Virus record (IMG/VR): IMGVR_UViG_3300038829_000263
Coordinates: 79,220 to 143,219 of that record
Source: a virus
DNA length: 64,000 nt
Strand: one strand, 5' to 3'
A program made the position numbers and the translations under genes. Under the pieces are notes generated by a model. The model did not search any database. It was not told where the DNA came from and worked only from the letters and a program-made list of their open reading frames with translations. Positions within the stretch are counted from its first letter, which is position 1; every line of letters begins with the position of its first letter. This document shows, in pieces, positions 1 through 64,000 of this stretch.

Positions 1-1
1 C

Positions 2-250
2 ACGATCAAGGCCGAGCTCGAGAAGGTCAGGGGGCAGCCCTTGACGCCCGACACGGCGGAGCAGATCACGGCCCTCACCGGGAAGATGCACGACGCCGAC
101 AAGCTGCTGGGCCTCTACGAGGGCCAGGTGCTCGCGCTCCTGTTCGCCTGCGGCTTCGAGCCCAAGGTCGCGAAGACCGTGGACGCGGCGCTCAAGGACG
201 CGGGCCTCGTGCACCTGATGACGACCGTCCCGGCGGGCGTCGGCGCGTGA
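2..250 (+). CDS. Hypothetical protein, 5'-truncated by window edge
   Basis: Frame is open from position 2 to TGA 250; GC3-rich codons; overlaps the next start (GTGA). Confidence 0.7.
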   Translation, partial: TIKAELEKVRGQPLTPDTAEQITALTGKMHDADKLLGLYEGQVLALLFACGFEPKVAKTVDAALKDAGLVHLMTTVPAGVGA

Positions 251-504
251 CCAACCCGGCAGAGACCCTCGCCCGGGAGCAACTCCGGCAGGAGGTCGAG
301 GCCGAGGTCCGTCAGGAGATCAACCTGGAGGCCGCAAAGGCCGCCTGGGCGGAGCAGAGCAAGCAACGGGAGGCGGCCGCGCGGGCGCGCGTGACCCTCC
401 TCCTGTCGGCCACGATCTTCCTGCTCGTGCTCCTGCCGATCGGGGCGGGCCTGGGGGGCCTCTCCATCCGCGTGTTCCGCTACGCGGCCGGCTGGGGGTG
501 GTAA
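247..504 (+). CDS. Small membrane protein (coiled coil plus C-terminal TM helix)
   Basis: VTLLLSATIFLLVLLPIGAGLGGL hydrophobic segment; coupled to the upstream gene. Confidence 0.75.
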   Translation: MTNPAETLAREQLRQEVEAEVRQEINLEAAKAAWAEQSKQREAAARARVTLLLSATIFLLVLLPIGAGLGGLSIRVFRYAAGWGW

Positions 505-698
505 GAGAACGGCGAGGGTCGCAACCTCGGGCGCGGCCAGTCACCGTGCTCGCTGTCGGGATCGCGAAGTCCCGTGACCGCGCGGCCAGCCCAGGCTTGA
601 CCTCCTGGGCTTCGACCGCGCGGTGGCCTGTACGTGCAGAGGGCCCCGTCGCTCCACACAAGCGGCGGGGCCCTCTCCATCGGGGTGAAGGATGGGTT

Positions 699-1085
699 CT
701 AGCGGAGGACGCTGCTCTGGCCGCCCACGGTCCCGTCCGAGGTCGCGGGCTTGTACCAGACGGCCCAGGTCTCGTCCGCGTGGTTCACGCCGTCGAGGTT
801 CGTGATGCGCGCCTTGCCGGCGTTCGGCCCCGACCTGAGGAAGCTGTACTCGACGCCCACGGCCTTGACGGGGGTCAGCTCCCAGGCGCGGGTGGCGGTC
901 ACGTAGGACACGACGAGGATCGGGTCCCCGAGGGCCGGGTTCGCCAGGTCGACGAAGCCGGCGATGGCGGGACCCACCACGAGCTCGAGCACGGGCGAGT
1001 CGGCGTCGGTCTGCACCCGGGGGGCCAGGTCCGCGACGGGCCAGGTGCGACCGACGTCGGGAGCGTTCGAGAGCTGCTGAGCCAT
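699..1085 (-). CDS. Hypothetical protein, 128 aa
   Basis: ATG with AAGGAG RBS on the minus strand; normal globular composition. Confidence 0.75.
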   Translation of the reverse strand: MAQQLSNAPDVGRTWPVADLAPRVQTDADSPVLELVVGPAIAGFVDLANPALGDPILVVSYVTATRAWELTPVKAVGVEYSFLRSGPNAGKARITNLDGVNHADETWAVWYKPATSDGTVGGQSSVLR

Positions 1086-1205
1086 GTCGGACTCCTTGGG
1101 TGGGCTTTCCGCCGGCAGTTTAGCACCGGCGCCCAGGGCCGCACGATACCTCGTCCTGGTCGTGAACTAGGATAAGGCCGCGCGGCCTTCTAATATCGGG
1201 GGACC

Positions 1206-3440
1206 ATGACGCCCACCGCAGAGCAACTGGCCATCGCGGCCCACCCCGGCGGCCCGGCGCTAGTCGTCGCCGGTGCTGGAGCCGCCAAGACGACGAGCCT
1301 CCTCCTGCTCGTCCGGCGCCTGATCCAGGAGCGGCGGTTCGCGCCCTCCCGGATCCTGATGACGACGTTCTCTAAGCGGGGCGCCTCAGACATGGGCCGA
1401 CGCGCCGTCCCCCTCTGCGTCCCGCATGGGGTCGAGTACCGCACGCTCAACTCCGTCGGTTACATGCTCGTCAGGGGCCAGCCTGGCGAACGGCCGCCCA
1501 CCCGGCCCGCGGACTGGCAGCTCAAGCGCGTCGTGCGCGAGGAGCTACGCCGGATCGAGCGCGAGCGCGGCCCCGACTCGGCCGATTCCTTGCCCCGGGA
1601 AAAGGACGTGATCCGGGAGTACCGCCTGGCGAAGGCCGCGCTCATCTGGCCCGAGCCCTGGGTGGCGGCGCACGGGGCCGAGTTCGCCGGCTACGCGGCC
1701 TGGGCCTCCGCGCGCACGCGCGAGCCCCTGGAGCCCGACACGGCGAAGGTCATCGCCGAGTGCTATCAGGCGATCGAGACGACCGGCCGACGCCCCGAGG
1801 ACTTCGGCGTCCAGGCCGGAGAGGACAAGCCAGGGCCTTTCGCCCGCGACATCGGCAACCGCTGGGTGACCTACGACGACCAGCTCGCCATCCCGGCCCG
1901 GTCGATCCTCCGGCGCGCCCCGGAGGACGCGTGGATCTACCCCTGGTACGCGGCCTACTGGCAGGTGCTGTGCGATGAGGTCCAGGACAACAACATCGCG
2001 CAGTGGGTGCTCGTCGAGTACCTCGCGCGCGACCTGAACCTCGTGGTGGTGGGCGACGATGCGCAGTCTATTTTTCGGTTCCGCGGGGCCGCGCCTGTGC
2101 TCATGCGGGAGTTCCTGACGCGCTATCCGCACGCGCGCGTCTACCCCCTGTCGACGAACTTCCGCTCCGACCAGGCCATCCTCGACGTGGCGAACAAGGT
2201 GCTCGAGCATCTGCCTGAGCGCCTCTTCCGCGGCCGCCTGACCGCTGGCCTCCTGCGGCCCCAGGTCTGGCCACCCACCGTGCTCGAGTGGGGGTCTCCA
2301 GGCGACGAGGCCCGTGGCGTCATCTCGGATGTCGAGGCCGCCATCAAGGACGGCACGAACCCCGACGAGATCACCATCCTCTACCGTATCAACGCCCAGA
2401 GCGGGCCGTTCGAGATGGAGTGCATCCGGCGGGGCATCCACTACAAGATCGCCGGGTCGTCGTTCTTCTCCCGGGGGGAGATCAGGGCGGCCCTGGGCTT
2501 CGTGGCCGTGGCCATGGACGAGGAGGACGAGGAGGGCTTCCGCTACTGCTTCGACGTGCCCACGCGCTACCTGGGCGCGAGGTTCCTGGAGGAGAACACG
2601 TGCCTGCGCGCCGTGCGCGCGAACTCCGCGGCGAACAAGCTCGGGCGCTGGAGGCGCGGCGCCGAGGAGCTCGTGCAGGTCGTAGCGCACGTCCGGCGGC
2701 GCTTGGAGGAGCGCGGCGTCGTCGAGGCCCTGCGCTACGTGTTCGAGACAGCCGGCGTTAGGAAGCACTATCGAGAGGAGGGTGCCGATGACGAAGATGA
2801 GACAGACGTGGACGAGGCGTGCACCGTCCTCTTGCACTGTGCAGGCACGCTCCCCGGGGCTGCAGAGCTGGTCAAGTTCGCGCGCGACCTGAGCAAGACG
2901 GCGCATGAGGACCACGAGGGCGCGACCGAGCGGACGCCGCGCATCACGCTCTCCACCGTCCACAAGGCGAAGGGCCTCGAGTGGGACGCGGTCTACGTCG
3001 TCGGCGTCGTGGGCGGCCTGTTCCCCTTCGCGGAGGCCCCGCCCGAGGAGGAGCGCTGCCTGTTCTACGTGGCCGTCACGCGCCCCCGGCGGCGGCTTTA
3101 CGTCTCCCGGACGACGATGGGCGGCGACGGACGCGCGGCGCCGCTCTCATCACTCCTCATCGAGGCGGGGCTCGTCGACCAGGAGGCCGCGCGCGCCCAG
3201 GACGCGGAGCGGCGCACGGCGTCGATCGTCGCCCGCCTGGAGGCTCTGGACGACGAGGAGCGCGGGAAGTTCCTGCGGCTCCTCCGGGACGCGGCCAAGG
3301 GCAACCCGCGGCTGGCGGCTGCGGTCGCGCGCCTTGAGCGCCGGCCGGAGGCGGAGGAGCCCGACTTCGAGGGCGAAGTGGCGGCCGCCCAGGCCATGTC
3401 GTCAGCGGCCGCTCTCGCCGACGACCTGGACGACTTCTAG
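1206..3440 (+). CDS. uvrD: UvrD/PcrA/Rep SF1 DNA helicase
   Basis: Motifs AGAGAAKT (I), DEVQD (II), VGDDAQSIFRFRGA (III), STNFRS (IV), STVHKAKGLEW (V), EERCLFYVAVTR (VI). Confidence 0.95.
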   Translation: MTPTAEQLAIAAHPGGPALVVAGAGAAKTTSLLLLVRRLIQERRFAPSRILMTTFSKRGASDMGRRAVPLCVPHGVEYRTLNSVGYMLVRGQPGERPPTRPADWQLKRVVREELRRIERERGPDSADSLPREKDVIREYRLAKAALIWPEPWVAAHGAEFAGYAAWASARTREPLEPDTAKVIAECYQAIETTGRRPEDFGVQAGEDKPGPFARDIGNRWVTYDDQLAIPARSILRRAPEDAWIYPWYAAYWQVLCDEVQDNNIAQWVLVEYLARDLNLVVVGDDAQSIFRFRGAAPVLMREFLTRYPHARVYPLSTNFRSDQAILDVANKVLEHLPERLFRGRLTAGLLRPQVWPPTVLEWGSPGDEARGVISDVEAAIKDGTNPDEITILYRINAQSGPFEMECIRRGIHYKIAGSSFFSRGEIRAALGFVAVAMDEEDEEGFRYCFDVPTRYLGARFLEENTCLRAVRANSAANKLGRWRRGAEELVQVVAHVRRRLEERGVVEALRYVFETAGVRKHYREEGADDEDETDVDEACTVLLHCAGTLPGAAELVKFARDLSKTAHEDHEGATERTPRITLSTVHKAKGLEWDAVYVVGVVGGLFPFAEAPPEEERCLFYVAVTRPRRRLYVSRTTMGGDGRAAPLSSLLIEAGLVDQEAARAQDAERRTASIVARLEALDDEERGKFLRLLRDAAKGNPRLAAAVARLERRPEAEEPDFEGEVAAAQAMSSAAALADDLDDF

Positions 3441-3450
3441 GATAGGCCGC

Positions 3451-3606
3451 GTGAACTTCGAGCGCGCGTTTCCCTTCGCGGCCTGGTACCTGGAGGCAAC
3501 CGCCGAGGACGTCGTCTCAACCGTGCTCCTCAGCGCGGCGATGGCATGGGTCGCGTGGCCTGGTGTACACGAGTGGTGGGTCAAGATGCGCAGCGGAGAG
3601 CCGTAG
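3451..3606 (+). CDS. Small putative membrane protein
   Basis: GTG start; 51 aa with a hydrophobic helix; fills the gap between genes. Confidence 0.5.
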   Translation: MNFERAFPFAAWYLEATAEDVVSTVLLSAAMAWVAWPGVHEWWVKMRSGEP

Positions 3607-3632
3607 CGGTAGACTGGGCCCCGGAGGCGCGC

Positions 3633-4754
3633 ATGCCGTTCGGATCCGGGTTCCCCGTGGCCTTCGGCGGGGAGGGCGTCGTCCCGCTCTCCGAGCCCCG
3701 CTCGAACGTGGGCGATCCGCCCGTCGGCTTCGACTTCACGACGGACCCGGACGGCCCTCTCCCCGGCGCCTGGGAGTTCTTTGTCCTGGAGGACGACGGG
3801 GCCGGCAACAAGACGACCCAGCCCGAGGCCGACCCGACCTACTACTTCCGCGTGGCCGACGGCCTCGGGTGGTGGCGCTACACGCGGCAGCCGACCATTC
3901 CGGGCCTCGGCGCACCGTTCCAGGAGCGCGGAGCCCTGGCGAGCCCGGTCGGGATCATCCTGGGGCCCTGCTGCGAGCTCGAGCTGGCGCTCCGGCGGCC
4001 GCCCGACCTCCTCGACGGGAAGGCGGACGAGTTCGTCTACGAGGTCATCCTGGGCTTCCAGGGGGACCAGGCCGCGACGAGCTTCTACGGCGCCCGGCTC
4101 CGGGCCAACTGGTCGGGCGGCGTCTGGGCGCCGGCCGTGGCCTTCGACCTCGTGCGCGCGCAGGGGCAGAACCCGGGGCAGCTCGTGGCCTTCACCTTCG
4201 ACCCTGTGAACGTGCCCACCGACGTCTGGCTCGCGGCGCCCCTCTGCGGCCTCAAGCTCAACGTCAGGAACACGCTCTTGCAGGGCTTCTTCAACGACGT
4301 GGCCGTCCTGGAGACCGCTGTCCCTAACACGGGCGGCCGGGTCATCGTCCTGGCCCGGGTCTACAACCGCTTCGGGGCCGCGATCGTGCCTGTCCCCGTC
4401 ATCGCCGGTTTCACGCTCCAGACCCTGCGCGACCTCGTGAGCCTGGGGCCCACGCCCGCGATCCCAGGCCAGTCCGTGCTCGAGGCCGCGCAGCTACCTG
4501 TCGTGCGCCTGCCGATGAACGAGCTAGTCGATGCCGGCTTCTTCAAGCGTGTAGGGGCGCGGGTCTGGCGCTGTGTCGCCGATGTCGAGGTCAACGTCCA
4601 GGGCTTCAAGAACGCCTACCGCGTCGGGGAAGTCCTGCGCCTGGCCGAGCCCGCAGGCGAGAAGGCCCTCACGCAACCCCTTGTCTCGGTCATCGCGGAC
4701 CTGTCGGGCATCCGCGCCGCGCGAGAGCGTGGCGGTCCTGCTGGTACGGCCTGA
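3633..4754 (+). CDS. Hypothetical beta-rich (probable virion) protein
   Basis: GGAGG at 3623 before ATG 3633; strong codon bias. Confidence 0.75.
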   Translation: MPFGSGFPVAFGGEGVVPLSEPRSNVGDPPVGFDFTTDPDGPLPGAWEFFVLEDDGAGNKTTQPEADPTYYFRVADGLGWWRYTRQPTIPGLGAPFQERGALASPVGIILGPCCELELALRRPPDLLDGKADEFVYEVILGFQGDQAATSFYGARLRANWSGGVWAPAVAFDLVRAQGQNPGQLVAFTFDPVNVPTDVWLAAPLCGLKLNVRNTLLQGFFNDVAVLETAVPNTGGRVIVLARVYNRFGAAIVPVPVIAGFTLQTLRDLVSLGPTPAIPGQSVLEAAQLPVVRLPMNELVDAGFFKRVGARVWRCVADVEVNVQGFKNAYRVGEVLRLAEPAGEKALTQPLVSVIADLSGIRAARERGGPAGTA

Positions 4755-4763
4755 TGGAGTCGG

Positions 4764-4792
4764 TGGACAGGCCCTGGAGTACGGAATAGGAT
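4764..4792 (+). promoter_or_regulatory. Sigma70-like promoter TGGACA-N17-TAGGAT
   Basis: Intergenic, 17-nt spacer, upstream of gene 4817. Confidence 0.55.
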
Positions 4793-4816
4793 CGCGAAGC
4801 CGGCGGAGGCCCCGGG

Positions 4817-5935
4817 ATGCCGCTGACGATCTTCGAGATCACGTCGGTCACCCCGCGCGGCGGCGCGGCCGGCACGGTCGTCACGGTCGCCGGAGATAAC
4901 TTCGGCATCGTCACGGGCCAGATCATCATCGACCCCCTGGGCCAGGCCATCGCGGTCGCGGCCACGTCCTGGGTCGACGACGAGATCGTGTTCACCGTCC
5001 CGGCCCTCCCCGTCCAGCTCCTGAACCGCTTCTCCACCATCCGCTTCGTCAAGGCCACGGCCGACGACGCGGCAGAGACGCCGTTCTGGGTCCCGGCCGT
5101 CCCGCCCACGAACACGGGCCAGGACTACCAGTGGCCGAACTTCGAGGCAGGCACGTCCGGCGAGAACGCGGATGACCCGCGCGTCCTGACCGCGGCCGAC
5201 TTCAACCGCGTGTTCGACCAGGCGAAGTCCGGCGGCGCGGGGAGCCTCCCCCCGCTCATCGGCGTCCAGTTCGCGGCCCTGATGGAGAACCCCATCGGCG
5301 TCGCCTCCTGGAACCCGATCACGCAGGACATGATCTTGCCTGCCTTCATGGTCGGCTTGACCCTCGCCGCGGGCTCGGCCTCGCGCGAGCTGGGCGAGAA
5401 CGTCGTGAACCCGACCTTCAACGCCACCTACAACCGCCCGCCCGCCCTGGCGATCCTCACCGACTCCGATGGCTTCCCGGCCCAGATCGTGACGGCCCTC
5501 CCGAACCCCATCACGCGGCCGAACACCTACGTCAAGAGCGCGATCGGCGCGACGACGGTGTTCGACCTGGCCGCCAACGAGACCGGCGGCCCCACGCGCA
5601 ACGCGCAGGTCACGATGACGTGGCTCCCGCGCGTGTTCTTCGGCGTCGGGCCGGCCGGGGGCTTGACCGAGGCCCAGATCGAGGCCCTGGCCGGCAACGC
5701 CCTCGCGGGCTCACGCGCCCGGACCTTCGCCGTCGCCCCAGGGGCAGCGGAGAAGATCTACTACGCCTACCCGACGGCCTTCGGCCTGGGCACGTTCTCG
5801 GTGGGCGGCTTCGCCGGCGGCTTCCTCCCGCCGATCGTCGTCAACGTGACGAACCCCTTCGGCGTCGTCCTCCCCTACTACCTCTACGAGAGCGCGCTCC
5901 TCGGCCTGGGCGCGACCACCGTGGTCGTCACATGA
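4817..5935 (+). CDS. Virion protein with N-terminal IPT/TIG (Ig-like) domain
   Basis: ITSVTPRGGAAGTVVTVAGDNFG...SWVDDEIVFTVP is an IPT/TIG signature. Confidence 0.75.
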   Translation: MPLTIFEITSVTPRGGAAGTVVTVAGDNFGIVTGQIIIDPLGQAIAVAATSWVDDEIVFTVPALPVQLLNRFSTIRFVKATADDAAETPFWVPAVPPTNTGQDYQWPNFEAGTSGENADDPRVLTAADFNRVFDQAKSGGAGSLPPLIGVQFAALMENPIGVASWNPITQDMILPAFMVGLTLAAGSASRELGENVVNPTFNATYNRPPALAILTDSDGFPAQIVTALPNPITRPNTYVKSAIGATTVFDLAANETGGPTRNAQVTMTWLPRVFFGVGPAGGLTEAQIEALAGNALAGSRARTFAVAPGAAEKIYYAYPTAFGLGTFSVGGFAGGFLPPIVVNVTNPFGVVLPYYLYESALLGLGATTVVVT

Positions 5936-6405
5936 CCCAGCCGGGCGACGTCACGGTCATCAACACCCTCGCGATCCAGAACGACGCCCCAGGTCCCATC
6001 GTCCGCGTCGACGAGGCGAAGGGCGGGTTCCACATTCGGGCCGATGTCGCGGCCCGCGACGCGATGCCGACCTACCTGCGCCTGGAGGGCATGCTCTGCT
6101 ACGTCGTCGCGACGGCGCAGTTCTTCCAGCTCGTCGGCGGCATCGCGAACGTCAACTGGCAGCTCGCGGCCTTCGGCGGCGGGTCGGACCTCCAGACGGA
6201 CGTCTTCACGCCCGTGGACGGCCAGGTGGCATTCGTGCTATCCCAGATGCCGGCGAACGCGGACGCGTTGATCTTCCTCGTCAATGGGGTGGGCTACATG
6301 AGGCCGCTAGGGCACCTGACCATCGTGGGGGTGAACCTGACCTGGCTTAACAACCCTTTCACGATGCAGGCGACGGATCAAGTCGCCGCGATCTATCCGG
6401 TGTAG
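5932..6405 (+). CDS. Putative virion/fibre accessory protein
   Basis: ATGA overlap with the upstream stop; ARDAMPTYLRLEGMLCYV and FTPVDGQVAFVLS segments are typical of phage fibre accessory proteins. Confidence 0.65.
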   Translation: MTQPGDVTVINTLAIQNDAPGPIVRVDEAKGGFHIRADVAARDAMPTYLRLEGMLCYVVATAQFFQLVGGIANVNWQLAAFGGGSDLQTDVFTPVDGQVAFVLSQMPANADALIFLVNGVGYMRPLGHLTIVGVNLTWLNNPFTMQATDQVAAIYPV

Positions 6406-6415
6406 GAGCGCAACG

Positions 6416-6613
6416 ATGCCGAGCACGACCTACGAGTACACCCTCGCCAACGGGGTCAAGGTCTACGCCATCCAGGGCGGACCGGCTCTCCCGCTGGCCG
6501 ATGGCTCGAAGAAGCTGCCGGCCGACATCCAGCCCGGGGACAATCTGCGCTGGCTGGCCGACGCGCCGCCCAGCGCCGTGCAGGCGCCCATCGTGACAGG
6601 ATCGGTGGACTAG
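6416..6613 (+). CDS. 65-aa protein resembling one half of a Hint domain
   Basis: AGGAG RBS; YEYTLANG...LADGSKKLPADIQPGDNL. Confidence 0.65.
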   Translation: MPSTTYEYTLANGVKVYAIQGGPALPLADGSKKLPADIQPGDNLRWLADAPPSAVQAPIVTGSVD

Positions 6614-6779
6614 TGGGCCGCGCCTCGCGAACGAAGCGGGAGAGGCGGGCGGCGAGGGCCGTGCCTCGGCTGCGTCCTCCGCCGATTGCGCCACTCGTCG
6701 GGCCGGATGGCCAGCCCCAGGGATTCGTGGTCGTAGATGAGGCCGGCCGGGCTACCGTCATCCCGGCGAGGAGGAAGTA

Positions 6780-8621
6780 GTGGTCGCGCCATCGTTGCTA
6801 GTCGCCAAGATCGGCACAACGCCTCTTCGCGTGTTCAGGATGACGGGAGGGACCACCCTCACGCAGGTCGGCAGCGACGTGACCGGCTTGGCGTATGCCC
6901 CTGCCACCAACCACTGGGGATCTAACCAGGTCGTCGAGTACCGCGGCCGGCTCTACTTCGTCCACACCGGCGCGGGCAGCAACGCGATCGTGTCCAGGTA
7001 CAACCCGGTCACAGATGCCTGGGACATCGTATTCACGTCCCCCAACACGGCCACCGGGCAAGGCTCCGGCAAGCGCACCGGCCTGTTCATCGCCAACTTC
7101 CCCCCGCGGATGTTCTTCTTCGACTTCCAGGACGGGGTGGGAGACCGCCTCTTCTACACCGATGACGGCACCTCGTGGACCTCGGGCGCGACGATCTCGA
7201 CGACCGCCCAACTAGGTCGGGCCGTGTTGTACCGCAACAAGCTGTACATCCCCCGAACGTCGAACGTAATGGACATCGTCGATCCCGCGCTGAATACGAT
7301 CACGCGCATCAGCAACGTTGCTGCCTCCTCCCCGAACTCGGGCGGCATGTGCGTGTTCCGCAACCGCCTCTACCAGGTCGCGCAAGGGGGCTCCTCCGGC
7401 GACGACCAAGTCCTCTACGAGTTCACGGGCGGAGCGTGGGTCTCGCGCGCCACGCTCCTCGCCGTTTCGAGTGGAGCCGGCACCCCGGACGAGTGCTACG
7501 CCTTGGCCCCGATCGGCAACACGAAGATGGTGGCGATCACCATCGGGTCCACGGACGGCACGAACACGACGCGCGGCTCGCGCGCCTTCGACCTTACGCC
7601 GACCGGGCCCACGTCGTTCACCGTGACGGACGTCACGACCCCTGTCATCCCATCCGGCCTGCGCGCCCCGCAGACGGCGACCTCGCAGCGCTGGACGACC
7701 TTCGTGGACAACCAGACGAGCCCCGGGTCCCCTGCCGTGTTCTTCTGGCACCTGAGCAGCGCCACGGCGGGCACGTATTCGTACTACGAGTACGTGGATT
7801 CTTCGACTGAGCTATCGCCGGGTTCGGCTGGGCCCAACCAGGACGTCGTCGTCCCGTACCTGCCCAACGGAGGCGGGGACCGCATCTGGGATGGGTCGGG
7901 ATCCCTCGATGCCATCGCCACGAACGCCGTCGCCTCGCCGACCCTCGGCCACTCGCGGTTGACTGCGCTCTGCTCGGGCGACACGGCCGGGGCGGGCGGC
8001 ATGCGTACGTCGGTGCGCCTGGCGACGATCGCGGCCCTCCCGGCGAACACGCCGGCTGGGGCCGGCGTCGGCAAGACCCTCACCGGGAACGCTAACGGGG
8101 CGCTCTCGGTGGACGGGACAGCGGTGGTCAACGGCGACCGCATCCTCGTGAAGGATGAAGTCGCGGCGGCGAACAACGGCATCTATACGGTGACCGACCA
8201 GGGAAGCGGTGGCGCGCCTTTCATCCTCACGCGCGCGACCGACTTCGACCAGGTCTCCGCGACCGAAGTCGCGGCCGGGGCCTGGGTCCGTGTCACGGCC
8301 GGCGGGACCCTCTCGAACACGTTCTGGCAGATGAACCAGACGGCCACGATCACCATCGAGACGACGGCGCTCACCTGGGCCCAGCTCACGACGAGGTTCC
8401 TGCGCTTCTGGTACTCGCCCAACGAGAACGCGAACCTCGTCCAGGGGACGCTGGGCGGCACTCCTTCGGGCCAGGCCGGACAGCTCACGAGGAACGTGAA
8501 CACGATCGAGGGGGTCATCGCTGACGGGGCGACCACCTTCACGTTCGACTGGAATGCCGGGGGAGACGGGCAGCAGAACGGGGCCCCGGAGGGCGCCGCT
8601 CTACGGATCGGGACGACGTAG
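6780..8621 (+). CDS. Putative receptor-binding/fibre protein: beta-propeller-like N-terminus plus inserted fibre module
   Basis: Repeated blades (VEYRGRLYF, VLYRNKLYI, VFRNRLYQ); SVRLAT...GDRILVKD...NNGIY...LTRATDFD module. Confidence 0.7.
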   Translation: MVAPSLLVAKIGTTPLRVFRMTGGTTLTQVGSDVTGLAYAPATNHWGSNQVVEYRGRLYFVHTGAGSNAIVSRYNPVTDAWDIVFTSPNTATGQGSGKRTGLFIANFPPRMFFFDFQDGVGDRLFYTDDGTSWTSGATISTTAQLGRAVLYRNKLYIPRTSNVMDIVDPALNTITRISNVAASSPNSGGMCVFRNRLYQVAQGGSSGDDQVLYEFTGGAWVSRATLLAVSSGAGTPDECYALAPIGNTKMVAITIGSTDGTNTTRGSRAFDLTPTGPTSFTVTDVTTPVIPSGLRAPQTATSQRWTTFVDNQTSPGSPAVFFWHLSSATAGTYSYYEYVDSSTELSPGSAGPNQDVVVPYLPNGGGDRIWDGSGSLDAIATNAVASPTLGHSRLTALCSGDTAGAGGMRTSVRLATIAALPANTPAGAGVGKTLTGNANGALSVDGTAVVNGDRILVKDEVAAANNGIYTVTDQGSGGAPFILTRATDFDQVSATEVAAGAWVRVTAGGTLSNTFWQMNQTATITIETTALTWAQLTTRFLRFWYSPNENANLVQGTLGGTPSGQAGQLTRNVNTIEGVIADGATTFTFDWNAGGDGQQNGAPEGAALRIGTT

Positions 8622-9588
8622 CAGGGAGAGGGCGTGGCCGACTATCTCGGGCCAATTCAAGCGCTCGGCGTCCCGCTGCCGTCCGGGCAGTACCTGGGGC
8701 CGGCGCAGTTCATCTCGGCCCCCCTCATCGGGGAGCAGTTCCTCGGGCCCATCCAGGCTTTCCCGTGCCCGTTGCTCACCGAGCAATTCCTCGGGCCGGC
8801 GCAGTTCACGACGGTCGCCATCGTGTCCCCGCAGCATCTCTCTCCGATACAATTCTTCTTCCTGGAGGTTCGCGTGGCAGGCATCAAGGGCAAGCAGATC
8901 GCGACAGGGGCCGATGGCATCGCCACCGCGAACCTGGTCGATGGCGTCCTCTCCGCGAACGCGGCCGGCCGGGCCAAGATCGCGACCGGCTTCTTCGACC
9001 TGGCGACCGTGAACGACAAGTTCGCCGCGGCGAGCATCGCGCTCGACCGCCTGGCGGAGGCGGTCATCCAGGCGGACGGCGGCCAGGCGTTCACGGCCGA
9101 CCAGTCGATGGGCGGCTTCAAGCTCACGAACCTGGGCACGCCCACCGGCGCCCTCGACGCCACGAACAAGCAGTACGTCGACGGCGTCGCCTCGGGCATC
9201 GACTGGAAGCAGTCGGTCCGCCTGGCGACCGCCGCTGCCCTGCCGGCGAACACCCCCGCAGGCTCCGGCGTCGGCAAGACCCTCACGGCCAACGCGAACG
9301 GGGCCCTGTCGGTGGATGGCGTCGCCGTCGCCGTCGCTGATCGCGTCCTCGTGAAGAACGAGGCGGCCGGGGCCAACAACGGCATCTACACCGTCACGGC
9401 CACAGGGTCGGCCGGGGCGCCGTACGTGCTGACTCGCGCGACCGACTTCGACCAGGACGCCGAGGTCACGGCCGGCGCCGCCACCTTCGCCACCGAGGGG
9501 AGCACGCAGGCCGACACGGGCTGGGTCCTCATCACGAACGATCCCATCGTGGTCGACACGACGGCCCTCTCGTTCACGCAGTTCACGG
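8010..9588 (+). repeat. Duplicated ~125-codon fibre module (copies at ~8010-8390 and ~9213-9588)
   Basis: Near-identical peptide SVRLATxAALPANTPAGxGVGKTLTxNANGALSVDG...LTRATDFDQ in two adjacent genes. Confidence 0.9.
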
Positions 9589-10022
9589 GGACCGGCGCCC
9601 TCACGTTCGGGATGCCGGTCGCCGTCGGCACGGCCAACGCCGAAGGCGTGGCGACTACCGTCTCGCGCTCCGACCACGTGCACGACGCCCCGGCGCCTTC
9701 GACCCTGCGCAAGAGCGTGGCGCCCACGGTCACGAGCGGCAACTTCTCCTCTACGGGCATCACGGCCGGCTTCACCCCGGCCCTGGGCGGCCACGTGCGC
9801 GTGGTCGTGAACGGCGTGGAGTACCCCGTGGGCGACGGCAACCGCCTGGACCTCGGCGGCTTCACGAACAACGTCGTGGCGTACTTCTCGGCCGACGGCG
9901 GTGCGACCGCGAAGGCGATGAGCGCGATCGTCTCCACGGACACGCTCTACTGGAACGGCACGAACGCCGGCTTCAACCTGGCGGTCACCGACGAGGTCTC
10001 CATCCACGGCGAGGCGTTCTAG
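8634..10022 (+). CDS. Tail fibre/head-fibre-like structural protein (possible second in-frame start at 8874)
   Basis: LTNLGTPTGALDATNKQYVD and DWKQSVRLAT...RVLVKNE...NNGIY...RATDFD modules; SRSDHVH. Confidence 0.8.
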   Translation: MADYLGPIQALGVPLPSGQYLGPAQFISAPLIGEQFLGPIQAFPCPLLTEQFLGPAQFTTVAIVSPQHLSPIQFFFLEVRVAGIKGKQIATGADGIATANLVDGVLSANAAGRAKIATGFFDLATVNDKFAAASIALDRLAEAVIQADGGQAFTADQSMGGFKLTNLGTPTGALDATNKQYVDGVASGIDWKQSVRLATAAALPANTPAGSGVGKTLTANANGALSVDGVAVAVADRVLVKNEAAGANNGIYTVTATGSAGAPYVLTRATDFDQDAEVTAGAATFATEGSTQADTGWVLITNDPIVVDTTALSFTQFTGTGALTFGMPVAVGTANAEGVATTVSRSDHVHDAPAPSTLRKSVAPTVTSGNFSSTGITAGFTPALGGHVRVVVNGVEYPVGDGNRLDLGGFTNNVVAYFSADGGATAKAMSAIVSTDTLYWNGTNAGFNLAVTDEVSIHGEAF

Positions 10023-10034
10023 TAGGAGGGGCCG

Positions 10035-10586
10035 GTGGGGTCAGGACCGATCGTGGACCAGGTGCCGGAGGAGACGCCGACGAGGCGCGCGCCGCGTCGT
10101 CGCCTGGACCTCCGGCAGATCGGCGGCCTCCCGCCGGTCTACTCCATCCCGCTGGCCGTCTCCCACGTCTCCCAGGGCGTCCGTGGTCTCGTTCAGCCCA
10201 CGTCCGGGATGCACGTGGGCTACCTGCTAGAGGAGGACGGCGTCGTCGGGTTCCAGGGCGTCGTGTGCCCCGACTTCGAGTTCACGGCGGCCATCCTCCG
10301 GGTCGAGTTCACATCCGTGGACACGCTCCCGGAGGATCCGTCGTGCTCGGTCTCGGCGCTCTACCTCGACAGGGCCGGGAAGGTGCACAAGCAGTTCACG
10401 CCGCCGCTCGTCGCCTGCGGGGACCTGGCCGAGTTCCACATTCCCGCCGGGCGCCTGGCGCGCTCGCGCGTTCTGACCATCGCCACGGGCTTCGCGCTCA
10501 CGTCGTTCATGCCCCAGGAGGGCGATGAGCCTGCGCGCAAGAGGCCGATCCTCTTCCGCGGCGCCTGGCTGGAGTTCCCGGAGTGA
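10035..10586 (+). CDS. Hypothetical protein
   Basis: AGGAGG RBS, GTG start, GTGA overlap with the next gene. Confidence 0.7.
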   Translation: MGSGPIVDQVPEETPTRRAPRRRLDLRQIGGLPPVYSIPLAVSHVSQGVRGLVQPTSGMHVGYLLEEDGVVGFQGVVCPDFEFTAAILRVEFTSVDTLPEDPSCSVSALYLDRAGKVHKQFTPPLVACGDLAEFHIPAGRLARSRVLTIATGFALTSFMPQEGDEPARKRPILFRGAWLEFPE

Positions 10587-10963
10587 CGACACGGCCACAG
10601 CTAAAGCAGCTAGGGCTCTTTCTGGGGCGCCTCATCGGCGCGGACTTCAACACGACGGCCGACCAGGCTATCCCCATAGGCGCGGGGCTCTACGTGCCGC
10701 GGCGGATCATCGTCACGAACCCGAGCACGAGCCTGACCCTCGCGGCGGGCGGTATCTACACGGGGGCCGGCAAGACGGGCACGATCGTCGTTCCCGCGGC
10801 GCAGGTCTACTCGGCCCTGACCGGCGCCACGAAGTTTCTGGACTTGACGCTCAACTCGCTAACCGACGTTCTCAGCGCGTCGCAGTTGCTCCTCTCCCTG
10901 ACGGTGGCCCAGGGCGCGGCCGCGACGGGCGACGTCTATCTGTTCGGAGACGTTCTGCAGTAG
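10583..10963 (+). CDS. Small beta-rich probable virion protein
   Basis: Coupled start; ADFNTTADQAI...GDVYLFG composition. Confidence 0.7.
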   Translation: MTTRPQLKQLGLFLGRLIGADFNTTADQAIPIGAGLYVPRRIIVTNPSTSLTLAAGGIYTGAGKTGTIVVPAAQVYSALTGATKFLDLTLNSLTDVLSASQLLLSLTVAQGAAATGDVYLFGDVLQ

Positions 10964-11059
10964 CCCCCCTGCCGCCTGTCCGGCATACTGGTGAGGCGGT
11001 GCGCGGCGAGTGGATCCGCCTCCCTCGCCGCGCACCGCCAAGCCTCTGGGAGGGACCCG

Positions 11060-12028
11060 GTGACGACGGCGACGCTCTACCGCGATGCGGACTACGGGGC
11101 CCTGGCCATCTACCCTGGGGCCAGCGGCCTCGTCACGATCGACCACGGGTTCCTGGCGGAGGACTTCGAAGCGGCCCTGTCCGTCCTCGAGCGCCACGGC
11201 AGGGGCGAGACGCAGCCCGGCCCGGGCGCGTGCCACTGGCGCCTGGAGAGCGCGCATCCCCTGCAGGTCATGGCCTCCGTCGATGCCGCGCTGCGCCTGC
11301 GCGGGTACGCCGACGACGCCCTTGGCGAACGCGCGATCCTGCGCGTCACGTCCCAGGAGGCCGCCCGGCCTGATTTCCCGGCGCCGGGAAAGTGGCCGTC
11401 CGGGGCCGACCTCGACGCACACGTTCGGGCGCTCATCACCCCAGCCCTGGCTGAGGCCGCGGGCGCACCCGTGCCTCAAGTGGCCGTGGCCGTCATGCCC
11501 CGCCCGAACTCGCAGGAGTCCGCCCCCTGGGCCCGCGCCCGGGCCCTGCTACCGGCCGGCGATGCCAAGGTCGTCCAGGAGCGCCTCCGGGCCGCCCTGG
11601 TCGGTCCCGTGCGCGAGATCCTGCGCCGGGCCACGGTGACCGCCTGCTCGCCCACCCTGCCCCATGGCCGGCTCCTGGCGGAGATCGCCCTCGCCATCCC
11701 CCGGGCCCTCTTGAACGAGTGGGAGAGCGCCATCCTCCCCGCCTTCCGGCCGGCCACGCACGGGTGGCGCCAGGTCTGGCTCAAGCGCGGCGAGAAGGAC
11801 GTCCCGGAGTCCTTGCTCTCCCGCGCCCGCGAGGGCGGGGCGATCGTGGGCGAGGCCCGACAGGGCCCGCGCGCTCTGGGCCTGCGCATCCCCTCGGCCA
11901 TGCCCGGGGACCACCTGGCGGACACGGCCTTCTCCGAGCGGCTCTGCTGGCTGACCGAGGCCCTGGGGGTGGAGCTCGTCGGCATCGACCCCTACCAGGA
12001 CTGGACCCCCGCCGCTGCCCACGAGTAG
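11060..12028 (+). CDS. Hypothetical protein
   Basis: GGGAGGG RBS before GTG 11060; codon bias. Confidence 0.7.
   Translation: MTTATLYRDADYGALAIYPGASGLVTIDHGFLAEDFEAALSVLERHGRGETQPGPGACHWRLESAHPLQVMASVDAALRLRGYADDALGERAILRVTSQEAARPDFPAPGKWPSGADLDAHVRALITPALAEAAGAPVPQVAVAVMPRPNSQESAPWARARALLPAGDAKVVQERLRAALVGPVREILRRATVTACSPTLPHGRLLAEIALAIPRALLNEWESAILPAFRPATHGWRQVWLKRGEKDVPESLLSRAREGGAIVGEARQGPRALGLRIPSAMPGDHLADTAFSERLCWLTEALGVELVGIDPYQDWTPAAAHE
11374..11391. repeat. Perfect 18-bp palindrome TTTCCCGGCGCCGGGAAA (dispersed motif)
   Basis: Self-reverse-complementary; variants at 30002, 43568 and 61053, weak copy at 1585. Confidence 0.8.
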
Positions 12029-12037
12029 CATGGGCGC

Positions 12038-15000
12038 ATGCCCATGCAGCCGCAAAACGAGACCTCCCGCGGCAGCCTTGCCTCCGTGACCCCGGGGTTC
12101 CTCGGGGCGACGCAGCGTGGGCGGCTCTCGGAGTTCGGCTGCGCGGGGTGCGGCTTCGCCATGCCGCGCTACCCCGGACGCTACCCCGCGGCCTGCCCCA
12201 AGTGCGGCGGGACGGTCGAGCGCCGCCAGGTGGCCGAGGCCGAGAAGATCCCCGGCGGGAAGGCGGCCGGCATGAAGCCGTCAGACTTCGACCCCGGGGC
12301 GCTCCTCGCCGGCATCCGGGTCGAGATGGAGCACACGAGCGACGCGGCCCTGGCGATGGAGATCGCGATGGACCACCTGGCGGAGGACCCGGCCTACTAC
12401 GACAAGCTCGCCACGATCCACCCGCCCGAGGAGGAGCCGGCCGAAGGCGGCGCGGGCTCGGGGTTCGTCGGCGCCCCGGACTACCCCTCCTGGCAAGGCG
12501 AGGGCGCCCCGATTCCGCTCGCCTCGCGCGCGTGCCGCATCCAGGCCCTCATCGAGGCCGGTGCGCAGGGGCGGTACCCCTACAACGCGGACCCCGACCG
12601 CTGCTCCCGCCCGCGCCGGCTCACGGCCGCCCAGGTCGAGGAGCTGTGCCCTGGCGGTGCGGCCGGCCTGCGGATGTTCCTCGAGCAGGGGAACCCCGAG
12701 AGCCGCTACTTCCGCATCGAGTCCCCGGCCGCCCCGGTGCTCATCTGCGAGTTCCACGTCGGCGGCGACCTCGTGATCTATGCGACCGTCGACCCCGTGA
12801 CTTACCTGGGCTTCGACCCGCGCCAGGAGCTCGTCTCGGAGTCCTCGCGCTGGCCGGGCACGGTCGACGTGCACGACCCCGGCCACGACATCATCGCGCG
12901 TATAGCCGGCGACAAGTTCCAGCTCGAGGACGTGAACACCTGGAAGGTCCACGGCTCTTGGCCGCTGTCCGACCTGATGAAGGACGACCCGATCAGGAAG
13001 GGCATCCGCCTGGCCGGGATCTTCCTGGACGCCTTCGTCGTCGAGCAGATCCTCCAGGCCGCCGGCGGCCGCTACCGCGAGTGGGCCAACCGCATCGTGG
13101 GCGCCATCCACGCGGCCGATGATGCGGCGCTCCGCCGGGGCCTGCGCGGCATGCGCGAGGGCGTGGACGAGGAGGTCATCAGGGCGTCGAAGGGCCTCGG
13201 TCTCTCGCGCGACGACCTCCCGCAGATCGACTCGGACAAGATCGACGACTTCCTGGAGTGGCTGCGCGTCCAGGGCATCGGCGTCTACCCGACCGAGGCC
13301 ACGGCGCGCCTTCTCCTGCCGTCCCAGGGCGAGCTGGAGTCCGACAAGATCGCCGCGATGGCGAAGGAGCCCGAGAAGCTCACGAAGGGGAAGATCATCA
13401 CGTCGGCCGACGGCTATGTGCTCGATGGCCATCATCGCTGGGCGGCCTACGTCGAGGTCTACCCCGAAGGCAACATGCCCGTCTGGCAAGTCCAGCTCGA
13501 CATCGTCACCCTCATCAACCTGGCGAAGCTGTTCCCAGGGGCGAAGGTGCGCGACATCTCCGGCAAGCGCGTGGCCGAGGCCGCTGACTCCAAGATCGCG
13601 ACGCGCCTTTCCTCGCTGGCCGCGCGACCGATGTGCCAGTTCAAGGGGCCTACCTGCGTCGGGCGCGCCTGGTGGAAGATGAACACGCCGCGCCCGTGGG
13701 GCGAGTTCGCCTGCTCGTCGTGCCTGACCGTCCTGGAGAAGGAAGCGGGCCTGGCGGAGGCCGTGAACCACGACATCGTGACGCGCGTCGTGAGCGCGAT
13801 GCGCCAGGCCAACTTGCAGCCGCGCTTCGAGGGCGGCATCGCTCCGACGCCCGACGTCGGCTACGTGCGCGCCATGGCCCTGGGCAACGTGGCGCTCGAG
13901 CTCGTGTTCGCGGGCGCGCGCCTCGTCTCCGCTTCGATCGTCCCCCCGGACGCCCCTGAGGACGACAAGGCTCAGATCCGCGCCGCGGTGATGGGCGTCC
14001 TCCCGAGCATGGCCGACATCGACTTGACCGAGAGCGCCGAGATGCCCTCGGAGCGCGAGCTGTCGGACCTGGCGACCGGCGCGACGGCAGTCACCAAGAG
14101 CGGCTCCGCGATCGAGTTCCGCTTCCCGCACGGCCGCTACGTTGAGATGGCCCACGACGCGATCCATGCGAAGTGGCCGCGCCTGGGCCTCCAGTTCTCG
14201 CAGTCGAAGAACGGGAACCCGGTCCTGATCGTCTCTCCGCCCTACGTGCCTCCGGTGCGCCGCCCGGACGCCCCGTTCTCGCTCGAGTTCTACGACGTGA
14301 GCCACGAGGGCGACGAAGCCCCCATCCTCCGTGACATCGCGGCCGCCGGCGGCAAGGTCGTGGGGCGGCACCGCTCCGGCGAGGAACTGTCGGTCGACAT
14401 CTCCGCCCCGGATGGCGAGGACGCGTTCATGGCGAAGTTCAAGCGCACGCGCTCGGCCTCGCGCCTGAACGAGGCGCGCCTGGAGGAGACGCGCTGGTCG
14501 CGCGCGGACCTGAACCGCCGGTTCAAGGGGCAGTACCACAACAAGGGCTTCGAGCTGCTCTACGGCGATGACCAGGCCGATGCCGGCGGCGGGCGCAAGC
14601 AGCCGCGCTACGCTGTCATCTCGACCTTCAAGTGGGTCGAGGCCCCGGTGAAGGGCGACTCCATCATGGACTACATGGACGAGATCGAGGCCGAGGCCCG
14701 CGACGCGATGATGGGGATGCGCGTCGTGGACGTGGGCGACGACTGGGCCGTGGTCGACATCGACTGGCGTGGGCTGGAGGAGGGCAACATGCCGGACGAC
14801 TACACTCCCTCCCAGGCCCGCGCCGCGATCCGCGGGATCATGGCCGCGCAGGAGAAGGGCGTCATCCCTGTCACGACCCAGGCCGTCGCGGCTTTCGGGT
14901 TCGGCAACCCGCGCTACACGGATCTCGCGCGCCAGGTGCTCTCGCGCCTCCAGGACCAGGGCTACGTCAGCTCCGACCGGGACCAGGGCTGGCATCTCTA

Positions 15001-16750
15001 CCAGTCGGCGAAGTACTGGCTGGCGGAGGCCGGCGGGAAGATCGTCCCCGGGGAAGGTCCCCAGGCCGGTGGCGGCGCCTGCCGCGCGGTCGGCGGCTTC
15101 CGGTTCGAGCTGGGCAAGTCGAAGAAGCGGAAGCCGCGGAAGGACGTGCAGCGCGCGATCCAGAACCGGCTCAACGCGAAGCGCGGGCTCGCGTCGCGCA
15201 TCTCGGCCGCGAAGAAGTGGCACCAGAGCTCCCAGGGCCGGCGCTACCACCGCGACCTCGGCCGCTACCTCCGCCAGGAGTCGTACTGGCCCCTGTTCGA
15301 GCGCGAGACGGAGTTCACGAACCGCTACCAGGCCCTCGGCCTCGCGGAGCCCGACCCGGCCACGATGTGCCTGGGCGCGTGTGAGGGCACGGGCATGGTC
15401 CCGGTGAACTACGCCCCTGCGAAGGCGGGTGGGATCGGCCCCGATCCCGACCTGACCTACAAGGCGGCCTGGGAAGCGGCCGAGGCCGCTAGCCCGGCGG
15501 AGGACGGATGGCACTTCGTGAAGTGCCTGGGCTGCGGCGGCTCGGGGAAGGCGACGCGCCTGAACGAGAGCCATCTGCCCCCGCTGGTAGGGTTGGACCG
15601 GGCTCGCCTGGCCGTCGAGGTGGAGCGCCGCTCGGGTCTGGACCGCGGACCGGCCGACGAGCGGCGGGTCCTCGCGGCCATCGCCGCGGTAGAAGCCGGC
15701 GACCTGAACAACCCTGACGCCGCCCTCAAGCGCCTGGTCTACGAGCTCTGGTTCTCGCTCAAGGACAACCCACTGCCTGGACTGCGCGAGGACGTGGGCG
15801 AGCGCACGGTCGATGACCGCTTCGACGAGTTCCTGCGCAAGCTCATCACGATCGAGTCGACGGACGTGCTGCAGGACGTCAACTTCACCGACGACGGCGG
15901 CATCTACCTCTTCTTCGACCCCTCGCTCTGCGGGCCCGACCTGGACGAGATCCTGATGGCGCTCCGTCAGGCCCAGGGCAGCGAGGGCGTCGAGATCGTC
16001 GGCACTCCCGACGAAGAGGACAGCGACTGGTGGGTGATCTTCTCCCCGCCGCCGACCGACTCGGCCGCGTGCGTCCCTGGCCAGGAGACACTGGACCAGC
16101 AGGCGGCGGGGGACGAGGTCCAGCCGGTCGATGGCGCGCCCGCGCCCCTGGCGAGCATGGCCGTGATGAAGCAGAACTCGGTCGACCGCCTGGCCATGAG
16201 CGTCGACATCCCGGCCCTGATGCAGGGCATCGATGGCGCCGAGGCGCAGAACGAGGCGACCGAGCGGGTCTACTACCGCATCAAGGTCGACGGCAAGTAC
16301 GTGGGTTCGCCCACGAACACCCGCACGGCGAACCCGAACCTCGCGGCGACCTGGGGGACGGACGAGCGCGACCAGGCCGAGAAGCTGGCCAAGCTCATCC
16401 CCGGCGCCGTCGTCGAGCCCTATCTCTACAAGAGCATGCTCAGCGAGTGCGGCGCGCACGGCCCTGTCATCCCCGAGGCGCTCCAGCCCCGCGAGGACGG
16501 CGTCGTCGTGCTCCTGTGGTCGGCCGTCGAGAGCCGCGTGCCCAGGTTCAAGGGCATTGCCTCGGGCGGCGCCGACCTTCACGGTCTCCGTGAGGCCGCT
16601 GCGCAGGGGAAGGGCACCCTGTTCCTCGTGCGTGCTCTGGGGGCCAGGGCCGCACGTGATACGATTCGTACTGGCAAGGGCCTGCACGAGATCGCACCCA
16701 ACGTCCTGACGAACGAGGTCGGCCTGGCGCACGTCCTCGCCGCGGAGTGA
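12038..16750 (+). CDS. Giant mosaic head-region protein (1570 aa): Zn ribbons, DUF5661-like, ParB/Srx-like, winged-helix, basic prohead-core-like and DnaJ-type Zn segments
   Basis: CAGC..CPKCG; GIRVEMEH...IAMDHLAEDPAYYDKL; LPQID...PSQGE...YVLDGHHRWAA; LSRLQDQGYV; CLGACEGTG..CLGCGGSG. Confidence 0.85.
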   Translation: MPMQPQNETSRGSLASVTPGFLGATQRGRLSEFGCAGCGFAMPRYPGRYPAACPKCGGTVERRQVAEAEKIPGGKAAGMKPSDFDPGALLAGIRVEMEHTSDAALAMEIAMDHLAEDPAYYDKLATIHPPEEEPAEGGAGSGFVGAPDYPSWQGEGAPIPLASRACRIQALIEAGAQGRYPYNADPDRCSRPRRLTAAQVEELCPGGAAGLRMFLEQGNPESRYFRIESPAAPVLICEFHVGGDLVIYATVDPVTYLGFDPRQELVSESSRWPGTVDVHDPGHDIIARIAGDKFQLEDVNTWKVHGSWPLSDLMKDDPIRKGIRLAGIFLDAFVVEQILQAAGGRYREWANRIVGAIHAADDAALRRGLRGMREGVDEEVIRASKGLGLSRDDLPQIDSDKIDDFLEWLRVQGIGVYPTEATARLLLPSQGELESDKIAAMAKEPEKLTKGKIITSADGYVLDGHHRWAAYVEVYPEGNMPVWQVQLDIVTLINLAKLFPGAKVRDISGKRVAEAADSKIATRLSSLAARPMCQFKGPTCVGRAWWKMNTPRPWGEFACSSCLTVLEKEAGLAEAVNHDIVTRVVSAMRQANLQPRFEGGIAPTPDVGYVRAMALGNVALELVFAGARLVSASIVPPDAPEDDKAQIRAAVMGVLPSMADIDLTESAEMPSERELSDLATGATAVTKSGSAIEFRFPHGRYVEMAHDAIHAKWPRLGLQFSQSKNGNPVLIVSPPYVPPVRRPDAPFSLEFYDVSHEGDEAPILRDIAAAGGKVVGRHRSGEELSVDISAPDGEDAFMAKFKRTRSASRLNEARLEETRWSRADLNRRFKGQYHNKGFELLYGDDQADAGGGRKQPRYAVISTFKWVEAPVKGDSIMDYMDEIEAEARDAMMGMRVVDVGDDWAVVDIDWRGLEEGNMPDDYTPSQARAAIRGIMAAQEKGVIPVTTQAVAAFGFGNPRYTDLARQVLSRLQDQGYVSSDRDQGWHLYQSAKYWLAEAGGKIVPGEGPQAGGGACRAVGGFRFELGKSKKRKPRKDVQRAIQNRLNAKRGLASRISAAKKWHQSSQGRRYHRDLGRYLRQESYWPLFERETEFTNRYQALGLAEPDPATMCLGACEGTGMVPVNYAPAKAGGIGPDPDLTYKAAWEAAEAASPAEDGWHFVKCLGCGGSGKATRLNESHLPPLVGLDRARLAVEVERRSGLDRGPADERRVLAAIAAVEAGDLNNPDAALKRLVYELWFSLKDNPLPGLREDVGERTVDDRFDEFLRKLITIESTDVLQDVNFTDDGGIYLFFDPSLCGPDLDEILMALRQAQGSEGVEIVGTPDEEDSDWWVIFSPPPTDSAACVPGQETLDQQAAGDEVQPVDGAPAPLASMAVMKQNSVDRLAMSVDIPALMQGIDGAEAQNEATERVYYRIKVDGKYVGSPTNTRTANPNLAATWGTDERDQAEKLAKLIPGAVVEPYLYKSMLSECGAHGPVIPEALQPREDGVVVLLWSAVESRVPRFKGIASGGADLHGLREAAAQGKGTLFLVRALGARAARDTIRTGKGLHEIAPNVLTNEVGLAHVLAAE

Positions 16751-16755
16751 TACCC

Positions 16756-19700
16756 ATGCTCGAGTCGCTCAGCCTGGCCATCCGGATCTACCGCCACCTG
16801 GCCGAGAGCACGCAGGAGGTGGCGCCCGGCGACGTGTGGGAGTGGGCCGCGGTCCGCAAGGCCCTGCTCTCCGCCCCGCACGGCCCCGGGCTCATCAAGC
16901 ACCTGGAGACCCTGGGCGAGTCCGCGCGCGAGGGCTCTCTCGCCTGGCTGCGCTCGATGGCGCCGTTCGCCCCCATGGGCCGCGTCGTCCGCCTCCCCGG
17001 CGTGGCCGAGGCGCGGGCGTTCCTGACGAAGGTCCGGGCCGAGGGCATGCTGGCCGAGCCCATGGGCGAAACGTGCGTGCAGGTCCACGACGTGGACGAG
17101 GAGGAGATCCGCCGCGCCGTCCAGGCCGCGCAGGGCGTGCTCGTCGAGACCGCGGCCTCGGCCTACAAGGCGTTCGACCACGACCTGTTCCAGAACATGC
17201 TGGACGACGGCAACTCCGTCGAGCGCGTCGAGTCCGCCATCCTCCGCGCGATCGAGTCCCGCGGCGCGGGCACGCTCGACGAGTCGTTCGTGATCGTGGG
17301 CCAGTACGCCCCCGAGGAGAAGTTCATCGGCCGCCTGGAGCGGTTCGCCGACCTCCGCCCGCGCCAGGTGCTCGGCATGGACGTGGAGCTGGCCGAAGCG
17401 CTCTACGTGGCCGGCCGCCTCCCGGCGGCGGCGCGGCCGATCGTGGCGCGCGTGCTCCACCTGACGGAGGAGACGGAGAGCGCGCCCGTGGGCGACACGG
17501 CCGCCTCCCCGGCCCAGGCCGGCACCCCGCTCGACAAGGGCGGCGTCGCGAAGGACCAGCCCGACGTCTCGGCCGGCGCCCCGGCGCAGTCGCAGGACGG
17601 CGAGAAGAAGGAAGCCGAGCAGCCGACCGACATGCGGCCCGACGAGCCCTCGGACGAGATCACCCTCCCCGACGGGACCATCGTGCCCGAGGACGTGCTG
17701 CGCCAGGCCCTGGCCCGCATGCTCGTCGTCCTCTCGACCCAGCTCGAGCAGGGCGTCGGGACAAACGGCCAGCCGAACGGCAACGGCGAGGAGGAAGGCG
17801 AAGAGGGCGAGGAAGGGGACGCGGAGGCCGACGAAGGGGAAGACGAGGACGCCGGCGCGACGCCCGCGCCCGCCGCGCCCCCGGCCGAGAAGCCCGCGGC
17901 CCAGGCGGCCGCCCAGACCGAAGGGACGATCGGTCCCAGCTTCAAGACCGGGGACGAGGTGCGACTCCCGGACGGCCGGACGGGCCGTGTCATCACGTCC
18001 GTGTTCAACGACGTCATCGTCAGGCTCGCGGACGGCAGCGAGTGGCGTGGTCCCGGCAGCACCGTCCTCAAGCTGGCCCAGACCGAGGCCGTCGTGGCCG
18101 AGGGAACGCCGATGTCCGACATGCTCAACCGCGAGTTCCCGCCTGGCAGCGTCTGGGCGGACGGCGCGGGCGAGCGCGCCCGGATCACGGGGAACGGCTC
18201 GGACGGGCTGGTGTACTACGTCGAGTTCACGCGCCTCGACCGCCTGTTCATGGGATGGTCGCACGACTACCGCACGGCGGATCAGATGATCGCCGCGAAG
18301 AAGTCGGGCGAGATCCGCATGGTCCGCAGCGAGTCCGTCGTGAAGGTCACAGAGGGCCGCAAGCACCTGATGGCGGCCGTGGCCGACCCGGCCAAGTTCG
18401 AGGTCGGCTCGTTCAAGGTCGTGGCGATCGGCGAGGGCGTCCAGGCCCAGGTCGGGCGCCTGGCGGCGACGAAGCGAGAGCGCATCCAGTCGCTCGTGTT
18501 CGACAAGGCCAAGTTCACCGAGGCCACGGCCCAGGAGTGGATCACGCGCTACCGGGCGAAGACGGTCGCCCCGGCCCGGCGGCCGGAGCTGACCGAAGCC
18601 GCCAGCCCCAACCTGAATGACCCCCTGGCGCTCTCGCGCGGGATCTTCGCGAACGCGAAGGAGCACTACGGCGCCACGCGCTCCTACCTGGGCGGCAGTC
18701 GCGGCATGCACCAGCTCCAGATCTGGTTTCCCAACAACGAGAGCGCACGGCGCTTCGTCGCAGAGATGGGCGGCGAGTGGGGTCCCAACGTCCGCATCGA
18801 AGAGTCGCTGATGAAGGACGCCAGCGTGTTCGTCGAGTGGTACAGCCCGATGTTCGAGGGCCAGCGCCTGGACGAGGACTGGTTCACGAACATGCGCGAG
18901 AGCGCGAAGGCGTTCTACGAGACGGCGTCCAAGGACGCATCCAGCGCCGCTGAGCAGCTCGGAACGAAGCCCACGTCGGCGAAGTCGTGGCCTGACATGC
19001 TGGCGCGTGCCGAGCGCCTGGGTGACCACTGCTCCGTCTCGCTCCGCCAGGCGCTCGTGATGAACCGGGAGCTCGTGCAGGCGGCGAAGGGCGCCGATGC
19101 GCTGGCTGGGGTGGAGGAGCGCACGAGGCGGTCCGTGGCCGAGGCCGAGGAGCCGGGCGACGCCGAGGAGAAGGCCGTCGGTGCTGCGGCCTGGGAGGAC
19201 GCGCGCGCGCAGGTCAGCGCGATGAAGGCCGCCGTGTTCAAGCTGGTCACGGACGACCTCGTGAAGATCGAGGCCGTGTCGAAGGCCCTCGACGCGAAGA
19301 AGGCGATGCGCGCGGCCGTCAAGCTCCGCGAGACCTTCGAGGAGCTCCACGACGAGATGAAGAAGGCGCTCGGTTCCTTCGAGGACGCCCACGACATGTT
19401 CGTGGCCGAGACGGGCGCGGAGAAGCCGGCCGAGGAGGCCCCCGCGGCCGAAGCCCCCGCCCCGGCTCCTGCAGCACCGGCTCCCGCCGCCCCTGCAGCG
19501 GAAGTCCCTGCTCCCGCGGCCCCGGCCCCTGCGCCGGCCGCGGAGGAGTCGAGGACCGACCAGGCCGTCCGGCGCCTGACCGGGTCGAACGTCGCGCGCC
19601 GCGTCGCGGAAGGCGTGATGATGGGCGAGGTCGTGGACGCGATGCGGGCCGAGTGCTCGGACCTGGGCCTGTCCGTGCGGGAGCTGGCCGAGGTCCACGA

Positions 19701-19983
19701 GCGCATCTCCGGCGTCGAGGCCCTGGCGGCCCAGCGCGTGTACAAGCTCTCCCTGTCCGAGGCCGACCGCGAGCTCGTGTCCGCCGTGAGCCAGGCGCCC
19801 ACCGACGCCCCCGGGCGGTTCGCGCAGGCCACGGCCGAAGGCCGCGAGGCCAAGGTCTACGAGGCCGAGCTGGAGGAGGTCATCGGGGCCCTCCGGTGCC
19901 TGGGCGAGGTCGAGCATGGGCTCCTGGCGGCGGAGCTGTCGCGGGCGATGCGGGGGATGGCGCTGACCGCCGGGCGCGTGTAG
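16756..19983 (+). CDS. Giant mosaic head-region protein (~1075 aa) with SH3/KOW-like domains and acidic and Pro/Ala linkers
   Basis: GGAG RBS; FKTGDEVRLPDGRTGRV; EEEGEEGEEGD tract; PAPAAPAPA tract; coiled-coil segments. Confidence 0.85.
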   Translation: MLESLSLAIRIYRHLAESTQEVAPGDVWEWAAVRKALLSAPHGPGLIKHLETLGESAREGSLAWLRSMAPFAPMGRVVRLPGVAEARAFLTKVRAEGMLAEPMGETCVQVHDVDEEEIRRAVQAAQGVLVETAASAYKAFDHDLFQNMLDDGNSVERVESAILRAIESRGAGTLDESFVIVGQYAPEEKFIGRLERFADLRPRQVLGMDVELAEALYVAGRLPAAARPIVARVLHLTEETESAPVGDTAASPAQAGTPLDKGGVAKDQPDVSAGAPAQSQDGEKKEAEQPTDMRPDEPSDEITLPDGTIVPEDVLRQALARMLVVLSTQLEQGVGTNGQPNGNGEEEGEEGEEGDAEADEGEDEDAGATPAPAAPPAEKPAAQAAAQTEGTIGPSFKTGDEVRLPDGRTGRVITSVFNDVIVRLADGSEWRGPGSTVLKLAQTEAVVAEGTPMSDMLNREFPPGSVWADGAGERARITGNGSDGLVYYVEFTRLDRLFMGWSHDYRTADQMIAAKKSGEIRMVRSESVVKVTEGRKHLMAAVADPAKFEVGSFKVVAIGEGVQAQVGRLAATKRERIQSLVFDKAKFTEATAQEWITRYRAKTVAPARRPELTEAASPNLNDPLALSRGIFANAKEHYGATRSYLGGSRGMHQLQIWFPNNESARRFVAEMGGEWGPNVRIEESLMKDASVFVEWYSPMFEGQRLDEDWFTNMRESAKAFYETASKDASSAAEQLGTKPTSAKSWPDMLARAERLGDHCSVSLRQALVMNRELVQAAKGADALAGVEERTRRSVAEAEEPGDAEEKAVGAAAWEDARAQVSAMKAAVFKLVTDDLVKIEAVSKALDAKKAMRAAVKLRETFEELHDEMKKALGSFEDAHDMFVAETGAEKPAEEAPAAEAPAPAPAAPAPAAPAAEVPAPAAPAPAPAAEESRTDQAVRRLTGSNVARRVAEGVMMGEVVDAMRAECSDLGLSVRELAEVHERISGVEALAAQRVYKLSLSEADRELVSAVSQAPTDAPGRFAQATAEGREAKVYEAELEEVIGALRCLGEVEHGLLAAELSRAMRGMALTAGRV

Positions 19984-20009
19984 ACGACGCCAGGGCGGTT
20001 TGGTACCCT
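19981..20009 (+). promoter_or_regulatory. Sigma70-like promoter TAGACG-N17-TACCCT (extended -10 TG)
   Basis: 17-nt spacer; upstream of gene 20031. Confidence 0.5.
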
Positions 20010-20030
20010 TCCCCACAGGAATAGGGCAGG

Positions 20031-20363
20031 ATGCAGAGCACGAAGTCCGCGTACTACACAGCGCCCGCCATCGCGGCTCGCATCGTGGAGTTCAAGAACA
20101 ACGGCTCGCTCCCGCCCTACGTGGTCGTGGAGAACCTGGGCACAACCGCGTCCGCCTCGGTGATCTACCAGGAGAGCGACGACGGCTCCACCTGGACGGA
20201 CATCGCCTCCACGACGACGACGGTGAACCCTGGCACGTCGAACGGCCAGAAGATCACGTCGACCAAGGCTCACCTGGCGCTCAAGGCCGGCGGGAACGTC
20301 CCGCTACTCGTGAGCGTCCATCGCACGGTGAACGGGTCTCCGGCCAGCCTCGGGGCGGCCTAG
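20031..20363 (+). CDS. Small virion structural protein
   Basis: YQESDDGSTWTDI; Thr/Ser beta-rich; lies in the head cluster. Confidence 0.75.
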   Translation: MQSTKSAYYTAPAIAARIVEFKNNGSLPPYVVVENLGTTASASVIYQESDDGSTWTDIASTTTTVNPGTSNGQKITSTKAHLALKAGGNVPLLVSVHRTVNGSPASLGAA

Positions 20364-20384
20364 TTTCAACAGGAGGGTGGCCAC

Positions 20385-21422
20385 ATGGCCGAGATCGGCT
20401 ACAGCTTCAACGGGATCGGCCTCGCCGAGGCGCAGGACAGGGTCAACGAGCACCGGACGGGCGTCCCGAGCAAGGGCCTGATGGCGCTCCTGCAGCGCAC
20501 CATCGGCATCCGCCGGACGTCCAAGGTCGGCGTCGCGAACACCGGCCGCGCGGCGGCCCACGTGCGCCTGCGGCACCAGGGCCTCGAGCGGACCATCGCG
20601 GCCGAGGCCCTGGCGGCCCTGAACGTGCCGGCGACGAACCGCTTCGTCGGGCGGCTCCAGTTCGGCGCGATCACGCCGGGCTCGATCGTCGTCACCGAGG
20701 CCGGCGCCCTGGCCGACATCGTGGACGACGGCCTCGGGAAGCTCTACGACATCGGGTTCGTGGGCGTCGCGGCCAACTTCCGCGGGACGATCAACTACGT
20801 CACGGGCGCCCTGGACGTGACCTTCGGCGCGGCCTTCACGGCGCCCGTCACGATCGCCTACCGGCACTCCGACTACGTGGACTTCGCCTCCGCGAACCAG
20901 ATCGTGTCCGGCCCCGCGGGCGCGCTCCCCTACACCCTCCAGCTCCCCTTCGGGCGCGTGGTGCCGGGCAGCGTGTCGCTCACCGACGGCGTCTCCACCT
21001 GGGTGGACGACGGCAAGGGCAACATGATCCAGGCGAACCTGGCGCGCGGCACGATCGACTACGCCGCCGGCATCGTCGTCCTGAACACGGGCCCGGCCGT
21101 CGCGGCCCCGCTGACCGCCGCGTCGGTGATGCAGTACAACCCGTTCGCCGCGCTCGTGGCCGCGGGCGGTGGCCAGAAGCTGCTCGACATCTTCTCCCAG
21201 ATCCCCGAGCTCACGAACGGGCCCTGGGCGGCGGGCGTGGACAGCGAGACCCGGCTCGGCCTCGTGGGCGAGTCGAACGTCCTGGCCCTGGCCACGGACC
21301 TCGTGGTCCAGTGGTCGCACTACGGCGAGGAGCCGTACCGGGTGGACGAGGTGTTCTCGGGCTTCCCGCCCGGCGGCTTCTCGAACGACCCCAACGTGGA
21401 CCAGGCGGTCGCCCACCTGTAA
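20385..21422 (+). CDS. Virion structural protein with two PG[ST]..DDGxG..I[DN]Y modules
   Basis: AGGAGG RBS; ITPGS..DDGLG..GTINYVTG and VVPGS..DDGKG..GTIDYAAG. Confidence 0.8.
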   Translation: MAEIGYSFNGIGLAEAQDRVNEHRTGVPSKGLMALLQRTIGIRRTSKVGVANTGRAAAHVRLRHQGLERTIAAEALAALNVPATNRFVGRLQFGAITPGSIVVTEAGALADIVDDGLGKLYDIGFVGVAANFRGTINYVTGALDVTFGAAFTAPVTIAYRHSDYVDFASANQIVSGPAGALPYTLQLPFGRVVPGSVSLTDGVSTWVDDGKGNMIQANLARGTIDYAAGIVVLNTGPAVAAPLTAASVMQYNPFAALVAAGGGQKLLDIFSQIPELTNGPWAAGVDSETRLGLVGESNVLALATDLVVQWSHYGEEPYRVDEVFSGFPPGGFSNDPNVDQAVAHL

Positions 21423-21485
21423 GGGCGACCGGCCCCGTACGGGGCTTGATCGGGGCACCGTCGGGCACCGCACGAAGGGGGAGCC

Positions 21486-22379
21486 ATGGCGATCGTCAGG
21501 ACAACGCGCGACGAGGTACTGCGCCTCGGGCCTGGGGCCTCCGGGGAGGAGTCCCGGCTCTCGGGGGCGTCCCTCGTGTTCGCCGACATCCCGGCGCTCG
21601 GCAACGTGCACGCCTACGTGCATCGCCCGACGGAGCTCAAGGGTGCGGCGGGGCTGTTCGGCGTGGAGCTATCCGACGGCGGCGCGGCCGCCGGCGCCAC
21701 GCAGCCCTACCGCTTCGAGCTGGCGCAGCCCCCGGCGGACTTCACCGTCGGGGGCGCGACCTTCGCCCGGCCCAGGACGCGCCAGCGGGTGCTCGTGGCC
21801 GACGGCCGCGGGCACTTCTGGGTCAACCAGGAGGTCCCGGCCTTCGCGGCCTTCGCTCCTGTCCAGGACGGGGCGCTCGTCCAGTGCGGCCGCAAGGAGC
21901 ACATGCTCCCGATGCCGGGAAACAACGTCCCGGCCGGCGCGACCTTCCTCCTCCGCTTCCGCTGGGTGGCCACGGCGGTCGTGGCCGAGGTCCAGGCGTC
22001 CCCGCCCATGACGCCTGGCGTGCCCGACGGGATACGGCGCTCCTTCCGCGGCCAGCTCGGGAACCTGACGCCCAACTCGCGCATCGCGCCTGGGTCGGTC
22101 GTGTTCACGGCCACGGTCACCGCCCTGGCCCTCACGATCCGGGACGACGGCCTGGGGCGCCTCGTCGGCATCCGACGCGACGCGAACGGCAACGTCACGG
22201 CCACGGCCGATGGCCTCATCAACTACCTCACCGGGCAGTGGTCGCTCGACTTCGGCCCCCCGCCCCCGGCGACGGCGATCGTCCCGGACGCCGCGACCAA
22301 CATCTCCGCCTCCTACGAGCACTCCTGCCCCTACCTCCCGCTGGACGTGCATCTGGAGTGGGACGTTCTGCTCCAGTAA
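21486..22379 (+). CDS. Virion structural protein with one PGS..DDG..INY module
   Basis: GGGGAG RBS; IAPGSVV..RDDGLG..GLINYLTG. Confidence 0.8.
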   Translation: MAIVRTTRDEVLRLGPGASGEESRLSGASLVFADIPALGNVHAYVHRPTELKGAAGLFGVELSDGGAAAGATQPYRFELAQPPADFTVGGATFARPRTRQRVLVADGRGHFWVNQEVPAFAAFAPVQDGALVQCGRKEHMLPMPGNNVPAGATFLLRFRWVATAVVAEVQASPPMTPGVPDGIRRSFRGQLGNLTPNSRIAPGSVVFTATVTALALTIRDDGLGRLVGIRRDANGNVTATADGLINYLTGQWSLDFGPPPPATAIVPDAATNISASYEHSCPYLPLDVHLEWDVLLQ

Positions 22380-22389
22380 GGGCTTACTG

Positions 22390-22836
22390 ATGGCTGTCCG
22401 TGTCCCCCTGCCGCGCTACGCCGACCTCCCCAAGGTCGTGCTGTTCCATCGCGCGCACCCGACGGACCCGACGGTCATCCTCCAGCTACCGAACGAGGAC
22501 CGGACGGACTCGGAGACGTACCGCCTGGACCTCGAGCGCGAGGGCGACCGCGGGTGGATCGAGGGGCTTCCCGGCGGCCGGGACGTGCTCTACAAGCTGA
22601 CGATGGAGATGCACATCGCCTACGAGCCGGCGACCGGCGGCATGCGCGCCATCGCGGACCTGGACGAGCCCACCATGCGCCAGCAGGAGATCGCGCTCGC
22701 GCGCCTGGAGGCGTCCCGCACGGCCAACGGCGCCCAGCGCTCGACGCTCCGCTCCCGGCGCCACGTTCCCCCACCGTCGACGTTCCGCCTGGGCCTCATG
22801 CTCGGGCAGGAGCCGCTCAGGAGGGCACCCCTGTGA
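22390..22836 (+). CDS. Hypothetical protein
   Basis: ATG 22390; overlaps the protease start. Confidence 0.7.
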   Translation: MAVRVPLPRYADLPKVVLFHRAHPTDPTVILQLPNEDRTDSETYRLDLEREGDRGWIEGLPGGRDVLYKLTMEMHIAYEPATGGMRAIADLDEPTMRQQEIALARLEASRTANGAQRSTLRSRRHVPPPSTFRLGLMLGQEPLRRAPL

Positions 22837-25800
22837 GCGTGGAACTCCTGACCCCGTCCGTGGCGCGGCTCCTGCTCGCGGAGCAGCGCAACGCCCCTCA
22901 GCGGATCGAGCTCCGCGAGACCTTCTCCGTCGACCCGCGCGCCCTGACCGAGGGCGCGAAGGGGAACATCACGGAGCTGGCCGACGGGCGCTTCCGCGTC
23001 CGGTGCAAGGGCCAGCACTGCGGCCTCGTCAACCGGAACAACCGGCGCTACGAGACGAAGAAGACGTGGGGCAGGCACACGCTCCCGGAGAGCGTGTTCA
23101 TGCGCCGGGTCAAGTCCCGCCGCGTCGTGGGCCAGCTCGAGCACCCCCCGGAGGGACGCGGGGGCATGGGCCTCGGTGCGATCGTCGTCACGGAGGTCGA
23201 AGCCCCGAACGCCCAGGGCGAGGTCTGGATCACGTTCGAGACGATGTCGACGCCCGACGGGCGGATCGCCGAGTCGTACATCCGCGACGGCGTCGGCTTC
23301 GGCGTCTCCTCGCGCGGACACGGGTCGGTCGTCCGCGGCGTGGATGGCGTGGACGACGTGCAGGAGGACTACGAGCCGGGCGCCTGGGACTGCGTGCTCG
23401 ACGAGTCGACCCCTGGCTCCGAGGTCGTGTCGCAGAAGCTCCGGGAGAGCCGCAAGGCGCTCCTCGAGTCGGTGGGCGGCGATGAGGCGAAGGCCCGCGA
23501 GCTGTGCCGGATCGAGACCGAGTCCGCCCTGGCGCGCATGTTCCCCACGGCGCCCGCGGCCGCCCAGGAGAAGAACGTGACCGAGGCCGAGGCTGGCGAC
23601 CCGTCGACCGGCGGCGTGGACGACGAGATGCCCCCGACCGGCGCGAACGAGTTCCTCCTGGCGCTGCCCGACGGCGCAGGCCACTACCGCGCCTACGACA
23701 ACTCCATCAACCAGTGGGACGTCTGGCTGGAGATCCACAACCTCGCGCCGAAGCGGATCGCGAAGGCCCTGCAGACCCTCGCGGCCGCGAAGGCGGCGGC
23801 CGAGGCCCACGCCCAGTACGTGGTCGGCGCCGCCATGACCGAGGCGGCCAAGCAGGACCCGAACGCCCGGCGTGCGCTCCGTGCGGCCCTTCGCGACGCC
23901 ATGCGCGCCCAGGCCGAGGCCGCGACGAAGAAGCCCGTCACCGAGGACGCGGAGGAAGTCGCTGCGGTCCCCTTCACGGGCACGTGCGTCTGGCTGCGCG
24001 ACTTCGACTCGGCGTCCGAGGCCGAGAAGGCGATGAAGGCCCTGGAGGCCGCCGGCTTCCACGTCGAGCAGGACGACTGCTGCGTGTCCGTCCAGACCGG
24101 CTACACGGACGCCCTCCAGGCCATCGAGCACATCAAGCGCGTGCTCGGGATGAAGGACATCGCCATCGACGAGGTGCGTGTCGTACGCCATGGCAAGACC
24201 GTCTGGGCTGACCGGCTCAGCGAGGCCCTGCCGGGCGATCCCACGCCCCAGGTCGGGGACATCGCCTACGACGGCGGCGCGGAGTACGTCATCACGAGGA
24301 TCGACGCGGCGAAGGGCCTGGCCTACGCCACGCACCCGCGCTACGGCGACCGGACGTTCTACATGCCGGCCACGCAGCGCGGGCAGAACTACGGGTTCTG
24401 GCCGCGGCACGACAAGATCCGCGGGAAGCAGGCATGGGGCCATCAGGACCGCCCGCGCGTCTGGGGTCCGCTGGGCTTCGACGAGGCGATCAACACGCTC
24501 CCGTCCGTGGCCGACCAGCCCCAGACGTCCGTCCCCCAAGCCGAGGACGACGAGCTCGATCACTTCCCCTTCGACCTGGACGACGAGCCCTGCGGGCTGG
24601 AGATCCTGGGCGACGACCCCTACGAGGAGAACGGCATGGGCCCCACCGCACCCGCGTCCTTCGGCGCCTCCGACTTCGGCGAGATGGGCATCTACGACAA
24701 CGGCGACATGGACGGTCTCCCCATGCCCCCGATGGAGATGGCAGAGCCGGAGGAGCCCATGTCCCAGGCGACCTACGCCGAGATGAAGGCCAAGATGGAG
24801 ATGCACCGCGCCGGCTACATGGAGATGCGCGGCCAGATGGAGCGCATGCGGCGCGGCATGTCCGAGGCCGAGGGCGGCTCTGGCTACCCGGCGGCCCTTC
24901 CTCTCGACGATCCCGAGGACCTGGACCACGACCTCGACTGGGTGAACGCGCCCAAGATCGACGTGGGCGTGGCCGAGGCCGAGGGGAACGGCAACGGGAA
25001 GAACGGGAAGAACGGGAAGAAGGACGACGAGGAGGAGAAGGACAAGGACAAGAAGAAGGACGAGGCCAAGCGCCAGGCCGTGTACTACTCCCGTGTCCCT
25101 CGTCCCATGGCCGAGGGCAAGCGCCCTGCTGGCCACGCGCGCCTGTACTTCACGGAGAAGGACGAGCTCCTGGGCCTGGCCGAGTTCAACGAGCAGGGCA
25201 AGTGCGTGGCGAAGTCCGGGATGCGCGAGGGCAAGCTCGTGCCCATCGGCAAGGGCACGCCCCCGACCCCCGCGAAGGTCCACGAGTCCCACAAGGGGTT
25301 CGTGAAGGGCTGCGGCCTGTGCGAGGAAGTCACGCGCCGTGAGCAAGCGGCGCTCGTGGCCCGCCGCAAGGCGGCCGTGGCGGAGGCGGCCAGGCTCGTC
25401 GGCATCGCGCCGGCCGCTGCCCCGGCGAAGCCCTCGCTCACCGAGATGACGAAGGACGCCCAGGACTTCATCGGGCGGGAGATCGCCCACCTGGTGAAGG
25501 ACAAGGGCTACGAGCAGGACCGTGCCGTGGCGGCGGCCTACAACATCGCCCGTGAGAAGGGCTACTCCGTGCCCACGGCGCCCAAGGACGAGGCCGCGGT
25601 CAAGGCCATCGCCGGCAAGACGCTCATGGAGCACTCGACGCCCGCCGGCGAGGTCGTGGCGCTGCGCAAGCGCACCTCCTACCTCCAGGAGGAGGTCACG
25701 CGTCTCGAGCGCGAGAAGGCGCAGATGACGGACCTCGTGAACACGATGTCGTCGGTCCAGCGGGCCGCGCTCACGGAGGCCGAGATCAAGCGCGTGGTCC

Positions 25801-26321
25801 AACTCCACCCGGAGCTCGGGCGCATCAAGGAGCGCCTGGACAAGGCCAAGAGCCCGGCCGAGGTCGTGGCGGAGGCCAACTTCGCGCTCGGCCTCCTGGG
25901 CAAGCCGCTCATCCCGGTGACCGAGGCGGCGCCCAAGCCGGCCCCTGCCCCCAAGCCCGCGGCCGCGCCGAAGCCCGCCCCCCAGAAGCCCGCCCCCCAG
26001 AAGCCCGCCGCTCCCCCGGCGCCCATGACCGAGGCGTCGACGAAGCCGGCGGCCCCCGCGAAGCCGCCCGCCCAGACCCCCGCCCAGGCGCCTGCCCAGG
26101 CCCCCGCACCGACGAACGGCGCGACTCCGGCTGGTGCACGTGCTAAGGTGGGGACGACCGCCGTGGAGAGCCTGGCCGTGCCGGACGCTCCCGGAGGTCC
26201 GCTGACCGAAGCGGAGGAGGCGGCCTTGCTCGGTGGCGGAGAACTCACGGAGGCGTCCCTGGCGACGGGGACCATGAGTCGCGTTGCGGCCTACAGGCGT
26301 AGGGCGCGGGGCGAGAACTAA
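22833..26321 (+). CDS. T4 gp21-type prohead protease fused to a ~950-aa scaffold/cargo extension
   Basis: AGGAGG RBS; VNRNNRRY, GQLEHP (His), TPDGRI..GVSSRGHGSV (Ser), WDCVLDESTPGS (Asp); C-terminal coiled coil immediately before the capsid gene. Confidence 0.9.
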   Translation: MSVELLTPSVARLLLAEQRNAPQRIELRETFSVDPRALTEGAKGNITELADGRFRVRCKGQHCGLVNRNNRRYETKKTWGRHTLPESVFMRRVKSRRVVGQLEHPPEGRGGMGLGAIVVTEVEAPNAQGEVWITFETMSTPDGRIAESYIRDGVGFGVSSRGHGSVVRGVDGVDDVQEDYEPGAWDCVLDESTPGSEVVSQKLRESRKALLESVGGDEAKARELCRIETESALARMFPTAPAAAQEKNVTEAEAGDPSTGGVDDEMPPTGANEFLLALPDGAGHYRAYDNSINQWDVWLEIHNLAPKRIAKALQTLAAAKAAAEAHAQYVVGAAMTEAAKQDPNARRALRAALRDAMRAQAEAATKKPVTEDAEEVAAVPFTGTCVWLRDFDSASEAEKAMKALEAAGFHVEQDDCCVSVQTGYTDALQAIEHIKRVLGMKDIAIDEVRVVRHGKTVWADRLSEALPGDPTPQVGDIAYDGGAEYVITRIDAAKGLAYATHPRYGDRTFYMPATQRGQNYGFWPRHDKIRGKQAWGHQDRPRVWGPLGFDEAINTLPSVADQPQTSVPQAEDDELDHFPFDLDDEPCGLEILGDDPYEENGMGPTAPASFGASDFGEMGIYDNGDMDGLPMPPMEMAEPEEPMSQATYAEMKAKMEMHRAGYMEMRGQMERMRRGMSEAEGGSGYPAALPLDDPEDLDHDLDWVNAPKIDVGVAEAEGNGNGKNGKNGKKDDEEEKDKDKKKDEAKRQAVYYSRVPRPMAEGKRPAGHARLYFTEKDELLGLAEFNEQGKCVAKSGMREGKLVPIGKGTPPTPAKVHESHKGFVKGCGLCEEVTRREQAALVARRKAAVAEAARLVGIAPAAAPAKPSLTEMTKDAQDFIGREIAHLVKDKGYEQDRAVAAAYNIAREKGYSVPTAPKDEAAVKAIAGKTLMEHSTPAGEVVALRKRTSYLQEEVTRLEREKAQMTDLVNTMSSVQRAALTEAEIKRVVQLHPELGRIKERLDKAKSPAEVVAEANFALGLLGKPLIPVTEAAPKPAPAPKPAAAPKPAPQKPAPQKPAAPPAPMTEASTKPAAPAKPPAQTPAQAPAQAPAPTNGATPAGARAKVGTTAVESLAVPDAPGGPLTEAEEAALLGGGELTEASLATGTMSRVAAYRRRARGEN

Positions 26322-26360
26322 CCGAGGCGTCGAGCCTACAACGACGCGCAGGAGAGCAAT

Positions 26361-27809
26361 GTGATCGCAACTCGTGAGATGGCGCGGCGGTCTCGGATGC
26401 TGACGGACCGCCTGGTCGACAAGCACAGGGCCCTGGTGAAGAAGTACGAGAGCTTCTCGCTCCCGGAACTCGACATCAAGGGACTCAACCCGATGGAGAT
26501 CCTGGAGACGGGTCCCAACCGGGAGAAGGACCCGCTCAAGGCGTACAAGTGCGCCCGCCTGATGGAGAACTTCGTCCAGGCGGCGATGCGCCAGGGCACG
26601 ATCGACGAGACCTCGCGCGCCTCGCTGCCCGCCTGGATCAAGTCGGGCCTCGCGCTGATCGCGGCCGCCCAGGCCGACGACCAGACCGACATGGTCATCT
26701 CCGACCAGCCGCTCTCCTCGCGCAACGGCCGCATCCACTACCTGGACGTGGTCAGCGAGCGCGCCAAGGGCCAGATCGGTGACCGGACGAAGCTGTTCGA
26801 CGCCCTGGCCGGGTTCCGCGGGACGCAGGACTTCACGTCCGAGAACATCGAGAACGAGCGCCTGTCCGGCCCCGGCGGCGCGACGTTCAACGTGTCCCTG
26901 GGCTACTCGCCCGTCATCCCGGGCACGCTGCTGCTGACCGACGGCACGCAGCAGGTCCGCGACGACCGCAACGGCAACCTGGTCGGCGACGTGGGCGCGC
27001 CCGGCGGCGGGTTCACGAACACGATCGACTACCTGACGGGCGCCGTATCGGTGCGCCTGGCGGTGGCGGCCGCGGGCGATGTCCGCGTCAGCTACCAGTA
27101 CAACATCGAGGCGTCGCTCGTCCTGCCCGAGTACGGCATCCTGCTCCGCGCCGAGGCAGTCCAGGCCCGGCCGCGCGCGCTCGGCGCGTCGTGGTCGCAC
27201 CAGGCCGTCATGGACTTCATGAACGACTACGGCATCGACGCCGAGCCGACCATCATCGAGGCCGGCGCGCGCCTGATCGCCCAGGAGAAGTTCAAGCACG
27301 TCGTCAACACCCTGCGCCAGAACGCGACGGGCGGCTCGATCCTGTTCGACAACACGGCCCCGACGGGCGTGTCGTACCGGGACCACCTCAAGACGTTCTC
27401 GCTCTACCTGAGCCGCCTCCAGGACCTCATCTGGGAGGCGACCCAGCTCGTCCGCCCGAACCGGATGGTGATCCACCCCTCGATCCTCTTCATCGTCGCG
27501 TTCCAGGACGGGTTCGAGGGCGTCAAGTTCGCCAACGACGGCATCGCCGGCCCGCGCTACGTCGGCCGCCTCGCGCGGCACGACATCGACGTGATCGCCG
27601 ACCCGACGTTCCCGCGCGACGAGTTCGTGCTCACCCACCGCGGCCAGGAGTTCGTCTCCACGGCGGCGGTCATGGGGACCTACGTGCCGCTCTACAAGAG
27701 CCCGGTGCACGTGCGCGGGTTCCGCAAGGACTTCGCGCTGCTGACCGAGTACGTGCTCAAGATCATCAACTCGAACCAGATCGGCACGGGCAAGGTCATC
27801 AACCTTTGA
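26361..27809 (+). CDS. Major capsid protein, T4 gp23 type, with inserted beta module
   Basis: QPLSSRNGRIHYLD and VQARPRALGASWSHQAVMDFMNDYGIDAE match gp23 blocks; follows the protease/scaffold gene. Confidence 0.92.
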   Translation: MIATREMARRSRMLTDRLVDKHRALVKKYESFSLPELDIKGLNPMEILETGPNREKDPLKAYKCARLMENFVQAAMRQGTIDETSRASLPAWIKSGLALIAAAQADDQTDMVISDQPLSSRNGRIHYLDVVSERAKGQIGDRTKLFDALAGFRGTQDFTSENIENERLSGPGGATFNVSLGYSPVIPGTLLLTDGTQQVRDDRNGNLVGDVGAPGGGFTNTIDYLTGAVSVRLAVAAAGDVRVSYQYNIEASLVLPEYGILLRAEAVQARPRALGASWSHQAVMDFMNDYGIDAEPTIIEAGARLIAQEKFKHVVNTLRQNATGGSILFDNTAPTGVSYRDHLKTFSLYLSRLQDLIWEATQLVRPNRMVIHPSILFIVAFQDGFEGVKFANDGIAGPRYVGRLARHDIDVIADPTFPRDEFVLTHRGQEFVSTAAVMGTYVPLYKSPVHVRGFRKDFALLTEYVLKIINSNQIGTGKVINL

Positions 27810-27817
27810 TAGCCTAT

Positions 27818-27876
27818 TCTTGACCTTCTCTGCGGCTATCGCTATCATGCGGTAGCCGTAAGGCAGGAGGTCAAGA
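27818..27876 (+). promoter_or_regulatory. Promoter TTGACC-N17-TATCAT embedded in a hairpin that sequesters the downstream RBS
   Basis: -35 at 27820-27825, -10 at 27843-27848; 27818-27829 pairs with 27865-27876 and 27831-27842 pairs with 27849-27860. Confidence 0.8.
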
Positions 27877-28835
27877 TGGCCAATCGAAGGGCGCTCACGG
27901 ACGAGCAGGAAGCCCAGCTCGCCCGGGACTACGAGAACGGTGACGGTCAGACGATCCTTGCCCGGCGCTACGGCGTCGGGCAAGTGACCGTACGGGCGGC
28001 TCTCGCCCGCCAGGGCGTGAAGCAGCGGTCCCTGGGCGAGGCCAACGCGCCCAAGGCGGACCCGGCCGAGATAGTCCGGCTCTACCGCGACGAGGGCCTC
28101 AAGACGGAAGAGGTCGCGGCGCGGTTGGGCGTTTCCGAGGCCACGGTGTTGAAGTTCACGCAGCGCGCGGGAGCCTCCCGGCCGAAGCGTGTGCGCTACA
28201 GGTTCGATCGCGCGTTCTTCGATGAGGTCGACGACACCCGGGCGTACTGGGCTGGGTTCATCGCGGCTGATGGTTGCATCACCGGGAACTCGGTCAACAT
28301 CGGGCTGGCGAAGAAGGACCGTGGGCACCTAGAGCTGCTGCAGAAGGCGGCGCAACTCGAGCAGCCCATCCGGGAGCACAAGACTACGCAGGGGCACGAC
28401 GCGGTTTATCTGGGGGTCACGTGCCCGGAGTGGGTCGCGGCCCTGCGCGATACCTACGCGCTCCGGGGAGTTCCCGGCGGGAAAGCAGTCAACTTAGTGG
28501 GGCCTCCGCGCCTGGCGGCCGCGATGCGTCTCCCATTCCTGCGTGGCTTCTTCGACGGAGATGGCTCGGCCGATCCCAGCGGGGCCGTAATCTTCACGAC
28601 TGCGTCGAGCGCGTTCTCGTTGTGGATCCAGTCCGTGTTCGGGCCGCCGTCCCGTATCTACGATCAATCGTGGACAGACTCGCGGGGGGCCGTTCATCCT
28701 GCATTCCAGTTGCGCTACGGCATCCGCGATGCCACGGCCCCTCTCGTGGCGCGCCTGCTCTACGCTGGTTCGACGCCCGAGACCCGGCTCGCCAGGAAGC
28801 ACGCGCGGCTGCTACGCTGGCTCTCGCCGGCGTGA
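27876..28835 (+). CDS. Free-standing LAGLIDADG homing endonuclease with N-terminal HTH repeats
   Basis: AYWAGFIAADGCI and FLRGFFDGDGS; HTHs QTILARRYGVGQVTV and TEEVAARLGVSEATV; relaxed codon bias. Confidence 0.92.
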   Translation: MANRRALTDEQEAQLARDYENGDGQTILARRYGVGQVTVRAALARQGVKQRSLGEANAPKADPAEIVRLYRDEGLKTEEVAARLGVSEATVLKFTQRAGASRPKRVRYRFDRAFFDEVDDTRAYWAGFIAADGCITGNSVNIGLAKKDRGHLELLQKAAQLEQPIREHKTTQGHDAVYLGVTCPEWVAALRDTYALRGVPGGKAVNLVGPPRLAAAMRLPFLRGFFDGDGSADPSGAVIFTTASSAFSLWIQSVFGPPSRIYDQSWTDSRGAVHPAFQLRYGIRDATAPLVARLLYAGSTPETRLARKHARLLRWLSPA

Positions 28836-29054
28836 GCCGGACAACTTCTTCGACCCGGCCTAGCAGGCTACTGCGGGCCACTTCTTCGACTTCTGACCAT
28901 CGAGACATCTCCTCGCTCGAGCCCGGGTCGACCGTCCCGGGCTCGGGCCTTGTACGGGGATGTGACGCCCTGGCTCGTCTGGTATCCTGGGGACCGAACC
29001 TCCCGGTGCCCCTGGGTACCGGTACAAGCGGGACACCCGCGAAGGACGACGACG

Positions 29055-29546
29055 GTGAGCGAGAAGGGCAGCAAGACGGCGGAGAAGGTGGAGAAGCTCG
29101 ACACGTACGGGAGGCCGCCGCTGCCGCCCGACACGCCGGAGAACAAGCTGGAGCGCCTCTACTGGTGGCTCCCGACCGACAAGGACTGCCCGACCGACCT
29201 CGTCATCAACGCCGGCAACCGGCCGGTGATCGTGGGCGCGCAGGCCCAGGTCCCGAGCGACTCCCCGCGGATGGACATGGGCGACCGGCGCCAGGGCGCG
29301 TTCTACGTCCAGCAGCTCGTGGCCCAGGGCACGGGATACGGCGTGATCCGGCTCGCGGAGCTCTCGCTCGAGCGCGCCCGCCAGCTCGAGCGCGACCGCA
29401 AGATCCGCGTCGGGATCCTCCCGCCCCCGTGGGTCGAGCGCGTCCGGGAGAAGGCGGCCAAGGGCGAGGCCCCCTCGGGCGTGGCCGAGCCGAGCGAAGT
29501 GCTCGCGTCCAGGCTCACCCGGGCCGCCTCGGGGCTGGACATCTAG
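29055..29546 (+). CDS. Hypothetical protein
   Basis: AAGGA RBS, GTG 29055; codon bias. Confidence 0.7.
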   Translation: MSEKGSKTAEKVEKLDTYGRPPLPPDTPENKLERLYWWLPTDKDCPTDLVINAGNRPVIVGAQAQVPSDSPRMDMGDRRQGAFYVQQLVAQGTGYGVIRLAELSLERARQLERDRKIRVGILPPPWVERVREKAAKGEAPSGVAEPSEVLASRLTRAASGLDI

Positions 29547-29549
29547 CCC

Positions 29550-30002
29550 GTGTCGCAGGCACGCCGCAACATGATCGTGAGCCACGGGGGCGCGACCGGC
29601 CGGGGTGGGTTCATCCCGGCCGGCGGCGACGTGCGGCCCGACCTGGCACCGCACGTTCCAGGGGACATGGTCGTGAAGGACCCTCCGCCCAAGCCGGCAC
29701 AGGCCGCCCCGCCCCCAGCCCCTCCGGCGCCCCAGGCTGCGCCCCCGCCGGCCGAGGCCCCGGAGGTCAAGACCGAGGCCAAGAGCGAGCCCAAGGCCGC
29801 CGGCGGACCGCCCAAGGGCCCCCCGGTGCGCTCCACGCGCAAGGGCCCGGCGAGCCCCCTGACCCTGCCCACGTCGGCGGCCGAGGCGCGGGCCCTCAAG
29901 CCCGAGGCGGCGGCCACCATGGCCCAGACCCTGGGCGTGGACACGTCCGGCGTCCACGAGGACATCGTGGAGCGCCTGGTCGGGGAGCTGGGCCTGGAGT
30001 AG
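29550..30002 (+). CDS. Pro-rich protein with short C-terminal helical (SAP/HeH-like) domain
   Basis: PPPAPPAPQAAPPP linker; MAQTLGVDTSGVHEDIVERL; start uncertain (29550 or 29571). Confidence 0.65.
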   Translation: MSQARRNMIVSHGGATGRGGFIPAGGDVRPDLAPHVPGDMVVKDPPPKPAQAAPPPAPPAPQAAPPPAEAPEVKTEAKSEPKAAGGPPKGPPVRSTRKGPASPLTLPTSAAEARALKPEAAATMAQTLGVDTSGVHEDIVERLVGELGLE

Positions 30003-30019
30003 TTCCCGGCCCCAGGAAA
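30002..30019. repeat. Copy of dispersed palindrome (GTTCCCGGCCCCAGGAAA), intergenic, over the neck-gene RBS region
   Basis: 15/18 match to the 11374 palindrome. Confidence 0.6.
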
Positions 30020-30027
30020 GGTGCGCC

Positions 30028-30765
30028 ATGGCGACTCGCGCGGAATGGCGCCAGCGGATCCTGGACGACCTCGGTGGGGAAGGGGTGGACCCTGACCTCA
30101 CCGAGGGCCAGCTCGACGCGGCGCTCGCGCGCGCCCTGGAGTGCCTGAACAAGTACAAGCCGTTCGGGATGTGGTTTCCGTTCGAGGTCCCGGCGGCTGA
30201 GACCATCCGCATCACGTTCTTCGCGGAGGACCCCCAGGTCGATCCCCTGGGGCACCCCTACACCTACGTGGAGAACGTCCTGGACGTGCAGTTCTCCGAC
30301 CGCAACCGGCGGATCATCGGGCCGCGCGCGGGCTTCCTGGAGGGCTACTACCTGCGCTGGGGCTACCAGGGCCCCAGGACGTTCTTCCAGCTACACGTCG
30401 GCGAGCGCCTCTACGAGCGCATGACGGGCTCGCGGCCGGACTGGCGCTGGGACCCTGCCACGCGCAACCTCTACCTGTCGTGCCCCTCCAGGGACACGCG
30501 CGTCGTCGTCTACGCCACGCGCAAGCGATACGTGGAGGAGATCCGCTACGACTACGAGACCGACTTCCGGCGCCTGGCCGTGGCCTCCGCGAAGCGCACC
30601 CTCGCCCGCGTCCTGGGCTCCCGTGGGGCCATGAAGCACCCGACGGGCGACATCCAGATGGACGACAAGGAGCTGCGCGCCGAGGCGAAGGACGAGTGGG
30701 CCGAGATCGAGACCGTGCTCCGGCGCTCGCTGGCGTCCATCCCTCCGCCGGGCTACGTCGGGTAG
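30028..30765 (+). CDS. Neck/head-tail adaptor, T4 gp13-like
   Basis: RILDDLGGEGVDPDLTEGQLDAALARAL N-terminus and LRAEAKDEWAEIE C-terminus. Confidence 0.8.
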   Translation: MATRAEWRQRILDDLGGEGVDPDLTEGQLDAALARALECLNKYKPFGMWFPFEVPAAETIRITFFAEDPQVDPLGHPYTYVENVLDVQFSDRNRRIIGPRAGFLEGYYLRWGYQGPRTFFQLHVGERLYERMTGSRPDWRWDPATRNLYLSCPSRDTRVVVYATRKRYVEEIRYDYETDFRRLAVASAKRTLARVLGSRGAMKHPTGDIQMDDKELRAEAKDEWAEIETVLRRSLASIPPPGYVG

Positions 30766-30774
30766 AGGAGGCGC

Positions 30775-31536
30775 ATGGCCGGCCAAGTCATCAACGACTC
30801 GCAGGAGAACCCGAACCCGGAGGTCTCTCGCAATAACGTGCTGGCGGCCCTCGCAGCCGAGCGTGCGCGGCTGGGGCCGTTCGGGACCCGTTCGTTCGCC
30901 TCGCTTGCTCGATCCCCTCTCCCGGCTGGCGACCCAGCGTCCAAGAGCGGCACGAAGGTGGACTTTGACACGGAGACGAGCGGCGTCCCATCCAACCTGG
31001 CCGCGGTGGATGAGGAGTTCTCGCTGCTCCCGGAGTTCACGCACTTCGGCAACGGGACGCGCGTCGGGCAGACCGTATATGAAGGCGCCGCGTTCAAGGC
31101 CGTGCGCAGAGGCCAGTTCAACCGGGTGGTCGTGCGCTTCACGCTCGTCACGCCCCCGGGCGCGCTACGGCTCTTGCTGTTCCAGCGGCCGGGTGGGATC
31201 GGCGGCGGCCCGACGAACCTGATCGCGACCTGCGATGTCGCGCCCGGCGCCCTGGGCAACTTCGAGATCACGCCTGCGCAGGGCCTCGTCAGCCTCGATC
31301 AGGGCGTCGTCTACGCCCTGTGGGGCCGCTCCAGCGCCTTGGGCACGTTCACGTTCAGGACCCTGTTCCCGAATGCCTGCGACCTCATCACGTTCAACGT
31401 GCAGGCAGGGACGCACCCCACGCCGTTCGCGACGGTCATCCCGGTCAGTACGGTCCCCACGACGTTCAACCCGCTCACACAGGCCCTGACGACGTTCAAC
31501 TCGACGGCGCCCGCGATGCGCTTCAAGAGGGTGTAG
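30775..31536 (+). CDS. Probable virion accessory protein
   Basis: GAGGAGG RBS; beta-rich. Confidence 0.7.
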   Translation: MAGQVINDSQENPNPEVSRNNVLAALAAERARLGPFGTRSFASLARSPLPAGDPASKSGTKVDFDTETSGVPSNLAAVDEEFSLLPEFTHFGNGTRVGQTVYEGAAFKAVRRGQFNRVVVRFTLVTPPGALRLLLFQRPGGIGGGPTNLIATCDVAPGALGNFEITPAQGLVSLDQGVVYALWGRSSALGTFTFRTLFPNACDLITFNVQAGTHPTPFATVIPVSTVPTTFNPLTQALTTFNSTAPAMRFKRV

Positions 31537-31538
31537 CG

Positions 31539-32096
31539 GTGCCGACCTACCACTACAGCCGCCAGAACGAGGACATCGACCGACGCATCCGCGACGTAGA
31601 CCTCGTTCCGCTAGCGGTGAACTGCGCCGTGGAGCTGTTCATCGACTTCGACCATGATCTCACGTCGGACGAACGGGCGGCCCTCGACCAGGCCATGCTC
31701 GATGCCGGGTACGCGTTCGCGGGCGTGGACAACTCGGGCGAGTCCGGCCTGGAGCAGACGAAAAGGGCGAAGTACCTGGCGATCGACACGAGGACAGAGG
31801 AGCTGATCGACCAGGGGTTCAGCTTCGCCGGGAAGGTGTTCTCGCTCTCGTCTAATGCCCAGAAGTACTGGATCGGCATGATGGTGGGGAAAGACCTCCT
31901 CACGTACCCGCTCGTCGTGAACACGCTGGACGACTCCTCCACGCTCTCCGTGACGGACGCCGTAATGGTCCTGCAGATGTACGGGACTGCGATGGGTACC
32001 GTGAAGGCACACCTCGCGTCGGGCACCGCGCTCAAGGACCTCGTGCGGGCCGCGACGACCATCCCCGAAGTGCAGGCCATCGTGGACAGCCGCTAG
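31539..32096 (+). CDS. DUF4376-like fibre assembly protein
   Basis: KRAKYLAID..GFSFAGKVF...ALKDLVRAATTIPEVQAI. Confidence 0.65.
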   Translation: MPTYHYSRQNEDIDRRIRDVDLVPLAVNCAVELFIDFDHDLTSDERAALDQAMLDAGYAFAGVDNSGESGLEQTKRAKYLAIDTRTEELIDQGFSFAGKVFSLSSNAQKYWIGMMVGKDLLTYPLVVNTLDDSSTLSVTDAVMVLQMYGTAMGTVKAHLASGTALKDLVRAATTIPEVQAIVDSR

Positions 32097-32155
32097 CCGG
32101 CGGTCGTCAGGGTCATCCGCTACGCTAGGTCGTCGCCCGCTCCTGGAGACCGTCC

Positions 32156-32578
32156 ATGGACATCTACCTGCTCCTCGCGCAGGATCCCGTCGAAGCTGCT
32201 GACAAGGCCGTCGGCATCCTGGAGCGGATCCAGCAGGGCGGCGCCCTTCTCGTCACTCTCGTCATGCTCCTCGTGACGGGCGGCCTGGCCTACTGGCAGC
32301 TCCGGCGGAACGCGGCTCTGCAGGAGCAGAACGCGAAGCTCGAGCGCGAGTGGCGCGAGGCCGACGGCAAGGTCGCGACCGAGCGCCGAAGCGAGAACAT
32401 GTCACTCCTGCGGGAGCAGCTCGCCCGGGACAAGGAAGCGCAGGAGGTCCAGGCGGCGGCGGCCGAGGCCGTGGAAGGGCTCGCCAACGCCGTCCGGGAC
32501 CTGACGGCCAGGATCGAGCGGCTGGACACCCGCGTCGAGACCGTGGCGCGTGACGTGCATCCGCGGGGAAGGGGTTAG
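32156..32578 (+). CDS. Membrane protein with coiled coil (holin-like/lysis-associated?)
   Basis: TM segment ALLVTLVMLLVTGGLAYW followed by a coiled coil. Confidence 0.6.
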   Translation: MDIYLLLAQDPVEAADKAVGILERIQQGGALLVTLVMLLVTGGLAYWQLRRNAALQEQNAKLEREWREADGKVATERRSENMSLLREQLARDKEAQEVQAAAAEAVEGLANAVRDLTARIERLDTRVETVARDVHPRGRG

Positions 32579-32604
32579 ACCGGCCCAGGCCGAAGGGCTA
32601 GTAT
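32576..32604 (+). promoter_or_regulatory. Sigma70-like promoter TAGACC-N17-TAGTAT
   Basis: 17-nt spacer upstream of gene 32625. Confidence 0.5.
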
Positions 32605-32624
32605 GCCGGTCGAGGGAGTAGGTC

Positions 32625-33077
32625 ATGGCAGCATCGCCCGCGCCGGATCGTTCCGCTCACGAGTCACCTCGTCCCGATCCTGAGATGGAGCACCTCCAGG
32701 CGCAGGTCGCGGCGAGCGGCCGGGCCAGGCGGGACGCCGGGGCGCACATCAAGAGCGTAGCGGCGGCCGCGTTGGCGGTGACGCCGGCCCAGGGCGTGCC
32801 CACGAGGCCTGTGTCGGGCGCGTTCCGTACCGGTACCCCCACCCCAGCGGCTGACCTGGAGGACTCGGGAGAGATCAAGAACGAGGCGGCCGCCGCTCTG
32901 GAAGGCAGGCGCGCCGCGGGCGCGCGGCTCAAGCGGACGTCCCAGGCGTGCACCTACGAGTCGAGGACGACGATGTGCATGGACCCGGTCGAGGCCGCCC
33001 GCATCCGCGAGGAGGCACGAAAGGCGGCCCAGGACAGCGACGAGACCGAGGCGTCGCCCACGCCCCTGCCCGCCTGA
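32625..33077 (+). CDS. Hypothetical low-complexity protein
   Basis: GGGAG RBS; ATG. Confidence 0.6.
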   Translation: MAASPAPDRSAHESPRPDPEMEHLQAQVAASGRARRDAGAHIKSVAAAALAVTPAQGVPTRPVSGAFRTGTPTPAADLEDSGEIKNEAAAALEGRRAAGARLKRTSQACTYESRTTMCMDPVEAARIREEARKAAQDSDETEASPTPLPA

Positions 33078-33191
33078 CCGCCCTGGGCCGCCCTGGGCGG
33101 TGTACCGACATCGCGGCCTCGGGCCTATCATCAATAGTACCTATTGACATCGGCCGGAAGCCCCCAACTTCTCCACAGGGCCTGGCCGCGC

Positions 33192-33220
33192 TCGACACCC
33201 CGGCCGGCCGGTGCTACGCT
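33192..33220 (+). promoter_or_regulatory. Sigma70-like promoter TCGACA-N17-TACGCT (extended -10 TG)
   Basis: 17-nt spacer; heads the neck-tail operon. Confidence 0.55.
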
Positions 33221-33296
33221 CGCGCTGTTCCCACCAGGTAGGCGATACGGCGGGCCTATAGCCCCGCCGGCGTCGAGCGGCGGGGGTGAGGCGCGC

Positions 33297-33923
33297 GTGG
33301 TCGATCCGGCAGCCGTCGCTGACCGCGGCGGAGTATGGCCCGTCCCCTTCGAGCGCGCCGAGCGCATCCTGCTCCAGACGCAGGCGAAGAAGGACCGGCG
33401 CGACGTGCCGGCCGTCTGGTACTGGCGGCGCCTCCACCCGGACGACTCCCCGGGATCCGGCGCAGCCGCGGACGAAGTGCTTGACGAGGAGCCCGACATC
33501 ACGGCCGTCTACGCCCCGCCGGTGGCCGCCCACCTGTTCATCGACTGGACGAAGGAGCGGAAGGGGCAGAAGAAGGGCCGCATCGAGCGCGCGGGCACGG
33601 TCCCCATCGGCCTGACGCGCGCGGAGGCCCGGCGCCTGGGGCGCCTGTTCGGGACACGCGACGACGCCGAGGGCCTCTCGCGGCAGCCCCCGACGGACCT
33701 CCTGTTCGTGCCCAGGGCGGACGACGTGTTCCTGTCGCGTGGCCGCTACTACGAGATCGTCCAGCTCACCCCCGAGTGGTGGGGGGCTACGAGCCTGGTC
33801 GCGATGTGGATGGGCACGGGCGCGATGACCCCAGACGACATGACGCGGCCGGGCTACCGCCAGCTTCCCCCGCCCCCGACACCGCAGCCGCCGCTGCCGG
33901 AGGTCGTTCCGTGGCCAGGGTAA
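33297..33923 (+). CDS. Head closure/neck protein (gp14-like)
   Basis: Position; DEVLDE..VYAPPV..PRADDVF..YYEIV pattern. Confidence 0.6.
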   Translation: MVDPAAVADRGGVWPVPFERAERILLQTQAKKDRRDVPAVWYWRRLHPDDSPGSGAAADEVLDEEPDITAVYAPPVAAHLFIDWTKERKGQKKGRIERAGTVPIGLTRAEARRLGRLFGTRDDAEGLSRQPPTDLLFVPRADDVFLSRGRYYEIVQLTPEWWGATSLVAMWMGTGAMTPDDMTRPGYRQLPPPPTPQPPLPEVVPWPG

Positions 33924-34534
33924 GGCTCGTTTCCACGGTCCGCGGACAGGGCCGTCTGATCGTCAAGCCGGGCACGGTCGCCGTCGCCCCTCTCGTCGTG
34001 GCCGAGATGCGCGAGGCCAGCCGGACGCAGCTCCGGGTCATGGCCGAGGAGCTCCGGCAGCTCATCGTGGACCGCGCCTTCGCTGGCGCGCCCCAGCCCC
34101 CCGGGTCGCGGGTCGTCTCCGCGCCGTCGCCCACACTGCGCATCGACATCCCAACGGCCGCGCGCACGCCCCTGAACCTGCGGCCGCTGACGCGCCGGCA
34201 CGCCCGGCGCAAGGCCGCCGCGGGCCACGACGGCCGCATCCTGATCGAGGCCGGGGACTACCTCTCCAGCATCGCGGTCATCCCGGGGCGCGGGACGAAG
34301 TCCGTCACCTACACCGTGCGGCCGGCCTCGCGCGATCACGAGGGCTCCGGCGACTCGGGCCCGATCAAGCTCTCGCTCCTGGCGCGCGTCCTCGAATTCG
34401 GTTCGCGGCGCTGGAAGATCCCGGCCCGGCCGCACTGGCGTCCGGCGGCCCGTGACATCCAGGCCCGGTTCAAGCGCCTGCCGCGGGACGTGGCGGCGGC
34501 GGGCCTGCGCGCCGCGCTGCGGAGGGTCACGTAG
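33911..34534 (+). CDS. Neck/tail-completion (virion morphogenesis) protein
   Basis: LARVLEFGSRRWKIPARPHWRPA motif. Confidence 0.7.
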   Translation: MARVRLVSTVRGQGRLIVKPGTVAVAPLVVAEMREASRTQLRVMAEELRQLIVDRAFAGAPQPPGSRVVSAPSPTLRIDIPTAARTPLNLRPLTRRHARRKAAAGHDGRILIEAGDYLSSIAVIPGRGTKSVTYTVRPASRDHEGSGDSGPIKLSLLARVLEFGSRRWKIPARPHWRPAARDIQARFKRLPRDVAAAGLRAALRRVT

Positions 34535-35296
34535 GTGTACGCACTGTTTTATGAGGCCGTGCGGGACTTCTTCGCCCAGGCGCAGCACGCCGGGCAGGCG
34601 GTCCCGTGCGTGTTCGCGACGCCTGACCGTGCGCACGCGGAGATGACCCGCGTCTCGAAGCGCCGGCTGCAGGGGGCGAAGGCCCTGGCCGAGGAGGACG
34701 ACTACGACGCCCCGGTGGCCACGGCCCAGGCGATCGAGGACCGCCCGGCGCCGTCCCCGTTCATGTCGGTGCACCTGTCGGTGCCCGAGTACGATCCCAC
34801 GCGGTTCAACCCCGGCCGCTTCGTCGTGACGAAGGACTTCCAGGCCGGGACGGCAACCGTGATGCGCTTCCCGAGGCCGGTCGTGGCGGACGTCCAGGTC
34901 GACCTGTGGGTCGCCGGAAGGGGGGCCAACAAGATCGCAATGGCCCTCGCGCCGCAGATCGACCTCCGCTTCTACGCGGAGTCCGTCTGGCTCCCCGTTG
35001 ACTGGACCCTCGACAAGTGGTATCGCCCACCCTTCGACTTCCTCGAGCACGGCCGGGTGCTAGGGCGGACGCGTGTCCGGCTCATGGCTGCGAGGGGGTG
35101 GGTGGACAACTCGGACCTGGAGCCAGGAGACAACCCGAAGGCCGTGCGCTGGACTTGGTCCGGTAAGCTGGAGGGCTACATCCCCTACAGGCCCGTGGAG
35201 GCCCGGCTCGTGCGGAGCGTCCGCTACGAGCTATACGACAGCACGAGCACCCCGCCGCAGCTCCTCCTGGAGGACGTTGGCGGATCGGAGGACTGA
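34535..35296 (+). CDS. Tail terminator/sheath stabiliser (gp15-like)
   Basis: VPCVFATPDRA..PSPFMSV..PRPV...QVDLW; immediately before the sheath gene. Confidence 0.65.
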   Translation: MYALFYEAVRDFFAQAQHAGQAVPCVFATPDRAHAEMTRVSKRRLQGAKALAEEDDYDAPVATAQAIEDRPAPSPFMSVHLSVPEYDPTRFNPGRFVVTKDFQAGTATVMRFPRPVVADVQVDLWVAGRGANKIAMALAPQIDLRFYAESVWLPVDWTLDKWYRPPFDFLEHGRVLGRTRVRLMAARGWVDNSDLEPGDNPKAVRWTWSGKLEGYIPYRPVEARLVRSVRYELYDSTSTPPQLLLEDVGGSED

Positions 35297-35299
35297 GAC

Positions 35300-38200
35300 A
35301 TGCCCGGACCCGGCATTGACATTCGGCTGTTCGACCTCACCGTCTACGCGCCGCAGATCAGCGACGCGATCGTGGGCTGCGTCGGGCCGGCCACGAAGGG
35401 TCCCACGAACCAGCTCATCGACATGACCGACGAGGGGAACTTCGTCAGCACGTTCGGGCGGCCCGCGGACAACATGTACTCCCAGCGGGCCTGCCTCCGC
35501 TACTTCCGCCGGGGCAACCAGCTCAAGTACGCCCGCATCGCCGGCCGGAACCTGGCCACGGCGCGGATCATGCTCCTGGACGCGACCGGGCGGCAGGACA
35601 TCCTGCTCGTCGAGGCCATCACCGCGGGCTCCTGGGCGAACCTGGCGCAGCTCGAGCTCGCCGTGACCCACAACGGGACGCCGGCGACCTCCTACAACCT
35701 CTTCGTCTACTTCCTGGGCCAGCTCGTCGAGAGCTTCCTCGTCATGGACAACGGCATCGTCGTCTCCCGCGTGAACAACGGGTCGACGCGCATCCGGGTC
35801 ACCCTCCAGCCCGGCGCCGGGGTCACGGTCCCTGCGGCGACGATCGACCCCCTCACGGGCGAGGTCGCGCGCCTGTCCTTCACGGGCGGCGACGACGGCG
35901 CCTTCGCGAAGACGGACAGTGAGTTCAGCTCGACGGGCGGCTTCGCCGGGGACCGCTTCCACGGCAAGATGGACTCCGTCGGCGGCTCTCGCATCTTCGA
36001 GAACATCCTCACGATCACGGGGCCTCTGGCCTCGAAGCCCATCATCTACGGCACCGTCGGCCACGCCGTCGTCCCGGGCACGTTCTCGATCCGCGTCCAG
36101 ACCGCCGTCGGCCCGGGGTTCGTCGAGCTGGCCGACAACGGCAACCTGACCTACGGCTCGGGCGGCGCCGGCCTGGGCCTCCTCTCGCCCTCGGCCGGCG
36201 CCCACGTCGGCTTCATCGATTACCGCACGGGCAACTGGGGCGTGAAGCTCATCGGCGGCGCGACGACCTTCCTCAACGGGACCGTGGATGGCATCTGGAT
36301 CCGGGCGAACACGGAGTCGGTCGGCGCCACGGCCGCGGGCGTGGCCTCCTACGCCGGCACGCTGGGCTCGGGCCCGGCGGGCGTCGGCTTCTACAACGCG
36401 AACAAGTTCATGCTGAGCGTGCCGATCGACGAGGTCATCGGCACCGACGCCGCGGGTGGGGCCGCCTCCTCCAACGCGACGGCCGGGCTCAAGGCCCTGG
36501 CCGGGTGGATCATCCCCGGCACGGTCGTGCTCTCGGTCAGCCACGCGACCCTGCCCGTCCCGAACCCGGTCTACGACGATGGCTTCGGCGGCTTCCGCAC
36601 CCAGCCGAACGGCGGCGGCTCGGCCCTGACCGGCGCCATCAACTACCGGACGGGCGTGTGGTCCGTGACCTGGGATCCCCTGGGCTCGCCCGTCCCGGCC
36701 GGCGGCTCCCTGGCGGCCGAGTACGCCATCCAGATCATCGACATGGGCGGCGGCCCCGTCCCCGGCCCGACGGGCCTGTGGGTCGCGAACGAGACCGTGC
36801 AGCCCTCCGACGCGGGCGGCGACGGCTCGGCGGCCTCGACCGACCCGGGCGCGAGCCCGATCGTGGGGCCGATCAAGCGCAACACGGTCCACATCGACAT
36901 CAGCGCGACCTCGGCCGGCCCCTTCCGCGCCTATGACAACGGCGTGGGCGGGTGGCTGACGCGGCCGCGTGGGGCCCCGGACGCCGTGGCCGTCGTGGGC
37001 GCCATCGACTACGACACGGGCGCCTGGTCGATCACCATCCCGGCCGGCACGATCACGGCCACCGCGAACATCCAGGTGAGCTACGCCTCGGCACTCGAGG
37101 AGCAGGCCCGGCGCACCCTGCGCGGGACCGGCGCCGAGCTCCTGGCCGCGGGCACGCCGCTCCTCGCGGGCGGCAACCCGGTGGGCGTCGTCTACGACGA
37201 CCCCGCGACCGCGAACGAGTTCAACGGGTCGACCTTCCTCGACCACGTGACGGGCGAGTTCGCCCTCAAGCTGAACCTGCTCCCCCTGGGGGCGGGCATC
37301 CAGAGCTTCGACGTGCAGGACAACGGGACCCTGACCGCGGTGTACGCGCCGGCCTCGATCCTGGGCTTCGGAGACGGCACCCAGACCGCGTTCGTGGGCG
37401 ACCTGGAGCCCGCGCCCTTCCGGCGCAACGCGAACCGTCTCCTCGGCTTCCAGGGCGCGCAGGCGTCCATCGCGGGCGCCGGCGAGCCCCAGGTCACGTT
37501 CGCGACCCTCGGCCTGACCGACCAGGACGACCACTGGACCCAGAACGTCGTCGTCCCCTCCGATCCGGACAACTTCCTCAACTACAGGACGGGACTCGCC
37601 GGCATCCAGTGGACCGGCGCCCCGCTGGCGGATGAGGCCGTGTTCGTCATCGCGGAGGAGACCGTACTCGACGCCGTCGCGAAGTATCCGGGCGACATCG
37701 GCAACGAGCGCGAAGTGCTGACCGATGGCTTCTACGTGCTCCTCGGCGCCGACCCGACCGTGGCGGGGACCTTCCGCCTCCAGGTGCTGTTCAACAGCGT
37801 CGTTCAGGAGTCCTTCGGCCAGGCCGAGACCATCCAGGAGCTCGTGGACAAGGTGAACGACGAGGTCAACGGCTCCCGCCTCGTGACCGTCGTCGCGCGC
37901 GATGCCGCGCTCTACATCCCGCCCGACGTGGCCGCGGACCAGACCTCGGGCCTCTCGGGGGCCTTCACCATGGCCGACGTGATCGGCGCCAAGGTCGGCC
38001 AGGTCTACACGGGCCTCCAGCTCTTCGCGAACGACGAAGTGGTGCCCGTGAACTGGCTGATGATCCCCGGGCAGTGGCACCGCCAGATCATCACGGCGCT
38101 GCAGTCCCTGTGCGAGAAGAAGGGCCGGCGCGCGATGGCCGTCGTCCCGGCGCCCGACTCGCTCGACCCGTTCGAGCACCGGGACTTCTTCAACGGCCAC

Positions 38201-38926
38201 TTCAAGGCCACGAGCCCGGGCGGCCCGGCGGTCCCGACCGTCATCGTCCCCTTCCCGCCCCAGGCGGAGATCAACTCGTCCCAGCTCGCGACGATCGTGC
38301 CCTGGGTGACCTACTTCGACCAGTACAGCGCCAAGGACGTGACGGAGCCGGCCGACGGCGAGATGGCGAACCTCATCGCCAACACGCCGGCGCCTTGGTT
38401 CCCCGTCGCCGGCCTCCGGCGCGGCCGCGTCCTCGTCGATGCCCTGCGCTACTCGGCCTCGCGTGAGGACCGTGACCTGCTCTACGGGCCCGTCGGCCTG
38501 ACGACCGAGGTCGTGAACCCGATCATCAGGAAGGAAGGCCGGGGCCTCGTCCTCTACGGCCAGCGCACGACCCAGCGCCAGCCGTCGAAGCTCGACCGCA
38601 TCAACGTGCGGTGGACCGTCAACGTCATCATGAACATCCTGGACCTCGTCTCCCAGGACTTCATCTTCGAGCTCAACGACCCGATCCTGTGGCGCGAGAT
38701 GAGCCAGGCCCTGAACCAGACGCTCAAGCCGATCGTGGCGCGTCGGGGCCTGCAGGACGCGTTCGTGCTCGTCGACGGGACGACCACCACGCCGGACGAC
38801 ATCGACCGGCTGACCGTCCGCGCGAAGCTGTTCATCAAGCCGCAGAGCGCGGCCGAGTTCATCGAGTACGACCTGATCCTCACCCCTTCGGGCGCAGACT
38901 TCGCAGATATCGTGGTCGCAGGATAG
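35300..38926 (+). CDS. Tail sheath protein (1208 aa) with large inserted beta modules
   Basis: PG.DIRLFDLT..GPATKGP..FGRP; PWFPVAGLRRG; VNPI..LYGQRT..LDRINVR; FIFELND; KPQSAAEFI. Confidence 0.95.
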   Translation: MPGPGIDIRLFDLTVYAPQISDAIVGCVGPATKGPTNQLIDMTDEGNFVSTFGRPADNMYSQRACLRYFRRGNQLKYARIAGRNLATARIMLLDATGRQDILLVEAITAGSWANLAQLELAVTHNGTPATSYNLFVYFLGQLVESFLVMDNGIVVSRVNNGSTRIRVTLQPGAGVTVPAATIDPLTGEVARLSFTGGDDGAFAKTDSEFSSTGGFAGDRFHGKMDSVGGSRIFENILTITGPLASKPIIYGTVGHAVVPGTFSIRVQTAVGPGFVELADNGNLTYGSGGAGLGLLSPSAGAHVGFIDYRTGNWGVKLIGGATTFLNGTVDGIWIRANTESVGATAAGVASYAGTLGSGPAGVGFYNANKFMLSVPIDEVIGTDAAGGAASSNATAGLKALAGWIIPGTVVLSVSHATLPVPNPVYDDGFGGFRTQPNGGGSALTGAINYRTGVWSVTWDPLGSPVPAGGSLAAEYAIQIIDMGGGPVPGPTGLWVANETVQPSDAGGDGSAASTDPGASPIVGPIKRNTVHIDISATSAGPFRAYDNGVGGWLTRPRGAPDAVAVVGAIDYDTGAWSITIPAGTITATANIQVSYASALEEQARRTLRGTGAELLAAGTPLLAGGNPVGVVYDDPATANEFNGSTFLDHVTGEFALKLNLLPLGAGIQSFDVQDNGTLTAVYAPASILGFGDGTQTAFVGDLEPAPFRRNANRLLGFQGAQASIAGAGEPQVTFATLGLTDQDDHWTQNVVVPSDPDNFLNYRTGLAGIQWTGAPLADEAVFVIAEETVLDAVAKYPGDIGNEREVLTDGFYVLLGADPTVAGTFRLQVLFNSVVQESFGQAETIQELVDKVNDEVNGSRLVTVVARDAALYIPPDVAADQTSGLSGAFTMADVIGAKVGQVYTGLQLFANDEVVPVNWLMIPGQWHRQIITALQSLCEKKGRRAMAVVPAPDSLDPFEHRDFFNGHFKATSPGGPAVPTVIVPFPPQAEINSSQLATIVPWVTYFDQYSAKDVTEPADGEMANLIANTPAPWFPVAGLRRGRVLVDALRYSASREDRDLLYGPVGLTTEVVNPIIRKEGRGLVLYGQRTTQRQPSKLDRINVRWTVNVIMNILDLVSQDFIFELNDPILWREMSQALNQTLKPIVARRGLQDAFVLVDGTTTTPDDIDRLTVRAKLFIKPQSAAEFIEYDLILTPSGADFADIVVAG

Positions 38927-38961
38927 GTTACACCGTGAATTGGGGCACCGCAAGTCTGGGT

Positions 38962-39696
38962 CTACTGCTGGCCGTAGCGGCCCTTGCCGCTCACGACTCG
39001 GTAGACCGTCTCCCAGCACAGGCCGTGCGCCTCGCCGAGGGCCGCGTAGGTCGTGGTGCCGCCCGCGTACTCCTCGCGCAGGAGGGCGGCCAGCTCGAGT
39101 GTGACCTTCTTCGCGCGTCGCTTGTCGGCGTGGCGCTTCCTGGCCACGGCCGCGGAGAGCGCCTCGCGGTCGACGGGGAGATGCGGCCAGGTCTCGCCCG
39201 TCACCAGGCGGTGCACGAGCATGTAGCCCAGGCCGCGCGCCTGGGCGATCTCGGCCGTGGTAGCGGGAGTGGTGACGAACTCCTGCAGGATCGCCAGGGC
39301 CTCGGGCTCTGTGAGCTGGGCCCCGGCGTTCTTCTCGCCGCGCGCCGGGCGCAGAAGGCCGTCGGCGGCTGCCTTCCTGGCGTTCTCCAGGTCGGTACAG
39401 TACTCGAGGTTGTCGGCCCTGTTGTCTGCCTTGTCGTTGTTCTTATGCCCGACCTCGTGGTCCGGCGGGCATGGGCCGATGAAGGCGGCAGCGACGAGTT
39501 GATGCACACGGCGCGTGTCGCGGACGCCGTCAGTCATCAGGGAAACGCGCCGGTAGCCTTTCCGGTCAGGACTGGTGGCCAGGATCCGGCCGGCCTTCGC
39601 GTTCCCTGTTCCGCCCAGGTCGCGACGCACCCGGCCCAGGTTCGACACCGAGTAGACCCCTTCGTATCCTGGGACGGGTCGCCACTCTTCATCCAC
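38962..39696 (-). CDS. NUMOD4-HNH homing endonuclease, antisense between sheath and tube
   Basis: EEWRPVPGYEGVYSVSNLGRVR; VHQLVAAAFIG..EVGHKNNDKADNRADNLEY; C-terminal HTHs. Confidence 0.92.
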   Translation of the reverse strand: MDEEWRPVPGYEGVYSVSNLGRVRRDLGGTGNAKAGRILATSPDRKGYRRVSLMTDGVRDTRRVHQLVAAAFIGPCPPDHEVGHKNNDKADNRADNLEYCTDLENARKAAADGLLRPARGEKNAGAQLTEPEALAILQEFVTTPATTAEIAQARGLGYMLVHRLVTGETWPHLPVDREALSAAVARKRHADKRRAKKVTLELAALLREEYAGGTTTYAALGEAHGLCWETVYRVVSGKGRYGQQ

Positions 39697-39761
39697 GGCG
39701 GGCCTCTTTCGGCCCGCATGCTAGGTCACGGAGCCGGCAAGAGCCGATAGGAGCTGATCGC

Positions 39762-40313
39762 ATGGCCTCGCCCTACAACTACGCCGGTCTCCACATCGCC
39801 CAGGCGGGGGCGGTGTTCGATGTCCAGCACAAGAACATGGGCATCCTGGAGCTTGCCATCGACAAGCTCGTGCCCGGCGCGAAGGAGCCGCTCATCCTCG
39901 CGCTCGAGGACTTCAACATCCCCGGGCGCAAGATCGGGACGGGCAACCTGCCCTACCTGAACGGCAACTCGCAGTACCTGACGCGCCCCGAGCCGATGGA
40001 GAAGATCAGCATCACGTTCCGCGACTTCCCGCAGGTCGGGATCCGCGGGATCCTCCACCGATGGTTCTCCAGGGCCTACGACGAGGAGACGGGCCTCGCC
40101 CTCCCCTCGGGCCTGCTCAAGTGCGATGGCTTCGTCGTCCTCTTCCAGACGGACGCCACGGCCGAACGCACCGCGCGCCTGGAGGGCCTCATGCCGACCG
40201 ACGAGCCGCCCATCGAGGTGAGCTACGGCGACGGCGCGCACATGGTGATGAAGGTCAACCTGTCGGTCGACAGGATCATCTGGGAGCCGAGCCTGTTCAA
40301 CCCGGTCAGCTAA
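39762..40313 (+). CDS. Tail tube protein (gp19-like)
   Basis: Follows the sheath; FNIPG..LPYLNG..ITFRD..W...YDEETG pattern. Confidence 0.8.
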   Translation: MASPYNYAGLHIAQAGAVFDVQHKNMGILELAIDKLVPGAKEPLILALEDFNIPGRKIGTGNLPYLNGNSQYLTRPEPMEKISITFRDFPQVGIRGILHRWFSRAYDEETGLALPSGLLKCDGFVVLFQTDATAERTARLEGLMPTDEPPIEVSYGDGAHMVMKVNLSVDRIIWEPSLFNPVS

Positions 40314-40358
40314 CCGGGCGGGCCTCGGCCGTAACAACCTGAGAACGGAGATACAGCC

Positions 40359-41459
40359 ATGACGGGTGAGGCGGACACCCTGATGGGCGGTGGTGGAGCG
40401 CCCTTGCCTCTCGGTGCGAGGGCCCTCCAGGCCGCGGCAGCGGCCCGGGCGACCCGAGCGGCCGGCGCGGCGTCTGGGGGAGTAACCCCGGGCGTCGCGC
40501 CGGCCACGCCTGCCGGGCCCCCTGACCCCCTGGCGCGGCCCTACCAGCTTCCCTCGCGTGGGATCGCGCTGTTCTACCCCGAGGCACCGGGGTGGGACGG
40601 GACGGTGCTCATCGCCCCGACGCGCGGCGAAGAGGAGGAGTTGCTGGGCGGCGCCTCGGCCGACAAGGGCGCGAAGCTCGCCGTGATCCGGCAACTCACC
40701 CAGCAGCTCGTCCGGCCGACACATCCGGCCGTGCCCCTCTCGCGCCTGACGCTCCAGGACTGGATGGCGGCCTCCATCCACTTCCTGGCCATCTCGCGCG
40801 GGACGGACCAGGTGGGCCTGCGGCCGACGCATGAGCGTCCGCTGGGGTGCGGGCAGGCGTCGGACCAGACCCGCGCCCTCGCGGCGCTCTCCTGCACGGT
40901 CCTGCGCGTCGCCGAGGGCGCGGAGACCCCCAACTGGCCGGACGTGCTCGTTGACGGCGAGGAGGCCGTGCTCCGCGAGATGGCAGAGGAGGAGACGGAG
41001 GCCCAGGGCGACGGCAAGACGACCGAGCGCCTCGTGCCGGCGACAGTGACCGAGCCCTTCCATGCGACCGTCGCCGACACGCTCATCGCCTGGCGCATGC
41101 TGCGCGTCGACGACATGCGCCAGGGCGAGGAGTTCATCGCCAGGACGGGCGATGCCCAGACGAAGCCTGGCTCGCCCTTCTACAACTTCATGCTCTCGCG
41201 TCAGATCGTGGGCATCGGCAACCGGCCGGTGAGCACGATCGAGGCGCTGCAGTGGGTCCGGCGGACGCCCAGCTACGAGCTGGACGAGCTCCGCGAGGCG
41301 ATCGACCTGCATCGCCTGGGCTACAACATGCAGCCCCGCTTCCGCTGCCCGCACTGTGGAGGGTCCTGGCGCGTCAAGCTCCCGCTTGACGCCTCGCTCT
41401 TTCGTCGCGGACGTGCTCGTGCCAGGGGACGGCCTGGTGTTCCTGGAAGCCCTCCGTAG
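40359..41459 (+). CDS. Tail assembly chaperone / baseplate-hub assembly protein
   Basis: YQLPSRG..EEELL..CPHCGG; lies between tube and tape measure. Confidence 0.7.
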   Translation: MTGEADTLMGGGGAPLPLGARALQAAAAARATRAAGAASGGVTPGVAPATPAGPPDPLARPYQLPSRGIALFYPEAPGWDGTVLIAPTRGEEEELLGGASADKGAKLAVIRQLTQQLVRPTHPAVPLSRLTLQDWMAASIHFLAISRGTDQVGLRPTHERPLGCGQASDQTRALAALSCTVLRVAEGAETPNWPDVLVDGEEAVLREMAEEETEAQGDGKTTERLVPATVTEPFHATVADTLIAWRMLRVDDMRQGEEFIARTGDAQTKPGSPFYNFMLSRQIVGIGNRPVSTIEALQWVRRTPSYELDELREAIDLHRLGYNMQPRFRCPHCGGSWRVKLPLDASLFRRGRARARGRPGVPGSPP

Positions 41460-41640
41460 GCAACGCTGGACCCTGCACAAGCTCGGCGTGCGGTACGCCG
41501 ACTGGAGGTTGATGACAAGGTGGCAGCGGGTCGACATGCTCCGGCGCCATGGGGCGGACCTGGAGAAAGACCTGCTCAAGGCGGGAGAGGGCCTCGGGCC
41601 GCTCCTGGGCGTGCTGGCGGGGCGGATCCTGGGCATGTGA
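41437..41640 (+). CDS. Small tail-assembly protein (T4 gp51-like); may be reached by +1 frameshift from the upstream gene
   Basis: LHKLGVRYADWRLMTRWQR; frame is open from 41356. Confidence 0.55.
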   Translation: MFLEALRRQRWTLHKLGVRYADWRLMTRWQRVDMLRRHGADLEKDLLKAGEGLGPLLGVLAGRILGM

Positions 41641-41648
41641 GGTAGTGG

Positions 41649-43640
41649 GTGGCTGACGGCCTGGAAAACTCGCTGACGTTCTTCCTGGAGGCCGAAGACC
41701 TGGCCTCGGGACTCGTCACGGACGCCCAGGCCGCGATGGACGCCAGCGCCGAGGGGGTGGAGAACACCCTGCTCGACCTCACGACCTCGCTCGAGGAGGC
41801 CACGGGCGTCATCGACGAGGGCGCGGCTGACGTGGCGCTGGGCGTCGGCCAGATCGCGGCTGGGTTCCAGGAGGCGCTGACGCTGGCCCTGGCCGGCATC
41901 GACGACATCACCGAGACGACGCTCGACCTCGTGGAGGCCACGGACGACAACAGGGACTCCCTGGGCGCCATGAACCTGCTCCTGGGGGAGACGACCGAGC
42001 AGGTGATGGTCGCGGAGGAGGTCACCGAGCAGTGGACCCTCACGCTGGGCGCCCTGGGCACGGCCGGCGTGGCGGGCGTCTCGGCCGTCGCGGGCGCCGT
42101 GACCGGCCTCGGCAAGGGCCTCGTGTCGGCCGGCAACACTCTGGACAACTTCGGCAGCCGCGCCGGCGCCCTGGGAGGGATCGTCAAGACCGTCAGTACT
42201 CTCGTGACCGGCCTGGGCGCCACGCTGGGCGGGGCGGGGCTCGTCGGGTTCCTCCTCGGGCCCCTGGCACCGATCCTCGGCCTTCTGACGCCCATCTTCG
42301 ACTTCCTGATGGAACAGCTCGCGCCGGTGTTCGACATCATCGGCGCCGCGATCGAGAACGCCTTCGCGCCGTTCCAGTTCATTCTGGAGACGGTGATGCA
42401 GTCCTTGATGCCCGTGATCCAGGACGCGTTGAACCCACTCGTCGGCATCCTCACGGCTATGGCCATCCAGGTCGGGGCGATGCTCCAGAACCTGCGCCTG
42501 GGCGACGGCGGCTTCATCGCCTCCATCGTGGAGACGATGGCCGAGCTTGTGCCCGTCGTGATGCGGGTCGTGCAGGCCCTGGCCGAGGCCGCCCAGCGCG
42601 TGCTCCCGGCGATCGGCAAGATGGTCACGGCGTTCCTGCCCGTCGTCGTGAAGCTCGTGGAGATCCTGGCGGATGCCTTCATCGGCCGGATCGAGGCGTT
42701 CACGGACGTCATCGTCGAGGTCGGCCCCCTCCTGGCCACGACCTTCGCCGACCTCCTGATGGCGCTCATCCCGCTGATCGAGCCCCTGACGAAGCTCGGG
42801 ACCCTGCTCATCAAGCACGTGTTCGCCCCGGCCGTGATCGCGGCCGTCCAGCTCCTCGCAGCCGGGATCCAGGCTCTGACGCCGGTCATCGAGGAAGTCT
42901 CGTCCGTCCTGGGGGCCCTCGTCGAGATGGTCAACGAGGCCCTGGCGGACTTCTTCGGGCCCAAGCTCGGGAAGTACGTCTCGGACTTCAACGTCCTGTT
43001 CATCGAGCCGATCAAGGCCGCCGTGCAGGGCGTGATCGACTACGCCACGCAACTCGTCAACGTGTTCCGGATGGAGGGCGTGTTCGAGGGCGTGAAGAAG
43101 ATCGTCGTCGACTACTTCGGGTTCCTGGGGAGCGCCATCACCAAGATCCTGGAGCTCGTCGGCCTGGCCGAGGAGAAGGCCGAGGGGGAAGGCGCTGGCC
43201 TGGCGGAGGCCGCCGCGGAGCAGCAGGCGGCGGGTGTCTCGCCCGAGGTCGTGGGCGCGCTCGAGGCCCAGTCGCAGGGTGACCGCGATGAGTTCAACAA
43301 ACGCATGCGAGCGCTCAAGGCCAAAGGCGGCGGCCTGGCTGAGGGCGGCATCGCCGTCGAGCCGACGACGCGCCTGTTCGGCGAGGCCGGCCCGGAGGCC
43401 GTGCTGCCGCTCAAGGCGGACGTGATCCAGGAGTTCGTGGCGCCGGTGCTCAAGGACATGGAGCTACCGGGCATGGATGAGGCCGTCGAGCTCCTGCAAG
43501 GGATCCTCGGCGCGCTCCGCGGCACTCTCACTGTCCGCGGCATGGCCGGCGAGGAGCGCGGGCAGGCTTTCCCGGCGCCAGGAAAGCCCGAGGCGGCGGA
43601 CGATCGGGGCATCGGCATGCTGGGCTTCGTCGCGGGGTAA
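41649..43640 (+). CDS. Tape measure protein
   Basis: Long amphipathic helical repeats; C-terminal LAEGGIAVEPTTRLFGEAGPEAVLPL. Confidence 0.85.
   Translation: MADGLENSLTFFLEAEDLASGLVTDAQAAMDASAEGVENTLLDLTTSLEEATGVIDEGAADVALGVGQIAAGFQEALTLALAGIDDITETTLDLVEATDDNRDSLGAMNLLLGETTEQVMVAEEVTEQWTLTLGALGTAGVAGVSAVAGAVTGLGKGLVSAGNTLDNFGSRAGALGGIVKTVSTLVTGLGATLGGAGLVGFLLGPLAPILGLLTPIFDFLMEQLAPVFDIIGAAIENAFAPFQFILETVMQSLMPVIQDALNPLVGILTAMAIQVGAMLQNLRLGDGGFIASIVETMAELVPVVMRVVQALAEAAQRVLPAIGKMVTAFLPVVVKLVEILADAFIGRIEAFTDVIVEVGPLLATTFADLLMALIPLIEPLTKLGTLLIKHVFAPAVIAAVQLLAAGIQALTPVIEEVSSVLGALVEMVNEALADFFGPKLGKYVSDFNVLFIEPIKAAVQGVIDYATQLVNVFRMEGVFEGVKKIVVDYFGFLGSAITKILELVGLAEEKAEGEGAGLAEAAAEQQAAGVSPEVVGALEAQSQGDRDEFNKRMRALKAKGGGLAEGGIAVEPTTRLFGEAGPEAVLPLKADVIQEFVAPVLKDMELPGMDEAVELLQGILGALRGTLTVRGMAGEERGQAFPAPGKPEAADDRGIGMLGFVAG
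43568..43585. repeat. Copy of dispersed palindrome (TTTCCCGGCGCCAGGAAA)
   Basis: Flanks extend the symmetry (GGC...GCC); 43563-43584 is identical to 61048-61069. Confidence 0.8.
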
Positions 43641-43643
43641 CGC

Positions 43644-44585
43644 ATGGCCACACCACCCACAGTCGTTCCTGGCGCGTTCCGGTTCCCCCCGCGGTCCATC
43701 GCTATGACCCCGCCCCCGAAGGGCGCGTCGCCCAAGCAAGCGGGCTCGAACATCCGCGACAACCCGGCGAAGAAGCTCGTCCCCACGGCCTCCTACAACG
43801 ACACGTCGATGTGCGCCCTCGTCCTGGAGGACGTGCCGGCGGCCTCGGACGACTCCCGCCTCGTGTTCGAGACCTTCCCCGGCACGCTCGAGCAGAGCTA
43901 CTCGCTCAGCCCGTACCGGAAGATCGGCGGCAACCGGATGCCCCAGCCGTCCTTCGCCACCTACCAGGGCGGCGACTGGGGGCCCTTCCCGCTGACCCTC
44001 AAGTTCCGCGCGGCCGAGCGCGTGGCCGTCGACCCGAACAACCTGGCGCCGGCGGACCTGGAGGGCCTGCTCATCGAGATGGAGCGGAAGGTCAACTGGA
44101 CGGAGGCCATCTGCTTCCCCCTGGAGCGGGCCAACCTGGAGGCCCAGCGCATCGTGGCGCGCGCCTCGGCCAGCAACGCGGCCTTCCCCTCGGCGGCCGC
44201 GACGGATGCCGCGGCCAAGCTCCGGCGCAACGACCCGCCGTTCATTCTGATCGTCATCGGGTCGTGGCGCACGATCCGTGGGTACTGCACCAACTGGCGC
44301 TGCACCTGGGAGGGCCCCTGGCATCCCATCTCGGCCCGGCCCTACGGGGCCACGGTGAGCATGACCTTCGTCCCGATCATGCCCGAGTACCCGACCTTCC
44401 AGACGATCCGGGACCAGGCCAAGGGGTTCACGGTGGCCTCCCCTGGTGCCTCCCCTGGGCTCGCCGGGCAGGCCGTCCTACGCGCGCAGGCGGAGCGCGC
44501 GGCGACCGCACAGCGGCAGCAGGACAACGCGGCCGCCTTGAACCAGGTCCGTGTCCCGGGCCAGACGACGCTCCCGAACGTGTAG
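43644..44585 (+). CDS. Tail tube initiator / baseplate-tube junction protein
   Basis: Position after the tape measure; PPFILIVIG..IRGYCTNW..W..PW. Confidence 0.65.
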   Translation: MATPPTVVPGAFRFPPRSIAMTPPPKGASPKQAGSNIRDNPAKKLVPTASYNDTSMCALVLEDVPAASDDSRLVFETFPGTLEQSYSLSPYRKIGGNRMPQPSFATYQGGDWGPFPLTLKFRAAERVAVDPNNLAPADLEGLLIEMERKVNWTEAICFPLERANLEAQRIVARASASNAAFPSAAATDAAAKLRRNDPPFILIVIGSWRTIRGYCTNWRCTWEGPWHPISARPYGATVSMTFVPIMPEYPTFQTIRDQAKGFTVASPGASPGLAGQAVLRAQAERAATAQRQQDNAAALNQVRVPGQTTLPNV

Positions 44586-44592
44586 GTGAGAC

Positions 44593-44937
44593 GTGGCTGA
44601 CGCGATCGAGCTGGAGCTGCCCTTCACCTCGCCCTACAAGGCGACGCGCCTGTTCATCATCGGCGGCCGCGCCTCGTTCGGCATCTGGCGCCCGCTCGAG
44701 ATCACGATGGACGGCGATGAGGAGGAGGTCGCCATCCAGGAAGGCCAGGAAGGGACGTGCGAGTTCGTGGCCGGCATGGTCTACGGTGACCGCGCCCTCT
44801 GGCGCGTGATCGCCCACGCCAATCTGATCGACTTCCCGATGGAGCAGATCGTCCCCGGGACCGTCCTCAAGATCCCCAAGCCCGAGCGCGTGCGCGCGGC
44901 CCTCCTGGCCACTGCGCGGCGGCAGGAGAGCACGTAG
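44593..44937 (+). CDS. LysM-like baseplate protein (gp53/tail X-like)
   Basis: VAGMVYGDRALWRVIAHANLI..PGTVLKIP. Confidence 0.8.
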   Translation: MADAIELELPFTSPYKATRLFIIGGRASFGIWRPLEITMDGDEEEVAIQEGQEGTCEFVAGMVYGDRALWRVIAHANLIDFPMEQIVPGTVLKIPKPERVRAALLATARRQEST

Positions 44938-46172
44938 TGGCCGGCGCGACCGGAACCTCGATCCTCGAGCTCCGCACGGGTGGCCCGGGCTCGCGGGCCC
45001 TCGACATCACGGCCTTCGTGCGCAAGTTCGTCTGGTACGAGTCCCTGATCGCCGGCGGCTGGTCCTGGGAGCTGGCGTTCGCCGCGGAGCAGTGGCCGGA
45101 GTGGGAGCCCCTCCTGCTCGGCCGCGACGAGCCGGAGGTCGGGCGCTACTTCCGCCTGGGCGCGCAGAGCAGCGGCCGCGACGACCCGGGCATCACGACG
45201 GACTGGCGCTTCGCCGTCGTGGATGGCTCCTCCTCGGCGATCAAGGGCACGGCCCTCCTGGGCCACGTCACGGGCGGGGACCGGCGCCTGCTCCTGGCAT
45301 CCAAGGCACGCACGCGCGCCTGGCCGGCGTCGACCGTCGCCGGGATCCTGCGCCAGATCGCGGCCGAGTACGGCATCTCGTCCACGATCGAAAACACGCT
45401 CGGCACGCGCGACCGCCTCCAGGTGCGGGAGAGCGACTGGACGTTCATCATGCGCCTCGGCCGCGAGGCCGCGAGCGCCTCGGGGCGCGGCGACGTGTTC
45501 CCGTTCATGGACGAGGAGCGCCTGCTGTTCGGGGCGCCGAACCTCGTCGCGCCCTCCGAGCGCCGGCACGACCTGGCCGAGGTCGAGAACCGGGTAGAGA
45601 ACACGATCGTCGCCTACAACGGGCGCACGGCCGATCGGCGCGGCGCGGGCACGCTCCGCGGCGTGGGCTACGACCTCGACCAGCAGGCCCCTATCGTGTT
45701 CGAGGTCGACGGCCAGGCCGCCCAGACGCACCCTTCCCTCGCCCGGCGGGTGCCCCGCCCCCAGGAGGACGCGCTGCGTGTCCTGCCCGTGATGGAGGAG
45801 AGCGCCGCCCTCGTCGAGGCCCAGGCCCGTAGCGCCTGGGGTCGCGCGGCCCCGCGCTACTTCTCCCTCCGACTGGACACCCGGCCCGACCTGACCCTGC
45901 GCCCCGGCAAGGTCGTGGAGGTGCAGGCCACGCTCGACGGGCGGCGCGACTCCCCGCTGTTCGGGCGCTTCGTCGTGCTCGAGGTCAAGCACACGATGGA
46001 CGGGGCCAACCTGACGACGACGATCGCGTGCTTCCGGCGCGAGGCGTTCCAGGGCGAGGAGGACCCCACCGGCGCCTCGGCCTCCTCGGGCGGCACGCGC
46101 GACCGCTACCGCTTCGGCGGTGACGACCGCCCCCGCACCGTCATTCGTGCGGAGGTCATCGATGCTCGCTGA
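44937..46172 (+). CDS. Baseplate hub (gp27 / late-control D-like)
   Basis: LQVRESDWTFIMRL; LRPGKVV..GRFVVLEVKH. Confidence 0.85.
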   Translation: MAGATGTSILELRTGGPGSRALDITAFVRKFVWYESLIAGGWSWELAFAAEQWPEWEPLLLGRDEPEVGRYFRLGAQSSGRDDPGITTDWRFAVVDGSSSAIKGTALLGHVTGGDRRLLLASKARTRAWPASTVAGILRQIAAEYGISSTIENTLGTRDRLQVRESDWTFIMRLGREAASASGRGDVFPFMDEERLLFGAPNLVAPSERRHDLAEVENRVENTIVAYNGRTADRRGAGTLRGVGYDLDQQAPIVFEVDGQAAQTHPSLARRVPRPQEDALRVLPVMEESAALVEAQARSAWGRAAPRYFSLRLDTRPDLTLRPGKVVEVQATLDGRRDSPLFGRFVVLEVKHTMDGANLTTTIACFRREAFQGEEDPTGASASSGGTRDRYRFGGDDRPRTVIRAEVIDAR

Positions 46173-47355
46173 CCTGGTAGACAGCAGGAACCCCGAGACG
46201 GGCCAGCCCTACGAGCCCCGCCAGTGGAACGGCCTCTATCCCGGGACCGTCATCAACGATGAGGACCCGGACAAGGGCGGCCGCCTGCGCATCCGCGTCG
46301 ACCAGGTCTACGGCGCCGAGGAGGAAGAGGAGCGCATCACGGACGGCGACCTCCCCTGGGCGCGCCCGTGTTTCCCCGTGACGGGGGACAAGGCCGGCGA
46401 GGCATGGGTCCCTGAGCCCGGGGCGGCCGTCTGGGTGACGTTCTGGGGCGGAGACCCGGAGAAGCCTGTCTGGCTGGGTGGATGGTTCCCCCTGGCCAAG
46501 ATCCCGGACGAGTTCTCGTCCAGCTACGACCCGGGCCCCATGACGCGGCTCATCAAGGCCGGCGGCCACACGTTCGAGATGCGCTGGAAGGCCGGGCAGG
46601 AGCACGTCTACATCAAGACGGCCGGTGGCGTCGAGCTGGACCTCGTCGACGCGGACGCCCTGGACGGCGTCAAGGCGGAGCTGTCCCTGCCCTCCGGGCG
46701 CCGCCTGTTCATCTCCGACAAGGACACGAAGGCCCTGCTCGAGACGCCCACGCGCCGCGTGGAGCTCGACGACTCCGGCACGGGCAAGGCGATCCTCACG
46801 ACCCCCACGCAGAAGGTGGAGCTTGACGACGCCCCGCCTGGGACGATCACCATCCAGACCCCCGGGAACGTGAACGTGAACGCTGGGGTGAACGCCAGCG
46901 TCGTGGCCGGAGGCAACATCAGCGCGACCGCCGGCGGCACGGCTACGGTCCAGAGCACGGGCCTCCTCTCGCTCCTCTCCGCCGGCGGCGTGACCATGAC
47001 CTCGACCGGGCCCGGCGCCACGAACGTGACGGCCGGCGGCGTCCTCAACCTCACCTACACCGGGGCCGCCATCCTGAACTTCCTGGCCGCGCTCACGCTC
47101 ATGGCCGGGGCCGTTCTGACCATCACGGCGACGGGCGCCCTGGCCCTGGCCGGCGCCGGCATCACGATCATCACGACGGCCGGTCTCGTGCAGCTCGGCG
47201 TTGTCGGCGCGAAGCAGAAGCTCATCCTGCTCTCGGCCCTGGTGAAGTACAACGCGCACACGCACAACGAGACCGGCGGCACGACCCTCCCGCCCCAGGC
47301 CGGCGACCTGTGGATCCCGGGCGTCGATACGAGCATCGCCACGGAGGCAAACTGA
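46162..47355 (+). CDS. Baseplate central spike (gp5/gpV OB-fold plus beta-helix)
   Basis: GLYPGTVINDEDPDKGGRLRIRV..LPWARP..VPEPGAAVWVTFWGGDPEKPVWLG; C-terminal NAHTH. Confidence 0.9.
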   Translation: MLADLVDSRNPETGQPYEPRQWNGLYPGTVINDEDPDKGGRLRIRVDQVYGAEEEEERITDGDLPWARPCFPVTGDKAGEAWVPEPGAAVWVTFWGGDPEKPVWLGGWFPLAKIPDEFSSSYDPGPMTRLIKAGGHTFEMRWKAGQEHVYIKTAGGVELDLVDADALDGVKAELSLPSGRRLFISDKDTKALLETPTRRVELDDSGTGKAILTTPTQKVELDDAPPGTITIQTPGNVNVNAGVNASVVAGGNISATAGGTATVQSTGLLSLLSAGGVTMTSTGPGATNVTAGGVLNLTYTGAAILNFLAALTLMAGAVLTITATGALALAGAGITIITTAGLVQLGVVGAKQKLILLSALVKYNAHTHNETGGTTLPPQAGDLWIPGVDTSIATEAN

Positions 47356-47756
47356 TGGCCGGCGAGCGGGCAGCGCGCACGAGGTACACGGGGCCGGCCT
47401 TCCCCTTCGGGCCGCGCGCCGTGGACAACTTCGGCCCGAAGGACGACGTGCAGGTCATCTACACGTCCCTCGTGAACATCATCAGCACGCCCAAGGGGAG
47501 CATCCCCTACAACCTCGAGCTGGGCTCCTGGGTCCCCTACCTCCTGTTCGAGCCGAACGACGAGATCACGCGCTCGCTCGTGCGCTACTTCACGGAGAAG
47601 GACCTGGCCGAGCAGGAGCCGCGCATCGTCGTTCGTTCGGTCTATACCGACCAGCCCGACGATTACTCGATCGTCGTCACCGTGGGCTTTTCCCTCGTGG
47701 GGGACCCGGCCGCCCGCGTCTACAATGCGCCCATCCAGTACAACCTGGCGGCCTAG
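47355..47756 (+). CDS. Baseplate wedge gp25-like (sheath initiator)
   Basis: SLVNIISTPKGSIPYNLELGS..LLFEPND..EPRI. Confidence 0.9.
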   Translation: MAGERAARTRYTGPAFPFGPRAVDNFGPKDDVQVIYTSLVNIISTPKGSIPYNLELGSWVPYLLFEPNDEITRSLVRYFTEKDLAEQEPRIVVRSVYTDQPDDYSIVVTVGFSLVGDPAARVYNAPIQYNLAA

Positions 47757-47768
47757 CAGGAGCCCGTC

Positions 47769-50700
47769 ATGCCCGGCATTGCCCCGCAGATCGACTACGC
47801 CGCGCGGACGTTCGACGTCATCCGGGAGCGGGCCCTGGAGCTGCTCAAGAGGCGCATCACCGAGTTCCGCTACAACGACGTCATCCAGTCGGGCGTCGTG
47901 CCGGCGATCATCGACGTGCTCTCCTGGTTTCACGAGCAGAACGCCCACTACTACGACAGGCGCTTCCGCAACTCGCTGCTGATCCTCGCCGACACGCGCG
48001 AGGCGATGGTCGTCCTGACCCGCGCCCTGGGCTACCGCATGCGGCCGGCGACATCGGCCTCCGTGGCCGTGCGCGCCACGCCGACCCCGCCCCAGGCCGT
48101 GCCGATCACCCTCCGCAAGGGCACGCGCGCCACGACGGAAGGGGGCTTGACCTTCGAGGTGGCCGAGGACTTCGTCATCCCCGCCGGCAAGCCGTTCTGG
48201 CCGGATGGCACGACCGATGACCTCATCGTCCTCGTCGAGGGCGCCACGCGCGAGGAGACGTTCGTCAGCGACGGGACGCAGTTCCAGGCGTTCGAGCTCG
48301 GCCAGCCGGCGACGATCGAGGGCTCGGTGGCCGTGTCGATCCTGGGCGAGGTCTGGGACGAGGTCGACTCCCTCGTGTTCATCGAGGGCGACAGGCGCGG
48401 CCGGGACGGCTTCACGTCCGACGGGACCGACGGCCAGACGTTCGAGCTGCGCCTCCTGAACGCCATCATCGACCCCGAGGACGAGGACGGGCTCGTCGTG
48501 ATCGTGACGCCCCTCGGGATGGGGTCGGACGGGGCCGAGAAGTGGCAGCAGGTCCCGGCCCTGACCGGCGCCGCGCGCGAGTTCGTGGCCTCGCAAGACC
48601 TCCAGGGCGTGACGACGCTGACGTTCGGCGTGGCGGCCGACGGGGCCGCGCCGCCCCTGGGCGCCCAGGTCGACGTGCTGTACCTGATCGCCGGCGCCCA
48701 GAAGCGCTACCAGCTCACCTACGACACGGACGACCGGGCGACGATCCGCTTCGGGGACGGCGTGTTCGGGATCATCCCGCCGGCCGGCGCCACCATCACC
48801 GTGACCTATCGGACGGGCGGCGGGGCGCGCGGGAACATCGGGACGGGCCAACTCAACACGGTCATCCAGGGCGTGCTCCCCTCGGGGGCGGCGACGCCCG
48901 TCGCCATCCGCAACTTCGAGCCCGGGCGCGGCGGCGAGCCCCAGGAGACCGTCGAGCACGCGCGCTTCTTCGCCCCCCGCTTCGCCAAGTCGAACGAGAG
49001 GGCCGTCACCCGCGAGGACTTCACGACCCTGTCGGCGACCTACTTCGACAGCCTCTACGGCGCGCCCTCGCACGCGGCCGCCTTCCTCAAGCAGCGCCGC
49101 CCGGAGCTGAACACGGTCTGCGTGGCCGTCTGGGGCCGGGACGAGTTCGGCCAGCTCTCGACCGCGAACTCGCCCCTCAAGCTGGGCATCAAGAACCTGC
49201 TCGACTCGAAGAGGACCATTACGACGGTCGTGGAGATGAAGGACGGCGTCGTCGTCCTCGTCGACATCGAGGCCGACATCACCCTCGTGCAGGGGAAGGT
49301 CCGGGCGGCCGTGTTCGCCGAGCTGGAGGCGGCCCTGCAGCGCTTCTTCCAGAGCACGGCCGTACTGCCCGGAATCAACGTCTCCATCTCCCAGCTCTAC
49401 GACACGTTCCAGAACGTCGCCGGCGTCGAGCGGGTCGAGATCACCCGCATCACGGGCTCCGTGCGGGTCACGACCGACGTGTTCATCCTCCTGGGCACGG
49501 GCGCCCTCGTGCCCGCCGTGGGCGATGGGTCGGTGAACCTCTTCCAGGGGCAGTTCGCCTTCCTGGAAGGCACGACGATCGTCCCCAAGTCCGTGGTCAT
49601 CACCGACGGCATCCAGCAGGTCGTGGACAACGGAGAGGGCGCTTTCTCGGGCGACGTGGACCCGCTCGCCACGCCCGGCCAGACGACCCCCCTGGGCAAC
49701 GCGATGGACTACGAGACGGGGAAGTTCTTCATCAGCTTCGCGACGGCGCCCACGGCCGGCGCAGCCGTCACGGCCCAGGCCAAGCTGGAAGTGTTCTTCC
49801 CCAAGACGGAGAACCTGGGCGCCTCCGATGGCAACGTGAGCGTCGTCGACGGCGCCACGGACTACTACCCGATCGTGCGTCGGGCCCCCCGCGGCCTGTG
49901 GTCCGGGGACCGGCGCCAGGTCGTGGACTCCTTCCGCGTGGGCGCCACGAACCAGGTCCGCGGCCGCCTCCCTCGCGGGATCCTGCCGACGACCCTCCTC
50001 TTCGTCGAAGGCACGCCCCAGACAGTGTTCGACAACGGCGCCGGGACCCTGCTCTCCGGCGTGACGCCTGTCGGCACGGTCAACTACCTCACGGGCGACT
50101 TCGACTTCACGTACCCGCTCCCGATCGTCCTGCCGATCGTGGCCACCTGGACGACCCGCACCGTTGACCTGTTCATGCCCGCCGACCTCCTGCCCCTCCA
50201 GGCCGGGCGCCTGTTCGTCTGGGGCGGCTTCGACAAGGACGGCACACAGCCCCCAGGCGCGCTCATCGCCTACGACGACGGCGAGGGGAACATCGCCGGC
50301 AACGTCATCCCCGGCGGCACGATCAGCTACGAGGACGGCCGCGTGCTGTTCGAGTGGAACGCAACGCCGCCCCCCGGGCCCGCGGCCGGGGCGCTCCTCA
50401 CGGGGACCATCACGCAGGCCCGGGACGGCATCCGCCGCGTGTTCGACTTCACGTTCCCCGGCGACCTCTCGAGCGGCTCGCTCGACGGCGAGGGCCGGAC
50501 GCGCTTCCAGCTCTCCTCCCTCTCGACCCCCGGCTTCGTCGTCGTGGACGCCTACGACAACTGGCAGGGGAAGATCCAGGGCGTGAGCCTCGACCGCCTG
50601 GGCGAGAACACGATCCAGTACGCGGGCGGCACGGGGCGCCTGACCTTCCTCTCGCCTCCCCCGGTGGGGACGCCCGGGACCTTCCCGATCCAGGTCACGA

Positions 50701-51047
50701 ACGTGGCGACCTTCCTCTACGCGGGCTGGGTGTTCCGGGTCAAGACGCCCGGCGCGGCCGGCCTGGACAAGGGCCTGTTCGCCGACAACACCGGCCGCCT
50801 GTGGGGTCCTCCCGCGGCCGGGCCCTCGGACCCCTTCCCCGTGGCGTTCCTCGACTACCTCCGCGGCCGCTTCTTCACGCGCCTGGCGGGCTCGCCCATC
50901 GCGGCCGGCCGGGACCTCCTGCTCACCTACGACGCCCTGACGCGCGTCCCGCCGGCCCTGGACATCGTGGTCGCCGGTAACCAGGTCGCGGCCCTGGGCG
51001 CGGTGGCGCTCACGGAGAAGCCGCAGGGGGCCTCGGTCAATGACTGA
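47769..51047 (+). CDS. Baseplate wedge (gp6/baseplate J-like) with C-terminal repeated beta modules
   Basis: IDYAARTFD; LGYRMRPATSAS; IRFGDGVFG..P; YRTGGGARGN; GGEPQET; RAVTREDF. Confidence 0.92.
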   Translation: MPGIAPQIDYAARTFDVIRERALELLKRRITEFRYNDVIQSGVVPAIIDVLSWFHEQNAHYYDRRFRNSLLILADTREAMVVLTRALGYRMRPATSASVAVRATPTPPQAVPITLRKGTRATTEGGLTFEVAEDFVIPAGKPFWPDGTTDDLIVLVEGATREETFVSDGTQFQAFELGQPATIEGSVAVSILGEVWDEVDSLVFIEGDRRGRDGFTSDGTDGQTFELRLLNAIIDPEDEDGLVVIVTPLGMGSDGAEKWQQVPALTGAAREFVASQDLQGVTTLTFGVAADGAAPPLGAQVDVLYLIAGAQKRYQLTYDTDDRATIRFGDGVFGIIPPAGATITVTYRTGGGARGNIGTGQLNTVIQGVLPSGAATPVAIRNFEPGRGGEPQETVEHARFFAPRFAKSNERAVTREDFTTLSATYFDSLYGAPSHAAAFLKQRRPELNTVCVAVWGRDEFGQLSTANSPLKLGIKNLLDSKRTITTVVEMKDGVVVLVDIEADITLVQGKVRAAVFAELEAALQRFFQSTAVLPGINVSISQLYDTFQNVAGVERVEITRITGSVRVTTDVFILLGTGALVPAVGDGSVNLFQGQFAFLEGTTIVPKSVVITDGIQQVVDNGEGAFSGDVDPLATPGQTTPLGNAMDYETGKFFISFATAPTAGAAVTAQAKLEVFFPKTENLGASDGNVSVVDGATDYYPIVRRAPRGLWSGDRRQVVDSFRVGATNQVRGRLPRGILPTTLLFVEGTPQTVFDNGAGTLLSGVTPVGTVNYLTGDFDFTYPLPIVLPIVATWTTRTVDLFMPADLLPLQAGRLFVWGGFDKDGTQPPGALIAYDDGEGNIAGNVIPGGTISYEDGRVLFEWNATPPPGPAAGALLTGTITQARDGIRRVFDFTFPGDLSSGSLDGEGRTRFQLSSLSTPGFVVVDAYDNWQGKIQGVSLDRLGENTIQYAGGTGRLTFLSPPPVGTPGTFPIQVTNVATFLYAGWVFRVKTPGAAGLDKGLFADNTGRLWGPPAAGPSDPFPVAFLDYLRGRFFTRLAGSPIAAGRDLLLTYDALTRVPPALDIVVAGNQVAALGAVALTEKPQGASVND

Positions 51048-51232
51048 CGCCTGCCGCATGGGCGCGCCGGTCCATTACCCTGGGAGGAGGGTCCGGGCGG
51101 CCGTAGCGGCCAAAACCGTCACGCGTAAGATATTGCTAGGATATAGCTTAGCTAGCGAACCCCCGCTCGATGACAAGGAGATGATGGGCGCCCGCCTGAG
51201 CTACCGGTGCGGAGCCCCCGCAGGAGGCCCCG

Positions 51233-52501
51233 ATGCCTAATCCGCGAGAGCCAGGGAACCGCCTCCGCATCGACCTGTACCGGCGCCTCCTCCCCGAGAT
51301 CCAGCGCGAGGACCAGAAGTCCGGCGCCCACGGGTACGTGTTCCACTGGGATGACCCGGACTCGGAGTGGGACGAGCTCCTCCTGGCGCCCTCGGACCCG
51401 GCCTCGCTGGAGGCGGTCTGGGAAGCGGTCGGCCTCTCGCCGCTCTACCAGGAGCTGTTCTATGCGCTGGAACAGGTCGAGGGCGAGGACGTCGCGGTGC
51501 TCGAGTCGCTGGACGCGGTCATCGACCCGCTCCGGTGCCCCCTGGGCCTCCTGGGGAACCTGGCCGCCTCGCTCGGCTATCGCCTGGCCGAGGGCCTCTC
51601 CGAGGACGCCCAGCGCGCGGCGCTCCTGGGCCTCATCGACGCCTTCAAGAGTCGTGGGCAGTGGATTAGCTGGAAGGTGTTCTACCGCCTCCTCGGCTTC
51701 GAGATCGTCGAGGTGTTCCCGCTCTGGAAGCGCGACGTGTTCGAGGCCAACGAGGACTACGCGCGCCTGCGCTACGAGACGCTCGCGAAGGTGAACATCC
51801 CCGTCGGGCCCGCGGCTCAGACGGCCTTCGTGGGCACGCTCGCCGACGCGCCCATCAAGCCGGGCACGGTCCGGTTCCGGGACACGGGCCTCGGCGGCAT
51901 CACCGTGCGTGACGACGAGGGCGGCATCCTCCTCGGGCCCGCGGGGCCCCTGGGCACGATCGACCTCCGCACGGGCGACTTCCGCCTCACGCTCCCCGCG
52001 CCGTCCGTCGGGCCCGTCGTCGTCGACCTCGAGCGCATCACCGACGAGCGGCCGTATCACGCGGCCCGCATCGACGTGGACATTCTGCTCTCGCCTATGG
52101 GGGCGCCGATCCCGCTCATCACCGAGGAGGGCGTGACGGAGCTCCTCGTGCGCATGGAAGAGGTCCGGCCGATCCACGTGCTCCTGCGCGCCCTGGCGCT
52201 CGTGGCCGAGATCCGCGACGACTTCGGCCCGACGGGCGCGACCGACGGCGTCGCCTGCACGACGCATCTCCGCGACCACCGCGACGGCGGCCCCCCGCCC
52301 GGCGACCCGCCGCCCGGCCGCGACTACAACTACATGATCGACGTCGCCGACGTGCCCGACGAGGACACCATGTTCATCGGGGTCACGCCGACGGTCGGCA
52401 CTCCGCAGACGACGGTCCACCTGGAGGACCGCGCCGAAAGCATCTGCCCGCTCGACACCCTCGTCATCGAGGGGGCGCCGGGCGGCACTCAGTACTGGTG
52501 A
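51233..52501 (+). CDS. Baseplate wedge / tail protein I-like
   Basis: IDPLRCP..LLGNLAASLGY..FKSRG; EEVRPIHV. Confidence 0.75.
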   Translation: MPNPREPGNRLRIDLYRRLLPEIQREDQKSGAHGYVFHWDDPDSEWDELLLAPSDPASLEAVWEAVGLSPLYQELFYALEQVEGEDVAVLESLDAVIDPLRCPLGLLGNLAASLGYRLAEGLSEDAQRAALLGLIDAFKSRGQWISWKVFYRLLGFEIVEVFPLWKRDVFEANEDYARLRYETLAKVNIPVGPAAQTAFVGTLADAPIKPGTVRFRDTGLGGITVRDDEGGILLGPAGPLGTIDLRTGDFRLTLPAPSVGPVVVDLERITDERPYHAARIDVDILLSPMGAPIPLITEEGVTELLVRMEEVRPIHVLLRALALVAEIRDDFGPTGATDGVACTTHLRDHRDGGPPPGDPPPGRDYNYMIDVADVPDEDTMFIGVTPTVGTPQTTVHLEDRAESICPLDTLVIEGAPGGTQYW

Positions 52502-52504
52502 GCC

Positions 52505-53026
52505 ATGGCCGACGTGCTGGAGCCGGGACAACTCTTCCTCTTCGACCGACCCGCGCAGGGGACGCCTGTGCTCTCGTCGGAGATCCGCGACAACCTCCAG
52601 GCCGTCGCGCGCACGAACCTGTCGTCTGACCCCGCGTTCCCGGCGAACCCGCGCACGGGCATGCTGCGCTTCCTCACCGAGGACCCGCTCAACTACAAGC
52701 TGCAAGCCTGGCTCGAGCAGTCGGGCGGCGGCGCGGCCTGGCGGGACCTCCTCCAGTACGTGAACCTGGGCATCGCGGCGCCGGCCAAGCTCGTGTTTGA
52801 CATCACCGTGCCGCCCCTGGTCAACTCGTGGACCATTGACCACAACCTGGGGTCCTACCCGCTGGTGCAGCCCTTCAACTCGGCGGGCTACCAGTTCGGA
52901 GTCCTGGGGCAGGGCTTCGTCCCGGCGGCGAACCAGTGCCTCATCCAGCAGGTCACTCTCAACCGCGTGGTCATCACATTCGCGCCGGCGACGTTCCCCA
53001 CGGGGTTCGTCGTGATCGTGGGCTAA
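52505..53026 (+). CDS. Tail fibre-associated protein
   Basis: SSEIRDNLQA; WTIDHNLGSYPLVQ. Confidence 0.7.
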   Translation: MADVLEPGQLFLFDRPAQGTPVLSSEIRDNLQAVARTNLSSDPAFPANPRTGMLRFLTEDPLNYKLQAWLEQSGGGAAWRDLLQYVNLGIAAPAKLVFDITVPPLVNSWTIDHNLGSYPLVQPFNSAGYQFGVLGQGFVPAANQCLIQQVTLNRVVITFAPATFPTGFVVIVG

Positions 53027-53037
53027 GGGAGGCGGGC

Positions 53038-53922
53038 GTGTTCGACAAGGCCAGGGCCTACGTGCAGCGGCGGATCGCGGCGATCAACGCCCGGCGTTCC
53101 ATCGTGCCCAGGAGCTTCACCGGCCTGCGCAACTCGGACCAGGGTCCGGCGGCGCGCGGCCAGCTCGTCGTCGAGATCCGACCGGTCAATCCCGAGACGG
53201 GCCAGCCAGGGCCCTGGATTCCCCTCGTCGACGACAAGAACCTCGTCGTCACGCAGGCCGAGTCGCTCATGGCCCAGATGGCCATCAACCAGGGCCCCGG
53301 CAACAACAACTCGGCCCTGGGCTACATCGAGCTCGGCGACCCTGTCACGCCGGCGGCGCCGACCCTCGCGGACACGAACCTCCAGGCGAGCACCGGCCAG
53401 CGGAAGGTCGTGGCGGTCACGGCCACGGGGAACCAGGTCAAGGCCGAGGCCACCTGGTCGACGGCGGAGGGGAACGGCTTCACCTACACGGAGGCCGGCC
53501 TGTTCAATGGCCTGCTCGGCCTGGGCCTCATGTTCGCGCGGAAGACGTTCGCCGGCATCGCCAAGACGAACGCCTTCGAGCTGCGCTTCACCTGGTACAT
53601 CACGTTCCTCGTGAACACGAGCGGGGGCGACTGCTCCGGCATCGCGCTCATCGGCCCCTCGACGGTCTCGGCGTACACGTTCTACACGGCCGTCGGCGGC
53701 GAGGCGTCCATCGCGGCGACCTTCGACTTCACGGCAGGCGCGAACCACGTGGACGTGTTCCTGTTCGGCCAGCGCCAGGTCCCGGGCATCAACTACAACG
53801 AGGCCGGCCCGCCGCTCAACGCCCCGATCGGAGGCCCGCCTGCCAACAAGGGCGTGAACCTGATCGCCTGGACGCTCAACCCGCTCGACGAGATCCTGCT
53901 GGTCCATCGGACCCTCGGGTAG
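53038..53922 (+). CDS. Tail collar/fibre attachment protein
   Basis: KNLVVT..YIELGD..NGFTYTEAGLF..MFARKTF. Confidence 0.75.
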   Translation: MFDKARAYVQRRIAAINARRSIVPRSFTGLRNSDQGPAARGQLVVEIRPVNPETGQPGPWIPLVDDKNLVVTQAESLMAQMAINQGPGNNNSALGYIELGDPVTPAAPTLADTNLQASTGQRKVVAVTATGNQVKAEATWSTAEGNGFTYTEAGLFNGLLGLGLMFARKTFAGIAKTNAFELRFTWYITFLVNTSGGDCSGIALIGPSTVSAYTFYTAVGGEASIAATFDFTAGANHVDVFLFGQRQVPGINYNEAGPPLNAPIGGPPANKGVNLIAWTLNPLDEILLVHRTLG

Positions 53923-53931
53923 GAGGACTAC

Positions 53932-55455
53932 GTGACCGTTCCCAGCAGGCTCAGCAAGCGTCAGGAGAACCTGGGGCCCGCGGGCTTCTTCGAGCCCGAG
54001 GCCCTCACCCCGGCGGCGAACCAGCTCCGAGTCAAGGCCGGCTACGCCTTCATCGGCGGCCAGAACATCGTCGTGCAGACGGCCGACCAGCTCACCGGCG
54101 GCTTCGCCGTCGTCATCGCCGGCAACCGGCGCTACGACCTCGTCTACCTCGACACCCTCGGCGCGCCCCAGATCCTCCAGGGCAACCAGCTCGCCGTGGC
54201 GCAGCCGTTCCCGGAGGGCGCGCCGGGCTGGACGGGCACGAACCCTGGGCCCGCCATCCCCGACAACGTGCAGCCCGTCGCCTGGGTGAAGGTCGACGAG
54301 CCGGCCACGGTCGTCATCGACCACGCCGACATCACGCAGATCAACGGGTTCCTCAAGACGCAGCGCGAGCTCGACGGCTACTTCGTGGACAAGGGCGACG
54401 TGGGCTCCGTTCCCGCCGGCCCCTCCTCGGTCGTCACGGCCAACTTCGTGGGTGAGGACCCGAACGGGTCGGCCTCCCTGCCCTTCCTCCGGGGCGTCAT
54501 CACCGTCGCGCCCCTGAACGTCGTGCACATCCTCGACCAGAAGAAGGACGAGATCATCCACGCCGCGACCGGCTCGAAGATCTACGGCCGGATCACGTTC
54601 GCTGTCGGCGTCTGGACCCTGTCGTACTTCCACACGACCGCGCTGGGGGCGGAGGCGGCCGTCGCGAACATGGCGACGGACACGACCCTCGGCCCGGGCC
54701 TGACCGACATCCAGCTCGTGGGCACGCCCAAGATTTTCAGCAGGAACGACCTCACCCGGCCCATGTTCGCCTCGCCGGCGGCGACCATCTCCGACCAGGT
54801 CGCGGCGGTCCAGGTCGGCGTCGTGCCCCTGGGCGGCATCCTGCTCTGGCAGCCGCCGACGGCCGCCACGGCCCCGGCCGTGCCGACCCTTCCCCTCGGC
54901 TACGAGTACTGCGACGGCGCGGCCGTCACGACGCCGGGCTCGCCGTACCTGCCGGCGAACATGCCGGGCTTCCTCAAGCCGAACCTGATGATCACGCCGA
55001 CGGGTGGCCTGCGGCGGTTCCCGCGCGGCGCGGACTACTCGGTGGGCAGCCACGGCGCGGCCAACGTCGAGCCGACGGGCGGCACCGACACGATCCCGAA
55101 CGCCGGCGGCCTGACGCCGTTCAACGGCTCGTTCGGCGGCAACACGGGCTCGACCTCGATCAACCACACGCACGCGATCAGCTCCGACGGCGCGCACACG
55201 CACGACGCCGTCACGCAGGTCGGCCCCTCGACGCCTCCGCGCTACGCCTCGGACAATGGCGCTACGCCCAACATAGCCACGGCCTCGGCCGGCGCGCACT
55301 CGCACAGCGGCGCGACGGGCACCATGTCGTCCAACGACCCGCACTCGCACACCGTCTCGGGCAACTTCTCGGGCAACATCGACACGACCCACAACCACGG
55401 TGGGGAGAACCGGCCGGCCTTCCTGGAGGCGGCCTACATCATGCGCGTGCTGTAG
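53932..55455 (+). CDS. Tail fibre with collar domain and HxH metal-binding needle
   Basis: VPLGGILLW..LPLGYEYCDG..PNL..RFPRG collar; HTH, HTH, HSH, HSH, HNH; ENRPAF..AYIMRV. Confidence 0.88.
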   Translation: MTVPSRLSKRQENLGPAGFFEPEALTPAANQLRVKAGYAFIGGQNIVVQTADQLTGGFAVVIAGNRRYDLVYLDTLGAPQILQGNQLAVAQPFPEGAPGWTGTNPGPAIPDNVQPVAWVKVDEPATVVIDHADITQINGFLKTQRELDGYFVDKGDVGSVPAGPSSVVTANFVGEDPNGSASLPFLRGVITVAPLNVVHILDQKKDEIIHAATGSKIYGRITFAVGVWTLSYFHTTALGAEAAVANMATDTTLGPGLTDIQLVGTPKIFSRNDLTRPMFASPAATISDQVAAVQVGVVPLGGILLWQPPTAATAPAVPTLPLGYEYCDGAAVTTPGSPYLPANMPGFLKPNLMITPTGGLRRFPRGADYSVGSHGAANVEPTGGTDTIPNAGGLTPFNGSFGGNTGSTSINHTHAISSDGAHTHDAVTQVGPSTPPRYASDNGATPNIATASAGAHSHSGATGTMSSNDPHSHTVSGNFSGNIDTTHNHGGENRPAFLEAAYIMRVL

Positions 55456-55475
55456 CGCGCGAGACAGGCGGAAGC

Positions 55476-56882
55476 ATGCGGTGGATGTGGCTGGTCGCGC
55501 TCCTGGCGGGTTGCGCCTGCGAGCGAGAGCACAGGTTCGTCGTCCCTCCTGCGACGTCCGAGCCCTGGGACCGTACCTTCCTCGTGGGCCTCGATCCCAA
55601 CTCCGTCACGACGGCCGCCCTGGCGTCGCACGTGCGCGCGGCCCAGGCCAGCCACGACACCTACCAGGAGGTGCTCGGGCAGACGTGGCAGGCCACGAGG
55701 ACGATCCCGGCGCCCGACTCGCCGGCCCAGGCCCTCCCCGCCCTGCCCGATCGCTACGGGAGCGGCGGGGACACGCTCCTGTTCACGGGCTTCTCCGTCG
55801 CGGCCTCGGCCTTCCACTACGGCGTGGGCCAGCCGGACGTGGAGAGCCAGCACGACCTGGAGCAGCGCCTCAAGCGCCAGCTCGGCGGCCTGCACCTGTT
55901 GACCAACTGCACGGGCACGCCCGGCGTCCTGGCGCGCTGCGCCGCGCCGGCGGCCGAGGCAGGGCGCTTCGCGAGCCGGCAGAGCGGCGACTTCACGGGG
56001 CGGAGCCCGGCCGGCCTGTTCGACCCCTGGGGCGCGCCCTACCCGGAGGTCATCTACTACACGCGCGCGACGAAGGACCAGCTCACGGGACTAGTTCTGG
56101 GCCTGGCTGCGACGCTCGAGTTCGGGTCCCCGTCCTTGCGCGACGCGGCCGCCCAGATCGGCGTGGACGTGTTCATGCATCTGGAGCGGCACGCCTGGAG
56201 GATCCGCGACCACGAGGGGAAGAACGACACGAGCGCCGACGATGTGGACGACATGCTCAAGGCGGCCGTGCTCGCGATGGCCTGGCGCGCCCACGTGCGC
56301 CTTGCGCGCCCGCGGGCCCCGGAGATCGAGGCGCTCTACCGCCAGGAGCTCGAGCAGTTCACGCAGCGCGCGTGGATCCTCTCCCAGGGGGACCGCTTCA
56401 ACAACTTTCAGCAGTACTACGGCTTCTCGCTGCGCTCCGCGCGCGCCCTGACCATCTGGCTCCTCGACCCCGCGGCGCGGGAGGACATGGCGGCCTGGCA
56501 CGCGGCGTTCGTGTGGCGCTTCACGCGCTTTCACTCGAACGCCTGGCACGCGGCGGTGCGGGCCGTCATGGTCGACGACCCGGACGCGCGCCTCCAGGCC
56601 GTGCTCGCGCTCAAGGACGCCTCGCTGCGGCCATCGCGGAACTTCTCATCCCCGTTCCACGGGCAGGAGGAGGGTCCGGGGTTCTTCTGCGCGGCCTTCA
56701 ACGACACGGAGGCGTTCGTCGTATCCCCGCGCCTGCGCGAACCCGCGGGCTACTGGACGTGGCAGCACGCCCCTTGGTCCGTGGGGCATGGGCCGCCCGA
56801 CCACCAGGGCCCGCAGGAGGTCTCGGGCCTGGACCTGGTCCTGCCCTACTGGCTCCTGCGCGTGCGGGGTGGCATCCCGTGA
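55476..56882 (+). CDS. Lipoprotein, probable helical-barrel enzyme
   Basis: Signal peptide MRWMWLVALLAG|C; GDT..FTG, TKDQLTG, SGLDLVLPYW. Confidence 0.7.
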   Translation: MRWMWLVALLAGCACEREHRFVVPPATSEPWDRTFLVGLDPNSVTTAALASHVRAAQASHDTYQEVLGQTWQATRTIPAPDSPAQALPALPDRYGSGGDTLLFTGFSVAASAFHYGVGQPDVESQHDLEQRLKRQLGGLHLLTNCTGTPGVLARCAAPAAEAGRFASRQSGDFTGRSPAGLFDPWGAPYPEVIYYTRATKDQLTGLVLGLAATLEFGSPSLRDAAAQIGVDVFMHLERHAWRIRDHEGKNDTSADDVDDMLKAAVLAMAWRAHVRLARPRAPEIEALYRQELEQFTQRAWILSQGDRFNNFQQYYGFSLRSARALTIWLLDPAAREDMAAWHAAFVWRFTRFHSNAWHAAVRAVMVDDPDARLQAVLALKDASLRPSRNFSSPFHGQEEGPGFFCAAFNDTEAFVVSPRLREPAGYWTWQHAPWSVGHGPPDHQGPQEVSGLDLVLPYWLLRVRGGIP

Positions 56883-57259
56883 CGGCCATTCGCTGGCGGG
56901 ATGTGGACGCTGCTCTGCGGTGGCGCCTGCGCCAGGGGACCCTGCTCAACGGCTGCGGGGCGAAGGGGCACTGGCTCGACCCGCCGGACTGGCTGTTCAC
57001 GGCCTCGTGCGATCACCACGACTTCAATTACCTCCTGGGCGGAACGGAGGCCGATCGCGCGAAGGCCGACGGGCAGTTCTACTCGGCCATGCTCGAGGAC
57101 GCGGCGAAGGCCCCCTGGTGGAAGCGCGCCTGGTACCGCGCGATGGCCTGGACCTACTACCGCGCCGTGCGCCGCTGGGGCGCGAAGTTCTTCCACCCCG
57201 CGGCGGAGCCCAGGTCCCGCGAAGACCTGGAGGCCCTGCTGCGAGATGCTGGCGTGTGA
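56879..57259 (+). CDS. Phospholipase A2-like protein
   Basis: NGCG..FTASCDHHDFNY..RAKADGQF..YYRAVRRWG (His-Asp dyad). Confidence 0.7.
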   Translation: MTAIRWRDVDAALRWRLRQGTLLNGCGAKGHWLDPPDWLFTASCDHHDFNYLLGGTEADRAKADGQFYSAMLEDAAKAPWWKRAWYRAMAWTYYRAVRRWGAKFFHPAAEPRSREDLEALLRDAGV

Positions 57260-57280
57260 CGTGCGCTAGGATGCCCTGCG

Positions 57281-57949
57281 ATGACCGACTCGCCCCCGGC
57301 CCCGCCGCCTTCCCTCCTGCACCCTGACATTCCTGCCCTGCGCCTCTACCGCGGCGCCCTGTCGCTGGCCGACTGCCAGGACATCACGACCCGGTTCGAG
57401 CTGGATCCGCGGAAGGCGCCCGGACGCGCCGGGATCTACGGCACGGTGATGCCCCAGAAGCGGACGATCGACTTGCAGATCAGCGGGGACGACCCGACCT
57501 GGAAGGATGCGGACGACAAGATCGCGAGCGTCATCACGAAAACGATGCGCGCCTACATGGCGGACGTGCCTTGCTTCCGCGTGACGTTCATCAACGGCCT
57601 GACGCATCCCGACACGGGCTACCAGTTACAGCGTTACCTGCCGAATGGCCGCGATGGCTTCGACTGGCACGCGGATGCCGTGCCCCACCACACGCGCATC
57701 CTGGCGGCGATCGTCTACTTGAACGACGTCGAGAAGGGCGGGGAGACGGAGTTCGATTACCACGGCAAGTCGGTCGTCGTGAAGCCCGAGGCCGGCGCCG
57801 TCCTCTGGTTCCCCTGCAGCTTCGAGTACGTGCACCGCGGAAGGACCCCCGAGAGCGGGCCGAAGTACATCGCCACGACGTTCCTGGTCTACAACCGCGT
57901 CCCGCACCCGGAGACGCCTCCCCTCCCCGCGGCCGCCGCCGTGCAGTAG
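57281..57949 (+). CDS. 2OG-Fe(II) oxygenase (prolyl-hydroxylase-like)
   Basis: WHAD..YLNDVEKGGETEF..HRG..KY. Confidence 0.9.
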   Translation: MTDSPPAPPPSLLHPDIPALRLYRGALSLADCQDITTRFELDPRKAPGRAGIYGTVMPQKRTIDLQISGDDPTWKDADDKIASVITKTMRAYMADVPCFRVTFINGLTHPDTGYQLQRYLPNGRDGFDWHADAVPHHTRILAAIVYLNDVEKGGETEFDYHGKSVVVKPEAGAVLWFPCSFEYVHRGRTPESGPKYIATTFLVYNRVPHPETPPLPAAAAVQ

Positions 57950-57972
57950 GATCGAGGGCCGCGGAGGCGGAG

Positions 57973-58224
57973 ATGCGCAAGGCGGCCCTGGTCTTGATCC
58001 TCGTCCTGGCGGGGTGCCGCTGTGCCTCGCGGGACGACCTGCTCCGGCAGCTTCGCGACAACCTCGCGAACGACATAGGCCCCAAGTACAGGGCCTACAT
58101 CGACGCGGACCCGCGCCTTGACGAGAGGGCCAAGGACATCCGTTACGGCGTCGTCGAGAACTCCATCGAGGCGATCGACATGGTCCTCCCGCCCGAGACG
58201 GCCCCCGTGGAGAGCGCCCGGTGA
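57973..58224 (+). CDS. Small lipoprotein
   Basis: MRKAALVLILVLAG|C. Confidence 0.75.
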   Translation: MRKAALVLILVLAGCRCASRDDLLRQLRDNLANDIGPKYRAYIDADPRLDERAKDIRYGVVENSIEAIDMVLPPETAPVESAR

Positions 58225-58688
58225 AGCTGGCCGACGAGCTCCGCTCCGCCGCAGGCCCGGCGATCCGGCAAGCGTTCGATGACTCCGTCGACCAGTTCCT
58301 GGGCGCCATCGGCGGCCTCGTCCAGACGACGCACCACCCGAAGGTCGCGGGCCTCTACAAGAGCGCGGCCGACTACCGCTACCAGGCCCTCACGGCCGCG
58401 ACGCCCGAGGACGCGGCGCTCGCCCTCGACCTGTGCGGGTCGGCCGTGCGCAGCATCAAGACCCTGCTCATCGCTGAGCGCATCGTGGCCGAGGACAAGA
58501 TGGCGCAGGCGGTCGCCGACATCGCCTGGGCGATCCTGGACACCGCGGCCAAGGTCGCGAAGGGCGCGCTGCAGGCCGTCGTGGCCGGGGCCGTTCAGGG
58601 CCTCGTCACCGGACTCACGGGCGGCGCCGCGCCGGCCGTCGGTGGCGCAGCCAGCTCGATCATCGCGGAGGTGTTCCGTGGGAAGTAG
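58221..58688 (+). CDS. Hypothetical helical protein with hydrophobic Gly/Ala-rich C-terminus
   Basis: GTGA-coupled; codon bias. Confidence 0.7.
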   Translation: MKLADELRSAAGPAIRQAFDDSVDQFLGAIGGLVQTTHHPKVAGLYKSAADYRYQALTAATPEDAALALDLCGSAVRSIKTLLIAERIVAEDKMAQAVADIAWAILDTAAKVAKGALQAVVAGAVQGLVTGLTGGAAPAVGGAASSIIAEVFRGK

Positions 58689-59316
58689 GCTCGTTCTCCT
58701 GGCGCTGCTGCTCTGCACGGGTTGCCAGGCGGTCAAGGATCGTGCCTCGGAGTACCTGTCGGAGGTCGCCGTCGAGCAGATCACGCGCGCCGTGGATCGG
58801 AAGCTGGAGGACCGCGGCCTCAACGTCGCCATTCTGCGGGACCTCGCCGACACCGACAGGAGCGGCGGCGTCTCAGCCGGCGAGGTGACGGCGCTCGCGC
58901 GCTCGACCGTGATCGACCTCGTGGAGTTGAAGGCAGAGCAGGCAGGCGAGAAGGGCCGGGCCGACCTCGAGCAGAAGCTGGCGGCCCTGGCCGGCGCCAA
59001 GGACCTGGATGAGCTGCGCAGCATCGCGGCTGAGCAAGGCACGTTCGGCAAGGGCACGGCCATGTCGGTCGTGGGCCTGCTCATCGCGGGCCTCGTCAAC
59101 CGCATCTTCTCCGCGAACAAGCACGCCAAGACGCGCGAGGAGCTCGCGGTGGCGAAGACTGAGACCGACCAGCGGCTGGGGCGCCTGGAGCAGCTCGTGG
59201 GCATCGACCTGAACAGCGACGGCGTGATCGGCCCGGCGCTGGCCGCGCGCGTTGCCCCGCCGGTTCCTGGACCGGCCGCCCCGGCGCCTTTGGGCGGTGG
59301 AAGCGCACCGGCCTGA
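58678..59316 (+). CDS. Lipoprotein with EF-hand-like loops and a TM segment
   Basis: LLALLLCTG|C; DTDRSGGVSAGE; DLNSDGVIG; AMSVVGLLIAGLV. Confidence 0.7.
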   Translation: MGSRLVLLALLLCTGCQAVKDRASEYLSEVAVEQITRAVDRKLEDRGLNVAILRDLADTDRSGGVSAGEVTALARSTVIDLVELKAEQAGEKGRADLEQKLAALAGAKDLDELRSIAAEQGTFGKGTAMSVVGLLIAGLVNRIFSANKHAKTREELAVAKTETDQRLGRLEQLVGIDLNSDGVIGPALAARVAPPVPGPAAPAPLGGGSAPA

Positions 59317-59469
59317 AACGATAAACCTGGCGCAAGGCGCGGCCTTCGCGTCCTCTCCAGGGACGTGGAAGTCCCCCCGTTGAAACGGTCCGGGGCCGCG
59401 GGCGTACATGCCTGTGAGGGCGCCATCTGTCGCTGGGGCCCACAGATCGGCCATCCGCGCGTCGTGGAC

Positions 59470-59498
59470 TAGGCAAAGCGAGGAGGGCAGGGTAATAT
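59470..59498 (+). promoter_or_regulatory. Candidate promoter TAGGCA-N17-TAATAT for the replication operon
   Basis: Intergenic, 17-nt spacer. Confidence 0.45.
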
Positions 59499-59618
59499 CC
59501 CCAGCGTCGCGCGAGGGCGGCCGACCGGCCCCATCGCTGAAACGAACGACTGCAGGCGGCCGCAGGGCGCCCGCACGGGCTGGGGGGACGGCATGCCACG
59601 ACGGCAAGAGGGGACCTA

Positions 59619-60485
59619 GTGCACGCCTGGCTCGTCGTGCACGCGCCCCCGGCGCCCGGGGCCCCTGAACCGCTGACGACGCTCGTCTCGCCGGCGGAGC
59701 CCGGGGCGGCCGACATGGCCCTGGTGGCCATGGCCGGGCACATGGAGCCGGTCATCGGCGTCCGCCGGCACTTCCTGGACTACCCCGAGATGCCGCCTGA
59801 CCCCGTGGTGGGGGTCGAGATGGTCCGGGCCCGCTACCGCGACTGCGCGCGGTGCCATCTCTGCGCCTCGCGCAACAACATCGTCCACGTCCGGGGCAAC
59901 CTCTACTCGCCCGTTGTCGCGATCGGTGAGGGTCCAGGCCGGGACGAGGACATGCGCGGCATTCCCTTCGTCGGCCGGAGTGGCCGCCTCCAGGACGAGC
60001 TGTTCCGCGAGGCCGGCATCGACCCTGAGAAGGACATTGCTTGGCTGAACGCCGTCGGTTGCCGTCCCTGTGCTTCGCGCTTCACGGGCGACAGGCCGCC
60101 GACCCTCGTCGAGAAGATCGCGTGCTCGGAGCGGACGCTCATGCTGCTGCGGTCCCTGCGACCGCGCGTGGTGCTCTTGCTGGGCCAGGCGGCGACTACC
60201 ATGTTCTTCGCGGAGCCCCCACCGATCTATCGGTGGCTCGGTCCCCTCACGCCACCGGACGACCCGCGCGACTGGATCCTCGTCGCGCACATCCCGCACC
60301 CGGCCGGACTCCTGCGCGCGATCGGCGGCGAGCACTTCTACGGGAAGTACAAGACGGGCGTCCTGTTCTACCGGGCGCTCAAGGCAGCGCTCCCAGGGTG
60401 GCAGAAGGTCGCGCGCTGGCGCTTCGGCCTCCACTACCTGAACGGGACCGTGGCGGCCGCAGGTAAGGCGGAGGACGGCGCGTGA
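59619..60485 (+). CDS. udg: Uracil-DNA glycosylase family 4 (Fe-S)
   Basis: CARCHLC; IGEGPGRDED..GIPFVGRSG; NAVGCRP; HP. Confidence 0.92.
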   Translation: MHAWLVVHAPPAPGAPEPLTTLVSPAEPGAADMALVAMAGHMEPVIGVRRHFLDYPEMPPDPVVGVEMVRARYRDCARCHLCASRNNIVHVRGNLYSPVVAIGEGPGRDEDMRGIPFVGRSGRLQDELFREAGIDPEKDIAWLNAVGCRPCASRFTGDRPPTLVEKIACSERTLMLLRSLRPRVVLLLGQAATTMFFAEPPPIYRWLGPLTPPDDPRDWILVAHIPHPAGLLRAIGGEHFYGKYKTGVLFYRALKAALPGWQKVARWRFGLHYLNGTVAAAGKAEDGA

Positions 60486-60661
60486 AGTTCATCAAGGTGC
60501 GCAAGATCGGGGAGAAGAGGTTCGCGTTCCTGACGCCCAAGGGCGGCGAGACGCGGCTCCGCATTCACGCGGCCATGATCCCGCCCGAGAAAGTCGAGGA
60601 GGAGCTCGCGAAGCTCCGGCGCGAGAACCCGGAGTTCGAGTTCAAGGCGGTGGGGCGGTGA
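60482..60661 (+). CDS. Small hypothetical protein (59 aa)
   Basis: GGAGG RBS; GTGA overlaps at both ends. Confidence 0.7.
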   Translation: MKFIKVRKIGEKRFAFLTPKGGETRLRIHAAMIPPEKVEEELAKLRRENPEFEFKAVGR

Positions 60662-61149
60662 ACGAGCGCCTGGTCTCCGCCGGCCGCTACCTGGCGCAGG
60701 TCGTCGCCGCGCGCAATCTCTATCGCCTGCTCTACGAGGAGGCCCTGGCGAACGCGGGCGACGGGACCGAGGCGGCCCTGGAGAGCATGAGGCCCTACGC
60801 ACAGGTCGGCCGAGAGCTGCTCGTCTCGGCCACGACAGTCCGCCAGGACTTGGCCGTGCTCGAGCGCCTGCAGTGGGTGCGCGTCGAAGGTGTGCGCCTG
60901 CGCCTCCTGGGGCACCGGCGGGCCGGGTGCGTCTACCTCCTGGCGGACGAGGCCGCCGAGCGTCAGACCGGCCAGCGCATCCTCGTCTCGCGCGTCGTGC
61001 TGGAGGGTTTGTGGCGGCCGGCCGAAGCCCCGCCCATCCTCCCCTCCCAGGCTTTCCCGGCGCCAGGAACGCCGCTGGCGCCCGCGCCGACCCCGCGCGT
61101 CCTGGGCGGCGCCCTGCGAGAGTGGCGCGCGCGGGAGGGCGAGGCGTGA
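60658..61149 (+). CDS. Winged-helix protein (possible replication initiator)
   Basis: YAQVGRELLVSATTVRQDLAVLERLQWV; lies upstream of the loader and helicase. Confidence 0.65.
   Translation: MNERLVSAGRYLAQVVAARNLYRLLYEEALANAGDGTEAALESMRPYAQVGRELLVSATTVRQDLAVLERLQWVRVEGVRLRLLGHRRAGCVYLLADEAAERQTGQRILVSRVVLEGLWRPAEAPPILPSQAFPAPGTPLAPAPTPRVLGGALREWRAREGEA
61053..61070. repeat. Copy of dispersed palindrome (TTTCCCGGCGCCAGGAAC)
   Basis: 22-nt identity with 43563-43584. Confidence 0.8.
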
Positions 61150-61769
61150 GGCGTGTCCGCGACCGCGTCGTGCGACCCGAGGAGGACCCGGCGACCTGGG
61201 AGGACATGCTGCGGGAGACCTTCGTTCCTGACCGCTACGCCCGGGCCCAACTTGACCGCGTGCTGGACCCTGGCATGAGGGCCTGGCTCGGCCGCGCGCT
61301 CGACGCTGCCCCGGAGTGGCTGGCGCCGGGCTACGGCTTCTACATCCACGGGCCGGGCAACACGGGCAAGAGCAGCGTCGCGGGCCTGTTCCTGCGCGAG
61401 GCCCTGCTGCGCGCCGAGCGCGCCCTCTGGCTCCACGTGAGCGAGGCCCCCGGCGTCCGCTTCCGGTCGACGCCCCGGGCCGAGGCGATGTCCGAGGCCC
61501 TGAACAGGGCGGACCTCCTCGTGGTCGACGACCTGGGCGCCGAGAACTACAGGGTCGAGGGCGCCGGCGGCGGGGCCCTGGAGGAGGTCGTGCGCGCGGT
61601 CTACGGCCGCGACCGGACGCTGATCGTGACGAGCAACCTCCACTGGTCCGACCTGCCGGGCCGCTACCCGCCTCTCTTCGTATCGGCCCTCCGGCGAACG
61701 CTGACCCCCGTGGCCCTCGTGCGGGTCTGGCCCGAGGCGCCGGACCTCCCCCCGGAGCTGAGGCCGTAG
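61146..61769 (+). CDS. DnaC/IstB-like AAA+ helicase loader
   Basis: GPGNTGKS; LLVVDDLGAE; LIVTSN. Confidence 0.88.
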   Translation: MRRVRDRVVRPEEDPATWEDMLRETFVPDRYARAQLDRVLDPGMRAWLGRALDAAPEWLAPGYGFYIHGPGNTGKSSVAGLFLREALLRAERALWLHVSEAPGVRFRSTPRAEAMSEALNRADLLVVDDLGAENYRVEGAGGGALEEVVRAVYGRDRTLIVTSNLHWSDLPGRYPPLFVSALRRTLTPVALVRVWPEAPDLPPELRP

Positions 61770-62338
61770 TGGACAACAAGCACAGAATGCGCAAGTGCTC
61801 GCGTTGCGGCCGCCGTGCCCTGCATCGCTTGAACTCACGAAAGAACAGGCCGACGGGATGTGGCGTGCAGATTGCCCATGTCTGTATCAACTGCGTCCGT
61901 GCTGAACAGCGGCAGGCGAAGGCTGCATGGTGGGCGACGCTTGGACCTGTAGAACGGGCCTGGACCTACGTACAAAAGCGCGCGCGCACTGGCTACGCCA
62001 CTATAGCGGCCGAGTTCTGCGGCCCTGATGGCCTGGCGTCGTTCGCGGCGGCTATCGGTCCGTACCCTGTAGCGTTGGCAGAGGCAGGGGTGCGCATCAC
62101 AGTCGATCGCATCGATGGGACCAGAGGCTACGAACCGGGAAATGTCCAATGGGCGACGTACGCCGCCCAGGCGCGCAACCGGCGTGACAACGTCTATTTG
62201 GAGTACGAAGGGAGGAGGCGCCTGCTGGTCGAATGGGCCGTTGATACCGGCATTCCTTGCAACGTCCTGCATTACCGTCTGCGTGCAGGGTGGTCGGCGG
62301 AGCGCGTGCTCGCCCCGCGGGGAGGCCGCCATCGATAA
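61769..62338 (+). CDS. HNH homing endonuclease
   Basis: TVDRIDGTRGYEPGNVQWAT..QARNRR..LVEWA..RLRAGWS; relaxed codon bias. Confidence 0.88.
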   Translation: MDNKHRMRKCSRCGRRALHRLNSRKNRPTGCGVQIAHVCINCVRAEQRQAKAAWWATLGPVERAWTYVQKRARTGYATIAAEFCGPDGLASFAAAIGPYPVALAEAGVRITVDRIDGTRGYEPGNVQWATYAAQARNRRDNVYLEYEGRRRLLVEWAVDTGIPCNVLHYRLRAGWSAERVLAPRGGRHR

Positions 62339-63794
62339 CGAAGCGCTCTACATCAGCGCGCTCCTGACGGGCGGCCAGCCGACGCACCTCCGGCTCGTCA
62401 ACCGGGAGTGGCTCTCGGACGCCTGGAAGGCCGTTTACGACTTCGTGCAGGAGTTCATGCGGCGGGAGCACTGCCTGCCCTCCGGGCACACGGTCGTGCA
62501 GGCGTTCGCCGAGCGGCCGCCGATCGCCGGCATGGGCCTCCCGGCCGCGCCCGAGGGCCCGAGCTACTACGCCCAGGGCATCCGCGACAACGCGATGCGG
62601 ATGGCGATGGAGACGGGCTTCACGGAGAAGGTCGTCGCCCCGCTAGCGACCTTCCGTCCGACAGAGGCCCTCCGCGGCGCGCAACAGGTGGCGTCGGAGG
62701 TCGCCCGGGACTTCCGGGAGCACGACCAGGGCCTGATCCTGGCCGACCTGTCCCACGGCGTGCCCTTCCGCCTGCAGGACTACTACCGGCGGAAGAAGCT
62801 CCGCGACAAGGTCGGCCTCCCCTACCCCTGGCCCATGCTCACGGTCGCGACCGGCGGGTTCCGGGCGGCGGAGCTCATACTCTTGCTCGCCCGGCCGAAC
62901 GTGGGCAAGTCGTGGCTGATGATCGTCATCGCCGTCTACCTCTACCAGCTCGGCTTCCGCGTCCTGTTCATCTCGATGGAGACCCCGCCCCAGGGGGCGC
63001 TCCCGAAGGACCACCGGCATCGCGTCGTCGGGCAGCGCTGCATCAGGTGCTTCGAGGCCGGCGTGTCGCCGGAGGCCACGTGCCCGATGGCCTCCCTGCC
63101 GAACCAGCGCCTATCCGTCCGCTTCGACGCCGTGGCGGGCCGCCTCCCGGGCTGGCGCTTGCTCACGGGCCAGCTCACGCCCCTGGAAGAGGACAAGCTC
63201 ATCCGCTACTTCCGCGTGGCCGAGAACCCGGCGGCCGCGGGTTGGGGCGACATGCGGATCGTCGCGGCCCCGGCGGTCTCCACCTTGGAGGACGTGGAGG
63301 CCGAGTGCGCGGAGTACCGGCCCGACATCGTGCTCTGGGACTCCGCCTACCTCGCCGTCGAGGGCAAGGGCCGCGACGTGAAGGACCCTTACGGAGACCT
63401 GCTCAAGGGCTACAAGCGGCTCCTCGAGCGCATGGCCATCCCCGGCGTGGCCTCCTGGCACTTCAACCGGGACGTGGACGAGAACGCGGAGTACGCGTCT
63501 ATGAACGACGCGGCCCTGACCGACGAAGTCGCGCGCGTGGGCGACGGCCTGATCGGCGCCTTCCGCCCGCCGCACCTGGAGCGGGCGAACGAGGCCGTGC
63601 TACGCACGCTCAAGGTCCGCGATGGCATCGCCCTGCGCGGCCTGCGCATCCGGTTCTCCGTGCGCGACGCGATGGACTTCACCGAGTTGGGAGAGGGCCA
63701 GGAGCGGCCGCCGGAGACGCGCAAGCTGGGCGAGAGGAAGCCGGCCCCTGCGCCGGCGCCAGCCCCGTCGGCGGCCAAGCAGGGGGCAGCATGA
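62331..63794 (+). CDS. dnaB: DnaB-like SF4 replicative helicase (apparent ATC start)
   Basis: GLPYPW..L..ATGG; LARPNVGKS; LFISME; IVLWDSAYL; HFNR; KVRDG. Confidence 0.9.
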   Translation: MDNEALYISALLTGGQPTHLRLVNREWLSDAWKAVYDFVQEFMRREHCLPSGHTVVQAFAERPPIAGMGLPAAPEGPSYYAQGIRDNAMRMAMETGFTEKVVAPLATFRPTEALRGAQQVASEVARDFREHDQGLILADLSHGVPFRLQDYYRRKKLRDKVGLPYPWPMLTVATGGFRAAELILLLARPNVGKSWLMIVIAVYLYQLGFRVLFISMETPPQGALPKDHRHRVVGQRCIRCFEAGVSPEATCPMASLPNQRLSVRFDAVAGRLPGWRLLTGQLTPLEEDKLIRYFRVAENPAAAGWGDMRIVAAPAVSTLEDVEAECAEYRPDIVLWDSAYLAVEGKGRDVKDPYGDLLKGYKRLLERMAIPGVASWHFNRDVDENAEYASMNDAALTDEVARVGDGLIGAFRPPHLERANEAVLRTLKVRDGIALRGLRIRFSVRDAMDFTELGEGQERPPETRKLGERKPAPAPAPAPSAAKQGAA

Positions 63795-64000
63795 GCGACG
63801 AGGACGAGGTCGCGGCCATGGACGACCGCGAGCTGATGGAGACCTTGGCCGAGATCGACGAGGGTCTATCCGACTCGGACGTGGACTTCGTCGACAGCCT
63901 GGCCAAGCAGGTGCTCGACCGGAATAAGCTCCTCTCCACGAAACAGCGGCCGATAGCCGAGAAGATCCTGCTGCGGTACTGGGAGGAGCACGGTCGATGA
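63791..64000 (+). CDS. Small acidic hypothetical protein
   Basis: ATGA overlap; DFVDSL..LSTKQ; TGA at 63998-64000. Confidence 0.7.
   Translation: MSDEDEVAAMDDRELMETLAEIDEGLSDSDVDFVDSLAKQVLDRNKLLSTKQRPIAEKILLRYWEEHGR

Follow-up and report, generated by a model that had tools for sequence, protein, structure and literature searches.

Several kinds of replicons are known to carry sets of scattered sites made of a single DNA word: plasmids have those of KorB, bacterial chromosomes those of ParB and Noc, and temperate phages the stoperators and the N15 sites. KorB of the IncP plasmid RK2, a CTPase clamp of the ParB family that is partnered by KorA and IncC, acts from its OB operators both locally on transcription and at a distance (PMC11790492). 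In Bacillus subtilis, the palindromic NBS of Noc are scattered through genes of the chromosome (PMC7383237, PMC8429893). The Cluster A mycobacteriophages, which are temperate, carry asymmetric 13-14-bp, transcription-oriented stoperators for a monomeric immunity repressor (PMC9283540, PMC6550527), and the plasmid-prophage N15 possesses the SopB centromere sites IR1-4 (PMC7205306). A selected, regular lattice of such sites within the genes of a T4-like lytic phage that has no ParB-type gene was not found in the literature searched. Well-known repeat-flanked pac/cos sites are pacL/pacR of SPP1, the pac hexamers of P1 and the cosB R-sites of lambda, and lambda ori is an iteron origin. The SopB sites of N15 are reportedly dispersed among the phage genes, as Ravin and Lane in 1999 and Grigoriev and Lobocka in 2001 are said to have described.

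The 143-kb uncultured groundwater phage analyzed here (G+C 71%) contains the dispersed 18-bp palindrome word TTTCCYGGCGCCRGGAAA. As in the KorB-OB system, it is a single palindrome in the range of 13-18 bp that lies dispersed over the replicon in promoter-proximal, distal or intragenic positions (PMC11790492): nine strong sites were found, an array is situated beside a promoter-like cassette, and the others are mostly inside genes. However, the phage has no detectable ParB_N, ParA-type or KorB/KorA-type protein, and its 143-kb T4-like genome differs from RK2 by the even spacing of single sites, which recur every 13-28 kb, and by one phased triple array. The outer half-sites TTTCCC/GGGAAA agree in every letter with those of the NBS ATTTCCCGGGAAAT (PMC7383237), but compared to the 14-16-bp NBS the phage site is extended in its center by six base pairs (GGCGCC), so that a Noc-type dimer would meet the half-sites on different faces of the helix. 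Membership in Noc-NBS was rejected on these 6 extra bp and on the lack of a ParB paralogue in the phage. With N15 the phage shares the principle that a small number of inverted repeats in the genome would serve one DNA-binding protein, although N15 has sopAB and lives as a plasmid, neither of which was seen here. By analogy, the lattice may work like KorB-OB or Noc-NBS without being a member of either. We give a probability of roughly one half to the reading that the palindromes are putative docking sites for one sequence-specific dimeric DNA-binding protein, most likely phage-encoded, which would form a lattice plus a late-control array.

Dispersed palindromes and their selection at the DNA level

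The window, i.e. the whole analyzed stretch of 64,000 nucleotides, comprises genome positions 79220-143219 of the record G000 (143,219 bp). It harbors five sites versus 0.11 expected, and the nine strand matches resulting from them were reached in none of 100 dinucleotide shuffles. All five were found where the sequence-only reading had located them, and the further copies that it asked for exist elsewhere in the genome. The sites, to which no strand is assigned and whose mismatches are counted against the pattern of the sequence-only reading, are as follows:

11374..11391: perfect 18-bp palindrome TTTCCCGGCGCCGGGAAA, followed by GTG; in a 345-aa gene with no assigned function; encodes DFPAPGKW
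43568..43585: site TTTCCCGGCGCCAGGAAA, 0 mismatches; in the tape measure gene, 72 nt before the stop; encodes QAFPAPGKP
61053..61070: site TTTCCCGGCGCCAGGAAC, 1 mismatch; in the 163-aa gene 60658-61149, 96 nt before the stop
30002..30019: site GTTCCCGGCCCCAGGAAA, 2 mismatches; intergenic, in the 26 nt that precede the head-tail adaptor gene
1585..1602: weak copy, 3 mismatches; inside a UvrD-type helicase gene
Genome 27478 and 55724: further copies of the same record, outside the window
Genome 68819/68852/68885: tandem triple, outside the window
Genome 5926, 13909 and 35397: weaker copies, outside the window

Over the whole 143-kb record this amounts to nine sites with at most 2 mismatches and four weaker ones, and among the over-represented words of the genome TTTCCCGGCGC ranks second in strength, behind the early-promoter cassette. 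The gene labels given earlier from the letters alone were checked: PHROGs confirms the tape measure protein and assigns the supposed neck gene to the head-tail adaptors, and the copy at 1585 lies in a UvrD-type helicase gene. The reported identity over 22 nt (CAGGCTTTCCCGGCGCCAGGAA) is real and is common to the copies at 43568 and 61053, and the peptide FPAPG is indeed encoded by three copies in unrelated proteins (DFPAPGKW, QAFPAPGKP, QAFPAPGTP). Another site is spelled within the Walker-A loop GVPGAGKS (GTT CCT GGC GCC GGG AAA), and the sites occupy two reading frames. The word is an 18-bp dyad with a single asymmetric position, whose C..A and T..G variants are both found on the coding strand; this speaks against an RNA hairpin.

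The coding sites were compared with a codon-preserving shuffle that keeps every protein sequence and the codon usage of each gene (n=300). With at most 1 mismatch five coding sites were observed versus 0.023 in the shuffle, and with at most 3 mismatches nine versus 1.65; in both cases none of the 300 shuffles reached the observed number. Hence, the DNA word is selected and not the peptide, and the expectation of the sequence-only reading that the copies exceed a shuffled background is borne out. The codons used at the sites are rare in this genome, namely AAA (1.8% of Lys), GTT (3.5% of Val), CCA (4.7% of Pro) and GGA (5.9% of Gly), and the site at 43568 uses the rare codons GCT, CCA and GGA. 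The seven loci are spaced more evenly than by chance, with a smallest gap of 13.1 kb (P = 0.004), and the evenness becomes P = 0.0002 when the weak sites are added.

A lack of any function, with the sites arising by chance or as by-product of a shared peptide or mutation bias, would agree with the weak copies (3-4 mismatches), which are only about 2-5x above expectation, and with the right half of the site at 30002, which overlaps a likely ribosome-binding site. The weak copy at 1585 could be a chance match, because about 1.3 such coding sites are expected. However, the outcome of both kinds of shuffles, the rare codons, the use of two reading frames, the even spacing and an intergenic triple array speak against this explanation, which is strongly disfavoured.

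The triple array at the early/late boundary

Three full sites (L004:8816-8903) are arranged 33 bp apart on one helix face, 10.4 kb left of the window. They belong to a 33-bp tandem array of 2.7 units, which starts 30 bp past the last early gene and adjoins the upstream side of the first late promoter-like cassette. Downstream of the cassette follows a second array of three phased AAAGTG half-sites with a 34-bp period, and then an orphan 148-aa ORF (ORF148), the large terminase and the portal. The two arrays flank the AT-richest 50-mer of the genome (70% AT; next 56%), which is part of a cassette that is present twice, both times before + strand late genes:

L004:8939-9009, outside the window: AT-rich cassette copy 1, bracketed by the triple palindrome array
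51133..51187 (genome 130.3 kb), + strand: AT-rich cassette copy 2 (TTGCWWGGATATAGC ... CTCGATGACAAGGAG ...), without nearby palindrome

The copy at 130.3 kb carries a conserved leader and a Shine-Dalgarno sequence, and judged from these features the duplicated cassette is probably a late promoter. Since copy 2 is free of palindromes, late promoters do not generally include the sites. The sigma-70-like cassettes are all located at 5-65 kb, and the cumulative GC skew turns at about 66-68 kb, a change that coincides with the early/late gene boundary.

The same core (CACGATGAC, preceded by an AT-rich stretch) is retained in front of the terminase gene in relatives whose terminase is 47-55% identical. 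In four of them a different palindrome, CAGGTACCTG, occurs within about 40-110 bp of the core, and it is dispersed as well, with three copies in 22.7 kb and three in 47 kb compared to 0.001-0.04 expected. Between subclades the palindrome word differs and its place beside the conserved control element is unchanged. In G005 (118 kb), the closest of the large relatives, no family of dispersed palindromes is present, which means that not every member of the clade has the feature, and no synteny of site positions was found between the phage and its relatives.

The sequence-only reading had listed packaging or replication signals among its options, and for the triple array, which lies outside the window and was therefore invisible to it, this option is kept. 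In the case of packaging, the array and the three downstream half-sites would be the two arms of a pac/cosB-like site read by a small-terminase-like protein, for example ORF148, and the single sites would be secondary and uncleaved. The array immediately precedes ORF148, the large terminase and the portal gene, helically phased repeats are found on both sides of a central AT-rich region as in SPP1 pacL/pacR, the P1 pac hexamers and the lambda cosB R-sites, and no other small terminase was recognized in the phage by family searches. However, the central element recurs at 130.3 kb without the repeats and so resembles a promoter cassette more than a cut site, which should be unique. Moreover, ORF148 has no homologue among 1.8 billion representative proteins and no family (its structure model is unusable, pLDDT 43), the relatives have no ORF between core and terminase gene, and their contig ends do not pile up at one position. 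Known pac/cos sites and iteron origins have their repeats at one locus, whereas the phage word also forms a genome-wide lattice, and packaging would not explain why nine or more additional sites are evenly spaced and under selection at the DNA level. We regard a packaging site as unlikely.

A replication origin could be built from the same elements, with the three phased palindromes as iterons by an AT-rich unwinding element, a Rep-type winged-helix initiator (candidate P0047, described below) and dispersed copies that titrate or pair with this initiator. This would be in line with the phased repeats at the AT-richest stretch, with the turn of the GC skew, and with P0047, whose gene holds a site and whose neighbors in a language model include HTH_36, P1 RepL, RP-C and RepA_N clusters. 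The recurrence of the AT-rich element before genes, as a cassette with leader and Shine-Dalgarno sequence, is nevertheless better explained by a promoter, the skew change falls on the early/late gene boundary, the evidence for P0047 is weak, and titration gives the even spacing no reason; an origin is quite unlikely.

Candidate binders and host-derived alternatives

The phage has the gene content of a T4-like lytic myovirus, with Gp20 portal, Gp23 capsid, S77 protease, sheath and baseplate J. In six frames over the whole 143-kb record, ParB_N (PF02195) gave no match at E <= 0.01, with controls matched in 11 of 14 genomes, and HMMs of canonical bacterial ParB proteins and of a ParB paralogue gave only E > 1 as best value against all ORFs. 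No ParA-type ATPase (PF13614) and no tyrosine integrase (PF00589) were found in six frames, the latter search covering the tyrosine class of recombinases, and the CbiA/AAA_31 families are absent from the Pfam tallies. Pfam detected no HTH family, including repressor-type ones, among 96 small proteins, and PHROGs returned nothing for the neighboring proteins. The 1570-aa protein, for which a ParB-like block had been proposed, matches only DUF5661 in Pfam, which does not support this proposal.

The wHTH protein that had been suggested as binder is plausible as such:

60658..61149, + strand: candidate binder P0047, a 163-aa orphan with weak winged-helix signals and one site in its own 3' part

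Its Pfam HTH matches are sub-threshold only (HTH_11, E 0.021), its language-model neighbors are HTH_24/MarR_2/HTH_36 and Rep-type clusters (HTH_36/RepL/RP-C/RepA_N at 0.94-0.95), no homologues were found, and the copy in its own gene is its sole link to the sites.

These searches bear on the idea that the sites belong to an immunity repressor with stoperator-like sites or to the ParABS of a plasmid-prophage. The record is labeled 'provirus' in IMG/VR, and both the Cluster A stoperators (PMC9283540, PMC6550527) and the N15 SopB sites IR1-4 (PMC7205306) are precedents for sites that are dispersed inside genes. Stoperators resemble the phage sites in that a short site recurs many times over the genome and not only at the promoter under control (PMC9283540, PMC6550527), but they are much denser, whereas the phage sites are dyad-symmetric, sparse, evenly spaced and not transcription-oriented. 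Membership was rejected for stoperators, because the 18-bp dyad occurs in both orientations and neither PF00589 nor a repressor-type HTH among the 96 small proteins was found, and for ParABS, because ParB_N, a ParA-type ATPase and any match to the 16-bp parS TGTTNCACGTGAAACA (PMC7383237) are missing. The palindrome shares only TTTC/GAAA with this canonical parS, from which the sequence-only reading had already distinguished it. With no ParB_N, ParA or integrase in six frames, the parS-like and stoperator-like options of that reading fail as memberships, and given the lytic gene content this class of explanation is highly improbable. Its broader claim of sites for a dimeric binder is well supported indirectly, by DNA-level selection, dyad symmetry, even spacing and the helically phased array.

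It might also be considered that the phage imitates the site of a host chromosome organizer, such as a Noc-like ParB paralogue, and recruits the organizer itself. The identical 18-mer is dispersed in unrelated bacteria, with nine copies in a 2.7-Mb MAG and seven within 430 kb of another. A ParB_N paralogue is present in 8 of 8 motif-bearing genomes compared to 54 of 151 sampled genomes of that phylum, and the multi-copy genomes hold the three closest ParB_N paralogues. In bacteria holding both words, the canonical parS lies next to parB and the 18-mer elsewhere. The half-sites equal to the Noc site (PMC7383237) and the lack of a recognizable binder of the phage's own would fit as well. However, the motif-bearing bacteria have about 52% G+C versus 71% in the phage and are thus unlikely hosts, and no high-G+C genome with many copies was seen. 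In addition, the AT flanks of the bacterial consensus are missing from the phage sites, and the relatives use a different palindrome; such borrowing is very unlikely.

A possible role of the lattice

From the sites and their arrangement we infer that a protein binds, which protein might do so and what its binding would effect. According to the reading with a dimeric, most likely phage-encoded binder, the phage would keep a sparse, even lattice of single sites along its whole chromosome, and because the genome is tightly packed these would be placed inside genes, by means of rare synonymous codons and at positions that tolerate a Pro/Gly-rich peptide. The binder may nucleate cooperatively on the triple array as high-occupancy locus and from there control or insulate the early-to-late/packaging switch, and from the single sites it could mark or organize the remaining chromosome, comparable to KorB on the OB sites of RK2 and Noc on NBS. 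Regulation alone fails to account for the even spacing, and organization alone fails to account for an array at a promoter.

More tentatively, and at odds clearly below even, large lytic phages might possess a previously undescribed ParB-independent chromosome-marking system, in which a dimeric protein would read an even palindrome lattice, the array would couple organization or self-marking to late transcription and packaging, and the specificity would be re-set between relatives (TTTCCYGGCGCCRGGAAA here, CAGGTACCTG in the sister subclade). As a variant, the phage would mimic the site of a Noc-like ParB paralogue of its host and hijack this protein. If one protein reads the lattice, for which a nucleation locus is proposed at the early/late boundary beside the terminase genes, this would offer a new handle on how large phages organize, time or recognize their own DNA, and would account for a layer of constraint on the synonymous sites of phage genes, including the recoded Walker-A loop. 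As a separate observation, a Noc-like ParB paralogue with the same word probably exists in a bacterial phylum with small genomes.

Number, coding context and spacing of the palindromic sites

The 18-bp dyad-symmetric palindrome TTTCCYGGCGCCRGGAAA occurs in the phage record (G000, 143,219 bp) as dispersed single copies and as one tandem triple. All five window sites listed by the sequence-only reading (genome 80804, 90593, 109221, 122787 and 140272) are present, compared with 0.11 expected, and none of 100 dinucleotide shuffles reached this count. The 22-nt identity between two of the copies and the FPAPG peptides encoded at three of them are likewise real. Additional copies were found outside the window, which spans bases 79220-143219 of G000, for example at genome 27478 and 55724 and in the triple.

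Sites in G000 matching TTTCCYGGCGCCRGGAAA (genome coordinates)
27478, 55724, 68819, 68852, 68885, 90593, 109221, 122787, 140272: sites with at most two mismatches
5926, 13909, 35397, 80804: weaker sites with three mismatches

A de novo count of words in G000 ranked it as the second strongest signal, behind the early-promoter cassette, and its family is the sole repeated near-palindrome family of the record. Outside the phage, an exact-pattern scan of viral contigs gave scattered single matches only, a metagenome scan for two sites at the array spacing, made with an overly loose pattern, showed no array among the matches listed, and the 16-mer core of the palindrome was not found in the literature searched. 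As a separate observation, another palindrome, GTACCGGTAC, is over-represented in G000, with 3 copies compared with 0.011 expected:

G000 6882: copy of GTACCGGTAC
G000 108235 (window 29016): copy of GTACCGGTAC
G000 112046 (window 32827): copy of GTACCGGTAC

The recurrence of similar peptides at the sites might be taken to mean that the proteins, and not the DNA, are conserved. This peptide-level explanation was ruled out by a codon-preserving shuffle (n=300), in which synonymous codons were permuted inside each gene so that every protein sequence and the codon usage of each gene were kept. Coding sites with at most one mismatch numbered 5 compared with 0.023 expected, and those with at most three mismatches 9 compared with 1.65 expected (0/300 in both cases). 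Hence, the palindrome is selected as DNA and the peptide is not the target. The sites use codons that are rare in G000, namely AAA (1.8% of Lys), GTT (3.5% of Val), GCT (4.1% of Ala), CCT and CCA (9.9% and 4.7% of Pro) and GGA (5.9% of Gly). For example, an AAA_33 kinase-like protein (L003:15697-16194, genome 55697-56194) has its Walker-A loop, GVPGAGKS, spelled with the very rare codons GTT, CCT and AAA, which yields the palindrome copy at genome 55724. Strong coding sites lie in two reading frames and give either FPAPGK or VPGAGK, both Pro/Gly-rich peptides of a kind tolerated in proteins. A function as RNA hairpin is unlikely: on the coding strand, the single asymmetric position of the word is T..G (wobble) in some copies and C..A (mismatch) in others, and the sites lack a following U-tract.

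The sites are also more evenly spread than expected by chance. If the array is taken as a single locus, gaps of 13.1-28.2 kb separate the seven strong loci (smallest gap, P = 0.004; coefficient of variation, P = 0.0045), and inclusion of the weak sites gives 11 loci with gaps of 7.9-20.3 kb (P = 0.0002). On the + strand, the asymmetric position reads T..G at the sites from 13909 to 80804 and C..A at those from 109221 to 140272 and at 5926, while 68819, 68852 and 90593 are symmetric; one switch point between the two forms is located near 10 kb, in the widest gap free of genes. Such a two-arc orientation would arise by chance with a probability of about 0.09, making it only a curiosity.

The triple array ahead of the packaging genes

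The gene content of G000, which has 71% G+C, originates from a groundwater metagenome and is labelled 'provirus' in IMG/VR, is that of a T4-like myovirus. It includes a Gp20-type portal, a PF27249-family large terminase with a stand-alone intein-like gene behind it, an S77 prohead protease, a Gp23-type capsid protein, sheath, baseplate J, tape measure and head-tail adaptor; a tyrosine integrase was not found. According to our own GC3-based gene calls, nearly all genes are on the + strand. Sigma-70-like cassettes of the type TTGCGC-N17-TAATAT are confined to 5-65 kb, hence the left half is read as early/middle and the right half, including the window, as late. Furthermore, the Pfam tallies for 1-79 kb (L001-L004) contain GTP cyclohydrolase I, QueC, two PAPS_reduct proteins, GATase, Dam, UDG, cpYpsA, DUF1643 and DUF6283, a gene set that suggests a phage 7-deazaguanine-type DNA modification.

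Tandem arrays and cassette copies in G000
L004:8816-8903: triple array of three full sites, 33-bp period (TRF 2.7 copies), outside the window
L004:8939-9009: first copy of the AT-rich cassette
L004:9018-9093: second tandem array beyond the AT-rich stretch, 34-bp period, units with the half-site AAAGTG in one orientation
Window 51133-51187: second copy of the AT-rich cassette

The last early gene ends 30 bases before the triple array, whose three sites lie on one face of the DNA, because 33 bp correspond to three helical turns. It is followed by the most AT-rich 50-mer of G000 (70% AT, next best 56%) and the second array, after which come ORF148 (an orphan 148-aa reading frame at L004:9065-9511), the large terminase, the intein-like gene and the portal gene. 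The AT-rich stretch belongs to a cassette consisting of TTGCWWGGATATAGC, TTA..AGC and a 31-bp block around CTCGATGACAAGGAG, which is identical at 30/31 positions between the two copies. Exactly two copies exist, each in a gap ahead of + strand late genes, and the palindromes bracket the first one only. Its duplication, conserved leader and Shine-Dalgarno sequence make a late promoter the most probable reading of the cassette. Scans of the array region for sigma-70 promoters and terminators gave nothing, and Rfam returned merely sub-threshold microRNA noise.

Relatives were retrieved by an alignment-based terminase scan, the scan with the single terminase protein having returned nothing; those with 47-63% terminase identity were uncultured contigs only, the closest terminases (P0002 and P0003) being 62-63% identical. 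They share with G000 a core ahead of the terminase gene, in which CACGATGAC, usually with a G-run behind it, comes after an AT-rich stretch. CACGATGAC, the core of the G000 cassette, is conserved in relatives whose terminases are about 50% identical, and in each relative the core is flanked by short repeats of its own. Four relatives (L046, L049, L050 and L055) carry a different palindrome, CAGGTACCTG, within about 40-110 bp of the core, so that an analogous but different word exists in a sister subclade. It is dispersed as well: a 22.7-kb record has 3 copies, a 47-kb record has another 3, separated by 14 and 17 kb, and 2 fall within 11.6 kb, compared with Markov expectations of 0.001-0.04; these positions are not syntenic with the sites in G000. 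No dispersed palindrome family was found in G005, the nearest large relative (118 kb, 95% complete). Thus, two or more lineages have this arrangement of core and dispersed palindrome, each with its own word, but it is not universal in the clade. Just upstream of palindrome and terminase, relatives encode a giant protein with a winged-helix-like C-terminal domain (L055:2713-9747, 2344 aa; L049:3606-5174), for which G000 has no detectable counterpart.

Candidate binders and possible function

Collectively, the dyad-symmetric word is selected at the DNA level, evenly spaced over the genome and phased in an array that brackets the first putative late promoter before the packaging genes. The array might alternatively be a pac site or a replication origin; each of these readings covers the array and leaves the dispersed single sites unexplained. 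We infer instead a lattice of sites with a nucleation locus at the array. One dimeric protein would bind the sites, nucleate cooperatively at the array and thereby control or insulate the switch from early genes to late and packaging genes, while the same protein would mark or organise the chromosome from the single sites. The proposed mode of action resembles that of KorB at OB (PMC11790492) or Noc at NBS, but every protein-level test for membership in the ParB family was negative for the phage.

The sequence-only reading had suggested parS-like or stoperator-like sites, and the proteins that define ParABS and stoperator systems were not found. Searches including ParB HMMs detected no ParB_N domain and no ParA-type ATPase in G000, Pfam assigned none of 96 small phage proteins to an HTH family, and neighbouring genes had no match in PHROGs. 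The 1570-aa protein proposed as ParB-like matched DUF5661 only. For the proposed winged-helix protein P0047 (window 60658-61149), GC3 supports a real gene, but the HTH_11 and HTH_DeoR matches were sub-threshold. Its language-model neighbours (0.94-0.95) are HTH_24/MarR_2, HTH_36 and Rep-type (RepL, RP-C, RepA_N) clusters, and the homologue search left it an orphan. ORF148, which adjoins the array, has a winged-helix look by eye; it found no homologue among 1.8 billion representative proteins, and its single-sequence AlphaFold model was unusable (pLDDT 43). ORF148, P0047 and the C-terminal domain of the relatives' giant protein have no mutual similarity. ORF148 and P0047 are candidate binders and nothing more. 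The 119-aa and 269-aa Zn-ribbon proteins encoded directly ahead of the array would be further candidates.

The same word in bacterial genomes

The bacterial scan, with one genome per species, gave mostly single matches, from which two patterns stand out. First, a 30-bp perfect palindrome, GACCATTTTCCCGGCGCCGGGAAAATGGTC, which contains the 18-mer, is found within or immediately next to DinD-like (Bro-N type) genes of many phyla, with cases in Bacteroidales, Fibrobacter, Desulfuromonadales, Saccharimonadia, Myxococcales and Gammaproteobacteria:

L138:4514
L137:4917
L182:6398 and 7049
L105:2999
L112:2140
L109:7851
L075:970

Inside genes it encodes DHFPGAGKMV. The palindrome is 100% conserved although the DinD-like proteins share only 50-70% identity, so a constraint acts at the nucleotide level. 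The phage has no homologue of the DinD-like Bro-N gene.

Second, in a small-genome phylum one 2.7-Mb MAG carries 9 copies on 9 contigs (L190-L198) with the consensus ATTTTCCCGGCGCCGGGAAAAT, and a second genome has 7 copies of this word inside 430 kb. The multi-copy genomes have canonical parS beside canonical parB (L188, parB with 2 parS) and, additionally, a divergent ParB_N paralogue (L189:823-1782, minus strand). This paralogue is present in 8/8 word-carrying genomes compared with 54/151 in the whole sample, and the three multi-copy genomes have the three closest paralogues (100, 77 and 50% identity). The Noc site of B. subtilis (PMC7383237) has the same half-sites, TTTCCC/GGGAAA, and the word contains six additional base pairs in its centre. 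Because of the paralogue co-occurrence and the Noc half-sites, a ParB-family reader of the word is likely in this phylum, and the arrangement suggests a Noc-like system outside the Firmicutes. These bacteria are unlikely hosts of the phage, because their G+C content is 52% and that of the phage 71%. Finally, in Bryobacteraceae chromosomes (L159, L173, L184, L185 and L150) several copies of the word are embedded in a longer repeat that is identical, including the 10-nt flanks, and probably represents a repeated element or gene family.

Follow-up and report, generated by a model that had tools for sequence, protein, structure and literature searches.

The gene at positions 12038 to 16750 (+ strand) of the window, which is the whole 64,000-nucleotide stretch of DNA that was analyzed, is one real open reading frame (ORF) of 1570 aa, with a GC3 of 0.94, and is located in the head module of a T4-type myovirus. 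We slightly favor the reading that its product is a modular internal head protein of the "polyvalent" type that is processed in trans by the phage's own S77 protease. The protein is probably cut into many small proteins in the capsid, because small independent domains are joined by linkers carrying the protease motif. No peptidase was detected inside the ORF (Pfam, E up to 1; PHROGs), and any processing would therefore take place in trans. The blocks of the ORF and the neighboring genes are listed in Table 1.

Table 1. Blocks of the 1570-aa ORF and selected genes of the head module (window positions; "next" gives the residue that follows the motif)
Feature	Positions	Strand	Remarks
345-aa gene	10991..12028	+	Invariably upstream of the polyprotein gene in relatives (tblastn synteny, L011, L013, L015, L019)
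N-terminal leader, residues 1-32	12038..12133	+	Conserved [DN]E[TR]xR..T.GMA; ends RLSE, next F
Core block B1, Zn ribbon, residues 33-67	12134..12238	+	CxxC..YPGRYP..CPxC; ends QVAE, next A
DUF5661 insert and acidic/Gly linker, residues 68-149	12239..12484	+	Pfam PF18905
Core block B2, alpha/beta, residues 150-268	12485..12841	+	Ends ..DPRQELVSE, next S
Block, residues 269-374	12842..13159	+	Shared only by the syntenic relative P0018 (BLASTP HSP q7-505); ends GMRE, next G
ParB/Srx-like DGHHR cargo block, residues 375-514	13160..13579	+	phrog_2859; ends RVAE, next A
Four-Cys block, residues 515-574	13580..13759	+	CxFKGPxC..CSSC; common to P0099 and P0017; ends GLAE, next A
Homolog-less segments, residues 575-665 and 666-812	13760..14473	+	Split at DLTE, next S; end RLNE, next A
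Block, residues 813-915	14474..14782	+	Homologous to P0060; ends GLEE, next G
Homolog-less segment, residues 916-997	14783..15028	+	"Winged helix" of the initial annotation; ends WLAE, next A
Core block B3, very basic, residues 998-1088	15029..15301	+	GGFRF..QNxxNARRGLA..WH..YN; ends PLFE, next R
DnaJ-CR-like Zn-finger cargo block, residues 1089-1177	15302..15568	+	~95 HSPs; ends RLNE, next S
Insert, residues 1178-1251	15569..15790	+	Missing from P0018; ends GLRE, next D
Core block B4 (1252-1405) and tail, residues 1252-1470	15791..16447	+	DD..LRKLI..LQDV.F..YLFFDP..DWWV; ends MLSE, next C
Block B5, residues 1471-1570 and stop	16448..16750	+	Common to the closest relatives (alignment A5)
Second mosaic gene, 1078 aa	16747..19983	+	Rich in [LIVM]xE[ASG]; adjoins in all relatives
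S77 (T4 gp21-type) prohead protease with ~900-aa scaffold-like fused extension	22833..26321	+	Pfam PF03420, phrog_207
gp23-type major capsid protein	26361..27809	+	Pfam Gp23, 1.3e-15

The source virus record in IMG/VR is 143,219 bp long and comes from an uncultured phage. Genes for a portal, the S77 protease, a gp23-type major capsid protein (MCP) and a sheath are located near the 1570-aa gene, which thus has the late/packaging context by which polyvalent proteins are recognized. The ORF also comprises at least 10 separate homology blocks in addition to homolog-less segments, which agrees with another of their marks, the presence of 2 to 15 functionally disparate domains in one protein. The gene order in the module is g345, polyprotein family, second mosaic family, g110, MCP-like g345, g297 and S77 protease. 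This order was kept in L011, L016, L017/18 and L019, and the shorter loci L013 and L015 had the same order for whatever portion fits; the synteny is conserved in at least six independent contigs. No family match was found for the 345-aa gene upstream. On the other side, the start of the second mosaic gene overlaps the stop of the 1570-aa gene (GTGA).

Domains of the DNA-binding type, and core blocks for which the searches gave no direct structural-protein homology, would also be expected of a multifunctional late protein that acts outside the virion, in DNA handling or regulation, with its proximity to the head genes being incidental. This explanation is quite improbable, given the synteny across the contigs, the overlap of the translational-coupling type with the next mosaic gene and the annotation, by similarity, of a homolog of the ParB-like block as a virion structural protein.

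An exhaustive HMMER search with remapping yielded about 40 to 50 metagenomic relatives of 429 to 1734 aa. These have four collinear core blocks in common (the Zn ribbon B1, B2, the basic B3 and B4), between which variable inserts are found: DUF5661, ParB-like, DnaJ-like Zn finger, LigT, NUDIX and Zeta-type kinase. The AlphaFold model of a minimal family member, built on a 24-sequence alignment, contained four confident domains separated by linkers with a pLDDT below 50 (pTM 0.34). These results support the view that the 1570-aa protein is a chain of separable modules. B1 was common to more than 20 family representatives and was modeled at a pLDDT of 80 to 90 in P0025. For B2, 33 homolog HSPs were obtained (pLDDT 92 to 97), for B3, with a pI of 11.4, approximately 46 to 50 HSPs (beta-hairpin plus helices, pLDDT 79 to 91), and for B4, 50 HSPs (pLDDT 91 to 96). 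The N-terminal leader, conserved across the family and of low pLDDT in the model of the minimal member, is a candidate capsid-targeting segment. The four blocks form a conserved core that may serve head assembly and not attack on the host. The initial annotation had described the ORF as a string of unrelated blocks, which was borne out by the Zn ribbon, DUF5661, the DGHHR domain, a second Cys cluster shared with P0099 and the basic block; the AlphaFold check that it proposed for the domain boundaries returned the confident domains and disordered linkers of the minimal member. Its assumption that every block is unrelated cargo may apply to the exchangeable inserts but does not hold for the four core blocks.

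The inserts were characterized individually. DUF5661 (PF18905) was recognized at residues 91 to 126 with 33.5 bits, above the gathering cutoff of 27, and was found in some relatives only. The block at residues 375 to 514 matched phrog_2859 at 5e-24 and contains the motif VLDGHHRWAA; the ORF gave no Pfam match to ParBc (PF02195) at E up to 1. In P0099, the four-Cys block comes after a different 140-aa insert, with AVRE (next S) before the block, and in P0018 a short linker with TLAE (next D) joins B3 to B4. The block at residues 1089 to 1177 had been called DnaJ-type. Both motif copies (CxxxCxGxG..CxxCxGxG) are present, but the block gave no Pfam DnaJ_CXXCXGXG match, and it forms a widespread family of its own. 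Smr (PF01713) was considered for the C-terminus and rejected, as it scored 14 bits against 25.7 and the DLHG-like residues were not conserved in the B5 homologs.

Searches with the ORF gave no homologs of residues 575 to 812 and 916 to 997, and word-indexed homolog searches returned only proteins sharing DUF5661 and nothing for residues 575 to 1000. Single-sequence AlphaFold of residues 1 to 1200 had a mean pLDDT of 36.5 and was uninformative on the boundaries within 575 to 997, because B1 to B3 failed as well, although they were confident with an alignment. The MAFFT alignments of whole homologs against the halves of the ORF (A2 and A3) were mostly misaligned because the block order varies, and they were left out of the folding. 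When the core model was compared with PDB and BFVD by Foldseek, no match reached E 0.001, and those obtained were of a generic ferredoxin-like kind; B4 gave no usable match in the ESM Atlas. No match to PDB sequences was obtained by phmmer for the 1570-aa ORF or the protease domain. Among cultured phages, blastn and tblastn gave no relative of the core blocks, and the closest capsid proteins were less than 30% identical.

The gp21-type protease that had been reported at 22833 was verified by a Pfam match to Peptidase_S77 (PF03420; 30.5 bits against a cutoff of 27, 3e-7). The motifs LEHP and GxSSRGxGS were invariant in the protease of four relatives, and we take their His and Ser to be the catalytic residues, going by T4 gp21. 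The S77 protease looks intact. The ORF of the protease and its extension contained 21 motif sites where 5.1 were expected (z 7.6). In the second mosaic gene, 17 [LIVM]xE[ASG] sites were present against 7.5 expected (z 3.7), and its homolog in L011 had a z of 6.2 for the motif. The MCP has a junction [ILV]-[DT]-E, followed by T-SRASLPAW, near residue 83; it was conserved in the alignment with L006 to L008 and precedes the mature part of the protein.

The position of the 1570-aa gene in a morphogenesis module, beside the second mosaic gene and the protease-scaffold fusion, both rich in sites, is also consistent with a protein that is mainly an assembly component (prohead core or scaffold) like T4 gp22, gp67 and gp68, the pieces of which exit before DNA is packaged. 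Conservation of the four core blocks throughout the lineage would be expected of such a role, and the T4 core proteins are cut to fragments that exit the head (PMC5694885). We nevertheless regard this explanation as unlikely. The inserts (ParB-like, 2H/LigT, NUDIX and Zeta kinase) are enzymes or modules that bind nucleic acids, of the sort typical of injected effectors, giant proteins with the same Zn-finger block also have Acb1 and ART-PolyVal domains, and folded fragments of 9 to 24 kDa would be unlikely to pass the capsid pores.

The positions of the predicted protease sites were compared with block edges that had been taken from homology, independently of the motif. On these edges were 12 of the 31 [LIVM]xE sites in the ORF (67, 268, 374, 514, 574, 812, 915, 997, 1088, 1177, 1251 and 1470). 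The initial annotation had listed 13 boundary sites, 11 of which were on homology edges; its site RLSE at 32 falls inside the Zn-ribbon block and was not conserved, the first conserved site being 67, after the Zn ribbon, its site DLTE at 665 lies in a stretch to which no homolog aligned, and the edge site at 1088 (PLFE, next R) was not in its list. The mean step in homology coverage was 1.01 at [LIVM]xE and 0.51 at all positions (P ~0.002), and the same test was not significant with other Glu, [LIVM]xD, [LIVM]xR or [AG]xE. The total count of [LIVM]xE in the ORF was mildly raised (31 against 23.8 expected, z 1.7), and that of [LIVM]xE[ASG] was 13 against 6.2 expected (z 2.95). Total motif counts were not enriched in two relatives, P0018 (z 0.9) and P0021 (z 0.2).

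In 42 representatives, site density was 4.3 per 100 aa in junction windows, which were anchored on coordinates picked at motif sites in homologs that are not independent samples, and 1.46 in interiors. The corresponding ratios for control patterns were 1.65 for Glu only, 0.98 for [LIVM]xD and 1.96 for E-x-[LIVM]. In shuffle-controlled counts, [LIVM]xE was present within 25 aa after the B2 DPR in 31/31 representatives (15.2 expected) and within 25 aa before B4 in 27/36 (11.2 expected), and the [LIVM]xD and [KRDN]xE controls were flat. A near-invariant [LIVM]xE was found just upstream of B4 in 23 of 24 aligned members, in a linker that was otherwise unalignable. The linker from B4 to the C-terminus had a site in only 5 of 24 members, and some sites were conserved within domains, for example LREAAA in B5. 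In alignment A4, the motif density was 2.0 per 100 aa in both structured and linker columns, indicating no enrichment in linkers; hydrophobic control motifs were depleted in linkers, and [LIVM]xE was not. The earlier proposal that the motif occurs at boundaries beyond what composition predicts thus stands with regard to the coverage steps and their flat controls, but it does not extend to density, which was equal in linkers and domains. Overall, these results support the conclusion that the motif marks module junctions in the 1570-aa ORF and its relatives.

Acidic flexible linkers beside hydrophobic domain ends may produce such a match as a by-product of composition, in which case the protein would be a plain long multidomain protein. 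The raised values of Glu and E-x-[LIVM] in the junction windows fit this, as does an enrichment of only ~1.5-fold around the Zn-finger blocks embedded in diverse giant proteins. The explanation is very improbable in view of the shuffle-controlled excess after B2 and before B4, the flat [LIVM]xD and [KRDN]xE controls and the depletion of hydrophobic motifs, but not of [LIVM]xE, in linkers.

Free-standing homologs provided a further comparison. The block at residues 813 to 915 was 50% identical to P0060 (BLASTP, E 3e-27), the N-terminal sequence of which, MA-ARLVEGK, starts right behind the position of RLNE; A813 was aligned to A3 of P0060. The start of P0016 coincides with the predicted P1' residue after GMRE (374). 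The Zn-finger block had ~95 representative homologs, many of them complete proteins of 85 to 130 aa; the N-termini of stand-alone homologs projected to residues 1086 to 1091 in 18 of 30, and their C-termini had a median of 1177. A stand-alone copy of this block is located at 6469-6741 of L004, and in L005 a MuF-like ORF carries the block at its C-terminal end. A stand-alone homolog of ~150 aa in Ackermannviridae matches the ParB-like block at 375 to 514 and is annotated as structural by similarity to a Limestone "unknown structural protein"; virions of LIMEstone1 have been analyzed by mass spectrometry (PMC3296691). The comparisons with P0060, P0016 and the Zn-finger proteins support the view that free-standing homologs start and end at the predicted cut points.

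The blocks also vary in position. The slot of the ParB-like block differs among relatives, and in L016 the block lies within the neighboring gene family. The LigT, NUDIX and Zeta-kinase inserts of relatives, of which the 2H/LigT insert is in P0021, have flanking motif sites, and the unique ~95-aa segments of P0018 are bounded by VIE (next G), LTE (next S) and LAE (next D). The expected gain and loss of blocks at these sites was therefore seen among homologs, but some junctions are without a site, such as that between DUF5661 and B2, where the ORF has no [LIVM]xE. These results support the view that modules are gained and lost and change places, from site to site and also from one of the two neighboring genes to the other.

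A polyvalent head protein may also be packaged, and perhaps injected, intact, with the linker motifs kept for other reasons, such as linker structure or docking, or with only its ends trimmed. Some polyvalent proteins, e.g., the N4 virion RNA polymerase, are packaged unprocessed (PMC5512222), and the unenriched motif totals in relatives and the equal density in domains and linkers are in line with this. The motif is nevertheless conserved in linkers that otherwise cannot be aligned, its position corresponds to the termini of free-standing homologs, and the extension of the protease shows a strong excess of this motif. Intact packaging has, in our view, a small chance of being correct.

For the processed protein that we favor, we infer entry into the prohead, cuts by the protease, retention and later ejection of the products and any activity against the host, as follows. 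The chain would be arranged as beads on a string, with a carrier (the leader, Zn ribbon, B2, basic B3 and B4) interleaved with exchangeable cargo cassettes, namely DUF5661, the ParB/Srx-like block and the Cys-rich Zn binders, and in relatives LigT/2H, NUDIX and the Zeta-type kinase. The protein would be made late, alongside the products of other head-module genes, and enter the prohead core. Cleavage of the protein in trans by the S77 (gp21-type) serine protease may follow there, on the C-terminal side of Glu, wherever a [LIVM]-x-E site is exposed in a disordered linker. The predicted products are about a dozen folded fragments of 4 to 24 kDa; the T4 internal proteins, at about 8 to 20 kDa, are of the same or a similar size. 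Any fragments kept inside the head, for example the basic B3 and cargo directed at DNA or nucleotides, would be ejected together with the genome during infection and may act against the host. New cargo could be gained by in-frame insertion between two sites.

More tentatively, and with somewhat less confidence than doubt, the two adjacent genes may constitute a dedicated "carrier plus cassette" system of a lineage of uncultured phages with T4-type heads, in which any module placed between two linkers would be copackaged by means of one shared targeting signal and released by the maturation protease. If this is true, the injected arsenal could evolve by cassette insertion and by exchange between the two genes; such a system would amount to the viral polyprotein strategy in a DNA phage, the maturation protease doubling as a polyprotein protease. 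If the cuts are real, the tasks of a T4-type head protease would go beyond removing propeptides and clearing the scaffold, as a single precursor would yield a whole series of small modules, DNA-binding ones and enzymes, through its action, and a conserved carrier and a possible targeting signal would be identified. Fast change of the injected anti-defense cargo would then be explained, because insertion between two linkers suffices. The cuts would also provide a rule for finding injected effectors in metagenomes, namely, motif-bounded blocks in giant proteins of head modules.

The 1570-aa protein resembles the polyvalent proteins described by Iyer, Burroughs, Anand, de Souza and Aravind (2017; PMC5512222) in combining many disparate small domains in one polypeptide and in being encoded among late/packaging genes, for which packaging and entry into the host along with the DNA have been predicted in the case of those proteins. 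The domain repertoires appear to overlap, with a ParB/Srx-like block here, 2H in a relative, and ART-PolyVal and Acb1 in proteins sharing the Zn-finger block. In contrast to the polyvalent proteins (PMC5512222), no embedded zincin-like MPTase or other peptidase was detected in the ORF, the linkers marked by the motif are predicted to be cut in trans, by the S77 protease of capsid maturation, and the conserved four-block carrier belongs to none of the families described for them.

MuF/SPP1 gp7-type minor head proteins are likewise head-internal carriers with swappable passenger domains. The ORF has no MuF domain, however, and MuF proteins carry one C-terminal passenger and not a series separated by protease sites. 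The Dar proteins of P1 (DarA, DarB, DdrA and DdrB) are capsid-internal anti-defense cargo tied to head morphogenesis, and DdrB, which includes a ParB-type domain, undergoes processing ahead of packaging (summarized in PMC5512222). They differ in being separate proteins with a different protease, and the sequence comparison covered the shared ParB/Srx-type motif. In phiKZ, 201phi2-1 and SPN3US, a diverged gp21-type protease (gp175/gp245) cuts many internal head proteins after x-x-E, and several cuts per protein are possible (PMC10052503, PMC5694885). The motif of these giant phages is A/S/G-x-E, however, and the reported cuts remove or fragment N-terminal propeptides and do not separate a series of folded domains.

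In T4, Alt and the internal proteins carry CTS propeptides whose last residues are L/I-x-E; gp21 removes these propeptides, and the proteins are subsequently injected (PMC9026906, PMC5694885). The system described here shares with T4 IPI, IPII, IPIII and Alt (PMC9026906, PMC5694885) a gp21-type protease, a gp23-type capsid and, by prediction, cuts after Glu in L/I-x-E. The predicted products, like the T4 internal proteins, are small and partly basic, and the cargo set varies between related phages. Each T4 cargo is encoded by a separate gene, with its own CTS of 10 to 20 residues and a single cut, whereas here many modules are present on one polypeptide, presumably with one targeting signal and a dozen predicted internal cuts. 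If the cuts are real, the polyprotein points to a natural parallel to the T4 CTS packaging system that has been engineered.

The genes around the target ORF are, judged by sequence, a myovirus structural module (see table); the window is the final 64 kb of the 143,219-bp IMG/VR virus record. The GC3 of the ORF (0.94) and its codon-position GC pattern are those of a real gene in a 70% GC genome. The gp21-type protease initially annotated at 22833 was confirmed, as Peptidase_S77 starts there. That the product of the target ORF is not a virion protein is very unlikely. A domain that matches PHROGs for head decoration and tail fibres (phrog_30390, phrog_2647) recurs in two adjacent genes of 613 and 462 aa (window 6780-10022). 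The major capsid gene is immediately followed by an HNH or DNA-binding endonuclease-like gene (27876-28835), probably a homing-endonuclease insertion into the structural module.

Module genes (window positions) and target ORF segments (residues)
Feature	Position	Remarks
Portal	upstream of window	
Fibre- or decoration-like proteins	after portal	structural module
345-aa gene	precedes target ORF	
Target ORF	12038-16750 (+)	single open frame, 1570 codons
Second large ORF (second mosaic gene)	16747-19983	1078 aa; GTG start overlaps stop of target ORF
Three small genes	between 1078-aa ORF and protease gene	
Peptidase_S77 (T4 gp21-type) protease	22833-26321	fused to ~900 further residues
gp23-type major capsid protein	after protease gene	
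Adaptor, sheath, tape measure, baseplate genes	after major capsid gene	
B1	7-67	core; Zn ribbon
B2	150-268	core
B3	998-1088	core; very basic, pI 11.4
B4	1252-1405	core
B5	1471-1570	common also to closest relatives
DUF5661	91-126	insert
Block 269-374	269-374	insert
ParB-like block		insert
Four-Cys block		insert
Four segments		inserts; no or single homologue
DnaJ-CR-like Zn-finger block	1089-1177	insert
Block 1178-1251	1178-1251	insert

The initial description of the ORF as a string of unrelated blocks was borne out by block-wise homology. The only Pfam match was DUF5661, and the only PHROGs match, phrog_2859, covers the DGHHR ParB/Srx-like block. Residues 520-1570 served as query in an exhaustive HMMER search. 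Once all retrieved proteins were remapped onto the full ORF, about 40-50 metagenomic representatives (429-1734 aa) had four collinear blocks in common, with lineage-specific inserts in the gaps between them. For residues 575-997, the searches found almost no homologues, and single-sequence structure prediction was uninformative. AlphaFold was run on P0025, a minimal family member (485 aa; 24-sequence alignment). The model had four domains (pLDDT 80-97), linkers with pLDDT <50 and a pTM of 0.34, indicating beads on a string. Foldseek with the core model gave no significant match.

The initial annotation also placed many block boundaries at [LIVM]xE sites. The position of the sites bore this out, but bare counts were weak. 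In the target ORF, [LIVM]xE occurs 31 times (23.8 expected from shuffles) and [LIVM]xE[ASG] 13 times (6.2 expected; z 2.95, genome background mean z 0.34, sd 1.3), and the excess was absent in the relatives P0018 (z 0.9) and P0021 (z 0.2). A higher density in linkers was not observed, as structured and linker columns of the family alignment both contained 2.0 [LIVM]xE per 100 aa, whereas hydrophobic control motifs were halved in linker columns. Motif counts alone are thus weak evidence, and motif position is much more telling. Twelve sites fall at homology-coverage steps (67, 268, 374, 514, 574, 812, 915, 997, 1088, 1177, 1251 and 1470). The mean coverage step was 1.01 at motif sites and 0.51 over all positions (P ~0.002), and controls (other Glu, [LIVM]xD, [LIVM]xR, [AG]xE) behaved as random positions. 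Among 42 representatives, which as homologues are non-independent samples, there were 4.3 sites per 100 aa in junction windows and 1.46 in interiors (controls: Glu alone 1.65x, [LIVM]xD 0.98x); these windows were anchored on coordinates set at query motif sites, a bias favouring enrichment. Two anchors chosen without motif-based coordinates agreed: a site follows the conserved DPR that closes B2 within 25 residues in 31/31 representatives (15.2 expected from shuffled windows), and one lies within 25 residues before the conserved B4 start in 27/36 (11.2 expected). The Glu column of the latter site is near-invariant in a linker that is not alignable elsewhere, and 23 of 24 aligned members have [LIVM] at P3. 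That the match between motifs and junctions is a compositional coincidence is highly improbable.

Comparison of homologues revealed gain, loss and movement of blocks. The syntenic relative P0018 (1036 aa, locus L011) is without the Zn-finger and 1178-1251 blocks, and a short linker with TLAE|D (| marks the predicted cut) connects its B3 and B4; VIE|G, LTE|S and LAE|D delimit the segments of ~95 aa unique to P0018. P0099 carries an insertion of a different block (140 aa) between its ParB-like and Cys blocks, flanked by QVKE|S and AVRE|S. Depending on the member, the ParB-like block precedes B2, lies between B2 and B3 or follows B3, and in locus L016 it makes up the C-terminal end of the second mosaic gene next to the target gene. 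In relatives, the insert slots hold LigT/2H (P0021), NUDIX (P0055), Zeta-toxin-type kinase (P0049) or AAA ATPase (P0109) domains; on either side of the LigT, NUDIX and Zeta-kinase inserts, sites occur within 5-40 residues.

Termini of free-standing homologues coincide with predicted cuts. P0060 starts with MA-ARLVEGK, aligned to A813 directly after RLNE812, and the N-terminus of P0016 is the GMRE|G site ahead of its ParB-like block. Stand-alone Zn-finger proteins have N-termini projecting to 1086-1091 in 18/30 and C-termini projecting to a median of 1177, exactly the stretch from PLFE|R to RLNE|S. The Zn-finger block has ~95 representative homologues, some complete proteins of 85-130 aa and others embedded in giants of 1500-2600 aa, where site enrichment is modest (upstream 23/41, 16.0 expected; downstream 24/50, 15.6 expected). 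Domains counted in these giants (among P0059-P0163) were NUDIX (6), Zeta toxin (4), ATP-dependent DNA ligase (3), LigT/2H (2), Acb1 anti-CBASS (2) and ART-PolyVal (1). The ParB/Srx-like block is a free-standing ~150-aa protein in Ackermannviridae and Aeromonas T4-like phages. In one Ackermannviridae record it is annotated as structural on the basis of similarity to an 'unknown structural protein' of Limestone; ESI-MS/MS has been used to determine the virion proteome of LIMEstone1 (PMC3296691).

Elsewhere, an ORF at L005:7627-9904 has an N-terminal part ending in an intein-like ...GMIVHNC junction, resembling a MuF-type head protein, with the same Zn-finger block further downstream. At L020:80-12786, a 2678-aa ORF contains B3 and DUF5661 blocks, the next ORF (872 aa) contains B4 and a further ORF the ParB-like block, so that another lineage has the same modules divided among three genes.

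Sites were also found in other head genes. The protease-fused extension contains 21 [LIVM]xE[ASG] (5.1 expected, z 7.6), mostly [LVM]-[TA]-E-A, and probably represents a gp22-like scaffold on the same polypeptide as the protease. In four relatives, LEHP and GxSSRGxGS are invariant in the protease domain, as are LDE|S and [LV][LV]E|S after it. The second mosaic gene, with acidic and PAPA linkers, has 17 (7.5 expected, z 3.7), and its L011 homologue 22 (6.6 expected, z 6.2). In the capsid protein and its relatives, [ILV]-[DT]-E|T is retained immediately ahead of the conserved mature N-terminal region, and small head-module proteins carry CTS-like N-terminal stretches such as MAE|IGYSFNGIGLAE|A. 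This pattern is expected if the protease, like T4 gp21, cleaves C-terminally of Glu at sites with a hydrophobic P3. In T4, gp22, gp67 and gp68 are cleaved into fragments, and short CTS propeptides are removed from Alt and internal proteins (PMC5694885, PMC9026906); giant-phage prohead enzymes cut at A/S/G-x-E (PMC10052503). A head-module protein of 345 aa (window 20385-21422), which weakly resembles the capsid protein and is possibly a vertex paralogue, has three [LIVM]xE sites within its first 22 residues (MAE|IGYSFNGIGLAE|AQDRVNE|H).

On balance we favour, with some reserve, an internal head protein made of a conserved carrier plus cassettes, which would enter the prohead core, where the S77 protease would cleave it in trans at sites exposed in the linkers. 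Cuts at the sites would give fragments of 3.4-24 kDa, within or close to the sizes of T4 internal proteins (~8-20 kDa); one would be very basic, and several would be Zn-binding or nucleotide-directed modules. By analogy with T4 and from these domain types, the fragments may be retained in the head and injected. It is unlikely that the product is packaged intact, and equally so that it is a core component serving assembly alone, with its pieces then expelled.

The architecture and domain network of the target ORF match those of polyvalent proteins (Iyer et al. 2017), for which processing via an embedded MPTase was proposed (PMC5512222). No peptidase was found in the ORF with Pfam or PHROGs, and a full-text literature search on polyvalent proteins and prohead proteases gave nothing relevant beyond PMC5512222. 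The product is therefore classified, from its sequence, as a putative polyvalent or internal head protein. Its conserved putative carrier has not been described previously. In contrast to the embedded MPTase proposed for polyvalent proteins, processing here is predicted to occur in trans by the capsid-maturation protease.

Follow-up and report, generated by a model that had tools for sequence, protein, structure and literature searches.

The 1075-aa protein encoded at positions 16756-19983 of the window (the whole stretch of 64,000 nucleotides that was analysed, positions 79,220 to 143,219 of IMG/VR record IMGVR_UViG_3300038829_000263) is read here, with somewhat better than even confidence, as a head-internal mosaic precursor that is loaded into the prohead and cut by the phage's own S77 protease, with release of its cassettes. 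We infer its packaging, its cleavage, and the fate of its fragments. The initial annotation had proposed a prohead-core or cargo polyprotein; its genomic context beside a prohead protease and a major capsid protein (MCP), a Glu-specific motif excess across the family, invariant sites, and moving cassettes speak for that proposal, whereas the single fold formed by aa 1-242 and the lack of a recognisable effector speak against part of it.

Gene, head-module context, and domain layout

The open reading frame is a genuine gene. ATG 16756 is the true start: a GGAG is located 8 nt upstream, the database copy (P0003, 1075 aa) begins with the same Met, and the homologue alignments also begin there. 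GTG 16747 is the earliest possible start of the ORF (P0001, 1078 aa) and is not the real start. Residue numbers in this text are counted from GTG 16747, and true numbers are obtained by subtracting 3. As first described, the gene abuts that of a 1570-aa protein, whose stop codon at 16748-16750 ends 5 nt ahead of ATG 16756. The source phage is uncultured and comes from a groundwater metagenome, with a genome of only ~143 kb, and an RNA run was not among the sequencing runs listed; no paralogue of the 1075-aa protein was found within the same phage.

The head module reads, in order, giant gene 1, the 1075-aa gene, a 110-aa gene, an MCP paralogue, a 297-aa gene, a protease fusion, and the MCP, and this order is kept in at least seven related contigs (including L002, L003/L004, L006, L010, L012, and L013). 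Encoded 2.6-6.4 kb downstream of the 1075-aa gene are a prohead protease of the T4 gp21 type (Peptidase_S77/S80) and a capsid protein resembling gp23. The protease fusion matches Pfam S77 (PF03420; E 3e-7, 30.5 bits against a cut-off of 27 bits) and phrog_207 (9e-16), while a phmmer search of the PDB with the protease domain did not reach T4 gp21. LEHP (His197) and SSRG (Ser252/253) are invariant across the four aligned orthologues, and the His and Ser are putative catalytic residues. The same alignment holds a conserved L-R-E↓S (E298; arrows stand behind the P1 Glu) just past the protease domain. Nowhere else in the genome are the motifs as dense as in the long tail that follows; the motif count for the fusion is 22 observed vs 6.2 expected (z 6.5-6.9). 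In the MCP, three [LIVM]xE sites within the N-terminal 83 residues are conserved among orthologues at 64-65% identity, the final one, I-D-E↓T (E83), immediately preceding the Gp23 domain. Conserved sites of the same specificity are present elsewhere in the head module, both in the MCP propeptide region and directly behind the protease domain.

Table 1. Positions of the 1075-aa protein gene, its parts, and neighboring head-module genes in the window.
Feature	Position	Strand	Remarks
Sister giant gene, 1570 aa	12038..16750	+	directly upstream; phrog_2859, DUF5661; ParB-like cassette at aa ~398-499
Mosaic head-module protein gene (P0001/P0003), 1075 aa	16756..19983	+	GC3 0.95
N-terminal 17-residue helix	16756..16806	+	helix 3-20, then coil; ends H-L-A-E↓S (P1 = E20)
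N-handle core, aa 21-179	16807..17283	+	AF2 pLDDT ~95, falling to 58-64 at 171-190; ends T-L-D-E↓S (E179)
N handle second part, aa 180-242	17284..17472	+	E-L-A-E↓A (E217), H-L-T-E↓E (E241); pLDDT 81-90
Disordered linker with conserved short motifs	17473..17934	+	pLDDT <50 except helix 315-334
SH3/Tudor/KOW-like beta-barrel cassette, aa ~400-445	17935..18102	+	ends V-V-A-E↓G (E452)
Orphan block, aa 453-536	18103..18354	+	ends K-V-T-E↓G (E536); pLDDT ~30
Mobile head-assembly-associated module, aa 537-617	18355..18597	+	bounded by E536 and E617
Orphan mostly helical blocks, aa 618-799	18598..19143	+	pLDDT 35-60; end S-V-A-E↓A (E799)
C handle part 1, aa 800-888	19144..19410	+	long antiparallel helical hairpin, pLDDT 80-93; ends F-V-A-E↓T (E888)
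Pro/Ala-rich disordered linker, aa 889-935	19411..19551	+	pLDDT <50
C handle part 2, aa 936-1078	19552..19980	+	compact alpha/beta domain, pLDDT ~90; R-V-A-E↓G (E955) at helix end
Prohead protease fusion	22554..26321	+	S77/S80 domain aa ~134-300, then long tail
gp23-like major capsid protein	26361..27809	+	Pfam Gp23 at 1.3e-15, match from aa 101

The AF2 model divides the protein into at least six structural units. Its N-terminal 17-residue helix is a candidate targeting peptide or pro-peptide with a protease site, and in the model it is packed into the confident fold rather than hanging free. The N-handle core that follows combines a helical bundle with a ferredoxin-like beta-alpha-beta unit (aa 76-137) and places E179 in a low-confidence loop; aa 180-242 pack with aa 1-175, and E241 borders the disordered region. 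The expectation that no single fold would span the motifs was not borne out here, as aa 1-242 are modelled as one confident fold (pTM 0.83) over nine motif occurrences. By the model, the N-terminal quarter is one fold and not a series of mini-domains.

The first linker contains GG-[VI]-AKDQPD and LPDGT..P....R, the latter followed by the amphipathic helix 315-334, all conserved in the A1/A2/A4 family consensus, and then an acidic stretch and a Pro/Ala stretch. Both kinds of linker had been described at the outset, and they are disordered in the AF2 model. The first of two proposed SH3/KOW-like blocks was recovered as well (pLDDT 80-84; Foldseek matches to Tudor/SH3/KOW with prob 1.0 and TM(target) 0.5-0.6). 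The second, aa 453-536, was not confirmed: its pLDDT is ~30, it has no Pfam or PHROG match, and among 1.84 billion representatives it has no relatives besides P0004's overlap. The proposed compact block (aa 537-617) stands as a module of its own between KVTE↓G and ELTE↓A. Its residues 541-612 are common to ~25 other, unrelated protein clusters, among them fusions with portal (PF06381), S78 prohead proteases, Mu-like protease I, and PHROG head maturation proteases. The helical blocks at aa 618-799 hold sites E673, E686, E704, E710, E718, E791, and E799. Both parts of the C handle are conserved in 25 homologues, some of which are fragments or stand-alone versions of part 2; structural matches of part 1 in VIA are generic hairpins (ESCRT-III, ROP) with Z ~10.

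Searches with the protein returned little else. Pfam and PHROGs gave no match to the whole protein or to eight sub-segments, and tblastn found none in 50,697 phage records. Whether the query was the one sequence or a profile of the family, PDB sequence searches matched only low-complexity Pro/Ala linkers. With the full model, the SH3/Tudor-like barrel was the only return of Foldseek against PDB and BFVD, and generic helical hairpins swamped the wide VIA search. A separate model of the N handle (pLDDT 89) returned generic ferredoxin-like matches (Z <=7.7) and small BFVD proteins with E 5e-3 or weaker, and ESM Atlas gave no usable match to aa 1-245 or aa 800-1078. A word-indexed protein search yielded a single relative, and no loci were found with the divergent alignment A1, with P0001 alone, with A4, or in GTDB genomes. 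Sequence and structure searches showed no resemblance of the handles to known capsid-targeting or scaffold domains. The N and C handles of this family are undescribed.

Glutamate motifs and their conservation

All 12 xxE strings listed in the initial annotation are present, with P1 Glu at 20, 88, 179, 241, 452, 536, 617, 686, 718, 799, 888, and 955. That they delimit blocks is true only of some: E536 and E617 flank the mobile module, whereas GVAE↓A (88) and NMRE↓S (718) are non-conserved and fall inside predicted secondary-structure elements. The proposed boundary-enrichment check gave a similarly divided result. The motif itself is enriched, with 21 occurrences of [LIVM]xE[SAGT] vs 8.4-8.8 expected from shuffles (~2.5x, z 4.1-4.6), but the ends of homology blocks are not nearer to the sites than random positions are (17.3% vs 16.2% within 5 aa).

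The excess is specific for Glu. Asp, Gln, Lys, Arg, and reversed controls showed no enrichment in the 1075-aa protein, and neither did the phiKZ-type [SAG]xE (31 observed vs 34.9 expected); a phiKZ-type cutting rule was rejected on the latter ground. Across 28 distant homologues the motif was counted 536 times against 188 expected (2.85x, z 26.6), with Asp, Gln, and reversed-motif controls at ~1.2x, and in the 113 other proteins of the phage it stands at 1.12x. A similar enrichment is shown by the tape-measure protein, which is no part of the head (13 vs 6, 2.2x, controls flat); therefore, enrichment alone is no proof, and Ala/Glu-rich helical proteins can attain ~2x without cutting by a head protease.

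The tape-measure count lends something to the view that the product is a non-virion protein whose surplus of motifs only follows from helix capping and from a helical composition rich in Ala, Glu, and Leu, its gene merely lying in the late region, as does the finding that about half of the sites fall within confidently folded parts. We consider this highly unlikely, given that shuffling controls for composition, that the control motifs are flat and the rest of the proteome stays close to expectation, that sites are invariant at 30% identity, that the gene has a fixed head-module position, and that it has a cassette in common with portals and prohead proteases.

At ~30% identity, four P1 sites are nearly invariant in the family: E20, E179, E217, and E799. 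At E20, 26 of 28 homologues have [LIVM]xE followed by G, S, or T at P1', and the Glu is at least 90% conserved. All 28 homologues keep the motif at E179, which lies in a low-pLDDT loop and is one of only nine invariant columns. At E217, in the interior of a predicted helix, 25 of 28 homologues retain it; for E799 the figure is 21 of 25, and a family-wide QLD-[VT]-GQ follows this site. E241 is partly conserved (7 of 20). Helices end and give way to coil at sites 20, 241, 452, 673, 704, 799, 888, and 955.

Alternatively, the protein may be packaged but stay essentially intact, as a large multidomain internal or ejection protein of polyvalent type comparable to P1 DarB/DdrB, with at most the 17-residue peptide trimmed and the internal motifs mostly buried or unused. 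Consistent with this are the one folding unit that aa 1-242 form across so many motif occurrences, the failure of sites to track the ends of homology blocks, the shortness of the T4 motif, many occurrences of which are uncut in T4 (PMC9026906), and the ParB-like and zeta-like cassettes of relatives, which are typical of polyvalent proteins (PMC5512222). We nevertheless judge an intact protein unlikely: a family-wide excess for Glu with Asp and Gln flat is hard to explain with unused sites, and so are the invariance of E179, whose loop is flexible, and the location of E799 where the C handle starts.

Conserved internal sites at several points of a folded handle also match what is seen in those T4 core proteins that are eliminated. 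An accessory core or scaffold protein like T4 gp22, gp67, or gp68 would build or size the prohead, be cut up, and be expelled before packaging, without a cargo role; the long helical hairpin (aa 804-889) with disordered acidic linkers, as in many scaffolds, and a copy without an enzymatic cassette would suit such a function. Scaffolds are usually fused to the protease and encoded just ahead of the MCP, however, a position that the protease-fusion tail already occupies, and MCP relatives such as Maribacter phage Colly lack giant genes and have a compact gene for protease and scaffold. A variable middle that carries nuclease and kinase cassettes in relatives is likewise unexpected for a pure scaffold, and we regard this explanation as quite unlikely.

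Cassette exchange and a proposed processing route

The family comprises ~30 clusters without annotation, built from a conserved N handle of ~390 aa, a middle of ~80-980 aa, and a conserved C handle of ~300 aa. A ParB-like cassette is located inside the homologues of the 1075-aa gene in related phages and in the neighboring 1570-aa gene here, and it occupies three different positions over the two carrier genes. As judged from these sequences, movement of cassettes between the 1075-aa and 1570-aa genes is supported. Zeta_toxin/AAA_33 is present in 2 of 34 family members, and no effector domain was recognised in the 1075-aa copy by Pfam or PHROGs, whole or in sub-segments.

In the precursor reading that we favor, the product would be made late, with translation coupled to that of the upstream giant gene, and would enter the prohead core by way of the N handle (the helix and the fold of aa 21-242), the conserved short motifs of aa 260-335, the C handle (aa 800-1078), or a combination of these. 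The T4 gp21-type serine protease would then cut after Glu in [LIVM]-x-E↓small, presumably earliest at the family-invariant E20, E179, E217, and E799, and probably also at cassette-flanking sites that are lineage-specific (E452, E536, E617, E686, E888, and E955). Cutting would dismantle the N handle, as with T4 core proteins, and would free small cassettes and C-terminal domains inside the capsid. Those freed here would be the SH3-like barrel, the 81-residue portal/protease-associated module, and the orphan blocks; in relatives, a ParB-like nuclease domain and a zeta-like kinase would be among them. These pieces may exit with the DNA. Several observations count against this reading: the comparable tape-measure excess, homology-block ends that do not track the sites, E217 within a helix, an N-terminal helix packed into the fold, handles unlike known capsid-targeting or scaffold domains, and a copy lacking any recognised effector.

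A broader and more tentative suggestion, which we hold at less than even confidence, is that the two giant genes are carriers of a plug-and-play capsid-loading system in which handles dock the chain in the prohead core, almost any small domain could be inserted between or behind them and pass from one carrier to the other, like the ParB-like cassette, and the protease, in the manner of a viral polyprotein protease, releases lineage-specific proteins that accompany the DNA. This would amount to a polyprotein strategy for the cargo of phage heads. In T4, a ten-residue tag with a protease site reportedly suffices to load foreign proteins into the capsid and deliver them to the cell. If the family works as proposed, nature would have extended this tag-plus-site principle to long modular precursors whose cassettes can be exchanged. 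It would account for how mid-sized phages diversify their sets of injected proteins, and it would define two new capsid-docking domains and a natural scaffold that packages several cargo proteins from one gene. Concrete predicted cleavage sites are now given for an unannotated family of ~30 clusters; if they are uncut, the family-wide Glu-specific excess needs another explanation.

Comparison with known systems

The inner-body and ejection proteins of phiKZ, 201phi2-1, and SPN3US (PMC10052503, PMC5694885) are likewise substrates of a gp21-related protease that cleaves behind Glu. They lose propeptides, sometimes at several sites per protein, and contribute a large protein mass to the head. In contrast to the 1075-aa protein, they are separate paralogous genes (PF12699 and others), to none of which it has a Pfam match, and their proteases use S/A/G-x-Glu, which is not enriched in it. 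They belong to giant phages, whereas the present genome measures only ~143 kb. By both measures, the protein falls outside the phiKZ/SPN3US inner-body group.

Polyvalent proteins (Iyer et al. 2017, PMC5512222) are likewise long chains of unrelated small domains encoded beside virion genes, and the ParB-like (DdrB-type) and zeta-like kinase cassettes of relatives are typical polyvalent modules. The 1075-aa gene shares their setting among virion or late genes, with a fixed head-module place in at least seven loci. Delivery with the DNA and processing into pieces have been proposed for polyvalent proteins, the processing by their own embedded MPTase domains, and they are often anchored through MuF or portal domains (PMC5512222). 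Phage_Mu_F, portal, and peptidase Pfam families were all absent from P0001 and from 34 family members (E up to 1e-3), and MuF or portal anchoring was rejected on the absence of the domain from P0001. Unlike polyvalent proteins, this family has no detectable peptidase or MuF domain, and it carries the motif of a separate prohead protease together with N and C handles of its own.

A further parallel is to the T4 proteins processed by gp21 (IPI-III, Alt, gp22, gp67, and gp68; PMC9026906, PMC3012670), which share the S77 protease family and the hydrophobic-x-Glu rule. In T4, Asp in place of the P1 Glu reportedly blocks processing. T4 gp21 cuts after L/I-x-E, turning core proteins into many fragments, whereas from the proteins that stay in the head only a short N-terminal peptide is removed; for loading, a capsid-targeting sequence (CTS) of 10 residues is enough (PMC9026906). 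The phage encodes an S77 protease, and the 1075-aa protein, a head-module gene product, likewise has a short N-terminal peptide, a 17-residue helix, that ends in the motif (L-A-E↓S), as well as several internal sites that are kept, as in T4 core proteins. There is no sequence or fold similarity between it and any T4 protein, and homology to the IPs, Alt, gp22, gp67, or gp68 is not seen in Pfam, PHROGs, or tblastn. T4 uses many small separate genes; here, chains of 1075 and 1570 aa string together conserved handles and exchangeable cassettes. The 1075-aa protein is probably a head-internal precursor processed by the protease, in a variation on T4-style internal-protein processing.

Gene model and domain layout

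The window takes up the right-hand end, 64 kb, of an IMG/VR record of 143,219 bp that originates from a groundwater metagenome. Residue numbers of P0001, the protein studied here, take GTG 16747, the earliest potential start codon, as residue 1 (1078 aa); true residue numbers are three lower. The true start of the gene is almost certainly ATG 16756. GGAG lies 8 nt 5' of this codon, the stop of the 1570-aa gene upstream is at 16748-16750, and both the database copy of the protein (P0003) and the alignments of all homologues begin at this Met. With a GC3 of 0.95 in a genome of 70% GC, the frame is coding.

The first SH3/KOW-like block described in the initial annotation was recovered as a barrel. 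A structure search with the N handle, the conserved N-terminal piece of the family, found no specific relative (best Z 7.7, generic).

Segments of P0001 (aa) and small genes downstream of its gene (window positions)
Feature	Position	Remarks
Leader helix	aa 4-20	
N handle	aa 21-242	helical bundle, ferredoxin-like unit 76-137, more helices
Disordered stretch	aa 243-396	family-conserved short motifs, amphipathic helix 315-334, then acidic and Pro/Ala linkers
SH3/Tudor/KOW-like barrel	aa ~400-445	Foldseek prob 1.0
Orphan block	aa 453-536	proposed in the initial annotation as a second SH3-like block; pLDDT ~30
Compact block	aa 537-617	
Orphan helical blocks	aa 618-799	
Long helical hairpin	aa 800-888	
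Pro/Ala linker	aa 889-935	
Compact alpha/beta domain	aa 936-1078	pLDDT ~90
Small gene	20031-20363	
Small gene, capsid-protein paralogue	20385-21422 (+)	
Small gene	21486-22379	

Conserved handles and exchanged cassettes

Searching all 1.84 billion representatives with HMMER yielded about 35 relatives of 850-1826 aa, none of which has a Pfam or PHROG name. These relatives have in common an N handle (~390-420 aa) and a C handle (~300 aa) enclosing a middle of ~80-980 aa, and four representatives carry an extra 240-280 aa beyond the C handle. Zeta_toxin/AAA_33 matches occur in 2 of 34 family members. A ParB-like domain (DGHHR motif) follows the C handle in P0021, P0024, P0025 (from locus L006) and L002, lies within the middle of P0008 (L010), and in the window's phage resides in the sister giant gene (aa ~398-499). 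Because its location varies, cassettes (small exchangeable domains) are seen to swap between the two giant genes, which act as equivalent carriers. This exchange is the best support for the earlier proposal that P0001 is a second protein of the same architecture.

Putative head-protease sites

All 12 xxE strings quoted in the initial annotation are present in P0001, and the motif is enriched, with 21 occurrences of [LIVM]-x-E-[SAGT] against 8.4-8.8 expected from shuffles (z 4.1-4.6). The protease fusion (22 versus 6.2 expected) and the 1570-aa sister giant (14 versus 7.2) were enriched as well, and the remaining 113 phage proteins pooled gave 141 versus 125 (1.12x). Control counts stayed flat when Asp, Gln, Lys or Arg replaced Glu at P1, when the motif was reversed, and for the phiKZ-type rule [SAG]-x-E. 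The strongest enrichment test, which is independent of the sequence seen for the initial annotation, is the count in 28 homologues (~25-40% identity): 536 motifs versus 188 expected (2.85x, z 26.6; three controls 1.20-1.25x), where kinship makes conserved sites non-independent and the variable middles are mostly unrelated to each other.

A roughly twofold excess alone is no proof of head-protease cutting, since the tape-measure protein (41649-43640, +), which is outside the head and not a prohead component, shows it too (13 versus 6.0, z 3.2, controls flat). Ala/Glu-rich helices may account for the tape-measure excess through structural bias, or this protein may be processed too. That P0001 is itself a non-virion protein with a structural motif excess seems to us very improbable.

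Four sites of P0001, named by the putative P1 Glu, are notably conserved among aligned sequences of ~30% identity. The motif is kept at E20, at the end of the first helix, in 26 of 28 (with G, S or T at P1'), at E179 in all 28 and at E217 in 25 of 28; at E799, a helix end directly before the C handle, it is kept in 21 of 25 aligned sequences, with the family motif QLD-[VT]-GQ coming next. E179 is among only nine invariant N-handle columns and lies in the handle's sole low-confidence loop (AlphaFold pLDDT 58-64 versus ~95 around it). A helix end followed by coil is also found at E241, E452, E673, E704, E888 and E955.

The claim that every xxE delimits a block proved too simple. Residues 1-242 form a single confident AlphaFold unit (pLDDT 89, pTM 0.83) spanning nine motif occurrences, GVAE/A (88) and NMRE/S (718; slashes mark putative cuts) are unconserved and inside helices, and BLAST homology blocks shared by family members end no closer to sites than random positions do (17.3% versus 16.2% within 5 residues). 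The compact block has KVTE/G and ELTE/A as its exact bounds.

Neither Pfam nor PHROGs lists this module, which recurs in about 25 other clusters; as an unnamed domain of 70-80 residues in other metagenomic proteins (P0040-P0065) it is widespread in head-assembly proteins, at times as a pair. It occurs at the C-termini of portals (PF06381), behind S78 prohead proteases and ahead of Mu-like protease I, and is also fused to PHROG head maturation proteases. This company argues that the module is located inside the assembling head.

The T4-type rule recurs where T4 biology predicts, at the capsid-protein N-terminus and just after the protease domain. Within its N-terminal 83 residues (26361-26609, +), the capsid protein has three [LIVM]xE sites, E49, E69 and E83, conserved in orthologues at 64-65% identity; E83, immediately before the Gp23 domain, is a likely propeptide cleavage point. 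Four orthologues conserve L-[RK]-E/[SN] immediately behind the protease domain, and the window's copy, K-L-R-E/S (~23436-23450, +), makes E298 of the 22554 ORF a candidate autocleavage site parting the protease from its long tail. The enzymes gp21, gp175 and gp245 self-trim at this place (PMC10052503; PMC9026906).

Head-gene neighbourhood and comparison with known systems

The 1255-aa protease fusion matches Peptidase_S77, the T4 gp21 family, at aa ~134-300 (E 3e-7, over the Pfam cut-off), with further matches to S80 and to PHROG 207 'head maturation protease', and a gp23-like major capsid protein gene lies 3' of it. In its orthologue L002:10323-14849, an intein-like insertion of ~150 aa directly follows the conserved LEHPGDGK, with Cys at its start and His-Asn at its end, then Ser; neither the window's protease nor the orthologues in L003 and L010 have it. 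The order giant gene 1, P0001 gene, ~110 aa, capsid paralogue, ~295 aa, protease fusion, capsid protein is conserved in L002, L003/L004, L006, L010, L012 and L013; capsid proteins of these loci share 61-65% identity with the window's.

The 345-aa capsid paralogue is kept in all related loci (46-51% identity), has a segment in common with the major capsid protein, and bears G-L-A-E/A at residue 15, recalling T4, whose vertex protein gp24 has a short propeptide. Another 345-aa gene (10991-12028, +), directly upstream of the first giant, has 11 [LIVM]xE motifs versus 4.6 (z 3.3). Possibly a third mosaic member of the set, it has orthologues of 662-857 aa (L010:980-2968; L013:4621-7194), and the one in L010 has a segment in common with the N-terminus of the 1570-aa giant.

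Relatives at the capsid-protein level, Maribacter phage Colly among them, have a compact portal / 246-aa / 435-aa 'scaffold and protease' / capsid module without giant genes, and the giants are therefore a clade-specific addition. The tail of the protease fusion is the simplest candidate for the scaffold role; that P0001 is purely a core or scaffold accessory whose fragments are thrown away is unlikely.

The T4 protease gp21 recognises L/I-x-E and cleaves behind the Glu. The core proteins gp22, gp67 and gp68 are broken into several fragments that exit the head, and retained proteins are shortened at the N-terminus by 7-65 residues; foreign proteins can be loaded with no more than the 10-residue capsid-targeting sequence of IPIII, and an Asp at P1 prevents processing (PMC9026906; PMC3012670). 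In giant phages, between 9 and 19 head proteins are substrates of gp21-related enzymes (PMC10052503). Polyvalent proteins string many conflict domains together, DdrB-type ParB and zeta-like kinases among them; they are encoded beside virion genes, and their processing and delivery with DNA have been proposed (PMC5512222). P0001 might be a protein of this type that is packaged essentially uncut, a doubtful but not negligible prospect. Because its family combines the T4-processing, giant-phage and polyvalent-protein themes, we favour, with modest confidence, a precursor that would be incorporated into the prohead and cut by the head protease at the invariant and some lineage-specific sites. Such cuts would dismantle the N handle and free the cassettes and C-terminal domains.

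Our literature search found no paper on such protease-jointed head polyproteins. Processing of this kind is textbook knowledge from T4. The novelty lies in its embodiment in mosaic precursors that have two conserved handles not described before and cassettes moving between two carrier genes.
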